Assembly (NCBI GenBank): GCA_008632985.1
Contig: QPGO01000176.1
Span: 17,778-81,777, forward strand
Direction of reading: 5' to 3'
Length of the DNA stretch: 64,000 bases
Origin: Psammoneis japonica
Taxonomy: Eukaryota
The stretch's first letter is position 1, and each line of letters opens with the position of its first letter. Shown here piece by piece: positions 1 to 64,000 of the stretch. Made by a program: the position numbers and the translations under genes. The notes below the pieces were generated by a model. The model saw only the letters and a list, made by a program, of their open reading frames with translations. It was not told the origin of the DNA and made no database searches.

Positions 1-435
1 ATGCGCAACTGTTTGCGTTGTACAACACCTCACACCACAACAACTTTTTCTTCTGCATTGAATCAAGTACAAATTGAAGCCTTGGAGTATGTTTTTCCAT
101 ATGCAAGGGAGAAATGAATGTCATGGATCATTACGTCAATGATGGACGTGATCTCGGGACGGAATAACGACCCAACAATAACGATGATTCCTTGTATGAT
201 TTGAATTTTACACAAGAACAAGATGATGACGAAGAACGAATTCATGTAGTGGTGCATCATCAAGATGACGACAACGAGAGTGACGAACTTAACACAAGAA
301 AAAGCAAGACGTAGAGTTGAGTACCATTCGAGAAGCAGACAAACCCAATAGCTCAAGACTGTGATGACAAGGAAGACGACAAGGACGCTGTCGTGGGCGT
401 TCTTTCGAGGAGTCGACTCAACTACGTCGTCTCGC

Positions 436-1330
436 NNNNNNNNNNNNNNNNNNNNNNNNNNNNNNNNNNNNNNNNNNNNNNNNNNNNNNNNNNNNNNNNN
501 NNNNNNNNNNNNNNNNNNNNNNNNNNNNNNNNNNNNNNNNNNNNNNNNNNNNNNNNNNNNNNNNNNNNNNNNNNNNNNNNNNNNNNNNNNNNNNNNNNNN
601 NNNNNNNNNNNNNNNNNNNNNNNNNNNNNNNNNNNNNNNNNNNNNNNNNNNNNNNNNNNNNNNNNNNNNNNNNNNNNNNNNNNNNNNNNNNNNNNNNNNN
701 NNNNNNNNNNNNNNNNNNNNNNNNNNNNNNNNNNNNNNNNNNNNNNNNNNNNNNNNNNNNNNNNNNNNNNNNNNNNNNNNNNNNNNNNNNNNNNNNNNNN
801 NNNNNNNNNNNNNNNNNNNNNNNNNNNNNNNNNNNNNNNNNNNNNNNNNNNNNNNNNNNNNNNNNNNNNNNNNNNNNNNNNNNNNNNNNNNNNNNNNNNN
901 NNNNNNNNNNNNNNNNNNNNNNNNNNNNNNNNNNNNNNNNNNNNNNNNNNNNNNNNNNNNNNNNNNNNNNNNNNNNNNNNNNNNNNNNNNNNNNNNNNNN
1001 NNNNNNNNNNNNNNNNNNNNNNNNNNNNNNNNNNNNNNNNNNNNNNNNNNNNNNNNNNNNNNNNNNNNNNNNNNNNNNNNNNNNNNNNNNNNNNNNNNNN
1101 NNNNNNNNNNNNNNNNNNNNNNNNNNNNNNNNNNNNNNNNNNNNNNNNNNNNNNNNNNNNNNNNNNNNNNNNNNNNNNNNNNNNNNNNNNNNNNNNNNNN
1201 NNNNNNNNNNNNNNNNNNNNNNNNNNNNNNNNNNNNNNNNNNNNNNNNNNNNNNNNNNNNNNNNNNNNNNNNNNNNNNNNNNNNNNNNNNNNNNNNNNNN
1301 NNNNNNNNNNNNNNNNNNNNNNNNNNNNNN
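436..1330. other. Assembly gap (N run), probably spurious: contig ends overlap
   Basis: About 57 bp before the gap (acaaggacgc...cgtctcgc, ~379-435) is repeated identically at 1331-1387. Confidence 0.9.
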
Positions 1331-1468
1331 ACAAGGACGCTGTCGTGGGCGTTCTTTCGAGGAGTCGACTCAACTACGTCGTCTCGCGTCATTACACGCA
1401 ATGGCAATGATCCCCTGTCGGGACAAAGCCATACTGCTACCACCGAAACCCCCGTCGAAGGCAAAGGA

Positions 1469-1790
1469 TTGGAACAAGTTTTTCACAGTGTGTCGGTGTC
1501 GGCCATGAGCTCCGGCTTGTTATTAGTATTGGGATTTCGGACGGGCTTTTTTGGAGCGCTTTCCAGTTTTTCCTCGTGGAATTCCAGCATGGTGATGCTG
1601 TTGCAAAATGGATGTATTGGACAAGCCGTGGTGGGATACGCGATTGAATTGCAACTACCCATTGTATCGTATCGGTTTTACCATCATGCGGCGTTGTATT
1701 TGTTTGTTTGAAGATGTCGGCGTGAAACCAGACGAGAGATGAGCGACGAGAATGTGGATTGCGATGGATCTCTGTTGCTGGTAAATCAGA
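1469..1790 (+). pseudogene. Fluoride exporter (FEX/CrcB-Fluc family) fragment, disrupted
   Basis: LGFRTGFFGALSSFSSWN matches the FEX/CrcB TGFxGxLTTFSSW motif. The frame stops at 1711, and upstream acidic segments are frameshifted. Confidence 0.6.
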
Positions 1791-2039
1791 GTCTTTGAGT
1801 TCCAAACCTTAATAAGAACGACATTGACGGAAATAGATAGAGCAAGCCTCTGGATTTCTAGTCCCGGGGCGCAAACAACGAAGCTGGAGCCACAAAATAC
1901 GCACACTGTCATACAACTAGAGCACAATTCATTTGCCAAAACCCATCATCCGAATTGATCAAGCTTCCAATCATACGGTACATAATGAAAGCTCTAGCTT
2001 AGAATAGACATTGCATCCACTCAATTCCGTTAGGTTCAA

Positions 2040-2095
2040 GGTTTCTTGTACGTAATGAAAATCGAAAAAGGTTTCTTGTACGTAATGAAAATCGA
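2040..2095. repeat. Tandem duplication, 30-bp period (ggtttcttgtacgtaatgaaaatcga x2)
   Basis: Seen directly; lies at the left edge of the first TpA-depleted domain. Confidence 0.9.
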
Positions 2096-4630
2096 TTCAA
2101 GCAAGGCGAGGCCTCTTGGTTTCGACACTGCCACTGCCATCGACAGGACTGAAGAAGTGCTTGGCAGTGTGTTGATGCTTCAACCTGCAAATTCTGCAGC
2201 AACACGCAATGTTGCAGTTGGTGCATCTGCCTCTGCAGAGAGCTTCCCATGCATGGAGGGGCATCGGGGGCCTTCAGGAACCAGCTCACCAACATCCAAT
2301 CCCCTGACAACCTTCCCCCCACAGCCATCAGCAACTCATCAATGGCAGGGACCCAGCCAGCAAACCCCCCATGCTGACTCCAGCACCATTGTCAACACCC
2401 ACACACCTGCCAAAGGCCAGCCCCACACTTCATCTCCAACTCCTCCATCTTCATGCCCTGTTTTAGCTTCAGCACCATCATCTCCAACACAAGGTCCAGC
2501 CCTTCTGATGCCAGCTTGTCCTCCATCTGGAAAATGTTGTTGCTCTTGTTCAGAGTTGTTCTGCATTTGACAAGGGCAAACCTTGTGTTCTCATGTTCTC
2601 AACAAGTGCTCATCAACTGTGTTCAAAAAGCCTTTTCAACAACTGAGCCAATCAGCAAAGTGGGAAACAACAATGCTCACTTGTCTTGCTGTGCATTTGA
2701 TCTTGACAAGATCAACTTTGCAAACATTGACAACAACTCTTTTTACAACCCACATTGTTCCAACAATTGAGCCAGTTGGCAGCAAAGCAGGAAATGACAA
2801 TGAATTAAATTTTTGACTTGCAGAGTTTTGCACTTGACAACAGCACATTTGAAGCAACACGCTGTTGTGACTCATGTCTGTCAATGCCCACATTAATTCA
2901 CCCCATTAATTTGCTGTTGCCCTCCTGGCTGTGTGTTGCTTGCAATTTGATTTGTGCACTCTGTGATTTAGACTTTCTGCACTCAATTGTGTTGCAGTCT
3001 GTTTCTTGCTCTCTTTTCTCAAGCCCTTTGCTGTCTGCACATGATGCCACCCTGTTGCAGTTGCACTTGCATGGCACTGCAGTGCTCTGCAGTTCTGGTG
3101 TCCACAAGGATCTTCTGTTGTTTCACACTGTGACCTCACACACTCTTGCTTTTGTTGAAAAGTGTGCTGGGTCAGCCAAAGCTTTGCTCACAAAAAAAGA
3201 AGAGGGTGCAACAAAAATTGTGAGTTCTGCATGTGTTTCATTTTGAATCATCTTTGCTTTGGTGCAGCNTTTGCTTTTTGGCACAGCTTCTGCTCACCTT
3301 TCTGCATCCCCTGCAGCACTGTCTTCCCATCTTGCTCAGCTTTCATGTCAACATGCCTGAGCACCAAGATTGGCAAAAGTGTCAGTTGTTTGCATTGTTC
3401 TCATGCATGCCTGCTTTCATGCCTCACATCCTTTCTCTTGCCTCAGCTTGCCTCTTGACTTCATTTGGCTGTGCCCAGCCCTTTGCTCTGCTGTTGCCTT
3501 CCTGCAAGGCCATCATTGTCAGGATGTTGAGTGGTGGGCTCTCCTGTGTTTTGCATTTTGTGTCTTGTGAGGCAGCGATGATTTGTTGTTGCACCCACAC
3601 CAAGCCAGTCGGCCAAGGTGGTCAGCATCTGTGTCATTGTCTGGCCATTTTTTTTCCTCCATGTTTGCCTGCACTGTTGCAGGCTTCAATGATTTGAGCT
3701 GACTCAAATTTGCAGCTGTGTCAGCAGAAGATCAATGTCTCAGTTTTTGCCACACTGGTGTGGTGTCTTTGCAGGACAGCAGAGCAGATGCCCAATGCAG
3801 TCAGTGCACTTTGTTTTCATGCAGCACAAGGCAGCAGAGCAAGACAAAGACTTGCACTTGCAGCCACTCTCCTTTGCGCGTCTCCTGGCCAAGAAAAAAT
3901 GCTTGCACAAACCCTGGGAAAGAGAGTGCTTTTTCATTGTGACCACCAACTCTTCCTCCATTGGACAAAGCTTCTTGGCGGTTGCAAAAGCCAAGCTTCT
4001 TCCATTTCCTCCAAATCCAGTGCATCAAAGTGGCACGCCATGCTGTCGTTGTTGTCAAAGAAAGCTCTGCATCATTGTCCATGTCAATGTGGGAAGAGGA
4101 CAAGTGAGAACAGTGATCCCTTGACAGTGAGGGGCAAGAGAGCATGTCAAACTTCTTCAAAAAAAAACAGCACATCATCATGGAGTGGTGTGCCAATGTT
4201 GGACATCTCTCAAGCAAGAGAGATGGCTTCAAGTTGTGCTCAGTCTCAGGCAAGCACTAAAATCACTGCTGCCATTGCAAAGTCACTCATCACCATGTTC
4301 ATTGGCAGAGAAATTGCTGTCATTCACCCATTGAGATTCTTGGACAGTGGCAGGAGGAAAAAAAGAGGGGGACAAAAACAATGGATCACCGTCGAGAAGG
4401 ACAGGGGCCTGAATCCATCAGCACCCAAGCCAAGGGAGTGGTTGACAGATCTGACTGACCCAACGAGCACGGTGCAGCAGCATTGCTTGAGGAGCCAATG
4501 GGAGAGGGAGGTGAAAGAGCACTGGGGACATGTGCTGGGTGTCCCTTTTCACTTGATGTTTTGCTTGCTCCTGAGCCTCAGGGCGGTGTGGTGGAGCAAC
4601 AGCTGTCAAGAAGAAGGCTGGCGAAGAAAA
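2096..4630. other. TpA-depleted and CpG-poor degenerate repeat domain, identity unknown
   Basis: About 7 TpA in 2.5 kb by eye; TG/CA-rich; Cys/His-rich spurious ORFs in all frames. Confidence 0.85.
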
Positions 4631-4714
4631 CTACTGTAGCATGTCTTAGGCATTCTCTTCATCATCAGCATACGTTTGTATTTGCTTTATTGTCTTCGAT
4701 TGTTTTACTACATC

Positions 4715-6900
4715 AACAGAGAATAAGGTCCGAACCTGAGTGGGACTGTGTCCAAGAAAATCCAAGTCATGGCGCCCACCCTTTTCGATATGCATGGCAA
4801 CGTAAAAGCTCCTCGTATACATTTGCTACTCGAGCAGCAATCTGGGACTGAGCACGTTTCCTCAGAATGGGATCCTTAATGACAGAGTCGAACGATGGAA
4901 TGGGAGGCGAATAAAGAGACGCATAGAATTCGCGAATACACGTTTGAACCTCTGGGGTGAAAGACCCGGCTGCGATGCCATCGTCATGCCTTGAACATGA
5001 ACTTGTTGCATACGAGTCCATGCGACCAATAGAGAGCCCAATCCTACAAGCTCCAATACTTCTTTCGTGTCATCTTCGACCAAGGCATCAATCAATGCTT
5101 GTCCTTATCGGAGATCAAGCGATTGATCTGTTCGTCACCTCTTCCTTGAGCCCTGCCTTCTGGACCACCAACATGGAAGACTTGATGGTCACGGCGTCAC
5201 CCAAAGACTTGCAAGATGACAAAGCAGCTTCAACGAGCGTCTCGCAGAGAAACTCCAGCGATAGGGATACTTCGATGCCAGTCGCTCCCCGAAGGACAGG
5301 ATAGGTCAGCTGAAAATCCCGGAGATGCTTTGCGCCTCTGTGATTTCTGCCATCATATCGTGTGCCATACATGCTTCCGATTCTCCAGAGATCATGGTAA
5401 GTGACTCCAACTTTGCTCCGTGGACACGAATGGACGCAGCATACGCATGGGACCCTTCCTGCAAGCACTCAAGGACGGCTTTCACAAGAGGGCTCTCGTG
5501 TAGTTCGTCTCCGTCATCGTTGGTTGAAGGCTTTTCCATAGCCTTTGAAAATGCGGAATGATAGAAAAGCAAGAGACTGCATATCGAGTACAAGGATGAT
5601 ACACGAGACCGAGACGCCATCTGCTCTAGCTCTTTCATTCGTCTTGGTCTCCGTCCTCGTGTTGAGGGCGCTTGGCCAGAGAAGCAATAACCTGAAGGAT
5701 TCTTGACTTGAGTGGCCTGGATACCCCACTCATGGCATACGCCAAAATCTCTGCAGCGGACATTGGCTTCTCGCCGTCAAGCATATCGGTATCCTTGTCG
5801 CTGCTGCTCGGTGTAGCAACTTCATCTTCATCGTGCGGAGGCTTGTATTCAACGAGACCACGGGCTACATCCGCTTCGACGTTGTAGGAGCAAAAGACAT
5901 GAACCAACATATCCCCAACATAATTGACGGGATCGTGCGCTTTGACTTCAAAGGGGGGCATTCCATTGTAGGCCAAGAGGAATCGTCTCGTCTCTTCTGA
6001 TCTTCTGTATGTAGCAATCACCTCGATCAAGTGAGATTAGAAAGTGGGCACATCCATTTCCAAAAACAATAAAGAAATTGCTTGACAAAGTCTAGGCACA
6101 GCGCTTCGTCCAAAGTATCATCATCCACTGGTTTCTGCGGCTGCTGCGACAGCTCTTGTAGATTCAGATGAATTTGCAACCACTGATAGAGCCGCTCGTA
6201 TGCTCGTTCCTGTTTTGAGGCCAACGACTCCATCATTCTAATAGTAGAAGTAGCACCGAGACTTTGCTTAATCGAATCAGTGCCTCCCTGTATTTCTATA
6301 TCCGTTCCATACGTTTTGCTCAACTCATGCCGAATGGTACGGACACGATCCAAAGCATCGAGAAACTGCATACCTCTCGTGTCAAGGTCGTCAAAGGGGT
6401 ACTCGACCAGCAAGAGCGACTCGTTCTGTGACAAGTCGAATTTATTAAGGAACTCATCCACCGCTTGAGGCCGCTCTCGTGCTTGATTTCGTTCTTCAAA
6501 CGCTCTTGCCAGTTCAGCAGCTAGTTCTTCTTCACCTCCTACTTCTGGCGACGACTCCTTAGATTTCGCTTCTGACGAGGTAGCTCCAGAAGTACTGTCG
6601 TGAACACTCGCACTCGCTTCACGCGCAATCGACGCTGTTTCTATAACACTTCGCCTCAAGTCCTGGACTGTCTTGACAAGATTCTGAAGTTCCTCTTGCA
6701 TTGAAAGAGCTTGTGCCAGAGCGTCCGCTTCAATCGCAACTCGCACCGACCGTGAATCAATCACGGGCAAATGGCAAATGCGCCAGTGCTTCTCGCGCTG
6801 CCTTCATTGCTGCCGTATGTGTACGAACCTCCAACGCGCGATATACCTTGTTATTGGCAAGGATATCGGCACCCGTAGATGCGGTGGCGTTCTCATCGTT
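4715..6900 (-). pseudogene. COG6: COG6 (conserved oligomeric Golgi complex subunit 6), multiply frameshifted
   Basis: Motifs KVYRALEVRT, QERAYERLYQWLQ, PFEVKAHDPVNYVGDML and LYSICSLLLFY are spread over at least 6 ORF pieces with frameshifts and stops. TpA content is normal. Confidence 0.8.
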
Positions 6901-9040
6901 GTCGGCCCTGGTTCAAGTAAGTTACTCTCTTACGGCATGTCAATGTGCGGCAAACACGGATCGGGACGAACGAGTGAGTCGATCGATTCAAATTTCATCA
7001 GAACAAACCTCCCGCAGTTTGATGAAAGATTGATGGGCAAAAAGCACCAAACGCCAAACACCACCGGAATTTGGTGAATCAACTTGCACTGCAGCTGCAT
7101 TTGTTTGCGGTTGCACACTGCACCCCAGCACAAGAGCTCAATCTTTCTCAGCCTCTCACTCAACCGCTGCCACGTGCACAAAAGATGCTCTGGCATCGTC
7201 TTCAAGTCTTTTGTGGATCAGCTGCAAACCACACAACACTCAAACAATGTGCTCAATGATGTTGCAACAATTTGCACTTAATTGACTTGAACTCTCATCA
7301 AAGATCAAAGGCACCTTCTCCTCTTGAGTTCTTTCTTTGAGTTTGCACCAACAAAACCCACACACGCTGGGCTCACACCATCCCCAAACACCAGCAAAAA
7401 CACACCAACCTGCAATTGTCCTCCAAAGCCACTGCTGCAGAAACAGGAAAAAGGCACTTTGCTGTGCCAGCCCCAAAGTCCAGCTGAATCTTCATCATCA
7501 CAGCAAAGCACAAAAGTCAACCAGCTCTCAGTCTGCAGCTCTCAGCAGCTGTGTTCAACCAGCTCCAATTGAGCACAAACAAGTGATTTGTGCTTGGGCA
7601 CATCTCACCAGCATGTGGCACACATCCTGGCAGCAACAGTGCTCTGTGGAGAAGGGTCTGCCATTGTTTTGAAGAGGTTGACACAGCACACTGATTTTGT
7701 CTCCAGGGGTTCTCTGGTTGCCACATGTGGCACACAAATGATTGTGTGCCTCAATTGGATTCCAGTGGGGCAAGCTCTTTCCTGCATTTTGTCATTTTCA
7801 TCTGCTCACCTGCTCACCAAAGGCTGCTGTTGTGCTTGTTTCAGCTGTGAGGTGGGTTGATCATCTTGCATTGTGGCCATTTGTTTGGCCATTGCACTTT
7901 TTGCAAAGTGCATGCTTTCTGAGCAAAACTGTGCAATGGAGCCTGCCTTGGGGACAATTGTGGCACACTTGCACTCATCAGACAGGCTTGACATGTAGGC
8001 CAAACAAGGTGTCCCTGTGAGTGCAGCATCTGGCTGTTGCCGTGCAAGTTGTTTTCATGAAACTTGCAGCGCCCCCCTCTCCTCACAGGAGTTTGCTTTG
8101 TGCATCTTGTTCATGTGCACTGGTGCCTGGTCTTCAACAACTGTTCTTCCCACTCTGCAGCTGTTGTGTTCTTTTCATTGCCTGAGACATGACATTGCCC
8201 ATGTCATTTTGGGAGATTTTGGCAGCGAACCTGCAAGAAGCATTGAAGCTTTGTGCTGGGGAAAATGGAGAGACAGAGGCTTGCACTGTCAGGCTCTTTG
8301 CTTCCTCTTGAGTGTGTGTGCAGCAGATGCTGCCACAAACTGCCGGCAGTGCTTGGGGCCACAAAGCCAGGTGGGTCAACCCAGAGCTGCCTCTGGAAGA
8401 GGTGTTCTGGTTGGCACAGCACCACAAGATCTGTGTCTCAGCAGCTTGTCCTTGTGCAGTTGTCCCCACTCACATTTGCATTTTGCCTCTCCCACATGCC
8501 AGTGTGGACATCTGCAGCTGCAAGCTCTTAGATTTGGCCTTTCAGGGAGTGTGTGTTTTCTTTGACACTGCCCATTTGAAAAAAACCTGGCCCTGAAACT
8601 TCTGCATCACATGGCTGGGTCTAGATGTGCACACAAAATAGATGAAATGTGGGCAGGTGGTCAAGAAGGGGTGGAGTTTGGGCTCTTGTCAGTGGTGTGC
8701 AGAGTGTTTGCATGTGGATGGGCTCTCTGGAGAGAGCTCTGCTGCTTCCAAGTGCTGCCACCAGCCTGGAGCAGAACTTGGTGCAAAGGCACAATGAAGA
8801 GAACTGTCATTTGTGATGCTCAACTTGATGTGGCACTGATGGCACTGTCCATCAATGGCAAAAAGTTGGAAAATCTGTTTGGATGACTTGGAGCAGTTTG
8901 TTGGTTGAAAGTGTGAGATTGTGTGGCTCTGGGTCTGCACTGCAGAAAAGATGAAGCCGCTGCACTGTGAGAACAGAAAATCACTTTGTTGTGAGGGCAC
9001 AGGTGTGCACAAAGGCACCTTGTTGATGCTGTCTTTCTCT

Positions 9041-9376
9041 GCCATTTGCAGGAGCCACAGAGCACAGGCAACCTGCAGCTCAGGGCACCATCCAGTTGCT
9101 TCTCTGCTTCTTTTTCTGCCACACTTGACGGTGCACTGGAAGTGTGGGTTGGCACCATTGCCAGCCTGGCTGGCAATGGAGTGACAGCACTTTAAATGCA
9201 GATCTGTTTTTTTTTCTCTGCCATTTTTTTTCTGCCATCCACAACCACAGAGAACAGGCAACTTGCATTTCAGGGCACCATCCAGTTGCTTCTCTGCTTC
9301 TTCTTTTTCTGCAATCTGCAACCACAGAGAACAGGCAACTCACAGCTCAGGCACAATCCAGGTTGCTTCTCTGTGT
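9041..9376. repeat. Three diverged copies of a ~75-bp unit (ccacagagaacaggcaac...tcagggcaccatccagttgcttctctg)
   Basis: Copies near 9041, 9234 and 9310. Confidence 0.8.
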
Positions 9377-11296
9377 CCATCAAAAAGCACTGTCAAGAGC
9401 TTTTGAGATGTGAGCAGCTGGCACAACAAGAGACTGTGAGAGCAGCAAGCAGTTTTCCACAAGATGCTGCAGATGGTGGCAGCAGCAGTTGTTTGCATGC
9501 AAAGTGCTGCCAAAATCACCCAAACATGTTGCAAAGAAAAGAGCAACACACTGCAATGGTGGTGCATTTTTCAGGCCTTCTTGAGCTGATGCACCAAAGG
9601 AGTCTGTGACAGAGCTGCTCACACAGCACACACAATGGCACTCATCTGTGTCTTCTTGTTGATCAAACATGCAAAATGTGCCTGTTGTTTGAGCTGACCT
9701 TGGAAAAATCAAAAGTTGATGTTGCATTTTTTGAAATGCTTTGCGGGCTGTCATGTGCATGCTGTGGTGGTGACCCCACCAGTGTGGATGGCACTCTTTT
9801 TGTGTCAAAAAGCAAGAGCAGCAGCAGAGGATGAGGAACAGAAATGCAGCCCTGTGTCACAAAGCACTTTCTTTGATTGTTGGGTGCTTCACCACTTGAC
9901 AATGAAGCAGGCATTCCTGGCTCTTGGGGCTCTGCAAAGATGCGCAAGGCTGCTTCACAGGCCCTCTCCCTTGGTGCCAAGGAAGACACAGCCACCAAGC
10001 CCAAAGCCACAAATGATCTGGGTTTGGATGGAAGACATCAGAATTACACCAGCAGTCTCCCAATGTCACAGTCTTTGTCCTCTCAAGCATTTTTGGGGCC
10101 AGGCAAGCATTGGCTGCAAAGTGGATGGTCTCAAGCTTCTGTGCTTTCACCATGTGAGGGGGGACTGGCGGTGCTGTGCACACTGCAAGAAACAAATTTT
10201 CTTGTGTCACTCTTTGAGCAGAATGGAAAACCCCAATTTTGGATGGCCAAACGAATGCTGGAAGCCATCATCAATCCAAAGCCAAGAAGCCATTTGAGCT
10301 GGAGCTCATTTTCATTCCAAGAAAGCTGGTCATGATTTGATTGATGCAAAGGTGTGTGGAATGAGACCAAAGCAGCCCCCCCCAATGGGATGTTTGTGTC
10401 CATTGCTCTCAACATCTCACATTCTTGTGATTGATTCACAATTCACACAGCAGAACCCTGCACAGTGGTCACTCACACTGAGAATGAACCACACATTTGG
10501 CTTGCCAAATGTCTGCTGGTGCAACAACTTGTCATGACTTTGAAAGCATCTCAAAATTCTTGTCATCTTGCACTTGCACCATTCAACAACATGATGATGC
10601 CACTTGACTTGGTTTGATTGATGCAAACATCACATGGCGGCAATCCAGCAATTGCCTTCTACAAGGTCCACCCGCAGAGAGCAAGGAGCAGTCCAACAAA
10701 GATCAGAAGACCTGGCACGACCTTCAAACAAATGGCAAGCCTCTGTCTTCAATGCACTAAAAGTCCTTCTGCCATGTTGGCCACAGTTTGGCAAACATTG
10801 CTGCCACATGGGTGCTTTTCTGATGTCTCCTTGTTGTCTGTGTCACTGAATTCCATGCAAACCTGCAAGACATGGGAACTGCATTGGGGACTGCCAGTTG
10901 GAGCCAAATGCATTTCTTGTGGCTGGGGGTTTCAACTCACAACATCAAAGTGCTGCAGATCAGGGCTGGGCCAGCCATTGTTGGGGAGGATGTCCTTGGA
11001 AACCAACATTCTGCTGAAGCAAAGTCAACCATTGGGAGGGCTTGAGAGCTCCAGTTCCATGTCCAAGTCTGTTTTTGGTGCCAATTGTTGTTGTGTTGGC
11101 TTTTTGGATGCCTCCATCAGTGCTTTCAACACATTTCAAAGCAAGGCCAGAACATGGTCTGTGGAGCAACAGCTTTGCCGTGTCTGGTCAGTTGGGCACC
11201 ATGTGATACTTTGGGGCAGAGCTTTGTGTGCACTTGCAGCAGTGAGAAGCAACAAGCAGCTCGCAAACTTTGCACAACATTTGGAATTCAAAGGAG

Positions 11297-12135
11297 CACA
11301 AGAGAGACCATGAGTCAACTTCTTTCTCTGGAGACATGGACAAGACAAGATGGAACAATTGCTTGCTCATTTGACACCATGCCATCTTAATGCAAAAGAT
11401 GCATTTCTCCCTGGTGATCACAAATTCATGCAGTGCCTCTGGCGGCTTGAGCCAAACACTTGTTGGACAGCTCTGTCCTTTGAAAATGGTCGTCATTGCG
11501 CAGCTGCTGTGCATTGGCAGCAGCATGCTGAGGGGGGGCAATCTCAACTTGAGCTGACTTTTGAGTGACTTTTCTCATGTCAACAACATGAGGGGAGAGG
11601 TCAAGAGCCACTCTTTCTTGTTGAGAGTGCAGCTGTTGCAATGTGAACCCTGATTTTTGCACAGTCACCAACTTGCAATTGCTTCAATGAGTGGGGAACA
11701 ATGTCCCCCCATGCATTTGCAAATGCTTTGACATGCTGACAAGGCTCTCACCAGAGCACATCAAACCAAGTGGCTGCTCCACATTTTGCCCCACTTTCAT
11801 TGCACCAACAATTGCTCCACAACACAAAGGGCCATCATCTTGGGGAGTGAAGTTTTCTGTTTGTCTTCTCATGAGCAAACAAGCCAACAAAATCTTCCAT
11901 TTGTTTGTGTGTGACTGTTCATTGGGAGCCTGTGAGATGCAACAAATCAGACAGCGTTTTTCTTTTCTCTTCTTGCACAAAGAGAACACAAAGAGAGACA
12001 CTGTGACTCACCTTTTTTCTCTGGACACAAGGACAAGACAAGATGGAATGGTTGCTTGCATCACATCATTTGATGTCTGCCACAACAATGCAAAAGAGAT
12101 GCATTTCATTCTCCCCAGAAGTTGCAAATTCATGC
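11297..12135. repeat. Diverged direct repeat (~135 bp) at ~11297-11430 and ~11987-12135
   Basis: Shared core tctctgga..ca.ggacaagacaagatggaa...aatgcaaaaga...tgcattt...caaattcatgc. Confidence 0.7.
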
Positions 12136-12566
12136 TTTCTACTTTCTGCGCAGGCCTGGCTAGCCAGCTAGAGGTGCTGCAAGTTGAAGTGAAACATCAT
12201 CATGTGCACATGCCAACCACTCAAATTTTCAAAAACACTCTGCACAAATTCATGTGTTCTCAAACCCCTCACCCGGCACATCCCAGAACTGCCACAACAA
12301 AAAGGTGAGGGACCTGGATTCTTTTTTAAAAGGTGAGTTTCTTGACACCCTCCCAGATCACATGCTGAAAAAGGATCCAGGGAAACAAGGAGGAAGATCT
12401 TGTTCCCCCGGAAAAGGAACATGGCTCTTGTTTCTTTGCAACATTGCATGAAAGTTACGATGCTGCGCACACTTTGCTCTGACATGACCCTGGCAGTCTG
12501 GCACATTTTGTTTGGTCTTCAGGATGAAGTGTGGATTTGCATGTTGGACAATCTGGGTCTCATTGA

Positions 12567-13060
12567 TTGCAATTGGTCATGTTTATTCCGGACTTTGTCG
12601 GCAAGGTGTCGGCTGCGCGAGCTGCCTTAAAACCCAACCTTTGCATGAGAAGAGGCTGCTTTCAATGTTGATTGGGTCGCTTTCTTGATTCATGCGTCAT
12701 GTGCCAAGAACCTGGACAGTTTAAACAGGGAGCTCAAGATAAAATGCACCAACCTCATTGAAGACGGAAACAATGTCCTTGTCTTATCCCTGTGATTCAA
12801 GCTGCAGAAAATGCCGGTGCATGCTGCACCTGTCTGAGAAGCGCTGGTCCAACCGTCATGACATTGAGCAGTGGTGCTTCTGGAGATGTCTCTGCGCAGC
12901 GCGAGAAGGAAAAGGTTCATTCTGTGATGGCCAAGGCCATGAGGGAGATTGCTGACTCACTCGGCATTCATCGAAACATCCACATGACCAACGCTGCCAA
13001 TGAGGGCGCACGGGCTGTCAAGGTCGAACCGCCCATTCTTCTAGAGAGATTGCTTGTTGA
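12567..13060 (+). pseudogene. thrB: Homoserine kinase (GHMP family) C-terminal fragment
   Basis: Across frameshifts it reads LQLVMFIPDFVGKVSAARAAL, AAFNV, QDKMHQPH and VIQAAENAGACCTCLRSAGPTVMTLSSGASGD, compared with HSK DxLHQPYR and LSGAGPT. Confidence 0.7.
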
Positions 13061-13929
13061 GACAACATCTAAAGAAAGGCACCCTTGTGCTTGGTGTCCC
13101 CACTTTAACTTTTTAAACTACACAACAAACTTGCACACCGTGCTGGTTAATGAACATTGCCTTTGGAGATCAACGCTTTAGCACTACGAACTTAAGTGGA
13201 ACTTCACACCCGCCTTCCACCGACAGCTTTGCGAGAAGGTCCCCACGCTAAGTAAATTTGACTTGGCACTCCTCTGTTGATATTTCCTTCATGAATCGTC
13301 GCGATAAATGACCCCATCCAACATGTGAACCTGTTCCGGTTCGTCCAAGTCATTCATGAGTTGTTTGGACAGCTTGTCTTCAACATTCTGAGGCGTGACA
13401 ACACCTGGATGAACCACATGAGCATTGGGATCGACTTTACACCTCTAAGCTACGCCCCGACAGGACGGGTTTCGGTTTAGTACGAACCAAAAAGAAATCA
13501 CTATCACACAGTGTATGATGTCCAGTGCACCACTCACCTCTTTGTTCTGTAAGTAATCAGAGTGGTAGACTGGTGACAAGAATTCACGATTAAAGTTGCC
13601 TTGGAATAGGTTGTCATGGTGGCAAAGACAAAATCCACATTTGGTAACAAGCTTCGTCGCCCTTGTTGAGGCAGAATCTTTTGCTCGTTTGGAGTGTCTG
13701 CATCAGTTTCGATCACTTCTTTATCGAGTTTGGTGGGGCTTAGAATCATTCCGCTCGTGTACATGGACGGAAGCAGTGGTTTTGTGTTAGTAGCATTTCC
13801 TACTGATGCCTCTGATAGAATGAGTTGAGAAAGGACGAAACCGCATCGTGCCGTGAAACTTTTTCAGTCGTCGGAGAAACAGACAGAATCGCCTTGGCCA
13901 ACCAAGGACCTGCCTGACAGTTTGATACT

Positions 13930-14110
13930 CTCTTTATCAAATGAAGCATTGAAGCATGTAGAATGCGGCAGCATGATGCGTCGACTACATCGTGTCGGTC
14001 CGGATCCGAACACTCGGAAGCGAATCCTCATCAAGAAGATCGATTACATGTCTGCGTACCGCCGAGGTCACGTCAACAGCGAATCAGCTGTCCAAGCCAC
14101 CGTATCGTAA
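13930..14110 (+). mobile_element. Reverse transcriptase fragment, DIRS/Ngaro (YR retrotransposon)-like
   Basis: RILIKKIDYMSAYRRGHVNSESAVQ resembles the K.D.KSAYRR.H RT motif; short and truncated. Confidence 0.5.
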
Positions 14111-15906
14111 CTCTGGACGACCTGGCACCATTGGCTTAACTTCTGTTGCACTGACCGAGGGAATCTCAGTATAGTCCATACGCAAGTATAGTACCACTGG
14201 CAACAACATAATATTATACACATGAAAACGGAAGCAAACAATGTCAATGTGTGAGGCAAGACGTGACCATAATAACATTATTGGACCGCGCTATTATTGC
14301 TCAAATTCAGTCCAGAACTCAGGGATCCAAAGTATAATGAAGACAAACTAACAGCAAAGGACAACAAGATCGAGACTCTTCGACACCCGCATCGTCAACA
14401 CGGCAAAAGAACAAAAATCAAACATGGATTTGCGCGTCTCATTTATTGACACTTACTCCTTTCCTGATTCCTGAAAAACACAATATATGCAACATTAGTA
14501 TCGCTGTCTCCGATAGGCTGTTACTGTATATGGTTATAGACCCTTGGAAACTGCCGAGTAACGAACGCAAAAGGAATCGAAGCACATCATTGTGCTGTTT
14601 GTTTTATATTCAGCGAGCGAGAGCACAAAGCACCGAAACAAATCAATGTTGAACAGTGAAAAGTACCACGAAATGCGGATGCTTCATTCTCCACAACCTC
14701 TGCTTCGTTCACTGCACCGGTAGGAACGGCCATGCAAGCCCATCCAAGAGCGCCATTGTCTGCCATTTCCGACTACCGCCATCACATGTTCAACTCGATG
14801 ATTCTTCCCTCCGCAAATCCGTACCTAAGCACACCACCCCTCAACCTGTGCGTCAAAAGGACTGACGTTCTTCGAAAATTTCGTCCACCGCACCATTCGC
14901 GACGCTACGTGCAATTGAGCAACTTAGTTACCGAAACTACATTCTCCCTTGAACTGATCCACCAGTACTGTACAGTTGCCCAGGTATTCAAAATAGCGTG
15001 TTTTCCCGTCATTTACACCACCCCACGGAGTCGCTTTCCGTGATTGACTCAGAATATAATAGCCGCGAATGATATTACAAATGATGCAATAATATGCGTC
15101 CCCCGTCGGTCGTCGGTCCGGTTTCTTGGTGTTGTGAGCTTAAAGAAGGGTCGTAGTGACAGGCACTCTGTATCGTTCACACAGAGAGAGAATTGGATTG
15201 GTACGACCTCGCTGCTTGCAAGCCGCAGTCTTGATGGGGATTAGGAAATTTCCGGGAAAAGATTTTTTTTTGCGATTCTCCAAAACAACGAGTTTGTGCG
15301 TCAAATCGTGAATCGGCAACACGTGAAGCCTTGTGCTGGACTCTATCATTCACAGCCGACAGAAGCACAGGGTGCAATTATGTCACTTCTCGGATCTGGA
15401 AACGGATGTTAGACTACCCTCTCTTGTTGTGCTGTGCGCTGCTACTTTGTAGAACGTTGAACCTGCACATCGTCTCATCGTCAATTTCATCACGCCCAGA
15501 GATGCGGCTCTGCCACCCGTGCTGCAAACACCACGGGAGATCTTCTTGTAACCGCACAAAACCACCTCGGCAGTATCTACGACATCCCCCGAGAGCTCGA
15601 CTCCCACTTTTCTAACATGCTGGAGATCTGAGAACCGGTAAAGCACCCAGAAGCCCAGAAGGAAACCAGCAACTTGCCAACGAAACACAGTCACTGCCTG
15701 CATACCGGTAGTGCAGGACGCACCAAGCATTTGGGACGCACAGCGCTTTCAGAGATGATGATGAGCGAGCCACGGCACCATTACATTGTTTGTACTGTAC
15801 GGAACGGTCGGAGACATTTCTACATAAAGGAGGGAAGACATTTATACACTTAAAGGAGGGAAGAAGGGTCATTGCTCTTTGTTACGTTTGCTGTCAGTTG
15901 ACACTT

Positions 15907-16246
15907 TCCTCATGGATTCTCATGGATCCTCTTCATACAAATCTACGAGCGGAACTGAGTAGGGCGGAGCAAGGTCATAATTACAAAAAGTCATTTTCAT
16001 ATACTGCGTTTGCTTCGTATAAAGTACAAGAGAAAGTCAATAAATTGAAAAAACGGTCATTTTCTCAGTCATCCACACGAGTCCTCATGGTATAAATCTA
16101 CGTACGAGAAATCAACGGTCAATGCAAAGAGTCATTCTCTAAACTCCGATTCCTTCGTACAATGTACGTGAAAAGTCATTGAAAATTTCAAAATTTCCAT
16201 GAGGATGACTGAGGATTCGTGAGGATCCCCTGAGGATCCGTGAGAA
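15907..16246. repeat. ~340-bp segment bounded by inverted repeats; possible non-autonomous element
   Basis: ttctcatggatcctc (15917-15931) matches the reverse complement of gaggatccgtgagaa (16232-16246) at 14/15. Four tgaggat motifs at 10-11 bp spacing. Confidence 0.45.
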
Positions 16247-16674
16247 AAAAAACACACGACACAAACCCGACCCCCCAGGTCGCTGTTTTGAGTTTAGCAT
16301 CCAACGCCGTCGCGATCGCTGCTTTGCTGTGGTTGTACTAGTACGTAGGCCCTAGGTGTCGTGTGACTGAACCGTCACTTCAGCTGGGATCGAAGACATG
16401 TCGAGACCGCGACGCTGTCCTAGCCGACGGACAGTGGTCCTTGCTACGACAAGAACAAGAAACCCTGCCAAATCATCGATCTCTTTGGATTGTTGAATGC
16501 TCTTTCTCTACCGGAACGCTATATCATCACGACATGCCATCGTCTTGTGGTATCGGTGACGGATGATATCGAGAGGTGCCAGTTAGTAGCTGCTGGAAGC
16601 AAGGTGAGCTTCTAAAGACAGACAACGAATCTGGAAATGGCTGTTATCTAACTGAGACACCGCTCATTGTTTTT

Positions 16675-17400
16675 ACAATTCTATGAGTTTTTGTGAAATC
16701 AATATGCAGACTGGTAAGTTGAAATGTCGAAGACTCACCTTTACGAAGGAGCAGGAGGAGGCGAAAAAAGAGGACGCTAAAGCCGCTCGACGCGTTCTTG
16801 TCTGTGTTTTGGACACGAGTTTGCGTCTGCTACACCCCTAAATGCCTTACGTGACTGAGACTTGCGGATTGACCTCGGATGGAAGCTGTAAGAACTTTCG
16901 AATGTTTTCAGGCTCTTATTCGAAGTATCCGAAACGCGAGGGCTGAGTACAACGTTAAGCCGGGGAGCGAATCAGGGCGACTGTAGTCGCGAGCGAAGAT
17001 CTGCTTTAGGATATTGAAACAGAGCTCAAATCTCTTTTTGCTCTTGCTAAGCTCGACCCGGATAAGGTAGCTGTGCATGCAGCTGGAAGTAAAGATGCCA
17101 AAGAAACGATGGAGATTGGCGAGTCTGTTAAGATCGCAGTCCAAGATGGCGTTAAAGCGAATTTGCCGCTCTCGGGATTGATTGACGCTGAGAAGGAACG
17201 CCAGTGGTTGCAAAAACAAAGCGAAAAGCTGACAATGGAGATCCAGAAGCTTACATGGAGATTGAAGTCCAGTGGATTTGTTGATAAGGCACCTGCTGCT
17301 GTAGTACAGCAAGCCAAGATTAGCTTGCAACACTGGAAGATCAATTTTCCTAAATCAAAAGCAGCCTTTTGGCACTTCCCAAGTAGAACTCTCAGATTTC
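16675..17400 (+). pseudogene. valS: Valyl-tRNA synthetase C-terminal fragment with stops and frameshifts
   Basis: YEFL*NQYADW*VEMSK, LDTSLRLLHP*MPYVTE, IRSIRNARAEYNV and LIDAEKERQWLQK...GFVDKAPAAVV. Confidence 0.85.
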
Positions 17401-17520
17401 GTCTTATCTATATATCTCTCTAGCTAGTTCAAAACTAACTTCACGTCTTCTTCCCCAGTTTTAATGATTGAGGAAGGGGTTATGGCAACTGAATACTGAA
17501 CAAGACACATTGTCAAGAAC

Positions 17521-17860
17521 AGAATAAGGCGAGCGAAGCTTACAATTGAACCGCCCATTATTACAAACTACTCTCCTTGGTAGAGGGAGTTTTAGCATTA
17601 CTTTCGAACATACACACTTAGTCGATTGCAGTTGTACGACGTCGATGGACGTTCCTATGCCAGAATTGCAAAATATGCTTTGTATTGATATTCAATATTC
17701 AGATACATCTCAACTTGACTAGAGCATAGTACTCTACAGAATAAGGCAATCAAAGGGAGCCGCCGACTATTACAAATTACTCTCCCTCGTGCTCATCGAG
17801 GGAGCATTAGTATGAGTTTCAAACATACACACATGTGCTAGATGGACGTTGCTAGAGGGC
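17521..17860. repeat. Diverged tandem duplication (~220-bp period) with a GC-rich hairpin
   Basis: agaataaggc...tattacaaa.tactctcc...gagggag...aacatacacac...gatggacgtt occurs twice; hairpin ctccctcg-N7-cgagggag in the second copy. Confidence 0.65.
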
Positions 17861-18254
17861 CCAGTAGCAACAACATCGCGACGCCTACCAACTTGCTTGC
17901 CAATACGTTAATGTTGTATGGATTACTGATTTGCTTGGGGTGTGCTGTACGTCAAACCGTGGGAGGAGAACTAGTCAGTTATGAAGACATTTACACGAGC
18001 GTGACCAGTCTAAGTCCTTATCGGGACCAATGGTGTTTATTATTCATCGGAACAAGTGTATGACATACGTACAGGATTCAGCATGTTGGTTTGGACCTAG
18101 CGCGGGAATTGGACCTTGCGTTTTTCGCTGGTCCCTGCGTGCTTGTTTGTGTCTTCTGTGCAGGTGTTGCTGTTTGAAGGCTCCATTTACCTGCTAGGTC
18201 CTTTACAAGAGGCGGCCCACGGAGAATTTAAAAAATGAGCTGTTCTTTGCCTTA

Positions 18255-20055
18255 CTTTCTCTGAAGCCTTCTTTGGCATGGTGTGGTGGAAGGGTTTTGG
18301 AGATTCCGTTCAGGTCTTCCAACTGGCTGCTTGGCCACCTCTGTGCAACTGCCATCCTTTGTTGTGGGCATTTGCACCTTTCCACTGCCTGTTCCCCCGC
18401 TCTTCAAACTGCTTTTCATTCCATGACTGTTGCTGCAGATCACCGGCATCCCAGCCCAGCTGATCAAGACGCGCGTTCTGACGTTGCATCAACGCGCAAC
18501 TTTCAATCGGCTCTCTGTGTGTCTGCTCACGATTGTCACGGTGTGCACCGTGGATTTGCCAGCTGGACAAGGTGGTTTGTCTCATGGGATCATGCTGGGT
18601 TGTCCCATCTTGGTCTTTCCGTTGCAGAATTCGCAATCGTCTGGATCCCAACATCACACCTTCGAGAATGTTCTTGAATGACGTTGTGTCGGGGATGGGT
18701 TTCATTGCAATGGTCGTTGCATCCATGACCACCATTCTCACATGGAACAACAGATGAAACAGATGCTTGAGCAGTGCGTCCCTTTCTTTTTAACTGATGG
18801 AGACTTCATTGGACTTTAACGACTTTGCCTTGACGTCTTCATTGGATGCCTTGTCCGGCACATCTTCATTCGATGCTTGTTTTGGCTCCGGTGAGGACCC
18901 GCTGGAGTCACAAAGGGGTCCTTTAGAGCCAAAAAGCGAGATTTGCCCGAGCTCTTTCGAACTTCCTTGCATGTCCTGCGACACATGCTCAACTCTCTCC
19001 AAGCTGAGCCGTTTGTGCATGGAAGCAGCTTTCTCACTGCATCGCTGCCTGCCTTTTGAGCTGGTTTTGTTCGGCCATCACAGCACTTCTTCGTCAATCT
19101 GATTTTGTTGCTCAACCATGGATCCTGTGACGAAAGGAGCAGAGAGAGCCCGTTGTTTGATCAAAGTCCGGTTCATGCTTCGTTCCTTCATTTCAGACAT
19201 TCCTTCACAACCACGCATGTAAAACAGGCTCCTTCTCCAAGCAACCATGCCAACTTGACTTCACCGCACGTGGCATCATCCCCAGTTCCCTCCGAGTCTG
19301 CTTGATCATCCACGAAAGCTCTTGGGTTTTGACGTTGACACTGTCATCACACGCCAGCAGCGACGGTTGATGACGATGATCATGTGCTCTCGTTTGTGAC
19401 CTCTTCTCGCCCATGCCATTTGATGCGCTGCTCACCATCGACACCAACAAACTCCACCATGTTGCCAGTGACATTCTGTGCGGTGACAACTGCATTCATT
19501 CATCTTTGGAGAATTCTGTTTTCAACGACACGTGCACCCGCAAAGACGTTTCGAGTGGGTCCACAATGTGACACTCTCCCATGAGACCTGGGCCCGTGTG
19601 CGGCATGCGAAGCGTGGCACTTTGGATCTTCCCAGTCATGGGTCTGCTCTAGCCATCTCTCAACAGGAAAGAGTGCAAAGTGCCCACGGGTTCTCTTTCA
19701 CACACATTGTTGAGACAACTGCTGTCGGTGTTTCCAAGTGACGGGACACTGCACCAGCACTGGTGCAAGAATGGGGATGCTGAAATGCAAGTCCATGGCT
19801 CGACCAACAGTTTTTGGATGGCAAACAGTGGCAGGTGCTGCACATTGTTGTTGTTTGTCTTGTCGCCCGAGACGACGTTGATGCGTGCTCCATGTGCTTG
19901 CAAAATCTTGTCCGCAAAAGTTCAGCACTTCTTCGTTTCTTTTCTTGGTTGATGGAGGATGAGTTCCAGGTCTCGAAACTGAAAGCCAATGTTGCAATCA
20001 CAGAACGACTTGCCCGCAATGTCATGAGCTCGATGCTGATGGTGATTGCATCTTC
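18255..20055. other. TpA-depleted domain with CpG retained; degenerate coding relic of unknown family
   Basis: TpA almost absent while CpG is frequent. Confidence 0.8.
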
Positions 20056-20492
20056 AACAATAAATCTGGCATCTGTTGTGCTCTATCGCGTTCATCTTAT
20101 CGGTTGTAGGCGTGTGTTCGCCATCATGACAAATCTAAAACATGTGTGTTACTGCAGTGTTTTTATTGTTCAAAGTCATACGCGCTCCATTTGATTAGAT
20201 GGACTGAAATTTTCCAAAGGGGGTAGGTACATCACGATTTTTTTCAGTCGGACTAATCAAATTCTATTTTATATGCTATGCGGCGGATAGGATATAAATT
20301 ATATCTTCTACGTTGCCATAAAAGAAGACTTTCATACCAATTCATTTCCGTAGATATTGATTGAGACACAGATACGAAGACGACTCTTTGTGTAGAACAC
20401 AACATCGTCAAAAAATACACCGTAGTCCTTACTACCGTAGCCCTAATCTTCTCTAATAGTAGAGGGCCATCTACTAGAGTATGGAGTAGGGC

Positions 20493-22710
20493 CTACTTGA
20501 CTGCTTGCTTCCCTTCCTTGTCAATTACTGGAAAGATTCGCATTGGATGTGCTTCCGTATTGAAGACATGCTTGTTTAAAATGTCCACGGGTGTATCTGG
20601 ATCCTGTAATAAATACAAATACTTGAGAGTCTCTGCCAAGAAGAAGGACTCCATCTTGTCTTGTGGCGGTCCGTTCACGTCTTGTACATTTTTCAACTGT
20701 CCATAGGCAATCTTGGTTTTGCAATACCGCTCGATTGCAGAAAATATTTCCCATCCCCATTCTCGGTACACTGGATCACCCGTGAGTTGATTGAGAATAA
20801 ACATGGACTCGACCGCTTCCGGTCTCAAGAGATAATGAGGAGAGCCGTGACCAATCGCAAAGTCCTCGTCGGGGTGGAACTGAACCCATTCCGCCGAAAT
20901 ACCCGTGTTCATGCGAGCGTACATTTGATAGCACGTGTAGGTAAGAGCCTTTCCAGTCTTGAGGTCGCGTTGAGCTCGGTCCGAATCAAGGCCTTCCGGG
21001 TCCGTGTAGGCTCCAAGCGCGAGCAATCCTAACCGTAAAACAAGAAAGCAAGCCATGGGATTGAAAATGAGGACCAACAATACTACCAGCATCAGACAAC
21101 ACGGGAGAAATGCGAAAAACTTACCTCCCATGAAGCAAACCAAATGGTCCATCTTGTGATCGACACGACCACTATTCTTGTCGGCAATGTAGGTGAGACC
21201 GGACGGCGATGACGTGTGAAGCAATTCATCATGCATGCCCTGGATCGCCTTGTCATACATTTTTCGGTACATTGGTTCCGTCTTTCCGCCCTGCAACCAC
21301 ACCTTGAGCATGTACTCGTAGAAACTGTCCGCCATGGCCCCAAACGTAATTTTCTGATTGGCAAAGACAGGTTTATCCTGATGGTTCTTGACATAGTAAG
21401 GAAAGAGTCCATTTTTGGGTGACACACTGTCCATGATTTCAAAAATATTGTTTGCTTTTGTGGCGTATTCTGGTTTGTTGATGGCCTTGGCAAGGTACCG
21501 AAACTCGAGTTGCAATGTCCCAAACTCGGCAAGAATAGCATTGCCTCCGGCCCAACCAATGTTGCTTTTCGCCCCCGTTACCAAGTTGATTTGTCCATAG
21601 GGAATCCCAGATGGTGAGTCGAATGCTTTAAACAATCGCTTTCCTAGATCCGACGCCTTGTCTAAAAACGCCTTGTCGCCCGACCAATCATACGCCGACA
21701 ACAATCCGCCCAAACTCCGAATTGTCGTTTCAAAGACAGAGACTCCTCGCCCCGCATGTTCGTGGCTTAATTCATCCCTAACCCAATCCCTCGCCTTGTA
21801 GAATTCGTCCTTGAGTCCCATGAGCCACAAGGTATCCAGAGCATCCACCAGGGTAGTCCCCATGCCTCCCCATCCATTGGCTCCGCCTCCACGTACCGGA
21901 TTGACTTCGTCCATACCAAAGGCGTGTTTTTCATATCCGTCCCACGCAAATTTCATTGCATTCTTGACATGACACGTCGTGACCTGGCCAGCTCGTCTGA
22001 CTTTTGCTTCATGTCGTTGGTAATGAGGTACGGCGTACCACCCGTCTTGTACTCTTCAAAGCGTTTCCCGCCCGGTGCCGTCCAATCTCGAAAACTGTAT
22101 CCCGAGGGCGGTACAATTTCGCCCAAGTATGGAAAAGGATCCGTTGGAGAAGAAGGCGTATCCGCATGGTCGGATGGTAGTTCGGCGGTTCGTGATGTTG
22201 TTGGTGTTGTTCCTCTTGATCCTTGTCGTGACGAAGCAAGTGCTCAGGTGGCTCGTGGTGTTCTTGATGCTCGTGGTTGACAAACTTATCATCGTCATAG
22301 GTATCATCACGCTCCTTATCATCGTCGGCTTTGTAATCCAAATCATCGTCTTTTTCAGCATTTCGTAACTTGTGATGCTTGTTGTTATTGACCTTGTTGT
22401 TGTTACTGTTGTTTTTGTTGTTGCTCTTGGGTAGCTTGACGTGCTCTTGCGCATTGAATCCAACGACACCCGCTGCTGCACCACGCAATAACTTTTCCTT
22501 GGCAACAATGGCTTCTACGCTACTCAACACGGAAGAATTGTGATGCTCAGTACCATCGTTAGCCGCCATGAGGACATTGGCTCCCAACACAATTCCCAAG
22601 AGAAGTGCGGTAGAAACAAGAGCCACCACCAAGCCAATAATCATTTTCTTTTGTTGTGAACCACCGTCTCCACGTGTTCCACGCCTACGTCCCAAGGCGG
22701 ATCGTGTCAT
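20493..22710 (-). CDS. MNS1: Class I alpha-1,2-mannosidase (GH47), type II membrane protein; intron 21029-21124; two apparent 1-bp deletions (~22185, ~21972)
   Basis: N-terminal TM segment; motifs AWDGYEKHAFGMDE, VFETTIRSLGGLLSAY, DSFYEYMLK, LLRPEAVES, MESFFLAETLKYLYLL and FNTEAHP. The 96-bp GT-AG intron is in frame. Confidence 0.9.
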
Positions 22711-23059
22711 GGTTGTCTTCTTTGTTGTTGCTTTTGGTGGTTAGTGTCGATATAATAGTATTGAGTATGTTGAGAGAGAGTCGCGACGGTATCCAATACC
22801 CTTTCGGCCATTTGCAATGCCAAAAAGCCAAAAGACACACCGAAACACAAGATAGAGTGAGTATCTTTTGTGATCATTTTTCTTGCTGTCTCATCAAATG
22901 AAAGAAAGATCTGGAGAAGGACTCTCTATTTTTGCAATGACTGGTAGCCACCGTAGAAGCTACGTGTGTTGTCCGTACAAGCTTCTCAGTAATGTTTGTA
23001 CGTGTCGTCTGTTCCTCCCTCCGACACGCCAATACCATTACCACGCCACTCACAACACC

Positions 23060-24757
23060 ATGGCGTCGACAACAGCCAGCGCCGTTGTCTCGACAAGAGC
23101 AGGACCTACCGATAATTCTTCATCGACCTCACCCACTCGTCGTGCAACGGCAAAAGAAAATATTACTCAAAGCTGGGCTGCTTGGCGGCAGGAACAACAA
23201 CAGAAGCAGAATCATCTTCAAGAGCCGGAAAAAGAGGATGATCCACAGACATCAATCGTCACTCAGACTATCGCGCCACCGCCGAGCAGCGTTTGTGTTC
23301 ACGTTCGCAACCTCTGGTCTCAAATGAAACAATCCATGATACAAGCTCCACCCACAGCTGCTACTACTCCTACTGCAGATGACTCTCGTGTCTTTAATAG
23401 TCTCAATCGCCATTTCGTCGCCAAGGCTATTTCGTCTCAAGTCATGCGTGATGATTACTACGATAACATCTTGATGAAGGTATTACCTCCAGGATATGAT
23501 TTAACACAAGCCATGACGTCTCTTACGCAAGATCGAAAACGCGCCTTTCTCCTATTGGATTTGGCAGCCATTTGCAAGGCACATGTCGAGCTTCGACGAC
23601 AATTCTTCTTGGGGAATCATAATCGTCATATTCAGGATCGTGTCGTGCTGGAATACAATGTCGCGTTGAATCGACACAAGACTGTATTGGATTTACTTTG
23701 TCGATTTAAAACGAGATTGCGTTGCAATTCAAATCAAGATGTAGCACAAATAATATACCAACAACAAGAACAACAAAACAGTGTCGCACTCGATGGATTG
23801 GTAGTGGACAATATGGGTGCCACGAGAAAGCCAGATGGATATTTGAAACGGATTGCTAAATTCACAAATAGCTTTGCCGTAGATGGACCCGATGAAGTCA
23901 AACGAATCCACAGCACACTACTGAACAAGCACAACAACAATGGCTACTACACTACAACGACACGGAGTGATTGTGGACGCGGATACGTTTTGCGACTGCC
24001 ACGAGACAAGCGACAGTGGGAGGACTTGATTCAATCGACCCGAGCGGCTGCTCACTCTCTCCATGCCACATTGCATGGGATTAGTCTACATTTGGAATAC
24101 TACAAGGACGACTTGAATGGATTGATATCTGTTCTACTACCAATCTGCAGGGATGATGCGGAGACGCAACAACAAGAGTTCCGTATCGATGTGACTGGTT
24201 TGTCGTCCAGTGGCGGTAGCTCCTTGACTCGACCAGTACAAGAATTCTTTCACAAACTTTTGGAACTACCTCACATTTCCCTCACGATTGATGCGAGTCA
24301 CTTGTTGGTGGCTCATGCGGGGGCCTTGTGTACTCGAATCATTGGTTTCAAGCGTAGTGGTGACGGTGGTGGTACCGACAACAAGGAGACGAGCCATAAC
24401 TACTGCAACACTGGATACACCATGCACTACTACATTGATGATGGTTGCTACGGATCTCTACAAACCAATGGATTGCCTGGACACGAGTTTAGCCCCATGC
24501 CACTCAAGACCACGACGACGACGACTAGTACTACTAGTGACGACGTGACCTTGGTCCCGTCCACCGTGTGGGGACCAACATGTGACGGCCTTGATAGGGT
24601 TTGCCGACAAGTCATGCTTCCTCCACTCAATTGTGACGACTGGCTTGTGTTTCCAAACTTGGGATGCGGCGGTTTCGGCGGTGGATTGGGGTTGGGTACG
24701 GCCTTTAATGGATTTGAGCCGCCCGACACTGCGTATTGTGTATTGGGGTACTTTTGA
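23060..24757 (+). CDS. Ornithine decarboxylase-like (fold III) protein, probably catalytically inactive
   Basis: YYIDDGCYGSL, STVWGPTCDGLD, DWLVFPNLG and AFNGF are present. The YAVKCN motif appears as YNVALN. ATG at 23060 preferred over the TTG start at 22883. Confidence 0.8.
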   Translation: MASTTASAVVSTRAGPTDNSSSTSPTRRATAKENITQSWAAWRQEQQQKQNHLQEPEKEDDPQTSIVTQTIAPPPSSVCVHVRNLWSQMKQSMIQAPPTAATTPTADDSRVFNSLNRHFVAKAISSQVMRDDYYDNILMKVLPPGYDLTQAMTSLTQDRKRAFLLLDLAAICKAHVELRRQFFLGNHNRHIQDRVVLEYNVALNRHKTVLDLLCRFKTRLRCNSNQDVAQIIYQQQEQQNSVALDGLVVDNMGATRKPDGYLKRIAKFTNSFAVDGPDEVKRIHSTLLNKHNNNGYYTTTTRSDCGRGYVLRLPRDKRQWEDLIQSTRAAAHSLHATLHGISLHLEYYKDDLNGLISVLLPICRDDAETQQQEFRIDVTGLSSSGGSSLTRPVQEFFHKLLELPHISLTIDASHLLVAHAGALCTRIIGFKRSGDGGGTDNKETSHNYCNTGYTMHYYIDDGCYGSLQTNGLPGHEFSPMPLKTTTTTTSTTSDDVTLVPSTVWGPTCDGLDRVCRQVMLPPLNCDDWLVFPNLGCGGFGGGLGLGTAFNGFEPPDTAYCVLGYF

Positions 24758-25590
24758 AAGACAAAATGTCCGTTCATCCAATCAGCTTGGGAAAGCCGTA
24801 CCGCCTGGAGGACGTGCCATGGTTGTTGCTGGACCCAACACGGTACGGTACGTTGCAAAATGAAGATGGACATGCAGTACATTACACTTGACCATTTCGA
24901 ATAGCTATTGCCCTTTCAACACATCCAAGCATGGCATGCATCGCAATAAAGCAGACCCCTCCCCCTCGGACGACTCTTATTCACATGTCAGAACAGACAA
25001 TAGCGCTTGCTATCATGTCAATCCTGGCGGTGCTGAAGTTTACGTCATTTTTCTACGTCCTTCTCGTTCCATATCATTGGTCAAGTAGCTCCTCTGCAAG
25101 TTACAGTCGAATCCATGTATTACGGTGGTGCCGCACCGTTTCCATCTTCAAACGACAATGTCACGACGAAAGCCGAGGGCATCTTGCAAGGTTCATGTCT
25201 CTGCTGGAAACCAAATTGGGCGATAACGGGTTACCGACGATGTATTAACCATTAACCGTCCCGCAAGTAGACGCCTTGCTTGTGCCTGGTGCTCTCAAAG
25301 CGACCAAACATGGTTTCGAACGACCGGACTGGGTTGAGCTACTCCATGAAATGAACGAGGCTTCGCAGATTGAGCCAAAATGTCGTTTGACAGACTGATT
25401 GACAATCTCGAAAGAATAGCACGACGGACAAGGCTTTGGAATTGGGCAAAGAGATTGTCGAAGGCGATGTTAGAATTGTCCATGCCACGTCGGTTCATGA
25501 CGAGCGTGCTGCCCGGTTTCGTGCTCTTGGACATGCCCGTACAGTAGCAGTAAAAAGCCATCCGCAGGCACAGCGTCGAGTGGGACCGTA

Positions 25591-25990
25591 ATGGATGGTG
25601 TGCCCTTGGTGTTACTGACGACCGACCGCCCCTATGAGAATCGACACACGGGAGCCAATCAAGCCTTGGATCAAGTTGAAGTAAAGGCGTTTTCGTCCAC
25701 GTATACTCAGTGGTTTCGGGATGTTCCGCCTGCACGCAACGATGTACCCGTGTCTATCACCTTGTCGGGTGCAAACCAGGCAGTGTCATCACTGGCACGT
25801 GAACTCCGAGGACCTATCATGTCAATGTGTACAGTATCGTGAAAACTTGGCACCGGTGGGCGGTCCGATTTGAAACGACGATCGAAGTGACCCCATGACG
25901 TTGTTCAACCGAGGTAGAGTTACAGATGCTCCCAGATTCTACCGATGGTTTGGTGGTGGATTCCAATAGCGGAAATCATATTCTTCATCA
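25591..25990 (+). pseudogene. menD: MenD (SEPHCHC synthase) domain fragment, probably from a PHYLLO-type gene
   Basis: GVPLVLLTTDRPYENRHTGANQALDQ...GP, then frameshifted HVNVQYRENLAP; stops downstream. Confidence 0.75.
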
Positions 25991-26645
25991 TTTGATGAGA
26001 ATTTGCTAGCTTTGGCGATTCTGTTGTAGAGCTCTCGCGATTGATGTGTTCGTATACGCTAGAATGATGTCCGATGTCGTCAACAACGACGGCGGAGGTA
26101 TCTTTTTGTTTCTCCCCGTCGCTAAAAATGGAAATGTTTGATGAATTCGTTGGGACGCACACATCTATAAGACGACTACTTTGGAAGGTTTTCAGTTTGA
26201 TCTCAAGATGTAGTAAATTTATGCAGTGGTTTTACAGACTACAGCTTCTACAAAATCCATTTCCTTGCGACATGCCCCCAACATTGAAGCAGAACTGAAC
26301 ACACATGCAGTGGCATGGCAGTCGGAGCTCCCCAAGAGTTCGACGGTTTCGACGACTCAATCCTCACAGAATTTGTTGCGCATGGATTCAATCACACGGT
26401 GTCCTTCAGGGGCAAGCAAAGTTCCACCTTGTGGGGATTTGAGCAAGTCAAGAAACTCGTCGGCGGGTTGTTGCTCCGCCCTGCAAGAAACTCGGTTGTC
26501 TCCAGCAAGAGCTGCCTCTTGTCCTCGGAGAGGAAAGGAATTCGGCGCTAAAGTTCATGGTTGGATGGCGATGGGTGCTGGGTGCTGGGTGTGGTGTTCC
26601 GATTTTTGTGTGGTTCTTTCTTTTGGCGCGTTAGTGGCGGGTTTT

Positions 26646-26730
26646 GTGCAACGCCGTGCAACGCCGTGCAACGCCGTGCAACGCCGTGCAACGCCGTGCA
26701 ACGCATTGCACGCCGTTGCATCGCGTTGCA
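26646..26730. repeat. 10-bp tandem repeat (gtgcaacgcc, ~6 copies) followed by inverted cgttgca variants
   Basis: Seen directly; ends a short TpA-poor patch (~26250-26745). Confidence 0.95.
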
Positions 26731-27479
26731 CTCCAACGTCACCACGTACCTCCTACACGAAGGAATCAGTATTAGAAAATGACTTTTTCAATGACCCGAC
26801 AAAACGGAAGTCTGTGTAGAAAATGTACTGTTGAGGGTCGTGGCAGATCATTGCATGTCCATGTCGTATATTTTTTACGTTAAGATGCAGCTAAATCCGA
26901 CAGTTCAAATCCATGACGTCACTGGAGTCATTAAAAGAAGACACTGGCTGTCACTCGCGCGGCGGGGAAGCAGACAGACATCGGATGCGGAGCAGGCGGC
27001 GCGGAGGTACAGTAGGTACATATTTCCTCCGGTAAGCGATAATTGTCCACGAGGAAACACCGTGTTATTCTTTTTGGGCCGTACATCGTAGTACTGCTTC
27101 TACTCAAAATGGCTCGGAGGGAAAAGCATCCACGACCCACGTCAAAGCATCACATCACATGGAAGCGCTGCAGCGACGATGATCGCTCGTGCCGTCAACC
27201 ACTACTTCGCATAACGACGATACCCTATATCATGGACCCTCCTCCATTTAGTCCAAGCGTCCACTCAGTTGGTGCATTGGTGCAGGTGCCGCCGGAACAC
27301 CGCACGGGACGACCGACAGCACCGTAGTGAAGGTGGAACAGGCTTCGTCACGGGTTTCAACGCTGCCGATGGCCGAGTGAATGTGCGGTATACAGTCAAC
27401 AACAGACTCAGTATGGATGTTTTTCCAAGTAGACTCTCTCCAACATCATTGGCTGTTGATGAGGTCTTGGGGATTTGTG

Positions 27480-28180
27480 ACAGTAGCGTTTGCTCGTACC
27501 GAAAACGATTCTCAGAGAGGGGGGCGCACGTACAAGGTCGATTGTGCTCGTGCCGGTGGAAAGGTGAAGGCGAAGAAGGATTCGTATCGCCGTGTATGTG
27601 GGGCTATCAGAACATTCCACTATCCAAAGATCCCAGAGAATTTGTTGCGTCACAAAGGCGAGGATTATTTTCAGGATTGGAGGTTACACTATCGAATTCG
27701 GGGACGGAACGAAATCCGCGTGGGATTATATCCATATCATTCTGTTGGCAAAGATGGAAGCAGTTGCTCAGAGGGGAAACAACGATAAGGGGAAAGCGAG
27801 TACATCTTTTGTTCCAGTGGGATAATGCAACACCGCATATTGATTCGGTTCTCGTGGCCGGTGTTGATGGTGAATTCGCTCAACGCGGTTGGGAGCTTGC
27901 ACCGCAACCGCCAAACTCCCCACCTGTATTTCTTTCCAGCAATGGCTAAGAGGGTCACTGTAGACCAAGGGCTTGAAAATGGTGGTCGATATTTGCAGGG
28001 GGGGGCAGCTGTGGGCATCCTTTCGTCGCGTTTATGATCGCTATCCCGAGGGGACCATCTCCCGGTCGTTGGTGTACCACAGTCAAGTGGTGAACGCTGT
28101 TTTTGAGTGTGATGGGAGTGATGATTTCGAAATGGATTCGCAATCACTTCACTGTGGAATTCGGAAGTTTTTTCAGTGTG
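27480..28180 (+). pseudogene. Tc1/mariner-like transposase remnant (deleted and frameshifted)
   Basis: FHYPKIPENLLRHKG, FQWDNATPH, QPPNSP, FFPAMAKRV and LHCGIRK. Confidence 0.75.
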
Positions 28181-28711
28181 TTTCTGACTCGGAAGAGACG
28201 CAGAATCCCACCGGAGTTGAGGTGACTGAGCACCTGGATCCGGTGGAACAGAACCTGCGGTGCACGACGCCGGATGTCATTCGGGATGGGTACAATCCGG
28301 CAGATTTCTTGAGTGAGAATGAACTTTCAATGTTGGTGAATAATATGGACTAATCATGGAAGGATACTGAAGTGTATCCGATGGCGGAGCTAGAACAGAA
28401 TCGGGAGCTATGCGATGCCGAGGCGCACTTGGAGCAGGCACTGGCAGTGCTGTTTTGGAAGGTGAAATCTCTAGAGAATTGATAGCATACACTTAGAATC
28501 GGTACTAGAGTATCTATATTATCCTACTATTGCATCAAATTGGTATTTTATACAGTAGTCGGGCGAAAAGAAGCGATTCAATAGAGCGAACTCTACTCTA
28601 GAGAGAAGGTTTTAGTGGTTGCGCGAAGTCGCGCGTGAACAAAAAATATGTAGAAGCAGTACCATGATGTACGGCCCAAAAAGAATAACACGGTGTTTCC
28701 TCGTGGACAAT

Positions 28712-31700
28712 GGACTATGGAGATTCGGAAAAATTGGTCGCACTGTCCGTCCGTCACCAGGCATCGGAGGTCAAAATCTGCCGCGATGCTCTATTCGCAC
28801 CGGTACGAAGAAAGAGATTACACTGTAAGAGATCACATTCTATTGCGTCTAATTTAATGTTTAAAGCACTGGCTTAAACATAAAGTTGCACTGAAACCCC
28901 CAAGCAATCCACAAGTCAGCGGTCATTTCAAGATCCTGCCGCTGGTGGATGCCACCACTCATCATGCCACATGCCTTCATGCGTTTCACGGCTCGTCCAT
29001 TCACCGACTGATCACTGGCCACAGCTGCTGAGACAAGAACCTCTTCGCTGGTGAATTTTTTGTCACTTTTGGCAAAAAAAGGTTGGAGAAGCAGCTGCCC
29101 TCCGGCACGCCAAGCAGCAAAATGCTCCTGTGCCCCTTGTCCAGAACATTCGTGAAGGGCAAATCGGACGAAGCATCACGCTCCTGAAAATCTTTCTGCA
29201 CTTCCAACATTCCACTTTCTTCAAAGTGTTGAGTGTCAGACACTGCACCGGTCCACAAATCCCACCCACCCAACCAACCACACAGCTGCAGAAAAACCCC
29301 ACCCTTCCCCACATTGTTTCCACAGCAAAGTGAAAAGGTGAGTCTCTGCAGGTCGGCATCCGACGGCTTGCCCACAAAGTCAACATTTGTGTTGTCCCAC
29401 ATTTGCACCCTTTTGTCCGGGCAGTGATCTCTCCATTTTTCTGAGCACAACGCCATGTCCTCTGCATGTGTGAGAAATCTGGGCCAACTGCGCAGCACGG
29501 CAACAACTTGCGCGAGCTTGCGACGGAACACATCCCCAAGAGTTGTTCTGCTCACACCATGGGCACTCTTTGCGTCATCCCATCGCAGTTGAGATTTTTG
29601 CCACACCATCTCAAAGCACAAAAACCACTCTTCAAACCAACTCATGAGAGTTGTCTCAGTCTCCATCATCCTTTCAACGCTTCCATTGCACACAACTGCC
29701 ACGCACAACAACAGTTGTTGCACATCCACAAAACCTGTTCGTCGCTTGACTTCCTCATCACTCAGGTTAAAGGGTGTCACTGTCAGCTCTCTGTTCTTGC
29801 ATGCATTGTCGCGTCATCAGCAGCACTGATGGATTAAGTTCATCACGCAATTCAATCCGTCCTCCTTCCTCGACCTCAACCGCCTGCTGCAGCACTGGTC
29901 GATCTTCGCTTCTGCTTCAGATGATTGTGTCATCCCTTTCAGCAAGTTACAAACAAGACGATCAACGCCAAGTCCTTTCGACAAAGTGCCAGCATGAGTG
30001 CCCTCGCCGGTGCTCTTTGGTCCCACATTGTTCGGCACTTCAAATTCGTCGGTTGCCGATCGTGATTCCAGCATCGCTGTCTTGTCATCAACAAATTGAT
30101 GCTTGTAAGATTTTGTACCTTCACAATTTGATGATGCTTGCATGTCCGAATGTCCTTGTGATTGCACCTTCTGTCGCCACGTCGCATCCCCATTCGATCA
30201 AGGAATGTGTGACGCTTGAAACGCTTTTTGCAACAGGTTTTCCAACGATCTTCTGACACATGCCCCCCTTGTTCCTTTGGCTTTGGCGCATTGGGCATGG
30301 GTGGCACGCGGCAGCCACAATCATTCTGATCAAGTGGGGCACCGCAATTTTGATGCTGGCACACTTTCCCAGCAACCCACGAAGATGGTCGCACTGCAGC
30401 TCTCGGTGGCTCGGCGGCAGCTGAGTTTGGCTTGCTGGTTGTTTGTTTGACCCCTGAAGCAACATTGCAAGACGTCAAAGAGCTGCCGATTTTTGCCTGT
30501 GTTTTTTTCGGGTCAGTCGCCGACTTGCAAAGCTTGTTGAGGTGTTGTCTGAAGCCGTCGTCCATCATTTTGATGCTGTTTGTCATCGCTCCCAATTCTT
30601 GGGCACGCAATTCTAGCACACGGTGTCCAGCCAGGTTCCAGGCATCAGGATTGCATTCCTTGTGCAGTGCATCTGCAGACAAAATGTGACAGAGACGCCA
30701 CGTGCTGATGTCATCGCGGGCGCATGTGTCATTCAACTCTGGGGACTTGCACCTGGTTTTAGAATCGCTGGCCGCAGGAGTCTCTTTCTTGATTTTTTGT
30801 TTCGCTTTGTCTTCAGGTGTTTCTCTCTGCAATTTCGGATTGGTCCAAGCTTTTGTGGGTCGGGCGGATCCGGAGTGGTTGTTCTTCCGCCTCGCTTCTC
30901 CATTGCCACCTTGAAGTGGTCAAGCAGATCAGTTGGTTTCTCGAGGTCCAAAGGCACGTCAGGAAGGTCCGCAGCTGCCATCAGCATTTTAAGAGACTCT
31001 GCCACAGTGCCTTGATCGTCAGAAGTGAGCTCCTTCTCATCCACTTTCGAGAAAAACGATGCCATCTCCATGAGTGCGTGTTCAGCAAGCCCATCCACAA
31101 GCAATGTCGTCAGTTTGTAAATGACAGGCAAACAATGCACACACGCTGCATGTCGTTTGATGTCCGAGTTGTTTTCAGAAAACGTCTCAGATTTCTTTTT
31201 CTCATCTCCAGCCTTGCAGGTGCAGCATGTGCATGCAAGATCTGATGACGCAATCGCAGTTGTGACTTCATACATCCCATCTTTAAAAGATGGAGGTGTG
31301 CTGCCATCAAGAACGAGTCCCACTTCACCGTCTTTCTCGAACATTTTACCATGAGCATGAGTTGTTGGTGGGCATTTCGAATCGACAGCATGACGAACGC
31401 ATCGCTTCATCAACCTCTCACCGCTGTCCGTCCGCGATCCTTTTGCAAATTGGATGATGATGTCTGGTGAAACCTCAGCTGCTTGTGGCATGTTTGGGTC
31501 TCTCTTAGATTCGAAAGTCACGAGCTTCGCAAGCAAATTCACTGTCTTGCACCGGTGCGCCGACGACAGTTTCTTGTCACCGAGAAATCTGGCTCCATCC
31601 TTCAAATCAAACGTGGCAACAATTGACAAGGTTCCATCATCGAGTGAATCGGGAGACAGACTTGGACAGCTGACACTGTCAATGTTGAATGTGTCGTCGA

Positions 31701-33667
31701 CTCCATCCTTTTCAACATGCAGAGAACACAGCTCCTGCAGTTCACCCATTGTTGCTTTGGCAGGTGCTTCAATCTCACTGTCAAGAGCTGTCCTCAGCTC
31801 GGCGTTGGTGAGGAGTGAAATCGGGTCGGCTTCAGCATTGCCCTGACAGTCACACTGAACACAGAGTTTGTTGTCTTCTTTCGCAGTGCACACACGACAG
31901 AACACGATCACACTTGGCGCACGTTGAGTGGCCTTCACCCGACACAAACGCATGCGATCGCTCTGGACGAGCACCAGGGCATACAAGCAAGTCACTGTCC
32001 TCTTTCACAAGAGCAGTTGATGGCGCAAATTCACGAATGTAGTTGGAAATCGGCTCCAGTGGCGCTGCGGCAATGGCGTCTTTTCGCCCGACTCTGACAT
32101 GTCGGCAGGCTCATGCACCATTGCCTCCACGAAGGCTGTTGTCGTTTCCTTTGTCAAGCATGTGAGGGCTGGGTTGGCTTTGTTTGCACTTGGCATGGAG
32201 TCAAGGACCTCATCAAGGAGATCATTGTAACCCACGTTGGGCAACACATTGGAATCCACGCTGCCTTTCTCGCGCACGCGTTTGAGCGCACCTTCCAATG
32301 CCGAGTGCGACATCTTAGAAAAGAATGCATGCTTTTTCAACTCTGCTGGCAAGGTGTCACTGCCCAACACAACTCCAATCAAGCATCTTGTTTTCATGTC
32401 TAGTGTCCCATCAAGCAATGGTGGCTTGCTTGGTGCCTCACATGCCATCCGGCAGGTTCATTGGGCGGCACAGCACCCTTGTTGGTTTCAGCATGCTCCG
32501 TGGAAGTGTCATTGGCAGTGTCATTGGCAGATGTAGTCACATTTTCAGCAGCCGCCAGACCAGCCGTTGCAGCAGTCACAGCCACCCCCATGCTCTCTGC
32601 AGGAGATGCACTCGCCATCGAAAGTCCAACGGCATCACAACAAAATGCGACAGTCTCCCTGAACGCCGTCGCAATGGTGACGCCTCCGATTGCATGCTCT
32701 GGTTGTGCATTTTCATTCACCACCTTGCGCTTTGCCTTTGCTTTGCAGGATTGAGCTTGAAGTCTACAATCTGAATGCAAGCCCCGCCGGCAACAAAAGA
32801 AAAGTCACTGTCATTCCCAACCGCCGTGTCAATCCTATTCTGAATCAGCAGTTGCTGAATTTTGCCATCTGCTTGAAAAGCCCCATGGACAATTTCCAGC
32901 TCACCCGGGTGATTCATCTCCAAGTCTTGAACCGCACTCTGCATGGCACTCATGTGCTCCGGTGCAAGGCGGCTTAATGACTTTGACTCACAACTTGCAA
33001 CTTTCCGTTCCAGGTCCTTCCTCTTCTGGATGAGTGGCTTCTTGTCGCCAACCGTTCGATGTGTTTCAAGCCGCAGTGTCTTGCTGATCGATGAGATCTG
33101 TGCTTTTAACCGGATTGCCTCAACAACACTCCTGTCACACTGGATGTCACGAGCAATCGTAGCCTTCTTTGAGTGGTGCCGCCCAGACGGATCCACAATG
33201 ACGTAGACATGACACCCTTCCGCAACAAGAGCTTTGAGAAAACCACAGAGCTTGTTCTTGGCATCATGCACAGACGTTGAACTCTAAGCTTGAAACACAA
33301 CCAAGAAAAATCCACACCAACCGCTGGTTTTCCCTGACGGTCAGCAGCGGTGGCTTGCTTCGAGCACATGCTGAACACTTGACCGCCTGACAGTTTCTCA
33401 ATCTCACGCAGGATTTGTGACCCACCGTTGATTCCCATTGCTGCCAATCAAAGCATCTGTGCAATTGAGGCGGCATTGACAACAGACTGCCGTGATGCTG
33501 CTGCGAGTGAGGCAAAGCACGATCTGCTGCTTCCGTTCAGACTGCTTGCATTGTCATCATCATCAGCGACGTGGTGTGACTTTTGGCATGAATTTTTTGT
33601 TGTTTGAATCAATGAACTGATGGAAGGACAGGCCGAGTGCAACCATTTTTTCAGATCTCCACAGTCC
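28712..33667 (-). mobile_element. ISL2EU/PIF-Harbinger-like DNA transposon, 4956 bp
   Basis: Imperfect ~33-bp TIRs ggactatggagattcggaaaaattggtcgcact and ggactgtggagatctgaaaaaatggttgcact. AT target duplication at 28710-28711 and 33668-33669. Excision restores the mariner TIR. Confidence 0.85.
28861..33438 (-). pseudogene. Transposon coding region: XPG/FEN1-like nuclease, SWIM-like finger and DDE_Tnp_4-type transposase; frameshifted
   Basis: Nuclease: MGING, GVDFSWL, VIVDP..HHSKKAT, AFQADG, GNDSDF, VVLGSDTLP. Finger: CTCKAG...CVH. Transposase: WDNTN, GAVSD, VLDKGHRS, ending WGFQCNFMFKPVL*. Confidence 0.75.
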
Positions 33668-36110
33668 ATTGTCGCTTGCCGGAGGAAGCAGGTGGGCCCC
33701 ACTCCCGCGGAGCGTTGCACTTTTCAGTCTGGCCAGCAAATTTTTCTACGCAATTTCTGCGTGCCACATTAAATTCTACGCAGCCTTGGCACTTGTACAA
33801 AGCACCTCACGACGCATCGCTCCCCGCTGATGCTCACCATGGCACCGATGCATTGTCGTTTGTTGTGCAGTGCTGAACAGGATTCAGTCAACTTCCACGC
33901 AACGGGGTTCACATAAAAGCAACAAATCACAGGAGCAAAATGCAACCACTGAGGGAGAGAATCTTCAACTGTCAAAACCAAGCTGACTTTGCAGAAGCAG
34001 CGGCCATCAAATTTGCTGCACGCGGATCCCCACCTTTCCGCCTTCATTGAGCGTGACAATGGAACAGGCCACCAGGCATGTTTCGCCATTCTTGTTGAAA
34101 TGACATGATTCCATGATCATGCGATCGCCCAAGGCTCCCAGACAATTGTTCTCAAAAGCCTGGGAATCCAAAATGAAGCAGACAAGACAAATGGTTGAGT
34201 GTTCTTGGAGAGCCAACAAGAACGGATCGCCCAAGCACCAATCAGAAATCAGATGCTTCTTGGAAAAGCTTCCAGAAGACACTTGCCAAAAGCAGACACA
34301 AGCACAAATGAAATTTGTCGAAAAGCATGTTGTGCTTCCCTTCCAATGACCAGCTCCACACTGAAAAGAACCTTTCGTGCACTGCCTTTAAAGAACTCGG
34401 TGCAAGAACATCCTGCAGGCAATGATTCAGTCGGTCTGGCATCCCTTGGAATGGATGCACACACTGTTGAAACCTTTGGCAGGACGTGGGAAAAGAATGT
34501 GAAGGAGCATCTCATCCATCAATCCAGAACGAGCCCAAGTCTCAGCGCGCTCGGGTTGGTCAAGCGGCGTTTCCAGGCATTCCAAATCCAGGTGCAACAA
34601 AGAGGAGTGTTGCATCAACTCAAAAGACTTCAATTTCACTCCTCTGTCCGGCGTTGTTGACACATCGAAAGACAAGGCAAAACAAGGGGCAAGATCTGAC
34701 ACCACAAGAGCGAAAGAAGTCAAAGGAACGACGAGTCACAAAACAAAGAACGAACACACCACCAGACAATGTGACGACCACAAACGCACATTGCCAGGGT
34801 GACAACTCGACTCATGCTCTGTCATCCATTGCTCATGCTCATGTGTCAATGATGAAATGCTGTGCATTGGAGTGCCAACCAAAAAAGAAGGTAAAATGAA
34901 AGAAACAAAGTCAAAGGATGACAAAAAAAACGAGTCATCACACCACTTCAGTCGACGGCACATTTTGCAACACACGCGGCATTTGTCGAGACTGGGCCAA
35001 CGCTTGCACATGACATGGACAAAGAACATGAATCTCATGCATGACTCACCCCACAAAAAGACGCGACGACGACGGTGCAAACGACGCAACAGCGCCATGG
35101 TGTCTGCGAGAAAAATTTGCAGAGGCTGGTGCAAAAAATTGGTCTGTAAGTCATTCTCCGCTTTTTGATTTTTGCTGACTGGCCAGATTAGCTCAGCAGT
35201 GAAAAATGTGACGATCGGTGGGAGGTCTTTCTCTTCCTCTTCTTCCCGCACCAATTGCAGACCTCCCAAGCCGGGAGTGGGTGGGCAGGCCCCAGCAGAG
35301 GCAGGCGATGCAACCATTTTTTACAACATCACAACTGGGCATTCGCATCAGGATCAGGCAGGGAGCAGGGATTGAGGACCATGGCTCATGGCTTGGCCCG
35401 CCTCCGCGGGCGGCATCCGCTCGATCCACATGTTGGGAGTTGGGAGCGACAATCACTGCACCACATGTCCTTCAGCCATGTCTGAATTGGAAAGGAGCCT
35501 CTCGACTTTGCAGTCAGAGATCTTCTGGAAGACTGAGACTCTTGCCTTCCGTGCACAAAGTTTTTGCCTTGGCATCAACAGAAGCAGTCTCCCCACATTC
35601 CATCGACGGCACAGGGAGACTTCCATGTGTTGCAAGCAATCGAGTGGGCCTTCACGACGCCAACCACAATCATCGTCGGCTTTGTCATTTGCGGGGCAGC
35701 GGTCGACTCGTGCTCGCAGCGGTTGACGTGATTTCTGCCAGCTCAAATGAGTTCCCGTCCATTCCAGTGGCAATGCCAGACAAGACGCATCAACACACAG
35801 CATGCATGCTGTCGACGCCCATCAGCTGTACGAAAACAAACCTGACGGCCGTGGTGGTGCCCCTGGCGGTGCCATGCTCAAACTCGATGCGGAGCACCCA
35901 GAAAAGTCCGACTCGTTTTCCTTTGCTCCTTTGCATTTTACCCAAAACGGGGAGCAGACGTGACCAATCCAAACCAAGAAGGCAAGGGGCATCTTGTTGC
36001 TTGTGTGGTGAATGGATGAGACCTTGCAACAGCCTTCATTGTTTTGGATGTTGAGGGGGGGGGGGCGATGCGGAGCACCCAGAAAAGTCCGAGTCGTTTT
36101 CCTTTGCGCC
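28890..36110. other. TpA-depleted domain with CpG largely retained
   Basis: Covers the ISL2EU-like element interior and extends ~2.4 kb beyond its right end. Confidence 0.85.
35615..35720 (-). pseudogene. Short duplicated fragment of the adjacent ClpS-like gene (source ~37001-37120)
   Basis: DDDCGWRREGPLDCLQHMEVS versus source DEDYDWRREGPLEYLEDMEVS. Confidence 0.85.
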
Positions 36111-36124
36111 TTTGTATTTTGCCC
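35885..36124. repeat. 59-bp direct repeat (35885-35943 and 36066-36124)
   Basis: cgatgcggagcacccagaaaagtccga.tcgttttcctttgc.cctttg.atttt.ccc, 4 mismatches. Confidence 0.9.
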
Positions 36125-36667
36125 TTGACACTGTTTCCGTTTACGTAGCTGGGTATAAAGGAAGGTGACATTCCCTGGCCTCACCACTTCCACAAGCTTC
36201 ACACCATGAAGGGCGTCCCAGCTTGGTGAGCACAGGCCATGAATGCCAATGCATCTGCACGAGCGATGAGAGCGCGGCCTTGATCCGTCGGATCTTGGAT
36301 GCCTTTCCATTGCCATCGTCTTTAAAGCATAAACATGATCTCGAATACGCCGCACCTGTGCTGTAGTCGTCATCTTTATCTTTACAATGACATTAAATGT
36401 CTACACGTGGACCTTTCTTGTGCCCACTTAGCAGCAGTCTATCATGGCCAACTTAAAGCTACTGTAGGATACGATCTACCCACTAACCCTTAACACTTCT
36501 ACTATAAATCCAGGTGCTTGCAAGGTACATGGCTTTATAGAAGAGGTAGGATTGCAGTACGATGTACGATCGCTTTTATTCTGCCAATTTTGGGACACTT
36601 TTATTGGTTGAGGTTTCAGACAACAATCTTCTAATTACATTCTAGCAACTGATGCCACGATTCTAAT

Positions 36668-37249
36668 CTAGTTGAATCCCTCAAAGTTTCCAGACTTGGA
36701 AGCTCCTCCACCAGCATCCTTAGCTTGCCATCCACGCTGTCCGCCTTCGCAATAAGGTACAACACGGCAGACAATGTCTCGTACTTGAAGCTGCTTACCC
36801 AGCGCGAGGCACTCCTCTCGCTTCCACGTTCCCAGACATGACATTCCGTGTTCTTGAGCAAAATTCGAAAGCTCTAACGCTTCCAAGGGAGGCATATCCA
36901 AGACATACTCGAGTGAACCCGAAACATAGTTGACTGTGATTTTTGGTTTCTCAAAGGTTGCGCCCAACAGCAGAATGTGAAAGGGGTCATCGTCTTCACG
37001 AGAGACTTCCATGTCTTCCAAATACTCGAGTGGGCCTTCACGACGCCAATCATAATCCTCGTCGGCTTCATCATTAGCGGGACGTGCCGTCCTTTGCTTA
37101 CGGTCGACTCGTTCTCGCGGTGGTGCTTCGACGGCAGGCATCATGGTAAGCGGTGTTCGGGGAGAAGCTACAGACGCAGTCCAGGCTGAAGTTGACGCAA
37201 GCAGCAAGGAAAAGAGCAACACAGTGGACCGTGCAATAGACCGTATCAT
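36668..37249 (-). CDS. ClpS-like adaptor protein, probably plastid-targeted
   Basis: Signal peptide ending STSA-W followed by a Ser/Thr/Ala-rich transit region. ClpS-fold pattern PFHILLL...YVSGSLEYVL..P..EA....AQEHG.SCL...REE....QL...CRVVP. Confidence 0.7.
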   Translation of the reverse strand: MIRSIARSTVLLFSLLLASTSAWTASVASPRTPLTMMPAVEAPPRERVDRKQRTARPANDEADEDYDWRREGPLEYLEDMEVSREDDDPFHILLLGATFEKPKITVNYVSGSLEYVLDMPPLEALELSNFAQEHGMSCLGTWKREECLALGKQLQVRDIVCRVVPYCEGGQRGWQAKDAGGGASKSGNFEGFN

Positions 37250-40200
37250 GGTGGTGGTAGTTGATTGCATAAGGAAGTACTTGTACAACAAACGCAAAAG
37301 AAGAAGCGGCAAGAATGTGTCAGAGCATTGCCAGAAGGAAGCGGAAGCTGAAATTCGGTAAGGACAGATGGTACGTACGTAGAACTCAGTATATTTTTTA
37401 CGTGTGACGTGTTCAAAGAGAGAATGAAGTTCTTATTTCTTAGCATTTGTTTTCGATCTCAACATTATTTGAGAAAGAATAGTTGGGTCATGCACGATAA
37501 GAAAACGCGACTACATTCTTCTATTCACTCTCTATTCTACCAGCACTATCTACTGACCTGCTCTTACTTCAGCTCTCTACAGTATGAGTAGCTAGTAGCT
37601 CTCTCTACTCTACTCGCTCTGTAGCAAGAGTAGAGAGAGAGAGATCTACTCTCTACCGGTGCTCTCTAGCTAGACCTACAGTACTAGCTACTCTACTGGA
37701 GGGCCTAATGTCGACTACACTGGCAATGTAATTCTGCCTGCCCAAAGCCATGCATCGTGTGTCCGCGTAATCATTGGCGACTTGAAGGTCGAACTGTCCT
37801 ACGAAAAAGCAAGCCTGGACATCGTCATTTCCAAGACCCCAGCTCCATCTGACACTGTTTTAGCCGAAGAGGGTAAGTTTTATTCGCACTCATTCTTGCA
37901 TACGCAGTGCCGGATCCCGGGGCTATAGACTGAGCACAAAACCAGCCAGTGTCAGAACCTAGAGTAGAGCTTCCAAATGCTCAATGTCTTCCCAAGTCTG
38001 GACCATAAATTCCGGCATGATCAAAACAGTCACACGGGAAAAGAAGAATCACATCAAACGTTGAATCGTAGAGACAACAACAGACCTCAGAATGCCGGTG
38101 AGACGAAACACAATGGATCCGTCCGCATCCTATCCTGCAGGTGTCTTCAACAGTCCCGCCGACAACGATAATGCTGCAACGAAATAGCCCGTCAAGACCC
38201 AGTTCAGATCTCCCAGCGACAATGTCATTTCCTCCACCTTCATAAACCGACATTCAACATAAACCCATATTCCTCCTCAAGCAGCCTTCTGTTCAAGCTC
38301 GGATTCAGGCGTCTGGTCCTCTCGGTCCAAGAATCAGGGGCGGAGAGTCACGGGTAATAGGAGGCGAATAATAGGTAGGAGAAACGGCAATCGGTCATTT
38401 CTTCGAATCCATAGTCAGTAGGCCCTAGTTAGCTGTGCCCTGTCGACATCGCCGCCCTCATCCGTATGGCACTCTCCATTGCTAGTATTTGCAAGAAGTC
38501 ACACATCAGAATGGCCCAAAAAATCCACCAAATCTTGTTACCAGCAATTGTTCCTTCGGCTTGGGAACCTGAACCCGACCAGACGACAACCACGTGAAGT
38601 TCACAGATTTCTGTCCGGCTAGTGTTTGGTTCTTGCTTATGATTTTCGAATTCAACAAATCTGCGCTACTCGATGAATAGTCGAGAACAAGCTCATTCAA
38701 GTCGCATCCAAAAAGCTTTCGAATTTGGCTTACTCTTGGTCGAGTTCACACAAGTGTAGCAGTTGCTGCACGTTCAACTAGCCCAACCATCAGCAACGAT
38801 CCTACCCGACGAGTCCACGCGCAGTTGCTGCAGAATGAGCGAATTATGTGCCTTATCCACCTTGGCGGCATTGCCGGCTTCGACATATTCGAACCCACCG
38901 CCTTGGCCCTCGTTCGAAACAAGAGTCGTATCATCTTCTCCGTCAATGTTGCATTTGGTACTGTTATCATTCTCTTTGGAATGTGTTTTGGAGACTTGCC
39001 TGTCCATCCTCCGATTCCATCTCTCGCTCTTGATATCGCCATCTCCGCATCAATTTCTTCACCCGCATCTTCATCTTTAAACTTTTCTTCAATGACAGCA
39101 GCATTGTTTTGCTGTTGTACGATGCTTATTCAACGTAGTCATACGCAGCCCCGCCTTGAATGTCAATGGAAGCCACATCTCCGTCGATTGCCTTTATTCT
39201 CGTTTCATGAATTCCAACAGCTTTGGCATGAGCAATCTTGCAACAACCTTTGCAATGACATGAAGCCTCAAACCAAATGCTTTCTTCGATTCAATCAGCA
39301 GCATGTACCTTGGGCGTCACCTGGAACGCCCGCTCCCAGTTACCATTCTCACCACGACAACCACCCTACCCCGAATCGCGATCTCTAAAGAGCATGTGAG
39401 CTCAGAGCATGTTATAGTCCAGACATAGAACTGCAACTCCACTAAGTATCATCAAGTAAACGTGTGCATAAGAATCTCAAGGATCAATCAATCCTCCAAG
39501 CTCCAAGCTTCAAGTTGTGCAAGTCTTGCTGGACACAGCGTCCACGAACGAGAGAGCTTTGAGTCTCAGTGGTGTCCTTTTGCTGGAGATGTATCCGCTC
39601 TTGTCAGATGTGATGATCATGGGAAACAGTGTCAATGGATTTCACCAGAAGTCACTCCTTGCCGGTAGGAGGAGGAGGACTCGAGACTCAAGGGGAGGTG
39701 GAGTAACATCCGAGCAACAAGGCTTGTCCCGCAACAATTCCATTACGGCAACTAACTTATACGCAAATTCATTCGACAGAAATTGGCGAAGTAAAGAGTA
39801 CCAAAGGATTCACTAAGCGGCACTTGATACGACGTAGTTTGGTGATGGGAAAAAAACGCGAAGGAACGCCATGGTGGGCGTTGTAAAGAAACACAGAAGC
39901 TCGCAGTAGGCTGTAAAATAGACCTCGTAATGTGACACGTCATGCATGCGTCATTGTCACGTGCGAACTTCCGTCCGTCCGTCCGTCCTTCCAACCACAC
40001 TGCCCTTCAAGCCCTGCCGGTTGCCGGTGCAACCTAAATCTAATCAGCACAATGGCGGTCAATTCAAACCAGACTTGACTACGCTCACGTGTTCACATGA
40101 CACAAAACTCGTTCATTACCATTTCACAATCACATGGGTTTCTTGGCATCCAAGGCTGCTCCGCCAGAGTGAGAGTCGTCACAACTTTTTTCTGCCAGCA

Positions 40201-40949
40201 GCAGAAAACACCCGCTTGACGGACCGCTCATGTGGTGCGACCACTCCATGAGAGCCAGACAATCACCTTCTTATGACAAGCAATGTTCTCTGCTGTTGCT
40301 TGCATGGCATGCATCACTGTTGAAGTTGGGTGCACGTGCCGTTGATCGGAAGCTGCTGGTGGAGAGATGGGAGATTTGTTGCGATCCTCAAGAGTCACTC
40401 GAGATTCGAGAGAGAGGAGTGGTGATGGGAGGTCAAGAGAGACACTGAGCAAACAGATGATGAAAGATGGCACAAAAGATGAAGAAAACACAGCTGGATT
40501 TTTTTAACTGCTGCTGGCAGATCGTTCTTTTCCATCATGCACGCTTGTTTGAATGGAGGTGAACTTTGCAAAGTGATTGTCTTTCTCGTAGAAAGCTGGT
40601 TTCATTGGCCAAGGTGTTGGTTTGATGCAAAGGGTGCAGCTGTCATCTGAGCAGCAACAATGGGACAGCCATTGGGTCTGGCAAGCACACTCAAAGAAAG
40701 CTGCATTTTTTACACGACATCTGCGCCGTCAACGAAATGAGATCGTTGCATGTGCTTGCAAAACATTCACACACAGAACGGGCCATTCCTCACAAACTGG
40801 CTGTTCCTCACAAGCTCTCTTGACTTTTCTTTTTTCAACTTGTTTCTTGAAAAAGTGCAGGTTGTGCATCAAGAACCAAAACACAAAGTTGTCATCGCTT
40901 CGACCACCTGTGCCAAGACGTGTGGCCAGAGAGCATCAGGAACTCCATT

Positions 40950-41920
40950 TTCTCAATGCAGCAGGTGTCGCCCGTCCTCGTTCATGTCACAGCAGCAGTC
41001 CATTTCATCCTCTGACTCAGTGGCAGGCATGTCAATGTCAGTCAAAGAATGTGAAGCCTTGGCCATTTCTTTGGGTGAAAGAGTGAGTGCAGAGCAACCA
41101 TCCAAAAAGAGGCGGTGGAGACTCGGCATCAACAGAACCTCTTTGAAAATTTGAGTCAAGGTCTTGCAGCCGCCCTCATTCAGCTCTTCTGGCTTCTGAA
41201 ATGATGCCACTGTGGGAGGCAGCTCTTCAAGATCACGAGCAAGAAAAGCACAAATTCAAGGTGACCAGATTCGACAGACTGCTTGTGCCAATGCTGTTCA
41301 AGAAATCTTGAGGACAATGTGTCAATCCAAATGACAAGCAGAGATCTTCGAGCTTGGACAGCTGACCAGTCTCAACAGGAATTTCAGTGAGGCTGTTGCA
41401 ATGGCCATGGCTGAGTCTGTCCAATTGATGCAAGAACTGTCCAATTCCTGGGGGAAGCTGAGTGAGAGATTTGTGCCAGTTCAAGCTCAACTCTTCCAAA
41501 CTTGTCAAACAGATGACATCATTTGGCAGCCCCTCAAGATTTTTGCATGATGACAAATTCAATTCTTCAAAACGCAAGAGTTGATCCAAACTACGAGGCA
41601 GTTGTTCAAGCTTTTCACAACCGCTGAATGACAATGTCTTCAAAGTTTGTCAGTTGTCCAATCTCATCAGGCAACTCAGTCAGGCTCTTGCAATTGCAAA
41701 GGTGCAGCCATTTGAGGCTTGCCTGTCATCCAATCTCATCAGGCAACTTGGTCAATGTCTGACAATGGGAAATGAGTGGCTCTTCCAGGTTTGTCAATTG
41801 CCCAATCTCTGGAGGCAGTTGCCAGAGATTCAAACAATCCTTCAAGTCCAACAAAACCAGTCAGCACAACATGCCGATTTCAGGCAGTCCATTCTGCAGC
41901 AACGTCAAGCTGGATTTCTT
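40950..41920 (-). pseudogene. Leucine-rich repeat protein relic (LxxLxLxxCxxLxxLP type)
   Basis: LSFSGCEKLEQLPRSL, LNLSSCKNLEGLPND, SLTQLPPGIG and CNSLTEIPVETG; repeated LPDEIG; stops and frameshifts. Confidence 0.8.
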
Positions 41921-44485
41921 GTGGCAAACAAAAGGTGACTCTTGTCTCTGCAATTTCAGCACCGTCTTTCACAATGCCAGGGCATGCAAGATCTCACAAG
42001 TCAAGAGGATGAGTGCAAACAGCAAACAGTGCACTGCACTGCAGTGACATGATGTGACAGTGACGCGCCACTGTTCCATGTTGTTGACACCAACGGCCAC
42101 CTGCAACAAGACCATCACAGCAGGCACGCACCAGATGAGTGCACAAACCATCACTGCGGTGATGACTTGCACCAAACCAACTGGTCGTTTGGCAACTGGC
42201 AGTGTGCGGGGCCCTGCTCCAACACCACATGCTGCATGACAAAGAGACCTTGTCAAAAAACCACCAGAGCTGATGATGACATTGACACAGCAGACAAGGT
42301 GTCTCAAACACTCATCTTTTTTGGACCATTGCAACAGATGCTCTGTTGAATCCTGTCAATGTGTGGTTGCAATCATCCATTTGGAAATGCACATTTTGGC
42401 AAGACAAATTGAAACACACCATTTTGCTTTTTGTTGTGACATGATGACTCGTGCCGGTTCTTTTCATGCACTGGCCACCAACCAGATTTTCAGCACCAGC
42501 TGAGTTAAAGTCTGATTGTGTGAAAACATGTGGTGCAAAGTGAAAATCAAAATGATGTTGTCAATCTGTCCAAGGCTTGCTGCTTGTTGTCTCATTTGAT
42601 TTTCTTGCCCCTCCACAGCCACCTCTCATTGCATGAGCACATCAATGAACCCAGCGTCATTGCCACATTGTCAAACCCATTTGAGCAATGGCAGACCAAG
42701 ACAAGTCTAATTGAAAACTTCAAAAAAGCATTGTGATGCATTCAGCCTGGCACTCATGATGAGTGGGAGAGATGAGCAAAAAAAATGCATGCAGAATGAA
42801 GCTGGTCATCAAACAGCAGGCTTGCTGGATTGGTTGCAAAGACACAAATGTCAAATCTGAAAATGGCAAGCATGGCTTGCAAATGAGCACTCATGGATTG
42901 CTTTGCCCATTTGTTGTGGCATGAAAGAGGCCAAACACAATTGTCGCAAGGTCAAAAACAAATGAGAAAGCAGGGCATTGCCATGAAATTGGTTTGTGAT
43001 GATGTCATGTCCATCTGTTGGTGTTGAGAAAGGGTCAATTCTTCACCTTCATGCTCTGAGTCACAAGCCTTGAACCCCATGTGATTTTGCCCCCGTCAGA
43101 GCCTCAAAATGCACACAAGATGTGAGCATTGTCAGCTTTGCACTCTTTGAACCAATGTCTTGCAAGAGTGCCACAGGCGCGCACTGTTCATGGAATCTTG
43201 CATTTCAAAATGGAGGACCCAATTCTTGCAAAGCACCTTTGTCACACAGGCAAGTGCAAGAGAAAATTTTCAGTGACTGGCCACAGAGTGACACTGACGT
43301 TCACCCCCCTTCTGGCCCCAAAATGGTGTGCTTGTCTTTGCATCTGCGTGTGCTGTCTGTCAGTGGAAGCAAGCATTTGGTTCAAAATGGAAAGGCAATT
43401 GTGTGCTGGATGATGTGTGTTGCTCTGACTCTCAGCCAAGCTGTGTCTCAGCTGCAACCCATTGCTTGGCCCTGCTGACTCAGTGCATCCTGAGACCAGC
43501 TGCTGACTTTGTCACCATGGCCATGAAGCAAGTGTGCTGTCATCCAAGTGAGATGTCATCAACTTTGAGAATGCAGCTGGGCCCCACCTTGCCCCAATCC
43601 TCAGATGCCAAAGGCTCAACATTCAAGCTGATTGGCTTGCAGACCAGCTCCACATTCAACAGACACAGGGGACATCCATTGAGTCCCTTCACCCCCTCCT
43701 CAACTTCAGGCCCATTTTTCTTTTGTTTCTGATTGGTCAGTTGCTGCAGAACTCAAGGCTGCTGTTTGGCATGCTGTGGCGATGGCTCCTCCGCTGTTGG
43801 AGCATGATGTTTGTGAGAGGAGCAACTCTGTTCCAGACTCTGTTCCAGACCTTGCCCATCAGAAGGTCCACTCCACTTTCATCCACAGGAACTTGAAAAA
43901 TCATGTTTTTGCTGTCAAAACGAAGATTGTCTGCTGGTGCAGCCCTGTTTGCCCATGTCATTGTCTTGAATGGTGTGGGCATCCCACAGAGGATCTTGGC
44001 CATGTTCTCAACAAAAGTGTCCAGCCATCCAGCCATGGCACCACAAATTCCCACATGGCCTCTGCAAGCACTGCAACAATCTCAATGCTGTGCCACCTTT
44101 GTGTGACTTTCTGCTCTTTTTCTCAGAGGCACAGGTCAGCATGCAGTGAGACAGTCAGTGAAAAATGCATCCATCTGAAGCTGCAAAAGTTCTGGCATGT
44201 CAAAAGTGAGATTTGGTGGCTTCAAATTTTCAATGGACATCACTCTAAACTTTGTAGATTTTTTTTTCAAGAGAAACTTGTGAAACAAGTCTGGTCTGCT
44301 GCAGCAATGTCAGCAAGATGACAAGCTCTTCCATCAGCCAGTGTGGGCAGTTCAAGTTGGGTTGCACATGTGGAAGTTACAGCAGGAACCATGGGAAAAG
44401 CACAAAACATCAGGGTCAATGGACATCGCAGGAGACACATGGAAGTCAGCTCAATGTCAACTTGTTTTTTGCACAAGATGCTTGG

Positions 44486-45179
44486 CTACGCGCGGAACAA
44501 ACGGTTGTCAGAGGAATAAACAGGTTTCAGATGAAGCATGGACAGACCGCAAAGTATGGGAACTTTCACGTAGATTCTACGAGACAAACGGGTGATAGAC
44601 AGACAAATGCGACAGAAGAGTCGATTTCTGTCGTCCCCGTGCTTTTTGTACGGCATTCGATGCTGACAATGGCGTGCCACCGGTGATGCCATTGATCAAT
44701 TTGTATGTAACGAATGCACCATACATGTCGTTTGGTGAGTGATAAGTACAGACATGTGCCCACATCGACCGTGGATGTAGGTTGTAGCTGAATTCAGGGC
44801 GTCGTTGTCACCAGCTATTTCTACAATTTTCTACGTGAATTACGCGTAGCAACTGTACGGAATGTTGATGACAATGGCGTCATCTTGAATGGTCGATTGG
44901 AGCACTTAGACAATCACGAGTGAGCCAAATGGTGTATCATTTAAATTAAGTACGTTTATATTGTTATGTGCGTATGCCTCAAATTAGTGTGGATGTTGTT
45001 TTCATCCCCATATGGACGCCATTGTCGCTTCTCGTGTTGCGTCGCACTTTTGTGAGTGTCTGTCGCATTTTTCGATTCAACCTCATCTTTTTTTGAAATT
45101 GTACGAAATTTCTATATAACTATTTTAGCAGAAAAACGCTAGGAAACTGGTGTCTGACACCTGTTTATTCCGTCCGTAG
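44486..45179. mobile_element. Non-autonomous TIR element (MITE-like), 694 bp, 4-bp TSD TTGG
   Basis: TIR ctacgcgcggaacaaacggttgtcaga versus the reverse-complemented right end ctacggacggaataaacaggtgtcaga (22/27). ttgg at 44482-44485 and 45180-45183. Confidence 0.8.
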
Positions 45180-48149
45180 TTGGCACCACTCAAACCAGAA
45201 AATTGTTCTTGTCAAAGCAACAGCAGAAATGGCTTGCTTGATGTCTCCAGTCCCAACATGTCAAAATCCAAAATTCTTGAAGCTGATGATGCCTCTTCCT
45301 CACATTGGCTGGTGGGGGCATGACATGTGCAGCACCCTCTAAAACAACAATCAGCTCATCTGCAGATTGGGGCACAGTGTCATCTTCATCATCCAACTGA
45401 TGCAAGAGCAACAGCAGCAGGTTTTTGTGATTTGGATTCTTGAGATGAGCACCAAATCACCCCCCCCCCCCCCCCCCCTCCCCCTCCCATCCAAAAAAGA
45501 CTCCCCAACAAAACTTTTTTCAAAGTCAACATGATGTGTCAGTCTGACAAAAGCAGCCAAGCAAAAAGAAAAATGAGATGAAGACAGCACCACACAACAA
45601 AAATTCTCTCAACTTAGATTGCCCTGGCTGTTGACTGGAAAAAATGACTGCTCATCACACCAGCCAAAACAGAGCAAAATCACTGAAGCACACACAAGGC
45701 CAGAGAACTGTGCAGAGTTGAGTGTTGCTGTTTTTGGTGGCCATTGACCCAGCAGAGCAGGTTGGAAGTGTTGGAGGCAGTGCCACCAGCAGTGGCAGTG
45801 CTGCTGCAACATGGCCCTTCTTTTCTCTGACTTCTCTTTGTTGGGACCATGTCTCTTGTTGTCTTCGACACTCAGCGGCAACCATGCCATGTCCACACCA
45901 CTCTCTGGCTGGCAGCATTTGAGGCCACCTGTGTGTTGCCGGCACATGATGATTTGATGGCAGCAGCCACCCACCCAGATTGAAAGCTGCTGCTTTGTCA
46001 CATGCAAAGCTGTGGACACTAAAATCTGAACATCATCATTTGCTGTTGACCGCACTTTGTGGAGCTTTCAAGTGGTCACATCTCTGCAATGTCTCATGGG
46101 TTTGCTGTTCATCATGTTTTGCAAACATTGCCTTGTGTGACGATGTCTTTTGGCAAGAGTCACTGTGTGCAATGCATCTTGTTGTTAAAGAGCAGTGAGG
46201 AATTTGCTTCTTGTTTGGCGGCTCTCTTTTTGATGCTTTCAATCTCTGCCTGATGTTTGGGTTCAAGGTTGGCCTGCTGCAGCTGTGTGCTCTGCAAGTC
46301 AGCACATTTTGAGCCCAGCAATCATTGTTCCAGGTTGTTGCCACTGCCAGGAGGAGGTGTCTTTTGGCATGTGTGGGCACCACAAAATGTGGCAAGGGTG
46401 TCCTTCTTGGCACATTTTGCACAGTCTGCCTGGTTGTCTTCATCAAACCACCTTGTTGTCCTCCTGCCCGATGGCTGCTCTTTTCTTTGACCCTTGCACA
46501 AGGCTGACTGCAGATTGCACACAAACCAGTTGAGCACATGAAGTCAGAGCACAAATCAATGTGCACACACATCTTTGGCTGTCTTTCCCAGCCAAACCAC
46601 CAGCAAAATTCCAGCACTGAGAAAACAGACAGACAGAAACAGCTCTTTTGTGGTGTGTCTCAAGAGCAGCAGACAACAAAGACATGGTGGTCTTTGCATC
46701 ATCATGAGGTGCCAAACAAAGAGCCTGTTGCTGTCCCAAAGGATGTAAAAAACACAGAGACACCAAAAAACTGCCAACTCAGCTTTTGTCCACAGCTGTT
46801 GGCAGAGTTCTTTTGGAAAATGGACAGTGTCTCAGTGTCTCATCCTCCCTGCTCACAACCACTTGCCAAACTTTACAATCATGCTCAACAGTGCATTGGC
46901 CTTGACCACCTGATCACATGCTGCAGTTGCTCATGCAACCTTGGCAACCTTCTTTTGCACTGCAACCTCTGCATCTCCAACATTCCCCCAGTTTTGTCCC
47001 ACCAGATTACAAACAGGGAGGCTGTTGAGAGAGAGAGAGAGAGACAGTGCAGTGACTTCAACTCAAATTGAATCAGTCAATTCAAATCACCTGTCCCTCA
47101 CCCCTTGGATCATTTTGGCACAAAAGCTCACCACACACTTTAATGACAGCAGCCAGCCACTGATGAAGCCACCACAAAAGTCTTGCTCCTGACTTCAGAA
47201 AATGCCATTGTGCCATCTGTTTGTCCAAACAGTTGGACAACCATCCAAATGGCAGCTCTGCCTCAGCCACTTTATTTTGTTGGTCACATTTGACCAAAAA
47301 TTGGCTTTGCCAATTTTGTTTGCTCATTTGAGAGAGAGAGGGGGGGGGGGGGGCAGAGCCAAAGTGCTGAGCTGTCAGCAACAGCTGAGTGGTGCTGCTT
47401 GTGCCCCCCACTGCCACATCTGCACTGAGAGCTTTTTCTCTGCTGCTGCTGCTGCTGCTGGTGGTGCTTCCATGGCTGCCAGCAATTCCTTGTGCAATCC
47501 CAGCCTTCAAGGGTGGTGCTGGGTGTGTGGTGTGCCCCTGCCTTTCTGATCCTTGGTGCCTGGCTTTGGCAGTGGTCTCTGTTTCTTGACATTTTCAATG
47601 AGCTGTTTGCATGTCTTCCCTTCCATTCCTTTGTGCTCTGCAGCTGTGTGCATCACAACACTGTTGCCATTGCACATGCAGATAAAAAAGCAACAATCTG
47701 TCCTTGTTCATCATTCACATGTCAGCCCAAAACCGCGTGACGGATGCCACGCTCATGTCCGAAACACCCGTCCATGACATCCGTCTGTGTCCCCCCCCTG
47801 CTCTTGCGCCCAACCAGATGGGAGACAGATGAGTGAGACGAAGTCAGGGTTTGGGCAACCACATTGAAAATGACCAAATTTGCATGTGGTCTTTGTGTGA
47901 AATGGCATTTGATGACTTTCGATGGCTTCCGGACTTCATGGCACTTGCTTCACAAACAAGCACCATTGAAGATTCCAAATTTTGAATTGCCTTTGTCATT
48001 TTTGGGTTGGGATGCCATTGACTTCTGGCCAATTGATTGGCTGTTTTTCCATTTTGAGGTCATCAATCACAAACATTTGAATGCCAGTTGCTTTTGTGTT
48101 TCAATTCTTCACCCTCGGGTGTGGATGTGATGCAGGTGGCAGGACTTGA

Positions 48150-49260
48150 TGCAGCTGTGACACTTTTTTTCCGTTGAGATGATGGATTTTTGGGTTTGTG
48201 TGCTTTTTGCACACAAGCTTGCTTTCAAACCAGTGAACATGCCTGCAGAAAACTCAACCCCCTTTGTTTCTACACCTGACAAGGACAATGACACAACACA
48301 ATCCTGGATTGTTGCCACATTGTTGCAGCCAATGTCCAACATTTGCAGCCTTTGGTTGCAGTGCCTTGAAACCCATCACAGGGACAGAAGAGTTGGCAGC
48401 ACACATCTCTCTCCTTGGGGCCACACAAAATGGATCTCTCCACAGTGCGCACACCTTTCCTCATGCCTCAAGACAATGGAGGACTCAACTTGAAAAATGC
48501 AGGCTGACCTCACCCTGTGACTGTTGACAATCATCAACTCCAAATTGACCAAAGAAGCACCTTTCTTCAGCTGAACTTCTTCCTCAAAAAAGCCAACAGT
48601 GCTGCTGGCCTCTTTTCTCTTCACATCCTCATCAAGGTCCTTGTCACCATCAGATGGCAGCCATGGCAAAGGCTGAGAAGTGGGTCCACATGCCTTGATT
48701 TGTCCCCAGCTTGCTTGACACCACATGAGCACCTGGATGGGTTGCAAACAAAATGTTTTTGGACAGCTTGTCTTCTGAAAGAATGTGCCTGATGGTGCTT
48801 TGCTTTTTTCCACTTGAGGTTGCTTGCGTGCACATGGCACATAGACTGCAAGGTGGCCACCACGCAAGGAGATTTTGACTGTGTTCCCTCTGGTGTCTTC
48901 TTAAAAGTGCCGTCATTGATGGCACTCCAGTCAAGATTGGTGGCAGCAGCACAGGCTGCATTGCTGAGGATGTTGCTTTCCTTTGGCCTGGCTCAGTGTC
49001 TCACTGCCAGGCCCAGGGATGCAATGGCATGCTTGTTGATTTCCTTGACATCAGCCCATGAATTTTGTTCAAAAGCATGAAAAAGTCTTGCTCTGCGCTG
49101 GACCACCCTCAAATCAGTGGTTTCCGTTGAGAGTTTGACAAAACAACCAATTGAGCCTTTGACTCCATTGTTCAAAGTCTTTGGTGCAGACAAACAGCAA
49201 ACCCAAGAACTTTGTGGGCATCCTTCTCTCTGATGATGACAAATGTGACAATGTTCATTG
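48150..49260 (-). mobile_element. Helitron-type Pif1 helicase remnant
   Basis: LNGNH*FEGGP, NAACAAATNLDWSAINDG, HVDPLLSLCHGCHLMVT, VQLKKG, CNNVAT and LSGVETKG resemble Pif1 helicase motifs of Helitrons, with Tyr changed to Cys/His. Confidence 0.6.
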
Positions 49261-50959
49261 AAAATTTTTATCTCAGCTCGATGTCACACGCACAGACAAC
49301 GAGACACAGCCGTCCAGGCCAGGGCAGCGCCTCGCGCATCATCCTCACACGTTCTTCAAGCGCGTTCTTCACATTTAACATTTTCAATAATTTCGCGACC
49401 ATGACAACCGCAAGTTGATGAAGAGTTGAAAAATCACAACGACACCACGCAAGCAATCAGTTGTGTGCTTGTAATGGTGCTTACTTGCTATTTTTGGAGA
49501 CTGCTACATTCATTTTCTGTGTGCGATTCTACAATAATTTACTGCAGTGGCATTTACCGTTTCATCGTTACAGACAACAACAAAATCACTGCTGCTTCAG
49601 CACGTCGACGCAGCGACGAAAATTCTTTGGCCACATCATTCGATTCGACTGATGCTCATGCTGAGAACGATGGAGATGAAAATTATTACGATACTGTGTT
49701 GTCGGCTGTCTACGATTCCGTTTTAAAAGCCCACTGCACCCATACTGTATCATACGCCCTTGCTCTTGGAGCCTCCCTTGCCCTTACTCTTACCCTTCGT
49801 TGGCGCATGAGTAGGTTCTGGCGTAGGTTCCGGCATAGGTTCCGGCATATGTTCCGGCGTGGGTTTCGCTGTAGGAGCCGGGGCTCGTTCCTTGGGTTCC
49901 TATGATACCCTTGGAGGATGATCCACCCTTGCCTTGGAAGATGATCCACTTGTTGTTGCTTTTGTGATCTGCGATCGGTAAGTTTCGGGGGAGCAGCGAC
50001 ATTCAAAAATGAGTCTTCGTGACACCTACAGTTTGGACACATGCACAAAACACGTACCAACATTCAGGCAGCTAGCACGGTTCACCGTGGAAATGTGGAA
50101 AGAAGTGACAATATCGGTGGCGCAATTCAGAAGAAGAGCTTCCCGGTATTCCCTTAAAGCGAAATGCAAAGACATCCGAGACCGCCTTTGGTGGGAATCA
50201 AAAAGAACGCCTTTTCCGTTTCCGAGACGGCGAATTGCGACGTGGAGGGATTGGCAAGCGACAAGGCCGCGCTTGGGGCAACTGACTTTTCTCTAGTTCA
50301 CGCCGTGTACTGTACGATGCGTACGGTCCGAACAAGGCGGGGCTCCTCCTATTTGCCCAAAAATATGACTCTCCGAGCAAGATCCATTGTTTTCTCTGTA
50401 TTATGGATTCTTTAAGGATGGAGCCAATTCGGGATCCATGCTGTGGTATGATCTGTGCCGCTTGTTTTAACTCACTCATGACTATCATTGCTGCGTTCGT
50501 ACTCGTAGCGCCAATTCATGGCTATGCAATTCGCGGTGTGATGGCGACGGGTCTTACTAATACTTGTACTGTATATCAAATCAGTGTTGGTCAAAAGATG
50601 CTGTATATGGGCATTATCTTGTCGCCAAGAAGTTTCTTTGGCACAAGTTGGATGCATTGTAGGCTTGAATCTAGCCTCGATGGAAGTCAGTCGAGCGAAC
50701 CGGCTCGTAATTCGCAGAGGCAGTCGCCTGCTGCAAGTGCGCAGCCAGACTTTGCCGCATACTCTTTGCGAGGACGAGCTACAGGAGACGAGCCGGGGGA
50801 TGACATGGACTGGATGGATCGGCATGTCCCAATTTTCTATCAAGCTCAAGAACGACTTTTCACGTGCTGGCACCACCATACATGCATACGCCTCATCCGA
50901 TTCTTCATACGACTCGTCGGAAAATTCGATCCTGAGTGTTTTGGAGGACACTCATCAGG

Positions 50960-51313
50960 TCGCCTCTCATGAAGACAATGACCCATTTCACATTCTACTG
51001 TTGGGTGCAACCTTTGACCTTTGAGAAACCAAAAATTGCAGTCAATTGTGTTTCGGGATCACTCGAGTATGTCTTGGATATGCCTCCTTTGGAAGCTTTG
51101 GAGCTTTCTAATACTGCTCAGGAACATGGAACATCGTGTCTGGTAACGTGGAAGCGAGAGGAGTACCTCGCGCTGGGCAAGCAGCTTCAAGTACGAGACA
51201 TTTTCTGCCGTGTTGTTCCCTACGACTATTGTGAAGGCGGACATCGTGGATGGCAAGCTAAGCATGCTAGTGGAGGAGCTTCCAAGCCTGGAAACTTGCA
51301 AGGATTCAACTAG
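50960..51313 (+). pseudogene. Inverted duplicate of the 3' half of the ClpS-like gene
   Basis: DPFHILLLGATF...VSGSLEYVLDMPPLEALELSN...GFN*. A 7-bp duplication (cctttga) shifts the frame. The 3' UTR is also homologous. Confidence 0.9.
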
Positions 51314-51872
51314 AATAGAATGGTAGTATCACTTTCTAGAGTGTATTTAGAAGGTTGGCTGCACGATGGTTATCTGAAACCTAAACGAAGTAAAGCGTTG
51401 CTGATAAAATAAATATGGAATGGGTAGGTGCCCCAAACGTCTCACTCTACCGGTACAGGCGGCTGCGCACGGCCAACGAGGGAGTGCTAGCGCCTTAGAC
51501 TACATTGAATGGAGTGTACCAGCGCTTCCGCAATTCGAAGTGTGGGAGGAATCTTTGGCGTACAATGTAAGCGATCCACGCCTGCAAATCCAAAATGTAG
51601 GGCTACTGGTGTCCTAACACCACTTGCACTTTTGGTAGCAATAGCTATTGCTCTCGTACTTGTTCTTTTCCTTTCTTCTCTAGCGACAAACAGGAGACAA
51701 TGAAAGACCGCCAATCAACCACGGTTTCCAGAACGCAATGGGATGCGCAAAAGATTTAAGCGAAGCTTTCTAGGACTTGGTTGCCTTTGCAATCTACTTC
51801 TACTGTAGAAAAGGTCAACACTATACCAATCTCTCGAGATGAGTGACTTTACCTATCTAGTTAAAAACTAAC

Positions 51873-53755
51873 CTACATCATCCCCGGCATCCCACCCATG
51901 CCTCCACCCATACCAGGAGGTGCGGCAGCGCCTCCCTCAACAGGTTTATCCACCACCATGGCTTCTGACGTGGTCAAAAGTCCAGCAACAGACGCAGCAT
52001 CGACCAATCCGGTACGGGTTACTTTTGTTGGATCGATAATACCTTGTTCATACATGTCACAGTACTCGAGAGTCTGCGCATTAAATCCCCTCTCGACCGG
52101 CACGTCTTCCTTGATGAGTTCACCACAAATGACAGCTCCCTCTTCTCCGGCGTTCCGCGCAATTGTCGATAGGGGAGCACGAAGAGCACGCTGGATGATT
52201 TCCACACCAATCTTTTGATCCATGTTGGCGGTCGTTTCCAAAACATCGTCGAGCTTCGTGGAGCAGTACAGCAAGGCCTTACCGCCGCCAGGAACGATAC
52301 CTTCTTCTACAGCCGCACGGGTAGCATTCAACGCATCCACGACGCGGTCCTTCTTTTCGTTGACTTCCACCTCAGAGGCACCGCCCACCTTGATGACGGC
52401 CACGCCACCAGAGAGCTTGGCAAGTCTCTCTTGAAGCTTCTCTCTCTCATAATCACTCTTGGTAGTTTCAATACTGGATCGAATCAGCTCACACCGCTCT
52501 GAAAGAGCATCGCCGTCTCCACCTCCACCGAGAACAACTGTATCGTTCTTTGTAATGGTAACCTTTTTACACGACCCCAAATGGTTCGGCGTCACCTCTT
52601 CTAGTTTCATACCAACTTCTTCCGAAATGACGGTACCTCCCGTCAAGATGGCAATATCCTGCATGGTAGCCTTGCGGTTGTCTCCAAATCCAGGAGCCTT
52701 GACAGCGCACACCTTGATGCCAGCACGAAGCTTGTTGACTACAAGAGTCGCCAATGCTTCGCTTTCGACATCTTCGGCAATAATAAGAAGCGACTGCTGC
52801 GACTTGATGACGGATTCAAGAAGAGGCACGAGTTGTTGCAGGTTTGAAACCTTCTTTTCTACCAGCAAAATGAGCGGGTTCTCTAATTCGCAGGTTTGCG
52901 TTTTTGGGTCCGTGATGAAATAAGGCGAAATGTATCCCCGATCAAACTTCATACCTTCCACGACCTCCAATTCGTTTTCCAGAGTCTTTCCATCCTGAAC
53001 CGTAATGACTCCCTCTTTTCCAACCTTTTCCATGGCATCACTGATGAGTGTTCCGATCTCTTCGTCGGCATTGGCAGAGATGGTACCCACTTGAGACACT
53101 TCTTCTTTGGAAGTGATGGGTTTGGAAATGTCGGAAAGAGTGTCGACAACTTGATTAACGGCGAGTTGGATACCACGTCTCAAGTCCATGGGATTAATAC
53201 CCGCAGCCACAGCCTTGGTTCCTTCTGAATAAATGGCACGAGCAAGCACAGTCGCCGTGGTCGTTCCGTCTCCGGCTACATCGTTGGTCTTGGAAGCGAC
53301 CGACTTGATGAGCTGACAACCCATATCCTCGAACGGGTCTTCCAAATCGATCGACTTGGCTACAGTCACACCATCTTTGGTGATTTTGGGAGCACCATAG
53401 GGCTGAGCTAGAATGGCATTGCGACCTTTCGGGCCGAGAGTTACCTATCGCATCGTTGAGAAGAATAAAACAACGAGTCGGAAAAAGATTCTTTTTAGAT
53501 CCAGAAATACAGAATTCCTTTAGCGCAGTAGAATTTGTACTGAATTTTGGGAGACTCAGGGAATCACGAAAACTCCCTCCGACGTCGACGACTTCTTACC
53601 TGAACAGCATCGGCCAAGAGATCGACTCCTCGCAACATGGCCGCTCGTCCTTCGGTTCCAAACAAGATATCCTTGCCACTCATGAATCGAGTAGCACCAA
53701 GAGCCTTGGCTGCTCGTGCTGGAGCAGCCACTCGTGAGAGCGCCGTTCGCATCAT
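51873..53755 (-). CDS. HSP60: Mitochondrial chaperonin 60; intron 53445-53599
   Basis: Arg/Ala-rich presequence; [15 protein letters not shown] across a GT-AG intron; [14 protein letters not shown] tail. Confidence 0.97.
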
Positions 53756-53979
53756 TGTCTAGAATAGGGTATGTAATGGATTTCGAAAGAGAGAAAAAAG
53801 TGAAAGAGGAACAGCGGCTGGTCCGTCGTGCTGACGAAGTTTTCTGCGGTGACGAAACAGGTCATGAGTGCCTTTGATCCATGACTCGGGGAAAAAGTGA
53901 ATCACGAGTTCCCTCCGAGCCTCAAAGTTGGAAGTTGAAAATTGAAAGATATATATTTTTTATCAAGATTGCAACAACC

Positions 53980-55467
53980 ATGGCGAAACTAAAGTCTCTC
54001 TTGAGACACCAAGGCATCTTGAAACTAGTAGCTCTGGTATGGCTTAGTTTTAGGATTGGTTTGGCATCAGCAAGTGTTTCTGGTTCGAAGCGTCGTCATG
54101 GCAGCATCATCCATCGGCGTGGCAGCAACACGAGGCACACATCAGCAGAGACGGTCCTTCCAACGTCATCGACTGCCGGATTTGCAGCAACCGCAGTAGC
54201 TCCAGCAGCAACCGCAGATATGGTTGTTCAAAAGCAAGATGATAGTATTGATGAGAGCAGTCCTAATTTAGTTGTGGCTGCGGTTGGTTTCTTCAAGGAC
54301 GCAATTGTTCGCACAATTGATGGGATTGGAACGAGTTGGAGCAATTACGGACAATGCAATGCGATCCGAGCTAAACAAAAGCAATATAAACAGGCTCTTC
54401 GATTGGAATGGGAAAATCAGGGACAGACACGGGCCGATATCAATGCCCGGCTCAAGCGGTATCACAAATTTAGCGGTATTACGTACGAGGAATACATGTT
54501 TTTGAAGCGGGGCTTAGCCGATCGCAACAAGCTAACACAACTCGCATTGTGGAGTTGGGCGGCTCCGCGATTCTTGCCCTACATGATTATGATGAATCCA
54601 GACATGCTGCCCTCTGCCTTTGAAACTCAAGCAAAAGTCGGTGCAGAGAGCAAGCTTCACTTATTGTCGAGAACACGCTCTCACGCCGTTGTGCAAACCT
54701 TGATGCGCTTGGAAAAGGACGCATACGTTGCTCCAGCTTTGGCGCAATTCAACATTTTTGGTAGAAAGGCTCAAAAGCGGGCCATGGAACAAGCTAATAT
54801 TCTCGGACAAAGTCTATCCAAATTCTGGACAAGGCAACAACAACAAGGCGTGGCGATTCAACCTCAAGACGTTGTGGACGCACTCTCCAAACAGATTTAT
54901 TCGCGACAAGAACTCACACAGAAGCAACAAAATCTTGTAGGTACTCTGCCAAAAAGTGTCTATCGGGGGTTCCAGCAAGTCTTGGAACAGGGGTCGCCTT
55001 TTTCAAATTACCTTCCGGTTTTCTTTGCTCGAAAGAAGCTCTTGGAGCATTTGCAAAAGCTGCAGGAAGCTGACGAGTTTCTGATTGATCAACAGATAGA
55101 CATCGACAGCTTGAGTCCATTGCGACTCGTAGAGGCTTGTCAAGATCGCATGGTCGTTTCGACTGATAGTACGGAGGAACTGAAGCAAGCGTTGCAGACG
55201 TGGTTAGACATTACAGTCGTTCAGCCACGGACACGGGATGGCTACTACTTCAATGGAAATATGGCAAGAACTGCATTGTTGGGGCTAAATCTGGCACATT
55301 CAACGCAATCACAAGACAGTGCATCATACCTAGCTAGAAATTTGTATCAGTCAATGCCGCTAGCAGCAGTGCAGGACGATGACGATGACGACGGCGTGGC
55401 TGGCGCCCGTGGTCAAGATAAAAAACGCCGGCGCAATCGAAAGATGAACAAGAAGCAGAAGAAATGA
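53980..55467 (+). CDS. LETM1-like domain protein with N-terminal hydrophobic leader
   Basis: PDMLPSAF and LQEADEFL....IDSLSPLRLVEACQDR...ELKQALQTWL resemble the LETM1 ribosome-binding domain; intact ORF. Confidence 0.7.
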   Translation: MAKLKSLLRHQGILKLVALVWLSFRIGLASASVSGSKRRHGSIIHRRGSNTRHTSAETVLPTSSTAGFAATAVAPAATADMVVQKQDDSIDESSPNLVVAAVGFFKDAIVRTIDGIGTSWSNYGQCNAIRAKQKQYKQALRLEWENQGQTRADINARLKRYHKFSGITYEEYMFLKRGLADRNKLTQLALWSWAAPRFLPYMIMMNPDMLPSAFETQAKVGAESKLHLLSRTRSHAVVQTLMRLEKDAYVAPALAQFNIFGRKAQKRAMEQANILGQSLSKFWTRQQQQGVAIQPQDVVDALSKQIYSRQELTQKQQNLVGTLPKSVYRGFQQVLEQGSPFSNYLPVFFARKKLLEHLQKLQEADEFLIDQQIDIDSLSPLRLVEACQDRMVVSTDSTEELKQALQTWLDITVVQPRTRDGYYFNGNMARTALLGLNLAHSTQSQDSASYLARNLYQSMPLAAVQDDDDDDGVAGARGQDKKRRRNRKMNKKQKK

Positions 55468-56058
55468 GCTACCCTACAGCAGAGAAAAGAATATTAAACT
55501 TTTGTCTCTCATGGTTTGTCCCTCGTATCCCGTCCCTTTCAAGCCCGTGATCAGACGTTTTGCATCATCTCACTCAAATATTGAGTGCTCACTCTGAAGT
55601 GATACGTCAACTCGATTTACAATACGAGCCTGAGTTAGCGATTTGATGATATGAATTATCAGAGGTCGTCATCCGCATATGGTACGCATCCGTCCCCGCC
55701 AAAGCCCAGCAACCCAGCAAAAAGCTGATTTACTAGTGTGTGGATGCGTGGGACAGACTAGGAAAACAAAGCGGTCCGATTTATTAGTTCCTTCAGGGTG
55801 ACTGAAGAATTGTCGATATCAATAGCATAAAATGAGAGATTACGAATAGCATAAGTCCGCCATCCATCCTCTACTAGAGACAGACTTAAGTTCATGAATC
55901 TTACGCATTAATTTCTATTTCACCACTTCCCAACAATGTGCAGTAGGATCCTTCTGTACCGGTAGGTGGTTTTGACGATACTTAACAAGTATCTATGAAG
56001 AAAGGCTTCCGCTTTTGTAAGTAAGCCATTGCTTCCAGTGATGGTCTACATCCTTACC

Positions 56059-57717
56059 TTATCTTCTAGATCGTCGGTGATCTCGGACATTCCGCCGCCA
56101 TTCCGATGGCATGTCCTTTAAAGAAAAATGACCATTATGGGTATTAAATGCCTGAGGCGGAATCAGTGACCGATAGAGTTCAAAGGGAGCTGCCTGCTTA
56201 AGTTGGTAGCAGACACCAAAACTGACTTGGCCATCGTCACAGCACTTTCTGAAGACCTCTTTCACAAAGTCAGGGTTGTCCGGCTCCCCACAGAAGAGGT
56301 TAGCGCATGCCTTCAAAACTGTACCATACGTGAAATGATCCGGTCTAAGATCCTGGCTTTCATCCGTTAGCTCTCGGTATATGGATTTCACAATACGTTT
56401 CAAATCAATCCCACTATCTCCTTCCACAGCTCTTGTGGTTGTAGCACAAGCATTCAAGACGCTGTTGTAGGTCACCAGATTTGGCTTGACGCTTAGATTT
56501 TCTCCGCTGTTGTATAGATCCTTCATTCGTTTCAACAATTTGCACGACATGGTTGCTTTGCCTGGTTCCTTGGATAAGGCGTATGCGTTGATCACGGCGG
56601 AATAAGAGTAGCAGTTTGGCCGGACAGCTTTGTCACCGCTCTTGTCATACAAATCTTCCATTTCGTTCAAGATGGTGTGAGCTCTAGTGGCTGAGTTCTG
56701 AGCACTTCTACTCCAAGCATCAATGACAGTCGTGTACGTCCGGGTGTTGGGCTGAACTGCGCCCGTCATGTTTCGCAAGAGCGCCTCTGCGCGTTCTCCA
56801 GCGTCTGGTACTCCGGACCTGGCCCATGCCAATATCACCGCATTGTAGCTAATCACATCAGCGATACCTTGGTCTTCCATGGCCAAAAGTAATTCTTGTG
56901 CCTTGTGCGCAGCGATCGAGCCCTCTCCACTTTTTGCCCATGCAGCAATAACCGTGTTGTACGAAATATCATTTGGGCGGTATCCCTCGTTTCCGGTTTC
57001 CATGTACATGTTTTCCATCCGCAATAGCAAATCATAAGCTTTTCCGGCGGATTCTTTGTCCTTCCTGCGACTCCATGCATCCAACACAGTAGAGTAGGAT
57101 CGAACGTTGGGATTGACAGTGATTGGAGGAGGACCATCTTGTACTTCGCTGTTGGTCAGCTCCCCTCTTGCGCGCTTTTCATACCACATTCGATTCTGGG
57201 CCACTTGGTGTTCATTTACACGTTCCATTTCAGCTAGCAGTTGCTCTGCCATCCAAGCCGAGTCTGAGTCTGTTGCTTTGGCGTACGCCTTCAACACGCC
57301 ATTGTATCCAACCGTGTCGGGTTGTTCCAGTGCGTCAAGCAGCTCCTGTGCAGCAACCGCAGCACTTGAATTGTACGAACTTTGCTCGGCAAGTTTCGAT
57401 ATCTTCAAATTTGTTTGATAGGTAAGATCTCCTTCAGTCATTTTACTTGAATCCCCGGTATCAGTCCATTCTTCGTCTTGTGGGAACAACTCGGAGGCGT
57501 CATCGCCGGAACGAACATTCTCATACGCCAGAACACCAAGAGGAAGCGATCTCTGAGTTTGCCGCCATATTCGATGGCCTGAAAAGAAAGGCACTCCGAA
57601 TCCTCGAACTGATAAGTTATGCGTGCTTGCAATGATAACAACATTAAAAGCTGTTGTATTTCGGAGGCGGTTTATCGCGCTCGTTTTCTCTTTTTTTCTT
57701 GCTTGTCGATCAGACAT
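56059..57717 (-). CDS. Pentatricopeptide repeat (PPR) protein
   Basis: Repeats PDTVGYNGVLKAYAK, PNVRSYSTVLDAWSR, PNDISYNTVIAAWAK, PNTRTYTTVIDAWSR, PNLVTYNSVLNACA and PDHFTYGTVLKAC. Start uncertain. Confidence 0.9.
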   Translation of the reverse strand: MSDRQARKKEKTSAINRLRNTTAFNVVIIASTHNLSVRGFGVPFFSGHRIWRQTQRSLPLGVLAYENVRSGDDASELFPQDEEWTDTGDSSKMTEGDLTYQTNLKISKLAEQSSYNSSAAVAAQELLDALEQPDTVGYNGVLKAYAKATDSDSAWMAEQLLAEMERVNEHQVAQNRMWYEKRARGELTNSEVQDGPPPITVNPNVRSYSTVLDAWSRRKDKESAGKAYDLLLRMENMYMETGNEGYRPNDISYNTVIAAWAKSGEGSIAAHKAQELLLAMEDQGIADVISYNAVILAWARSGVPDAGERAEALLRNMTGAVQPNTRTYTTVIDAWSRSAQNSATRAHTILNEMEDLYDKSGDKAVRPNCYSYSAVINAYALSKEPGKATMSCKLLKRMKDLYNSGENLSVKPNLVTYNSVLNACATTTRAVEGDSGIDLKRIVKSIYRELTDESQDLRPDHFTYGTVLKACANLFCGEPDNPDFVKEVFRKCCDDGQVSFGVCYQLKQAAPFELYRSLIPPQAFNTHNGHFSLKDMPSEWRRNVRDHRRSRR

Positions 57718-57974
57718 TTTTTTGTTTCACAAAGCAAAAACGGTGGACTCGAGGAAATTTTTATTACACTGCAAACGAATTGAAATAATGTGTAGAGTAC
57801 AGTAAGCCAACAAGACTGTATCAACAAACAACGCAACCGACGCAAGGAAATAATGAAATAATCATCTTTTCGTCACTCGCATCTCGCAACCTGAAATCTC
57901 CAAAAATCGAGTGCACAAGTTTGTGGAGTTGAAGATCCAGATAAGGTAGGTAATGAGCTCAACGATGACGTAGT

Positions 57975-60900
57975 CAGTCAGCAAAGGTGGCTGTGGCTGG
58001 GTCAACAGCTGGATGCTGCCATGCAGGCAGAAGAAGTCTGTTGCCAACAAGTGCCCCAGCAAGATGATGCGCGCGATGACAAACACAGGAGCCTTGGAGG
58101 TGCGGCAAACAAGTTGAGGCAAGAGGATGGCAGAGAGTTGCAGCAACTTTGTGAGCAGATTCTTGAGTCACAAGCAAACCTGTTTTTGCTTGCAACTTGC
58201 AACGTTGTGGCTCAACTTGGGCCGAGCTCTTGACAGACACTTCTTGCGTGCCCCAGCAATCGACGAGATGTTGAAACCTCGCCATCCACTCAACTGCTCC
58301 AGCAAGAGCTGCCCCTCTTCTCTTGGGAGAGCTGCTTGGAAGTCTTTGAGGCCGGCTCTTTTGTTCTGCTCCAGCTCTGGTTTGCAACATTGTGAATGTT
58401 TTTTTTGTCTTGCATCACAGGCATGTCTTGCGTGTGCTCTTTTGCAGAGTTGTTTTGTGCTGCCTGCTTTGCAAAGCCAAAGATTTTTTGTTTTGTGCAC
58501 TTGCACAAACAAAAACATGCACCCGGTGCACCCCTGTTCAATGTGTCTGGTTCCATGAAGAGTGAAGAGAGCAACACAAAGTGTGGATGAGTTCATTCAT
58601 TGACAAAATTGTGCCTTTTCTGTTGGTGATCATCGTTGTAGTTTCACTCTACAAGAGCTTTTTTTGTGATTGCTGTGAGCACACTGTGGGTGTGGCAGAG
58701 TGCATTGTGGCTTCATGTGCTTTCACATTTTTGTGCAAGAAGCGTTTGTTGCATGAGGCGCCTGTGCTGTGCCTCGCACATGCATGATTTGCCCCTGGCA
58801 GCCCATCCATCTGCTGGCACAAATGTGTCCAATTGCATGTGTTGTCAGTTTGTCTGTTTGTTTGTTTGGTTTCAAACAATTTCATTTTTCTCTTGACGCA
58901 AATCAGAAATCGACACCATGTGTGGTGCTCCAATTTTTTGCTTTTGTGACATCTGCAAAAGTGCCTCACAAGCCCAAAATGCCCACATGAACAAATTTTC
59001 CACACTCAAAAACACACATTTTCACACTTTGTGTTCAAGTGACGTTTGGCTGTGCCACAGTGGTCTTTTAAAGTGTGCTGTTTTTGTTCAAATTTCCAGC
59101 ACAAACTGCCCTCATCATCTCCCACCTTGCCAGAACATTCCCTCCTGTGACCATCATTGTCTCCCCACTGAAATGCAAAGAGAAGAGACAGACATTGGAG
59201 CATTCCTGGCTGTTTGTGATGACATGCCCAAATCACCATGTGCTTTCAGAGAAGAATTCCTGAAAATTTCAGGTGATTCTGCCATCTGCCAGTGATGCCA
59301 GTGAGGCCACAGTCGTCCTGCTGCCAACCACAAAGTCTAAAAATTGTTTTTCCCACTCAAAAAAGAAGCCACTGGGTGGTGTGAGTCTGTTTGTGGAAGA
59401 ACCACACAGCATCAAGAATCATGTTCTGCCTTGCTGTTTGACGCGGTCCAAATGGAAGGCACGATGGTGGCTTGTCCGCAGAAAATGAACAACAGCTGGT
59501 TTGCAGTGAAGTGGGGTCAGTTGTCAAGGTTGCCTCGGATCATGCAAAAAAAAAAATGTGCAACAACTTTGACAGTGACAACCAAATGAAAGAGCAGCTG
59601 AAGAAAGCAACGCTGCCCTGTGATTCGGTGAAAGTGGGCACAAAGACTGCACCATGCAATGGCGCAAATGCCGCCAGCATCCCCAAGGTGTCAAATGAAG
59701 GAAGCCCAGTGGGGGCTGTCTCTTTTCCCAGAACCCCTCCCACTGTCACAAGAGCTCAACATGCAGCCACTTTGAGGACCACTGGTTCTGTTGCTGGGTC
59801 CACTGTCAGCTCCCTCAATCACAGCACCAGAGCATCATTTGCTGGAGCAAGCGATGCACCAACTCTGCACAGCGATCAGTCTGGGTTGATTCAGACTCTG
59901 ATGATGGTTTTGACTGTGATCCTGAAGACAATGCTTGGGTGTGGGAACCATTTGTGGAAACCACTGACAGCCATTGTTGTGATGATGACAACAAGGACAG
60001 CGCTGATGACAGCAGCAGCAAGGAGGGTGCAGATGATGGCAACACAAGACGCGCCAGCAGACAAAAATCAGATGCATCCCATCCCTCTGATTGTTCTAGA
60101 TCAGTTGAGAATCTTGTTTGGAAGCATGAAGCCTGTGAGGAAGGGGGACTTGTTTGCAGAGGATGAATCTTCCCACCCAAATGAGCTGCACTTGGGACCA
60201 CATGGGCTGCACAATGGTGTCGCAACCAAGTTCAAGACTCCAACTGAGGCAGTTGCGTGCTGTGGCAGTCTTGACCATTGATGTGTTGCAAGGCTGGCTT
60301 CAAATTTGAATGACTGCTTCAGCAAATTCATCAAGCCTGGCCTTGGTGAAAATGGTTGTGGCATTCAATGAAGTGGTCGCCCATTGTCATGGAAGAAATG
60401 CACCACTTTCTTGGCATGGTGCTGGAGGCTGTGCTGCCTGCTTTGCCACTGAAGAGCTTGTGTTGTCTGCTGGCACAGGGCAAGACAAGAGAAAGAGGTG
60501 TGTGCCCAACACCTTGGCTTTTCCACGAAGCACATGTCATTGCGCAGGTTCAAGCAGATCCACGGTGCTTGCCATCCAGAAGACAAAGCTGCATCTGCAG
60601 GGATTGACAAATGTTGTCAGCTTCAGCACTCTTTAAATCAACTCAGTGCTGCTTCATTGCACACCTTTGTTCTGGGCCGTTGTTTGATTTTTGACAAAGG
60701 CGGCATCAGCTGTCGATTGCAGTTTTGTCCCATGCACAGCAATGCAACAAAGACAAACCCGGCAAATGCAAAGTGTCACTTCATCATTCACATGGATGTC
60801 TGCCAAGGTGAGAATGAAAACAACTCATTCATTGATGAAAAATGCCAGATGCTGCCCACCACACAGAAGGCCATCGTCAATGCAGTGGTGAAGTTGGGTC

Positions 60901-61935
60901 TCCATGTGCCCTCAGAGCATGGGTGGAGACACATGGCTCTTGACAATCACTGCCAATGCACTGAGTTGGCAGCAATTTTGCACAATGGGCGCAAGATGCA
61001 CAGCATGGGGACTGCTTGCCAGAGATGAAAAGGGTGGGACAAGGCCAAGATGGACTTGCAAAACAATGCAGAACATTGCAAAACAGCTCATGACAAAGCA
61101 AACAAGATGCAGCTTGTGCAGTGGTGTGACAGCAAAGTGGCAAATTGTGTCACCACGCTGGTGTCAATGGAGGCCACAATGGTGAAGTGTCAGGTTGGGA
61201 AAAACAAACTCGAGAGTTCAAGTGCCCTGTGCCCCTCACAATGCACCAAGACACAATGCAGGCCATTGATGCTGGGGACCAGCACCGACCCCATGGCGGA
61301 GGATTTGCCAACAAAGCTCATGGCAAAAAATGGCACAAGAAAGCCTTTCATGGGGTGAATGACTTTCAGCTGTTGCAAGGTTGTGCTGGTTGGGAATTGT
61401 CTTGCAAAGAAGTGGCCAGGAGGACCCAGTTCAAGCAATGGCAGTTTATGACATGGGTGGCACAAGACTGTCTTGATGTTCAAAAGTCCTGACCAACATG
61501 TTGTGTGGCGTCCGATTAGAATGGCGGTCGGAGCTGCCGACAAAAGAGCAACCACAGTGGCGTCCTTGCCACGCGAACAAACAAGCCTGTCCCTGCGACT
61601 TCAGCTCACAGTGAGTGTTCAGTTTGCCAGTTGGAAACAAACCAACTTCAGCAAGGCCGTGCACCAAGGAGGATTAAAGAAGTCAGCAGTTGCTTGTGAG
61701 TGCTGCGGGGTGTGTTGGCCCACAACTTTGTCCCCATGGACAACCAATGGAAAATGCACCGCCAGCCAGAGTTTGAGGGAATGACTTGCTTTGAAATCCA
61801 TCACTCTCAGCTGGGAAAAGAAATCTGGCCTTTCAAGAGTGACAAAAGAGACGGGAGACACAAGCCGTCATGCTCAGTGAAAGGGACTCATCCCGTCGTG
61901 GTTCGACTGAAAGAGATGCACAAGGATGGAGCGTG
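57975..61935. other. TpA-depleted domain containing a piggyBac relic
   Basis: TpA nearly absent; abrupt left edge near 57975. Confidence 0.85.
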
Positions 61936-61936
61936 A
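60150..61936 (+). mobile_element. piggyBac transposase remnant
   Basis: MSLRRFKQI, FDKGG (cf. xDE), DVCQG, ALDNHC, VQWCDSKV, HQDTMQAIDAGDQ and KKWHKK; frameshifted; element ends not located. Confidence 0.8.
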
Positions 61937-62065
61937 AATTGTGCATCTTTAATTTACGTGGAGAAACAATGTTCTTCATCGTGCAATGTATCATCACATC
62001 ACATTGTACAAATCCGTCACGTTGCCAACTGGCAAGGAAGAAGGTTGCGCCGTTTGGTGGCACGG

Positions 62066-62395
62066 TGGTGGGCGCCAACTTATTGCTGGTGCTTGCCAGT
62101 AGTAAGTTTGGCCCGTCACGGCACAAATCTATTGCTGGTGCTTACCAGTAATACATTCGATCATCACCACTCGGAAGATGGCGGGCGCCAGCTTATTACT
62201 GGTGCTTGCCAGCAATAAGTTTGGCCCGTCATGGCACAAATCTATTGCTGGTGCTTACCAGTAATGCATTCGACCGTGACCCTTCATCACCATACCACTC
62301 GGAAGATGGTGGGCGCCGACATATTTCTGGTGCTTGCCAGTAGTAAGTGTGGCCCGTCACCGCACAAATCTATTGGTGGTGCTTGCCAGTACTAA
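62066..62395. repeat. Three tandem units (periods ~113 and ~128 bp), each with two imperfect palindromes related to tattactggt-N4-accagtaata
   Basis: Units start near 62066, 62179 and 62307; probably piggyBac subterminal repeats. Confidence 0.85.
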
Positions 62396-62612
62396 ATTTG
62401 AGAAACAAAGAAATCAAACTTATCAATGGAAGTTACCACCTACACGCTAAAGCCACAACAGGTGCTAAGCACTGTCACCACTTGGCTTGAAACCCGTGTA
62501 CGGTTCATCACGTGTCTGAGGGTACAAATCAAGTATCTCCCTGTGAATACAATCCGGAAGCTTCGTGGTATGCACAAGGTCACCTTTATAACTTCTTCAC
62601 GTTACATATAAA

Positions 62613-64000
62613 CTAAATGGCGTAGCCATTCGAATGGTTCTGAAACACGTCGTACATATGAGTGCCAGCGCTATTGCGTGATTTCCTGTTGTATGCATCA
62701 GTTTGAGCGAAATCAACGTGAGACAAAAGAATCCTTGTGAAACAGGCGGCAGAAGTACGCAAGAAACTTACGAGATAAGACCAAGGATTCTTCTTTTCAG
62801 GCTCGATTCAGGCACGTCGACCATTAATCGCTTCTCGAACCGCTTCAAAGACACCCCGTGGCCATACCGAACTCCAGTGAAGCATGGGTAGTTGCTCTTG
62901 TACATCATGATTTCGACGAGACCAAGAGCAATCTGGGAATTGTTCCGCGCAGCCATAAATCCTTCCACAAAGAGGTCTTGGAATTCCTTGAAGCACTTTG
63001 AACCCGCACCGCCCATGACTTCGATGTATTCATTGGTAAGCTTGAACGGTGCCTTCTCAAAGCTAAACTCGTGGCCCGGAGCCATGCCCATTGCAAAGCC
63101 AAAGTCAATGTGAATGAGGCGTCCCTTGGTATCAATCATAATGTTGCCGTTGTGCCGGTCCTTGAGGCCTAGCAGATATGTAACCAAAGAATATGCCGCT
63201 AGACTCTGCATGAAGTTCTTTTGCGCCTCCTGAAAGGATCGGCTGTCGGGTGAACCATAAACTTGTTCAAAGTACGCTCGCAACCCACCCTCTGTTGGAT
63301 AGCCTTCCGACTTTTTCAGACCATCGATCGAAGTGGCATCCGTAAGCACTTCGATAAGTCCCGTGTCCTTGGAAGTGCTCAAGATACGGTAGGTCTTCAG
63401 CCAAAGAGGAAGCCCTACGTTCGCAAAGACGGATTTGTAGTAGTGGATCATTTGCATAACAAACACCTCCTGGCGTAAGTCATCGTTGGATTTCGCCATT
63501 ACAGTCTCAATTTCCATTTGGACACCTTCAGCGTCATTGGATGCTGTGGACGAGTTCTCTTTGAGCATTCTTGCGGTTTTCTCCGCAAAGGTCTCCCCGT
63601 GACACACAATCGCCTTGGCCCGCTCAATCGACTCGCTATCAATGTCGCCTTCTTCCATATCACCCAAAATGATTCCACCCATATTCATAATACTACTGCT
63701 TCGAACTGAAACGACGCTATTCTGTCCATCAGCGCTGCTGTCGCCCTCATCGTGGCTCCCTGCTTCACCGATAATTGGGACAGAAGGAGAACTTGCAACA
63801 TCCATCATGGAGTTGATATTTTTGATATCCTTGACGGAAGCGCGTCTCTTCTCGATGCGGTTGACAATTTTTGACGGCGCCTTGACTAGATTCTCAGCCA
63901 TGAAGCTTCGAAGCATCCTGTTGCCCTTTCCGTGCGGGTGGTGCTGCTGACCCTCCGCCGTGGCCGCTGGGTCGCGGTCACCGAACCAAATGTTCTTAAC
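62613..64000 (-). CDS. PI4KB: Phosphatidylinositol 4-kinase type III beta-like, 3' part; intron 62686-62771
   Basis: KSNDDLRQE, LGLKDRHNGNIM, HIDFGF and FEKAPFKLT. Spliced last exon KSRNSAGTHMYDVFQNHSNGYAI*. Confidence 0.92.

Follow-up and report, generated by a model that had tools for sequence, protein, structure and literature searches.

Near-complete loss of TpA from sharply bounded segments of a eukaryotic chromosome, probably through a TpA-specific A:T to G:C transition process acting on dead mobile DNA

To our knowledge, no cellular system that strips TpA from selected DNA was known before 2026. RIP, APOBEC and the decay of methyl-cytosine all act on C, and the tracts mutated by RIP then become methylated. 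The closest described system is that of Bigelowiella natans, for which a preprint (Mettrop et al., bioRxiv 10.64898/2026.01.13.699255) reports that the integrated DNA of giant viruses and virophages is hypermutated from TpA to TpG/CpA. By the same account, 230 of the 231 mutations found in two integrated viral regions of B. natans mutation-accumulation lines were A to G or T to C changes, all at TpA, and 'DDE superfamily endonuclease' domains are over-represented in the TpA-poor, CpA+TpG-rich clusters of its genome (bioRxiv 10.64898/2026.01.13.699255). A preliminary description of the DNA considered here knew of no account of such a process in diatoms; the view that it is undescribed must be withdrawn, given that the preprint describes the same TpA-specific hypermutation. 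Our literature search recovered no diatom description, and found TpA-specific hypermutation described in the B. natans preprint only. Below we compare these systems with a 64 kb stretch of DNA (the window), in which seven sharp-edged blocks, together covering 30.2 kb or almost half of its length, have been nearly emptied of TpA. These blocks, along with a doubtful stretch (D4), are as follows (TpA, CpG, TG and CA values are observed/expected ratios):

D1, 2096-4632: TpA-erased; 7 TA, TpA 0.04; CpG 0.13; TG 1.75, CA 1.88
D2, 6932-13042: TpA-erased; 21 TA, TpA 0.05; CpG 0.17
D3, 18254-20061: TpA-erased with CpG retained; 5 TA, TpA 0.05; CpG 0.68
D4, 26250-26549: doubtful TA-free stretch of 300 bp; TG 1.17, CA 1.44, CpG 0.77
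D5, 28882-36115: TpA-erased with CpG retained; 38 TA, TpA 0.09; CpG 0.71; GC 0.51
D6, 40118-44485: TpA-erased; TpA 0.02; CpG 0.25
D7, 45180-49269: continuation of D6; 14 TA, TpA 0.05; CpG 0.11
D8, 57972-61950: TpA-erased; 9 TA, TpA 0.03; CpG 0.29

Only 101 TA remain inside the blocks (30,190 nt; TpA 0.05), where about 1,300 would be expected at the outside density, and the ratios for CG, TG and CA are 0.36, 1.71 and 1.75; outside the blocks (32,914 nt) the values for TA, CG, TG and CA are 0.63, 0.98, 1.16 and 1.20. The longest TA-free gaps span 1,538 bp (42708-44246) and 1,289 bp (2969-4258). With the thresholds for 1-kb windows taken from the B. natans preprint (bioRxiv 10.64898/2026.01.13.699255), 26 of 62 such windows qualify and make up 5 runs, each 3 windows long or longer. 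The block edges are step-like: the last 100 bp outside carry 5.0-5.7 TA per 100 bp, the first 50 bp inside 1.0, and the sequence beyond that 0-0.4. The TpA-poor, TG/CA-rich domains of the preliminary description were thus all recovered where it had placed them, its estimate of about 7 TpA in the first of them matches a count of exactly 7 in D1, and the genes that it had reported as intact between the domains are indeed normal. Among the window's genes are single-ORF ones with 520-627 codons. The domain that it had drawn as one from 40.1 to 49.3 kb is TpA-poor as claimed, but is interrupted by an insertion of 694 bp in which TA is normal. D4 is a weak case and may be ordinary sequence rather than part of the phenomenon. 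At the right end of D2 (12.3-13.0 kb) the erasure is less complete. The window also carries a gap of Ns, and D1 contains a single ambiguous base.

We regard it as scarcely credible that the pattern is an artefact, that is, an error of sequencing, base-calling or assembly at a modified base. The gap and the ambiguous base might be taken to favour such an error, as might the fact that the sole run with this sequence may be the source data. However, contigs of this public run, which may be the assembly's own source, reproduce the TA-free D5 at a depth of about 46-68, compared with 57-68 for the flanking genes, and the pattern follows element borders, at which a systematic miscall would not halt. 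The pattern is, moreover, linked to the decay of CpG and to pseudogenisation, and at positions where the window reads TG, other copies in the same run carry TA or CG. In the listed pieces, 32 of 2,834 bases within D5 differ between the run contigs and the window, compared with 2 of 4,226 outside, a hint at most of a locally raised mutation rate, as the differences may be allelic or paralogous. Run contigs pile up over 33.3-35.3 kb.

The preliminary description had the domains coincide with transposon relics and decayed fragments. As regards transposons this is supported in part, by the pseudogene that makes up D5 and by a piggyBac transposase fragment in D8; D6 offered only a fragment coding for LRRs, and the origin of D1, D2, D3 and D7, where the Pfam scan of ORFs gave nothing, is not recognisable. 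The features identified in the blocks are:

28864-33438, minus strand: transposon pseudogene in D5, protein of about 1,500 aa with a C-terminal DDE_Tnp_4-type domain (tblastn)
35575-35725, minus strand: fragment in D5 resembling the intact neighbour gene at 36671-37432 (minus strand); the three TA of the gene are all non-TA in the fragment
41236-41649, minus strand: LRR-coding fragment in D6 (LRR_14, E 4.3e-8; its 32.7 bits fall short of the 40-bit cut-off)
60453-61025, plus strand: piggyBac transposase fragment in D8 (DDE_Tnp_1_7, E 5.5e-7, 29.6 bits, cut-off 22.4)

The tblastn searches and the Pfam domains of its relatives identify D5 as the almost full-length pseudogene of a large transposon of DDE_Tnp_4 type. 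Residues 1-1517 of one relative (P0005) map onto the pseudogene across several frames (tblastn), and its reading is disrupted by frameshifts and stops. The family of this protein comprises 356 relatives; a search for closer proteins with the D5 ORF gave two matches only, the best of them 44% identical. On its left side, the TA-free zone stops about 20 bp or less from the end of the transposon coding sequence. When ORFs lying within the domains were scanned against Pfam (sets of 78, 93 and 130), just two matched, one of them under the curated cut-off of its family; a PDB search with the piggyBac fragment was without a match, and no homologue was found for the ORF of 313 aa at 3698-4636 (plus strand) in D1. 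No viral genes were recognised in the blocks, no related DNA was found in metagenome and viral scans, tRNA and Rfam searches gave no match, and no public RNA run matching 27001-37000 was listed. The diatom-type genome and the silenced state of the DNA, both put forward in the preliminary description, are conjectural; the best relative of one window protein is only 39% identical. Given that TGA is the only stop left in such tracts, long spurious ORFs arise in them, and for annotation the converse also matters, since real transposon genes in erased tracts are missed by domain searches. That the process is aimed at repeats, as had been proposed, was not borne out: blastn, tblastx and purine/pyrimidine 30-mers detected no similarity between the domains within the window, with no two of them alike even after purine/pyrimidine recoding, and two elements with TIRs have normal TA (see below).

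The direction of change was read from the transposon family of D5. Columns with Tyr in at least 60% of at least three Tyr-normal relatives were located by full-length tblastn mapping, with the Tyr-poor relatives P0086 and P0116 left out by design. At the 15 conserved Tyr columns thus obtained, D5 has Tyr in 3, Cys (TGT/TGC) in 5, His (CAT/CAC) in 4, Phe in 2 and Ala in 1, so that 9 of the 12 changed columns are Cys (TGY) or His (CAY). Other conserved columns were kept in 244 of 347 cases, which differs from the Tyr columns with a Fisher p of 1.2e-4. The closest relative, P0001, has 7 Tyr aligned with D5, where the residues are Y twice, C twice, and H, F and L once each. This mapping replaced an early test based on a MAFFT alignment of 49 sequences and an ORF of 423 aa, with 7 Tyr columns only (Y in 2; R, D, C, A and E in 1 each). 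Columns with Ile to Val change gave no clear cross-codon signal, with T preceding in only 2 of 5. The claim that paired copies reveal the direction stands in so far as all 3 TA of the neighbour gene are lost in the D5 fragment, but the window holds only one 95-bp and one 59-nt pair. A three-way alignment of two paralogous genes with the D5 fragment provided no usable outgroup. Among the listed differences between D3 and other copies in the public run contigs, there are 4 TG/CA double changes, 4 TG/CG and 2 TG/TA differences. Taken as sequence comparisons, these data indicate that ancestral TA was converted to TG/CA in D5, the polarity coming from one block (15 Tyr columns) and a handful of paired sites.

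TpA avoidance is known in many genomes, and the blocks could in principle owe their composition to selection against TA, through a nuclease or a UpA-cleaving RNase as in some viruses, with no mutation being involved. We consider this highly improbable. The family is not natively poor in Tyr (median 2.8%; at least 1% in 143 of 150 relatives), and its conserved Tyr have given way to the one-step products Cys and His. Furthermore, frameshifts and stops interrupt the D5 gene, the trait is common to unrelated elements, and ratios of 0.02-0.09 lie far past known avoidance. Four relatives in the family (P0086, P0106, P0116 and P0067) are Tyr-less.

Composition as a whole is consistent with conversion of TA. 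A mass-balance simulation was based on the window's DNA outside the blocks, with two loss rates as the sole parameters set; conversion of TA at 92% and of CG at 63% to TG/CA gave TG 1.77, CA 1.79 and GC 0.480, compared with the 1.71, 1.75 and 0.489 observed in the blocks. A prediction of NTGN gains per context agreed in its totals (345 versus 369 per 10,000) but not in its contexts (r = 0.14), and was dropped as a test; the poor fit is probably due to the ancestral composition not being known.

TG and CA are found in a ratio of about 1:1 in every block, and their order is random in 7 of 7 blocks (runs test, |z| < 2). This random interleaving, together with the 5:4 ratio of Cys to His on the coding strand, shows that both strands were hit. 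The surviving TAs favour the contexts TTTA, TAAA and TTAA, which are relatively spared: 28 of 109 residual TA lie in TTAA versus 60 of 1,441 (p = 4e-13), and the half-sites of residual TA have T at -1 with a frequency of 0.46 versus 0.20 and T at -2 with 0.55 versus 0.27. A second pattern is superimposed on this. CpG stands at 0.11-0.29 in D1, D2, D6, D7 and D8, taken as the older blocks, and at 0.68-0.71 in D3 and D5; the latter two have lost their TpA (0.05 and 0.09) while keeping CpG at about 0.7, and the loss of TpA is hence independent of that of CpG. Of the 10 conserved Arg columns that have changed in D5, four read Q, Q, H or C, and at four listed sites other copies in the public run have CG where the window has TG. 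Decay of CpG to TpG/CpA, in a pattern typical of 5-methylcytosine, forms a second, slower layer in the same blocks. Composition, runs test, Tyr columns and simulation support the earlier proposal that TA turned into TG/CA on the two strands, by a change that is separate from the decay of CpG and runs counter to RIP.

These observations say less about which base is attacked. Given that TpA is palindromic, a TA to CA change is a TA to TG change on the opposite strand, and composition, runs test and Tyr columns fit an A or a T target alike. Thus, a TET/JBP-type oxidase could make 5-hydroxymethyl- or 5-formyl-uracil, which would pair with G and lead to T to C change on either strand. 5-formyluracil does mispair with G, and TET/JBP genes are carried by transposons in some eukaryotes; nevertheless, we hold attack on thymine to be unlikely. 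The B. natans authors read their data as adenine deamination, likewise without demonstration.

Two elements with terminal inverted repeats have escaped the process:

27042-28711: comparator TIR element of 1.67 kb, TIRs of 62 nt (97%), normal TA, adjoining D5
44486-45179: TIR element of 694 bp, TIRs of 27 nt (CTACG...CGTAG), TTGG on each side, normal TA and CpG

The shorter element is, judged from its sequence, a later, unmutated insertion separating D6 from D7. For the longer one, a summed contig depth of 6-12x that of the flank, depth being a poor measure, hints at a multi-copy element. Two TIR elements with normal TA, one of them within a mutated block, imply that mobile DNA is hit unevenly or that the process has ceased.

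The untouched insertion in D6/D7, the step-like edges without leakage into flanking host DNA and the left TA-free limit of D5, about 20 bp from the transposon coding end, would also suit copies that were changed before integration, as RNA, cDNA or free DNA, by an ADAR-like or APOBEC-like activity and were then inserted. Such an origin nonetheless appears decidedly unlikely. Those elements that can be identified, of DDE_Tnp_4 type and piggyBac, are DNA transposons and lack an RNA/cDNA stage, and a neighbouring host gene has a copy within D5. Editing of one strand would give TG on that strand only, as opposed to the random TG:CA of about 1:1 and the Cys:His of 5:4 that are seen. In B. natans, according to the preprint, the mutations arise in place.

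On the balance of this evidence we consider it probable that the blocks are dead mobile-DNA segments driven near completion by a TpA-specific A:T to G:C transition process. Under this explanation the segments, comprising DNA transposons, gene fragments and material decayed past naming in a eukaryotic chromosome, would have had each TA turned into TG or CA, either product being about equally likely at any one site, on both strands and within sharp bounds; TA flanked as in TTTA, TAAA or TTAA would be relatively spared, and a slower, separate decay of CpG to TpG/CpA would follow in the same segments. We infer that the process is of the same kind as that caught in the act in B. natans and that it works in place on integrated DNA; the window appears to present it run to saturation on DNA transposons. 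For the chemistry, adenine deamination is a serious candidate to which we give not quite an even chance: a polynucleotide deaminase would convert adenine to inosine and would presumably be aimed at foreign DNA via a sequence- or chromatin-based guide. More tentatively, TpA erasure might be an old and widespread eukaryotic defence rather than a trait peculiar to one chlorarachniophyte, the window being a second lineage with guided in-place DNA editing of nearly every accessible transposon TpA, under its own four-base rule (TTTA/TAAA spared) and ahead of cytosine methylation decay. If the pattern were confirmed genome-wide, the process would be a recurring eukaryotic defence; if confirmed, the sparing of TTTA/TAAA would likewise furnish a fingerprint against which candidate deaminases or thymine oxidases could be matched, and the process would point to a natural enzyme editing A:T pairs in double-stranded chromosomal DNA, of interest for base editing.

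Among the longer-known systems, RIP, a genome defence of Neurospora and other fungi, resembles the process in the window in making transitions in one dinucleotide context until the genes of mobile DNA are dead. It differs in that RIP changes C to T mainly at CpA and thereby creates TpA, whereas in the window TpA is destroyed (0.05) and CpA/TpG is gained (1.7). RIP also needs a duplication and mutates both copies, whereas TA persists in the intact gene at 36671-37432 and is gone from the D5 fragment. AID/APOBEC enzymes similarly drive context-specific hypermutation of invading nucleic acid (retroelements and viruses), but APOBEC changes C to U on single-stranded DNA in strand-coordinated clusters, while the window displays change at A:T pairs with no coordination by the runs test. 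ADAR hyperediting of double-stranded RNA shares with the window the A to G change and the preference for U/T 5' of the edited A; it is, however, limited to RNA and could reach the genome only via a one-strand retro-copy, in contrast to the DNA transposons and equal strands seen here. 5-methylcytosine decay at CpG has the same products (TpG/CpA) but cannot remove TpA, which D3 and D5 have lost with CpG at about 0.7.

The likeness to B. natans is closer, given that there too, according to the preprint, the change is exclusively from TpA to TpG/CpA and affects both strands. The process in B. natans is confined to foreign-derived segments and leaves TpA-poor clusters, mostly unannotated, with an enrichment of DDE-type transposase domains; for the window a mobile origin is indicated in part, by the DDE_Tnp_4-type relic and the piggyBac fragment, with four of the seven blocks unannotated. 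By that account, however, the main B. natans targets are viral, while the identifiable targets in the window are DNA transposons and gene fragments. The main targets in B. natans still have TpA (rho 0.45 in the NCLDV region), as against 0.02-0.09 in the blocks, and its 124 clusters are spread over about 95 Mb, compared with 26 of 62 qualifying 1-kb windows here. The sparing of TTTA/TAAA/TTAA and the order of TpA first and CpG later are features of the window, 'TTAA' being absent from the main text of the preprint. Genes of B. natans have 8 introns on average, whereas the window has genes of 520-627 codons in a single ORF and no close protein relatives, and the source organism is probably a different, poorly sampled eukaryote. 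The window represents the apparent end state of a B. natans-type process, probably in a different eukaryote, with TA near-extinct over 30 kb, DNA transposons as targets, sharp borders and a flanking-base preference.

The average composition of the window (observed/expected ratios of 0.37 for TpA, 1.48 for CpA, 1.44 for TpG and 0.69 for CpG) is composed of two states, with 0–5 TA per 500-bp window in the domains flagged by the preliminary description versus 12–42 elsewhere, and the longest TA-free gap measures 1,538 bp. From the TA positions we delimited the following blocks, within two of which protein fragments were recognized.

TpA-erased blocks and recognizable fragments within them (window positions)
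2096-4632: D1, TpA-erased block
6932-13042: D2, TpA-erased block
18254-20061: D3, TpA-erased block
26250-26549: D4, short, with a small TG/CA excess; doubtful
28882-36115: D5, TpA-erased block
40118-44485: D6, TpA-erased block
41236-41649: LRR fragment in D6 (E 4.3e-8, below cut-off)
45180-49269: D7, TpA-erased block
57972-61950: D8, TpA-erased block
60453-61025: piggyBac transposase fragment in D8 (DDE_Tnp_1_7, E 5.5e-7, above cut-off)

The 30,190 nt of D1–D8 contain 101 TA (observed/expected 0.05), with CG at 0.36, TG at 1.71 and CA at 1.75, versus 0.63 for TA, 0.98 for CG, 1.16 for TG and 1.20 for CA in the remaining 32,914 nt. The TpA-poor domains reported earlier are borne out, as is the core inference drawn from them, and TpA erasure is a real and striking feature of the window. 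The block edges are steps: when 14 edges were pooled, TA per 100 bp dropped from 5.0–5.7 over the final 100 bp before a block to 1.0 over the first 50 bp within it and 0–0.4 deeper, with no gradient up to 600 bp; since the edges were set from TA positions, this result is partly circular for the innermost tens of bases. The blocks are separated by ordinary eukaryotic genes, encoding a GH47 mannosidase, an Orn/DAP/Arg decarboxylase-like protein, a mitochondrial-type Cpn60, a LETM1-like protein (relatives at most 39% identical among 5.8 billion proteins), a PPR protein, COG6 and a PI3/4-kinase. The 5 kb at 13043-18253, of normal composition, has no ORF of at least 150 aa and a sole Pfam match, to the Val-tRNA-synthetase C-terminal arm (17010-17420, plus strand); it may represent an unknown gene or one rich in introns. 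An 895-base N gap (436-1330) with identical 57 nt on each side (379-435 and 1331-1387) looks like an unclosed scaffolding overlap. Two copies of the 26-nt direct repeat GGTTTCTTGTACGTAATGAAAATCGA, 4 nt apart at 2040-2095, end precisely where D1 begins on its left side, with TTCAAG before the first and after the second, and may be the footprint of the insertion that made D1. About six copies of the tandem decamer GTGCAACGCC (26644-26704) lie immediately right of D4, and immediately right of D8 a unit of about 113 bp is repeated about three times in tandem (62064-62401; 84–89% identical, normal TA).

Decay of CpG alone is insufficient for the excess of TG and CA, because D3 and D5 keep CpG at 0.68–0.71, yet have TA at 0.05–0.09 and TG/CA at 1.5–1.7; in blocks with CpG at 0.11–0.29, TG/CA rises up to 1.75–1.88. 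GC content is 0.50–0.51 in blocks with TA loss only and 0.47–0.49 where CpG was lost too. A simulation in which 92% of TA and 63% of CG in out-of-domain window DNA were converted randomly to TG or CA, with only these two loss rates set, gave TG 1.77, CA 1.79 and GC 0.480, versus the observed 1.71, 1.75 and 0.489. Predicted gains per NTGN context correlated poorly with those observed (r = 0.14; totals agree, at 345 versus 369 per 10,000), which we ascribe to the unknown ancestral composition and did not use as a test.

Pfam scans of in-domain ORFs (sets of 78, 93 and 130) returned only two real matches, the fragments in D6 and D8. A 423-aa ORF of D5 (30736-32004, minus strand) had no Pfam match; it has 356 relatives in a library of 1.84 billion proteins (best E 4.5e-77, 45% identity), and among 11 of these scanned with Pfam, four long ones (1,517–1,747 aa) carry a terminal DDE_Tnp_4, one an Ulp1 protease and six gave no match. 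Because residues 1-1517 of the library protein P0005 map by tblastn, in several frames, to 33438->28864 (minus strand), and TGA stops are present in the translation, D5 is the pseudogene of a large DNA transposon, preserved at nearly full length, with its coding end about 20 bp or less from the left edge of the block. The earlier reading of the blocks as transposon relics holds for D5 and for the piggyBac fragment of D8; for D1, D2, D3 and D7 the Pfam scans, and for a D1 ORF also a homologue search, gave no recognizable origin.

A low Tyr content is not native to the D5 protein family (median 2.8%; at least 1% in 143 of 150 relatives), and the D5 ORF has 0.7% Tyr versus 2.9% in aligned relatives. 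Nine Tyr-normal relatives were aligned by tblastn, with two Tyr-poor ones left out, and columns with at least three relatives and at least 60% agreement were taken as conserved; this gave 362 columns, 15 of them Tyr, one of which stems from an alignment that overlaps another in a different frame. At these 15 columns D5 has Tyr in 3, Cys (TGT/TGC) in 5, His (CAT/CAC) in 4, Phe in 2 and Ala in 1, and the 3/15 kept compares with 244/347 for non-Tyr conserved columns (Fisher p = 1.2e-4). A single step turns a Tyr codon into Cys (TAY->TGY) or His (TAY->CAY), and the 5:4 ratio of these two residues in D5 shows that both strands were hit. Trp, Asp, Asn, Gln and His are retained at 92–100%, Ile at just 1 of 13, and four of ten changed conserved Arg columns are Gln, Gln, His or Cys, showing that CpG decay also occurred in D5. 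The seven Tyr aligned in the closest relative read Y 2, C 2, H 1, F 1 and L 1 in D5. At the nucleotide level, none of the three TA of the intact 36671-37432 gene is retained in a 95-bp copy within D5, a pair of 59-nt repeats near the right edge of D5 shows reciprocal differences (TA versus CA, TG versus TA), and D3 differs from other copies in contigs of X1, a public sequencing run, by at least four TG<->CA doubles, at least four TG<->CG and at least two TG<->TA among the 40 differences listed of 439. The ORFs 36671-37432 (minus strand) and 50286-50969 (plus strand) are paralogous genes without known family, sharing 394 nt at 85.5% in inverted orientation (36624-37004 and 50964-51357), and a third, TA-erased fragment of this family lies at about 35.6 kb in D5. 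Four relatives of the D5 protein are themselves nearly Tyr-free (0–0.7%): P0086 (0 in 556 aa), P0106, P0067 and P0116. In three of them a Tyr invariant in a 49-sequence alignment reads as His; when 151 proteins were searched for the motif at this otherwise invariant site, 51 matched, 43 carrying Y and 4 carrying H. This transposon family seems to have undergone the same erasure in one or more other public genomes.

Whereas APOBEC leaves strand-coordinated tracts, the order of TG and CA along each of the seven blocks analyzed does not depart from chance (runs test, |z| < 2), with neither such tracts nor the one-strand signature expected of an edited transcript or cDNA. The surviving TAs are a non-random set: 27 of the 101 in-block TA lie in TTAA, and 28/109 with eight edge TAs included versus 60/1,441 outside (Fisher p = 4e-13). 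Assuming ancestral four-base frequencies like those outside the blocks, length-normalized retention falls from 0.51 for TTAA to 0.11 for TA with a single such flank and 0.04 for TA lacking both; ATAT, GTAC and GTAT were wiped out. The base 5' of the T is itself T in 46% of survivor half-sites versus 20% outside, and the next base out in 55% versus 27%, and because of this enrichment at both positions the protected context is TTTA/TAAA. The process comprises TpA-specific, context-dependent transitions on both strands, restricted to bounded segments, apparently of mobile DNA, saturating and faster than CpG decay.

A 694-bp element (44486-45179) with 27-nt inverted ends, TTGG on both flanks and normal TA and CpG divides one old block into D6 and D7, and an element with 62-nt terminal inverted repeats (27042-28711; 97%) and normal TA directly adjoins D5. 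X1 contigs pile up on the latter, which may be a young multi-copy family that escaped the process. Because both elements keep normal TA, the activity is either episodic or past, or aimed at particular sequences and not at the chromosomal neighbourhood. The blocks show no likeness to each other, even in a purine/pyrimidine code blind to transitions, and summed X1 contig depth, a poor measure of copy number, is high both over part of the erased D5 (33.3–35.3 kb) and over the unmutated 27042-28711 element, so that targeting to repeats, as first proposed, is not borne out.

Only one public sample matches the stretch (runs X1–X3, contigs only). X1 contigs reproduce D5 at depth 46–68 versus 57–68 in the flanks, arguing against a gross artefact, though the assembly may itself derive from that run. 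In the pieces listed, X1 differs from the window at 32 of 2,834 bases within D5 (29139-35970) versus 2 of 4,226 in the flanks (21834-24013 and 35987-38000), about 24-fold; this is a lead towards ongoing or recent divergence in D5, though the differences may stem from alleles or paralogues.

Our literature search found no description of TpA-specific hypermutation in diatoms. However, the same kind of process is reported in Bigelowiella natans in a preprint (Mettrop et al., bioRxiv 10.64898/2026.01.13.699255): in mutation-accumulation lines, 231 of 302 mutations fell in an integrated giant virus and virophage, and 230 of these 231 were A->G or T->C, all at TpA, at about 6e-7 per site per generation and in only some lines. 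That genome has 124 TpA-poor, CpA+TpG-rich clusters, most likewise without recognizable origin, and an ADAT2-like deaminase was proposed. When the thresholds of the preprint are applied to the window, 26 of its 62 1-kb stretches qualify, and from the preprint's figures the TpA half-life in an active region may very roughly be 1e4–1e5 generations, which would make saturation, as in the window, the expected end state. Given this precedent, together with the symmetry between strands and targets that are DNA transposons, the process would act in place on integrated DNA, with a guide of some kind presumably setting the block borders. TpA being palindromic, the sequence fits attack on A or T alike and cannot choose between adenine deamination, which we propose tentatively and at slightly under an even chance, and its main rival, thymine oxidation at TpA, which appears improbable. 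The window system belongs to the kind described in 2026 and is not categorically new. Gene structure in the window differs from that of B. natans, whose genes average 8 introns (Table 1, PMC13746701), whereas in the window Cpn60 (profile 8-489 of 490) and GH47 each occupy a single ORF, and three further ORFs span 529–627 codons.

Follow-up and report, generated by a model that had tools for sequence, protein, structure and literature searches.

A transposon end split by a nested insertion as a probable before-and-after record of local TpA loss in a diatom genome

Do the TpA-poor blocks in this diatom DNA owe their composition to changes made in place, and if so, in which direction and by what route? 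One transposon in the window (the whole 64,000-nucleotide stretch of Psammoneis japonica DNA analyzed here) raises the question directly. It is an element that duplicates TA on insertion and ends in long terminal inverted repeats (TIRs). Its right TIR has been cut in two by a second transposon, so that the inner part lies in ordinary sequence and the outer tip within a TpA-depleted domain. The features needed for the comparison are as follows.

27021 to 27022, no strand: TA target-site copy at the left end of the host transposon (sequence and loose-end consensus of other copies)
27023 to 27103, plus strand: left TIR of the host element, 81 bp, unedited, with 8 TpA counting the flank (self-BLAST, alignment)
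27023 to 28711, plus strand: host Tc1/mariner-like element as far as the point where its right TIR is broken (TA o/e 0.69, CG o/e 1.04, decayed open reading frames [ORFs])
28650 to 28711, minus strand: right TIR, inner 62 bp, outside the depleted domain (self-BLAST, alignment)
28712 to 33669, minus strand: nested DNA transposon, 4958 bp, with its own TIRs of ~45 to 55 bp (TIR alignment)
33670 to 33688, minus strand: right TIR, displaced outer 19 bp, both TpA reading TG (alignment)
33689 to 33690, no strand: right target-site duplicate of the host element, CA for TA (alignment)
28882 to 35950, no strand: TpA-depleted domain, class B, ~7 kb (TA o/e 0.09, CG o/e ~0.72, CA/TG o/e ~1.55)

We aligned the reverse complement of 27021-27103 to 28650-28711 joined with 33670-33690, as the original prediction had proposed, and the split-TIR observation held. 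The 83 columns, flanks included, contain 6 differences (77/83 identical): T>C at column 14, C>T at column 16, A>G at columns 64, 71, and 81, and T>C at column 82. When coded as purines and pyrimidines, the sequences match in 83/83 columns, so that all six differences are transitions. The displaced outer 21 bp has lost TpA at 3/3 sites (TA>TG twice and the flanking TA>CA) and retained CpG at 2/2, with a single further difference at column 81, just as had been claimed. The inner 62 bp retains TpA at 4/5 sites, also as first reported, and the fifth was lost in the change ACTACGA>ACCATGA, which combines TA>CA with CG>TG; in a self-BLAST of the window, 28650-28711 is 96.8% identical to 27103-27042 over 62 bp (60/62). 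The probability of at least 16/19 matches arising by chance at a fixed place is ~1e-7, and the probability that three substitutions falling at random would abolish three different TpA, each by a transition, is ~2e-4, while a hand-calculated Fisher test of TpA loss in the outer (3/3) versus the inner (1/5) part gives ~0.07. Taken alone, the 19-bp remnant with its three TpA sites is weak; it carries weight because the surrounding domain, in which the remnant was correctly said to lie, shows the same TpA loss (TA o/e 0.09 across 28882-35950). No JGI metagenome contig matched a 28-base stretch of the TIR exactly (0 matches). The split TIR is thus probably a genuine natural before/after record of local hypermutation from TpA to TpG or CpA.

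The host transposon is multicopy, with a summed contig depth of 450 to 1050 versus ~57 for single-copy sequence. Tc1/mariner elements duplicate a TA target, and a TA target-site duplication (the right copy being read as an edited TA) and 81-bp TIRs were both found. Its 244-amino-acid ORF contains DNATPH and PPNSP-like motifs, which may be those of a Tc1/mariner-type transposase. None of the profiles searched confirmed Tc1/mariner membership: the ORFs of the element matched no Pfam family at an E value of ≤1, and the transposase had no homologue at ≤1e-3, the one weak lead being an Atlas score of 0.77 to clusters with DDE_3. Other copies in contigs from public runs bear on the ancestral state of the tip. 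Among the loose ends listed (12 of 232), 12 contigs of other copies break just before the left TIR, and their consensus ends in T-A-C (overall agreement, 0.44), which suggests that the family duplicates TA and begins with C. If so, it is the left TIR that would have changed at column 81, leaving the three TpA sites as the remnant's only departures from its family.

The nested transposon supplies a second, independent view of the direction of change. It is flanked by AT on both sides (28710-11 and 33668-69), a 2-bp target-site duplication that fits the PIF/Harbinger-ISL2EU group; such duplications are 2 bp in ISL2EU and 3 bp in Harbinger elements. A contig from the public runs joins 28709 to 33668, skipping 4958 bp with 2 letters fitting both sides, and so represents the uninterrupted form of the host TIR. 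The gene within the nested element is broken, encodes ~1500 amino acids, and runs on the minus strand from ~33438 to a stop codon at 28861-63. Its ORFs in the window gave no Pfam match. Of 742 homologues found, 15 long ones align along 28852-33438, and all three that were scanned contain DDE_Tnp_4 (PF13359). The homologues are 49 to 54% identical to the window copy, with E values down to 6e-60 and 6e-77 in two homology searches. Close paralogues were absent from the protein collections searched, the best hit being 54% identical, and among 192 homologues of the transposase just one (P0049) has <1% Tyr.

Tyrosine residues of the catalytic domain are mutated in the window copy. In an alignment of 60 homologues of the DDE domain, the nine columns with a Tyr consensus read Cys in four cases, His in three, Phe in two, and Tyr in none. 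Columns conserved at ≥70% are kept in the window at 52/68 positions, whereas conserved Tyr is kept at 0/6, five of the six having been changed by a single TA>TG or TA>CA transition; TpA therefore changed far faster than other sites. Against the 15 long homologues, Tyr is kept in 24/332 aligned pairs (7%), compared with 46% for Phe and 80% for Trp. The claim that TA is ancestral and TG/CA derived, originally argued from TA duplication, is now also upheld by these Tyr columns and by the loose-end consensus.

We asked which neighboring bases accompany the loss. TpA survival is 0 to 3% in ATAN, 0 to 8% in GTAC, 6 to 17% in CTAG, and 42 to 67% in TTAA; in other words, ATA/TAT sites have almost all gone, GTAC and CTAG are heavily affected, and TTAA only weakly so. 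Such a pattern is consistent with an attack on the A of 5′-TAN, where N would be T > C ≥ G > A. The hypermutation would consist of A:T>G:C transitions on either strand, turning TpA into TpG or CpA. As to chemistry, the leading candidate, possible rather than probable when taken alone, would be enzymatic deamination of adenine in DNA by an ADAT2/TadA-like deaminase, as has been suggested for Bigelowiella natans. Alternatively, the thymine of TpA might be oxidized by a TET/JBP-type enzyme, yielding 5-hydroxymethyl- or 5-formyluracil that mispairs with G and gives T>C, with A>G reflecting the other strand. Oxidized thymine does mispair with G, and some protists carry such bases preferentially at TpA. 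Moreover, TpA is palindromic and the two outcomes are nearly equal (54 Cys versus 50 His at Tyr positions of the 15 long homologues), so that the attacked base of the pair cannot be told from the products, and the context rule can be written for either base. However, no feature of the window points to base modification, the only published account of this signature, a 2026 preprint, proposes adenine deamination (Mettrop et al., bioRxiv 10.64898/2026.01.13.699255), and we consider thymine oxidation unlikely.

Whether the change took place in situ depends on what else the domain contains. The DNA to the right of the TIR remnant is another transposon, here called R, which the original prediction had missed, followed by low-copy sequence.

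33699 to 35279, no strand: high-copy nonautonomous element R, ~1.58 kb, TA o/e 0.09 (sequence, contig depth, composition)
35288 to 35950, no strand: low-copy flank inside the domain, with 3 TpA in 663 bp (composition; depth, 94 to 126)

Element R is bordered by GGTGGGCC (33691-98) and GGTGGGCA (35280-87) and has a short terminal inverted repeat, CACTCCCG. Its summed contig depth is 1150 to 1600, and at least four contigs run off at 35279. The low-copy flank contains a partial paralogue of the ORF at 36668-37432, in which Tyr>Cys occurs twice. TA o/e is alike, at 0.09, in the nested element, R, and the low-copy flank, as is CG o/e (0.71, 0.72, and 0.75, respectively), while the body of the adjoining host transposon has a TA o/e of 0.69. 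Since these three unrelated parts are equal in TA and CG o/e and the multicopy host transposon beside them was spared, the proposal that editing is positional is supported. The left edge of the domain is sharp: the first 170 bp of the nested element itself has 10 TpA and is not depleted, after which TA is absent from 28881 to 29768 (0 over 887 bp). Because the multicopy host and these 170 bp were both untouched, the domain is set neither by copy number nor by element identity. Parsimony also favors the further claim that editing came after the nested insertion, because the domain edge (28881) lies not at the element junction but 170 bp inside.

These observations bear on the possibility that composition was simply inherited, the nested element and R having arrived free of TpA, whether after editing at another site or from a source that avoids TA, and the three changes in the remnant being unrelated substitutions. 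R is indeed present in high copy, and nonautonomous elements transpose whatever internal sequence they carry. Nevertheless, the 663-bp low-copy flank shares the composition of the elements, the changes in the remnant fall 3/3 at TpA and are all transitions, two TG/CA swaps set a deletion derivative of the nested family apart from the window copy, and the left end of the nested element is undepleted. We therefore hold inherited composition to be very unlikely.

The domain is one of seven blocks in the window, 1.8 to 7 kb long, in which TA o/e is ≤0.1 and CA/TG o/e is 1.5 to 1.9 beside normal sequence. Such domains make up ~40% of the 64 kb, and some are also stripped of CpG. The depleted classes have a TA o/e of 0.03 to 0.08 versus 0.64 in normal sequence and a CA/TG o/e of 1.57 to 1.85 versus 1.17. 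When computed by hand from these ratios, the TA, CG, TG, and CA dinucleotides total 0.242 in depleted and 0.245 in normal sequence; the sum is conserved, and the change therefore consists of transitions among these four. Base composition is unchanged (0.261/0.239), and the GC content of edited blocks is equal or slightly higher. Two blocks contain transposase genes, of the DDE_Tnp_4 family and of the piggyBac type (DDE_Tnp_1_7), and for both genes the edited block ends within ~20 bp of the stop codon and begins 2 to 2.5 kb upstream of the gene. One block contains a high-copy element, and one contains an LRR gene fragment (Pfam, subthreshold). Beyond the piggyBac and subthreshold LRR matches, Pfam searches of 15 + 50 ORFs from the other depleted blocks found nothing (0 families among the 48 other ORFs of the second set), and a PDB sequence search with the piggyBac ORF gave 0 matches. 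Genes for GH47, ornithine decarboxylase-like, Cpn60, LETM1-like, and PPR proteins lie in sequence with ordinary TpA and CpG. A purine/pyrimidine-coded self-comparison of the window for edited/unedited repeat pairs found none beyond the ordinary BLAST pairs.

Conversion of CpG to TpG or CpA is mild in 28882-35950 and almost complete in other domains of the window; CpG loss in the window is strongest after T or A. This loss is presumably the ordinary attrition of methylated CpG in silenced mobile DNA, proceeding more slowly; it may or may not belong to the same process as the TpA loss. Could TpA and methyl-CpG simply have decayed over a long time in silent chromatin, slowly and according to context, without dedicated machinery? 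TpA is already somewhat underrepresented in normal sequence, and CpG decay of methylated repeats is ordinary. Slow decay is nonetheless hard to reconcile with a copy that kept most of its conserved residues yet none of its conserved Tyr, or with sharp edges, and the same signature arises de novo in Bigelowiella natans at ~1000-fold the background rate, according to the accessible text of the preprint cited above. We give this explanation a smaller chance still than inherited composition.

Contigs assembled from public runs of the same organism (longest, 315 kb) confirm the depleted sequence at ~55× word depth; 29139-29654, for example, differs from a run contig at 2 positions in 516. Among the 40 listed of 821 difference places between window and run contigs, differences that create or destroy TA or CG account for 25/28 inside the domain versus 6/12 outside, and at least three adjacent double CA/TG swaps occur on single contigs (30370/1, 30526/7, and 30574/5). 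Residual TA at 30117 and 31983 of the window is TG in run contigs. The two TG/CA swaps that separate the deletion derivative from the window copy fall within 132 bp, about what would be expected of two copies edited independently, and these swaps between copies indicate that the copies were edited independently. Window and run contigs differ mostly at TA, CG, TG, and CA dinucleotides, which would also fit a sequencing or assembly artifact, such as base-calling errors at modified bases, and CpG>TpG and similar errors do occur at methylated sites in some long-read assemblies. Yet the ~55× contigs reproduce the TpA-free sequence and the differences run in both directions, which is strong though not absolute evidence (the platform is unrecorded), and an artifact is scarcely credible. 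Least of all do we credit the reverse polarity, in which a RIP-like CpA>TpA process made TpA-rich sequence from original TpA-free blocks: all-transition differences alone would fit either direction, but we rejected it since it is refuted by the Tyr columns of the homologue alignments, where conserved Tyr codons of 60 homologues read Cys or His in the TpA-free copy, and since housekeeping genes sit in ordinary-TpA sequence and other copies show TA in their loose-end consensus.

Returning to in-place hypermutation of TpA, the course of events may be pictured in four steps. A TA-duplicating transposon with long TIRs would have inserted first, and the 4958-bp DDE_Tnp_4 transposon would then have broken into its right TIR at a point 19 bp short of the tip. 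The 1.6-kb high-copy element R would have inserted 2 bp past the TIR tip. Finally, a process acting on the contiguous stretch 28882-35950 would have stripped ~90% of its TpA, including the three in the stranded tip with its target-site copy.

The split TIR provides an internal control, half inside and half outside an edited block, beyond what the B. natans mutation-accumulation study could offer: it fixes the direction of change, shows that position rather than element matters, and orders editing after two insertions. A saturated TpA footprint in a diatom suggests that the process is of ancient or repeated origin in major marine phytoplankton, and it could shape how their transposons die. The neighbor-base rule (TAT > TAC ≥ TAG > TAA) and the sharp edges are fingerprints that may lead toward the enzyme and its targeting signal, and a natural TA-specific DNA adenine editor would interest the base-editing field. 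On a practical level, depleted blocks mislead gene finders, as their scarcity of stop codons leaves open frames in all six frames, and they conceal transposases from profile searches. More speculatively, diatoms and chlorarachniophytes might share a heritable DNA-editing defense in which a nuclear deaminase, directed to a delimited chromatin stretch or transcription unit, converts the A of 5′-TA (preferring a following T > C ≥ G > A), possibly along with the C of WCG, and leaves the block, unique flank included, nearly without TpA and CpG. We consider this broader proposal doubtful; if true, genome defense by a natural adenine base editor acting on genomic DNA would be seen for the first time, and it would be widespread in the SAR supergroup.

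Several known systems invite comparison. RIP in ascomycetes is a C>T change at CpA that creates TpA, and basidiomycetes show a RIP-like TCG>TTG decay. The likeness lies in transitions that are regional, close to saturation, and specific to a dinucleotide, that disable mobile elements where they stand, and that can spread into adjoining unique DNA; the difference is that here TpA is destroyed by A:T>G:C changes, GC does not fall, and an adjoining multicopy element was spared. ADAR, a metazoan family that hyper-edits double-stranded RNA derived from repeats, likewise changes A to G and favors a 5′ U/T, whereas here both strands are equally affected and adenines without a preceding T are largely spared. 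We rejected ADAR editing of RNA copies, as the changes are in the genomic DNA of cut-and-paste transposons and their flank and hit both strands equally. DNMT4 enzymes, relatives of the fungal RIP factor RID described as having no known function, occur in diatoms (PMC9998398). Amphioxus BjADAT2 is reported to deaminate DNA (PMC10354150), with A>I and C>U performed by one enzyme. Its cytosine motif, TCG, resembles the window, where CpG loss is strongest after T or A, but its adenine motif in E. coli DNA is GAA, whereas the window changes at TA. The ADAT2 of Trypanosoma, a tRNA adenosine deaminase, also deaminates DNA (cited in 10.64898/2026.01.13.699255).

The closest parallel, and the sole comparable case found in a literature search that returned no report of TpA loss in diatom transposons, is B. 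natans. There, integrated giant-virus and virophage DNA undergoes A>G/T>C hypermutation at TpA only, limited to blocks of foreign or mobile DNA and watched in mutation-accumulation lines, with TpA approximately halved in a giant-virus insert (Rho, 0.45); the long-term trace is clustered windows poor in TpA and rich in CpA and TpG, and TpA-free coding sequences are enriched for DDE endonuclease and reverse transcriptase domains. An RNA-guided or chromatin-set defense with an ADAT2-like DNA adenine deaminase was proposed (all from the accessible text of 10.64898/2026.01.13.699255). Both cases share A>G/T>C changes on TpA, strand-dependent TpG or CpA products, and discrete TpA-poor, CpA- and TpG-rich blocks. 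They differ in that B. natans is a chlorarachniophyte (Rhizaria) and the present organism, judged by its genes, a diatom, and in that TpA was about halved by an observed process there, whereas only the end state is seen here, near saturation (o/e 0.03 to 0.09). In a term search of the preprint text, CpG, trinucleotide context, flanks, and diatoms were all absent. Relative to B. natans, the present locus adds the co-loss of CpG in some domains, a neighbor-base rule, an affected low-copy flank, and a split TIR by which the editing can be dated against two insertions.

The host element, a 1.7-kb putative Tc1/mariner-like transposon, has its left end at 27023, directly after TA, and its right terminal inverted repeat (TIR) is split by a nested transposon. 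Aligned against 28650-28711 joined to 33670-33690, the reverse complement of 27021-27103 gave 83 ungapped columns with 6 differences, all of which must be transitions since 83/83 columns match when coded as purine/pyrimidine. The original prediction had read the three TpA in the outer 21 bp of the right TIR as changed (to TG, TG, and CA), both CpG there as kept, a single further difference, and 4/5 TpA as retained in the inner 62 bp; the alignment bears out every one of these points and shows the further difference to be A versus G, at the element's last base. The inner TIR pair was also recovered by an independent self-BLAST (96.8%). Among the loose contig ends listed, 12 contigs from other host-element copies stop just before 27024, with a consensus ending in T-A-C at an overall agreement of only 0.44, suggesting that the family duplicates TA and begins with C. 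In that case it would be the left TIR that changed at the one further difference, and its three TpA would be the only places where the displaced remnant departs from its family.

The 4958 bp separating the TIR pieces are a real transposon, with its own TIRs of ~45 to 55 bp and AT on either side. One contig from public runs of the same organism links 28709 straight to 33668 (2 letters fit both sides), and therefore an uninterrupted TIR is present elsewhere in the genome. The last 270 aa of the nested transposase have 742 relatives at E<=1e-3 in a full HMMER scan, and the DDE_Tnp_4 domain was found in 3/3 relatives scanned; Pfam gave no match on the window's own frames of the nested element. The features in and beside the TpA-depleted domain are as follows.

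28852-33438, minus strand: broken gene of the nested element (span aligned by 15 long relatives), protein of ~1500 aa
28861-63, minus strand: stop codon of that gene; last TA at 28881
~33699-35279: element R, flanked by GGTGGGCC/GGTGGGCA, with short inverted ends (sequence reading)
Beyond element R: low-copy flank (663 bp), holding a paralogue fragment of ORF 36668-37432

TpA is nearly gone from 28882 to about 35950. Ten TpA lie within the left 170 bp of the nested element, and the 887 bp that follow the TA at 28881 contain no further one, against ~39 expected. In the remainder of the nested element, element R, and the low-copy flank, TA observed/expected ratios (o/e) were 0.09, 0.09, and 0.09 and CG o/e ratios 0.71, 0.72, and 0.75, respectively, while the host element's body has values of 0.69 for TA and 1.04 for CG. 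The neighborhood to the right of the remnant differs from that of the original prediction, as another element starts 2 bases beyond it. This element R is high-copy, non-autonomous, and ~1.58 kb long, with ends CACTCCCG and an 8-bp flanking repeat matching at 7/8. Summed contig depth over it is 1150 to 1600, compared to ~57 for single-copy sequence, and 4 contigs run off at its right end, 35279, among the loose ends listed. At 34958 and 34976, other-copy contigs read A in 14/14 and 12/12 cases, respectively, among the difference places listed, and the window reads G. A 59-bp direct repeat (93%; 35885-35943 and 36066-36124) spans the domain's right edge; its inner copy has GCAT for GTAT in the outer, yet it also carries TA opposite a TG of the outer copy. 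An inverted pair at 85% identity (36624-37006/50962-51357) lies inside ORFs 36668-37432 (minus) and 50286-50972 (plus), for which no Pfam family was found. These ORFs are a small local gene family, with a third, edited fragment at 35601-35695.

Across the window, seven TpA-depleted blocks make up ~40% of the length and fall into two classes, one with TA o/e 0.08 and CG o/e 0.71 and the other with TA o/e 0.03 and CG o/e 0.15. CA/TG o/e, 1.17 in normal sequence, rises to 1.57 to 1.85 in depleted blocks. The two do not differ in base composition, and the summed frequency of TA, CG, TG, and CA is conserved (0.242 versus 0.245, by hand calculation), the pattern expected from the transitions TA>TG/CA and CG>TG/CA. 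Because TAA and TAG are gone, open frames of 100 to 400 codons occur in all six frames of depleted blocks, and we found 53 ORFs of at least 90 aa within 10 kb; neither ORF lists nor gene finders can be relied on inside depleted blocks. Separately, 895 N at 436-1330, flanked by an exact 57-bp repeat (379-435 = 1331-1387), probably mark a gap in the assembly whose edges were duplicated, and they account for low GC figures in the first 2 kb.

Relatives of the nested transposase provided an outside standard for the polarity of change. In nine Tyr-consensus columns of an alignment with 60 relatives, the window reads Cys in 4, His in 3, Phe in 2, and Tyr in none. Among columns conserved at 70% or more, 52/68 are unchanged (of the 16 that changed, 5 are uninformative, being located past residue 233, where there is a frame shift), while conserved Tyr was kept in 0/6, with 5/6 altered by a single TA>TG or TA>CA step. 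Over the 15 long relatives, Tyr was kept in 24/332 aligned pairs; the corresponding rates for Phe and Trp were 46% and 80%. Tyr became Cys 54 times and His 50 times, equal enough that both strands must be affected alike. Tyr>Cys also occurs twice in the paralogue fragment of the low-copy flank. One of 192 nested-transposase relatives, P0049, contains only 0.9% Tyr and is enriched in Cys (5.3%) and His (4.4%); it may represent an edited copy from a different organism. The original inference that editing is positional and probably followed the nested insertion is supported, and it gains strength from the Tyr test and from the matching composition of the domain's three unrelated parts.

Loss depends on neighboring bases. 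Relative to normal sequence, TpA survival was 0 to 3% in ATAN, 0 to 8% in GTAC, 6 to 17% in CTAG, 13 to 19% in CTAA/TTAG, and 42 to 67% in TTAA. Per strand, the survival values roughly multiply, and they are consistent with an attack directed at the A of 5'-TAN (N = T > C >= G > A) or, what amounts to the same, at the T of NTA. For CpG, a preceding T or A goes with the greatest loss and GCGC with the least. This context rule points to enzyme-like specificity rather than selection.

Two blocks contain a recognizable transposase gene, the second being piggyBac-like.

60453-61028, plus strand: DDE_Tnp_1_7 domain (E 5.5e-07) of a decayed piggyBac-type transposase, with a Cys-rich tail to 61936
61934-36, plus strand: stop codon of the piggyBac-like gene; first TA at 61950

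In both (2/2), depletion ends within ~20 bp of the stop codon and begins 2 to 2.5 kb upstream of the gene (at 35950 for the nested element and 57971 for the piggyBac-like gene), and the 3' untranslated end and TIR remain TA-rich. A block may therefore be a transcription unit, and its edges, in two cases only, offer a lead towards targeting through transcripts. Block 57971-61950 has almost no TpA or CpG; CpG reappears from ~61500 but TpA only after 61949, which makes the zone poor in TpA wider than the one poor in CpG. Just past it, a tandem repeat (62064-62401; unit of ~113 bp, inverted sub-repeats) may be the piggyBac element's terminal region. In a TpA- and CpG-free block, ORF 41236-41649 (minus) matches the leucine-rich-repeat family LRR_14 at E 4e-08, under the Pfam cut-off; edited sequence is not all obviously transposon.

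Run contigs reproduce the TpA-free sequence at ~55x word depth, differing, for example, at 2 of 516 positions in 29139-29654, and the run's longest contig, 315 kb, argues for accurate reads. Among the 40 of 821 difference places listed, 28 fall inside the domain, and 25 of these involve the gain or loss of a TA or CG, versus 6 of the 12 outside. Single contigs in this listing swap CA and TG at three adjacent pairs (30370/1, 30526/7, and 30574/5; two fall inside a 132-bp stretch of a nested-family deletion derivative), as expected where one and the same ancestral TpA (or CpG) was resolved on one strand in one copy and on the other strand in another. Residual TA in the window at 30117 and 31983 are TG in the run. 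These swaps and residual TA indicate that copies were edited independently after separating, and that some editing is recent.

Genes in normal sequence (GH47 mannosidase, ornithine-decarboxylase-like, Cpn60, LETM1-like, and a PPR protein) are all uninterrupted, and the best named relatives of the GH47 protein are diatoms, at 60 to 70% identity. Our literature search found no report of TpA loss in diatom transposons. DNMT4, of unknown function and related to the fungal RIP factor, is present in diatoms according to PMC9998398, and PMC10354150 describes amphioxus ADAT2 as deaminating A (motif GAA) as well as C (motif TCG) in DNA. The closest parallel we draw is to Bigelowiella natans, for which a 2026 preprint (bioRxiv 10.64898/2026.01.13.699255) places 231/302 nuclear point mutations of mutation-accumulation lines in two integrated viral regions, 230/231 being A>G or T>C and all 230 on TpA, at rates ~1000-fold over background and in 11/15 lines. 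The preprint also gives 124 genomic clusters of TpA-poor, CpA+TpG-rich windows and enrichment of DDE endonuclease and reverse-transcriptase domains in TpA-free coding sequences, and its authors propose that an ADAT2-like DNA adenine deaminase is responsible. CpG, trinucleotides, flanks, and diatoms do not come up in a term search of the preprint text. We conclude that the phenomenon in this window belongs to the kind known from B. natans and represents it in a second lineage distant from the first. What the window contributes is a natural record that is dated, near-saturation, extension into unique flank, a neighbor-base rule, and co-loss of CpG.
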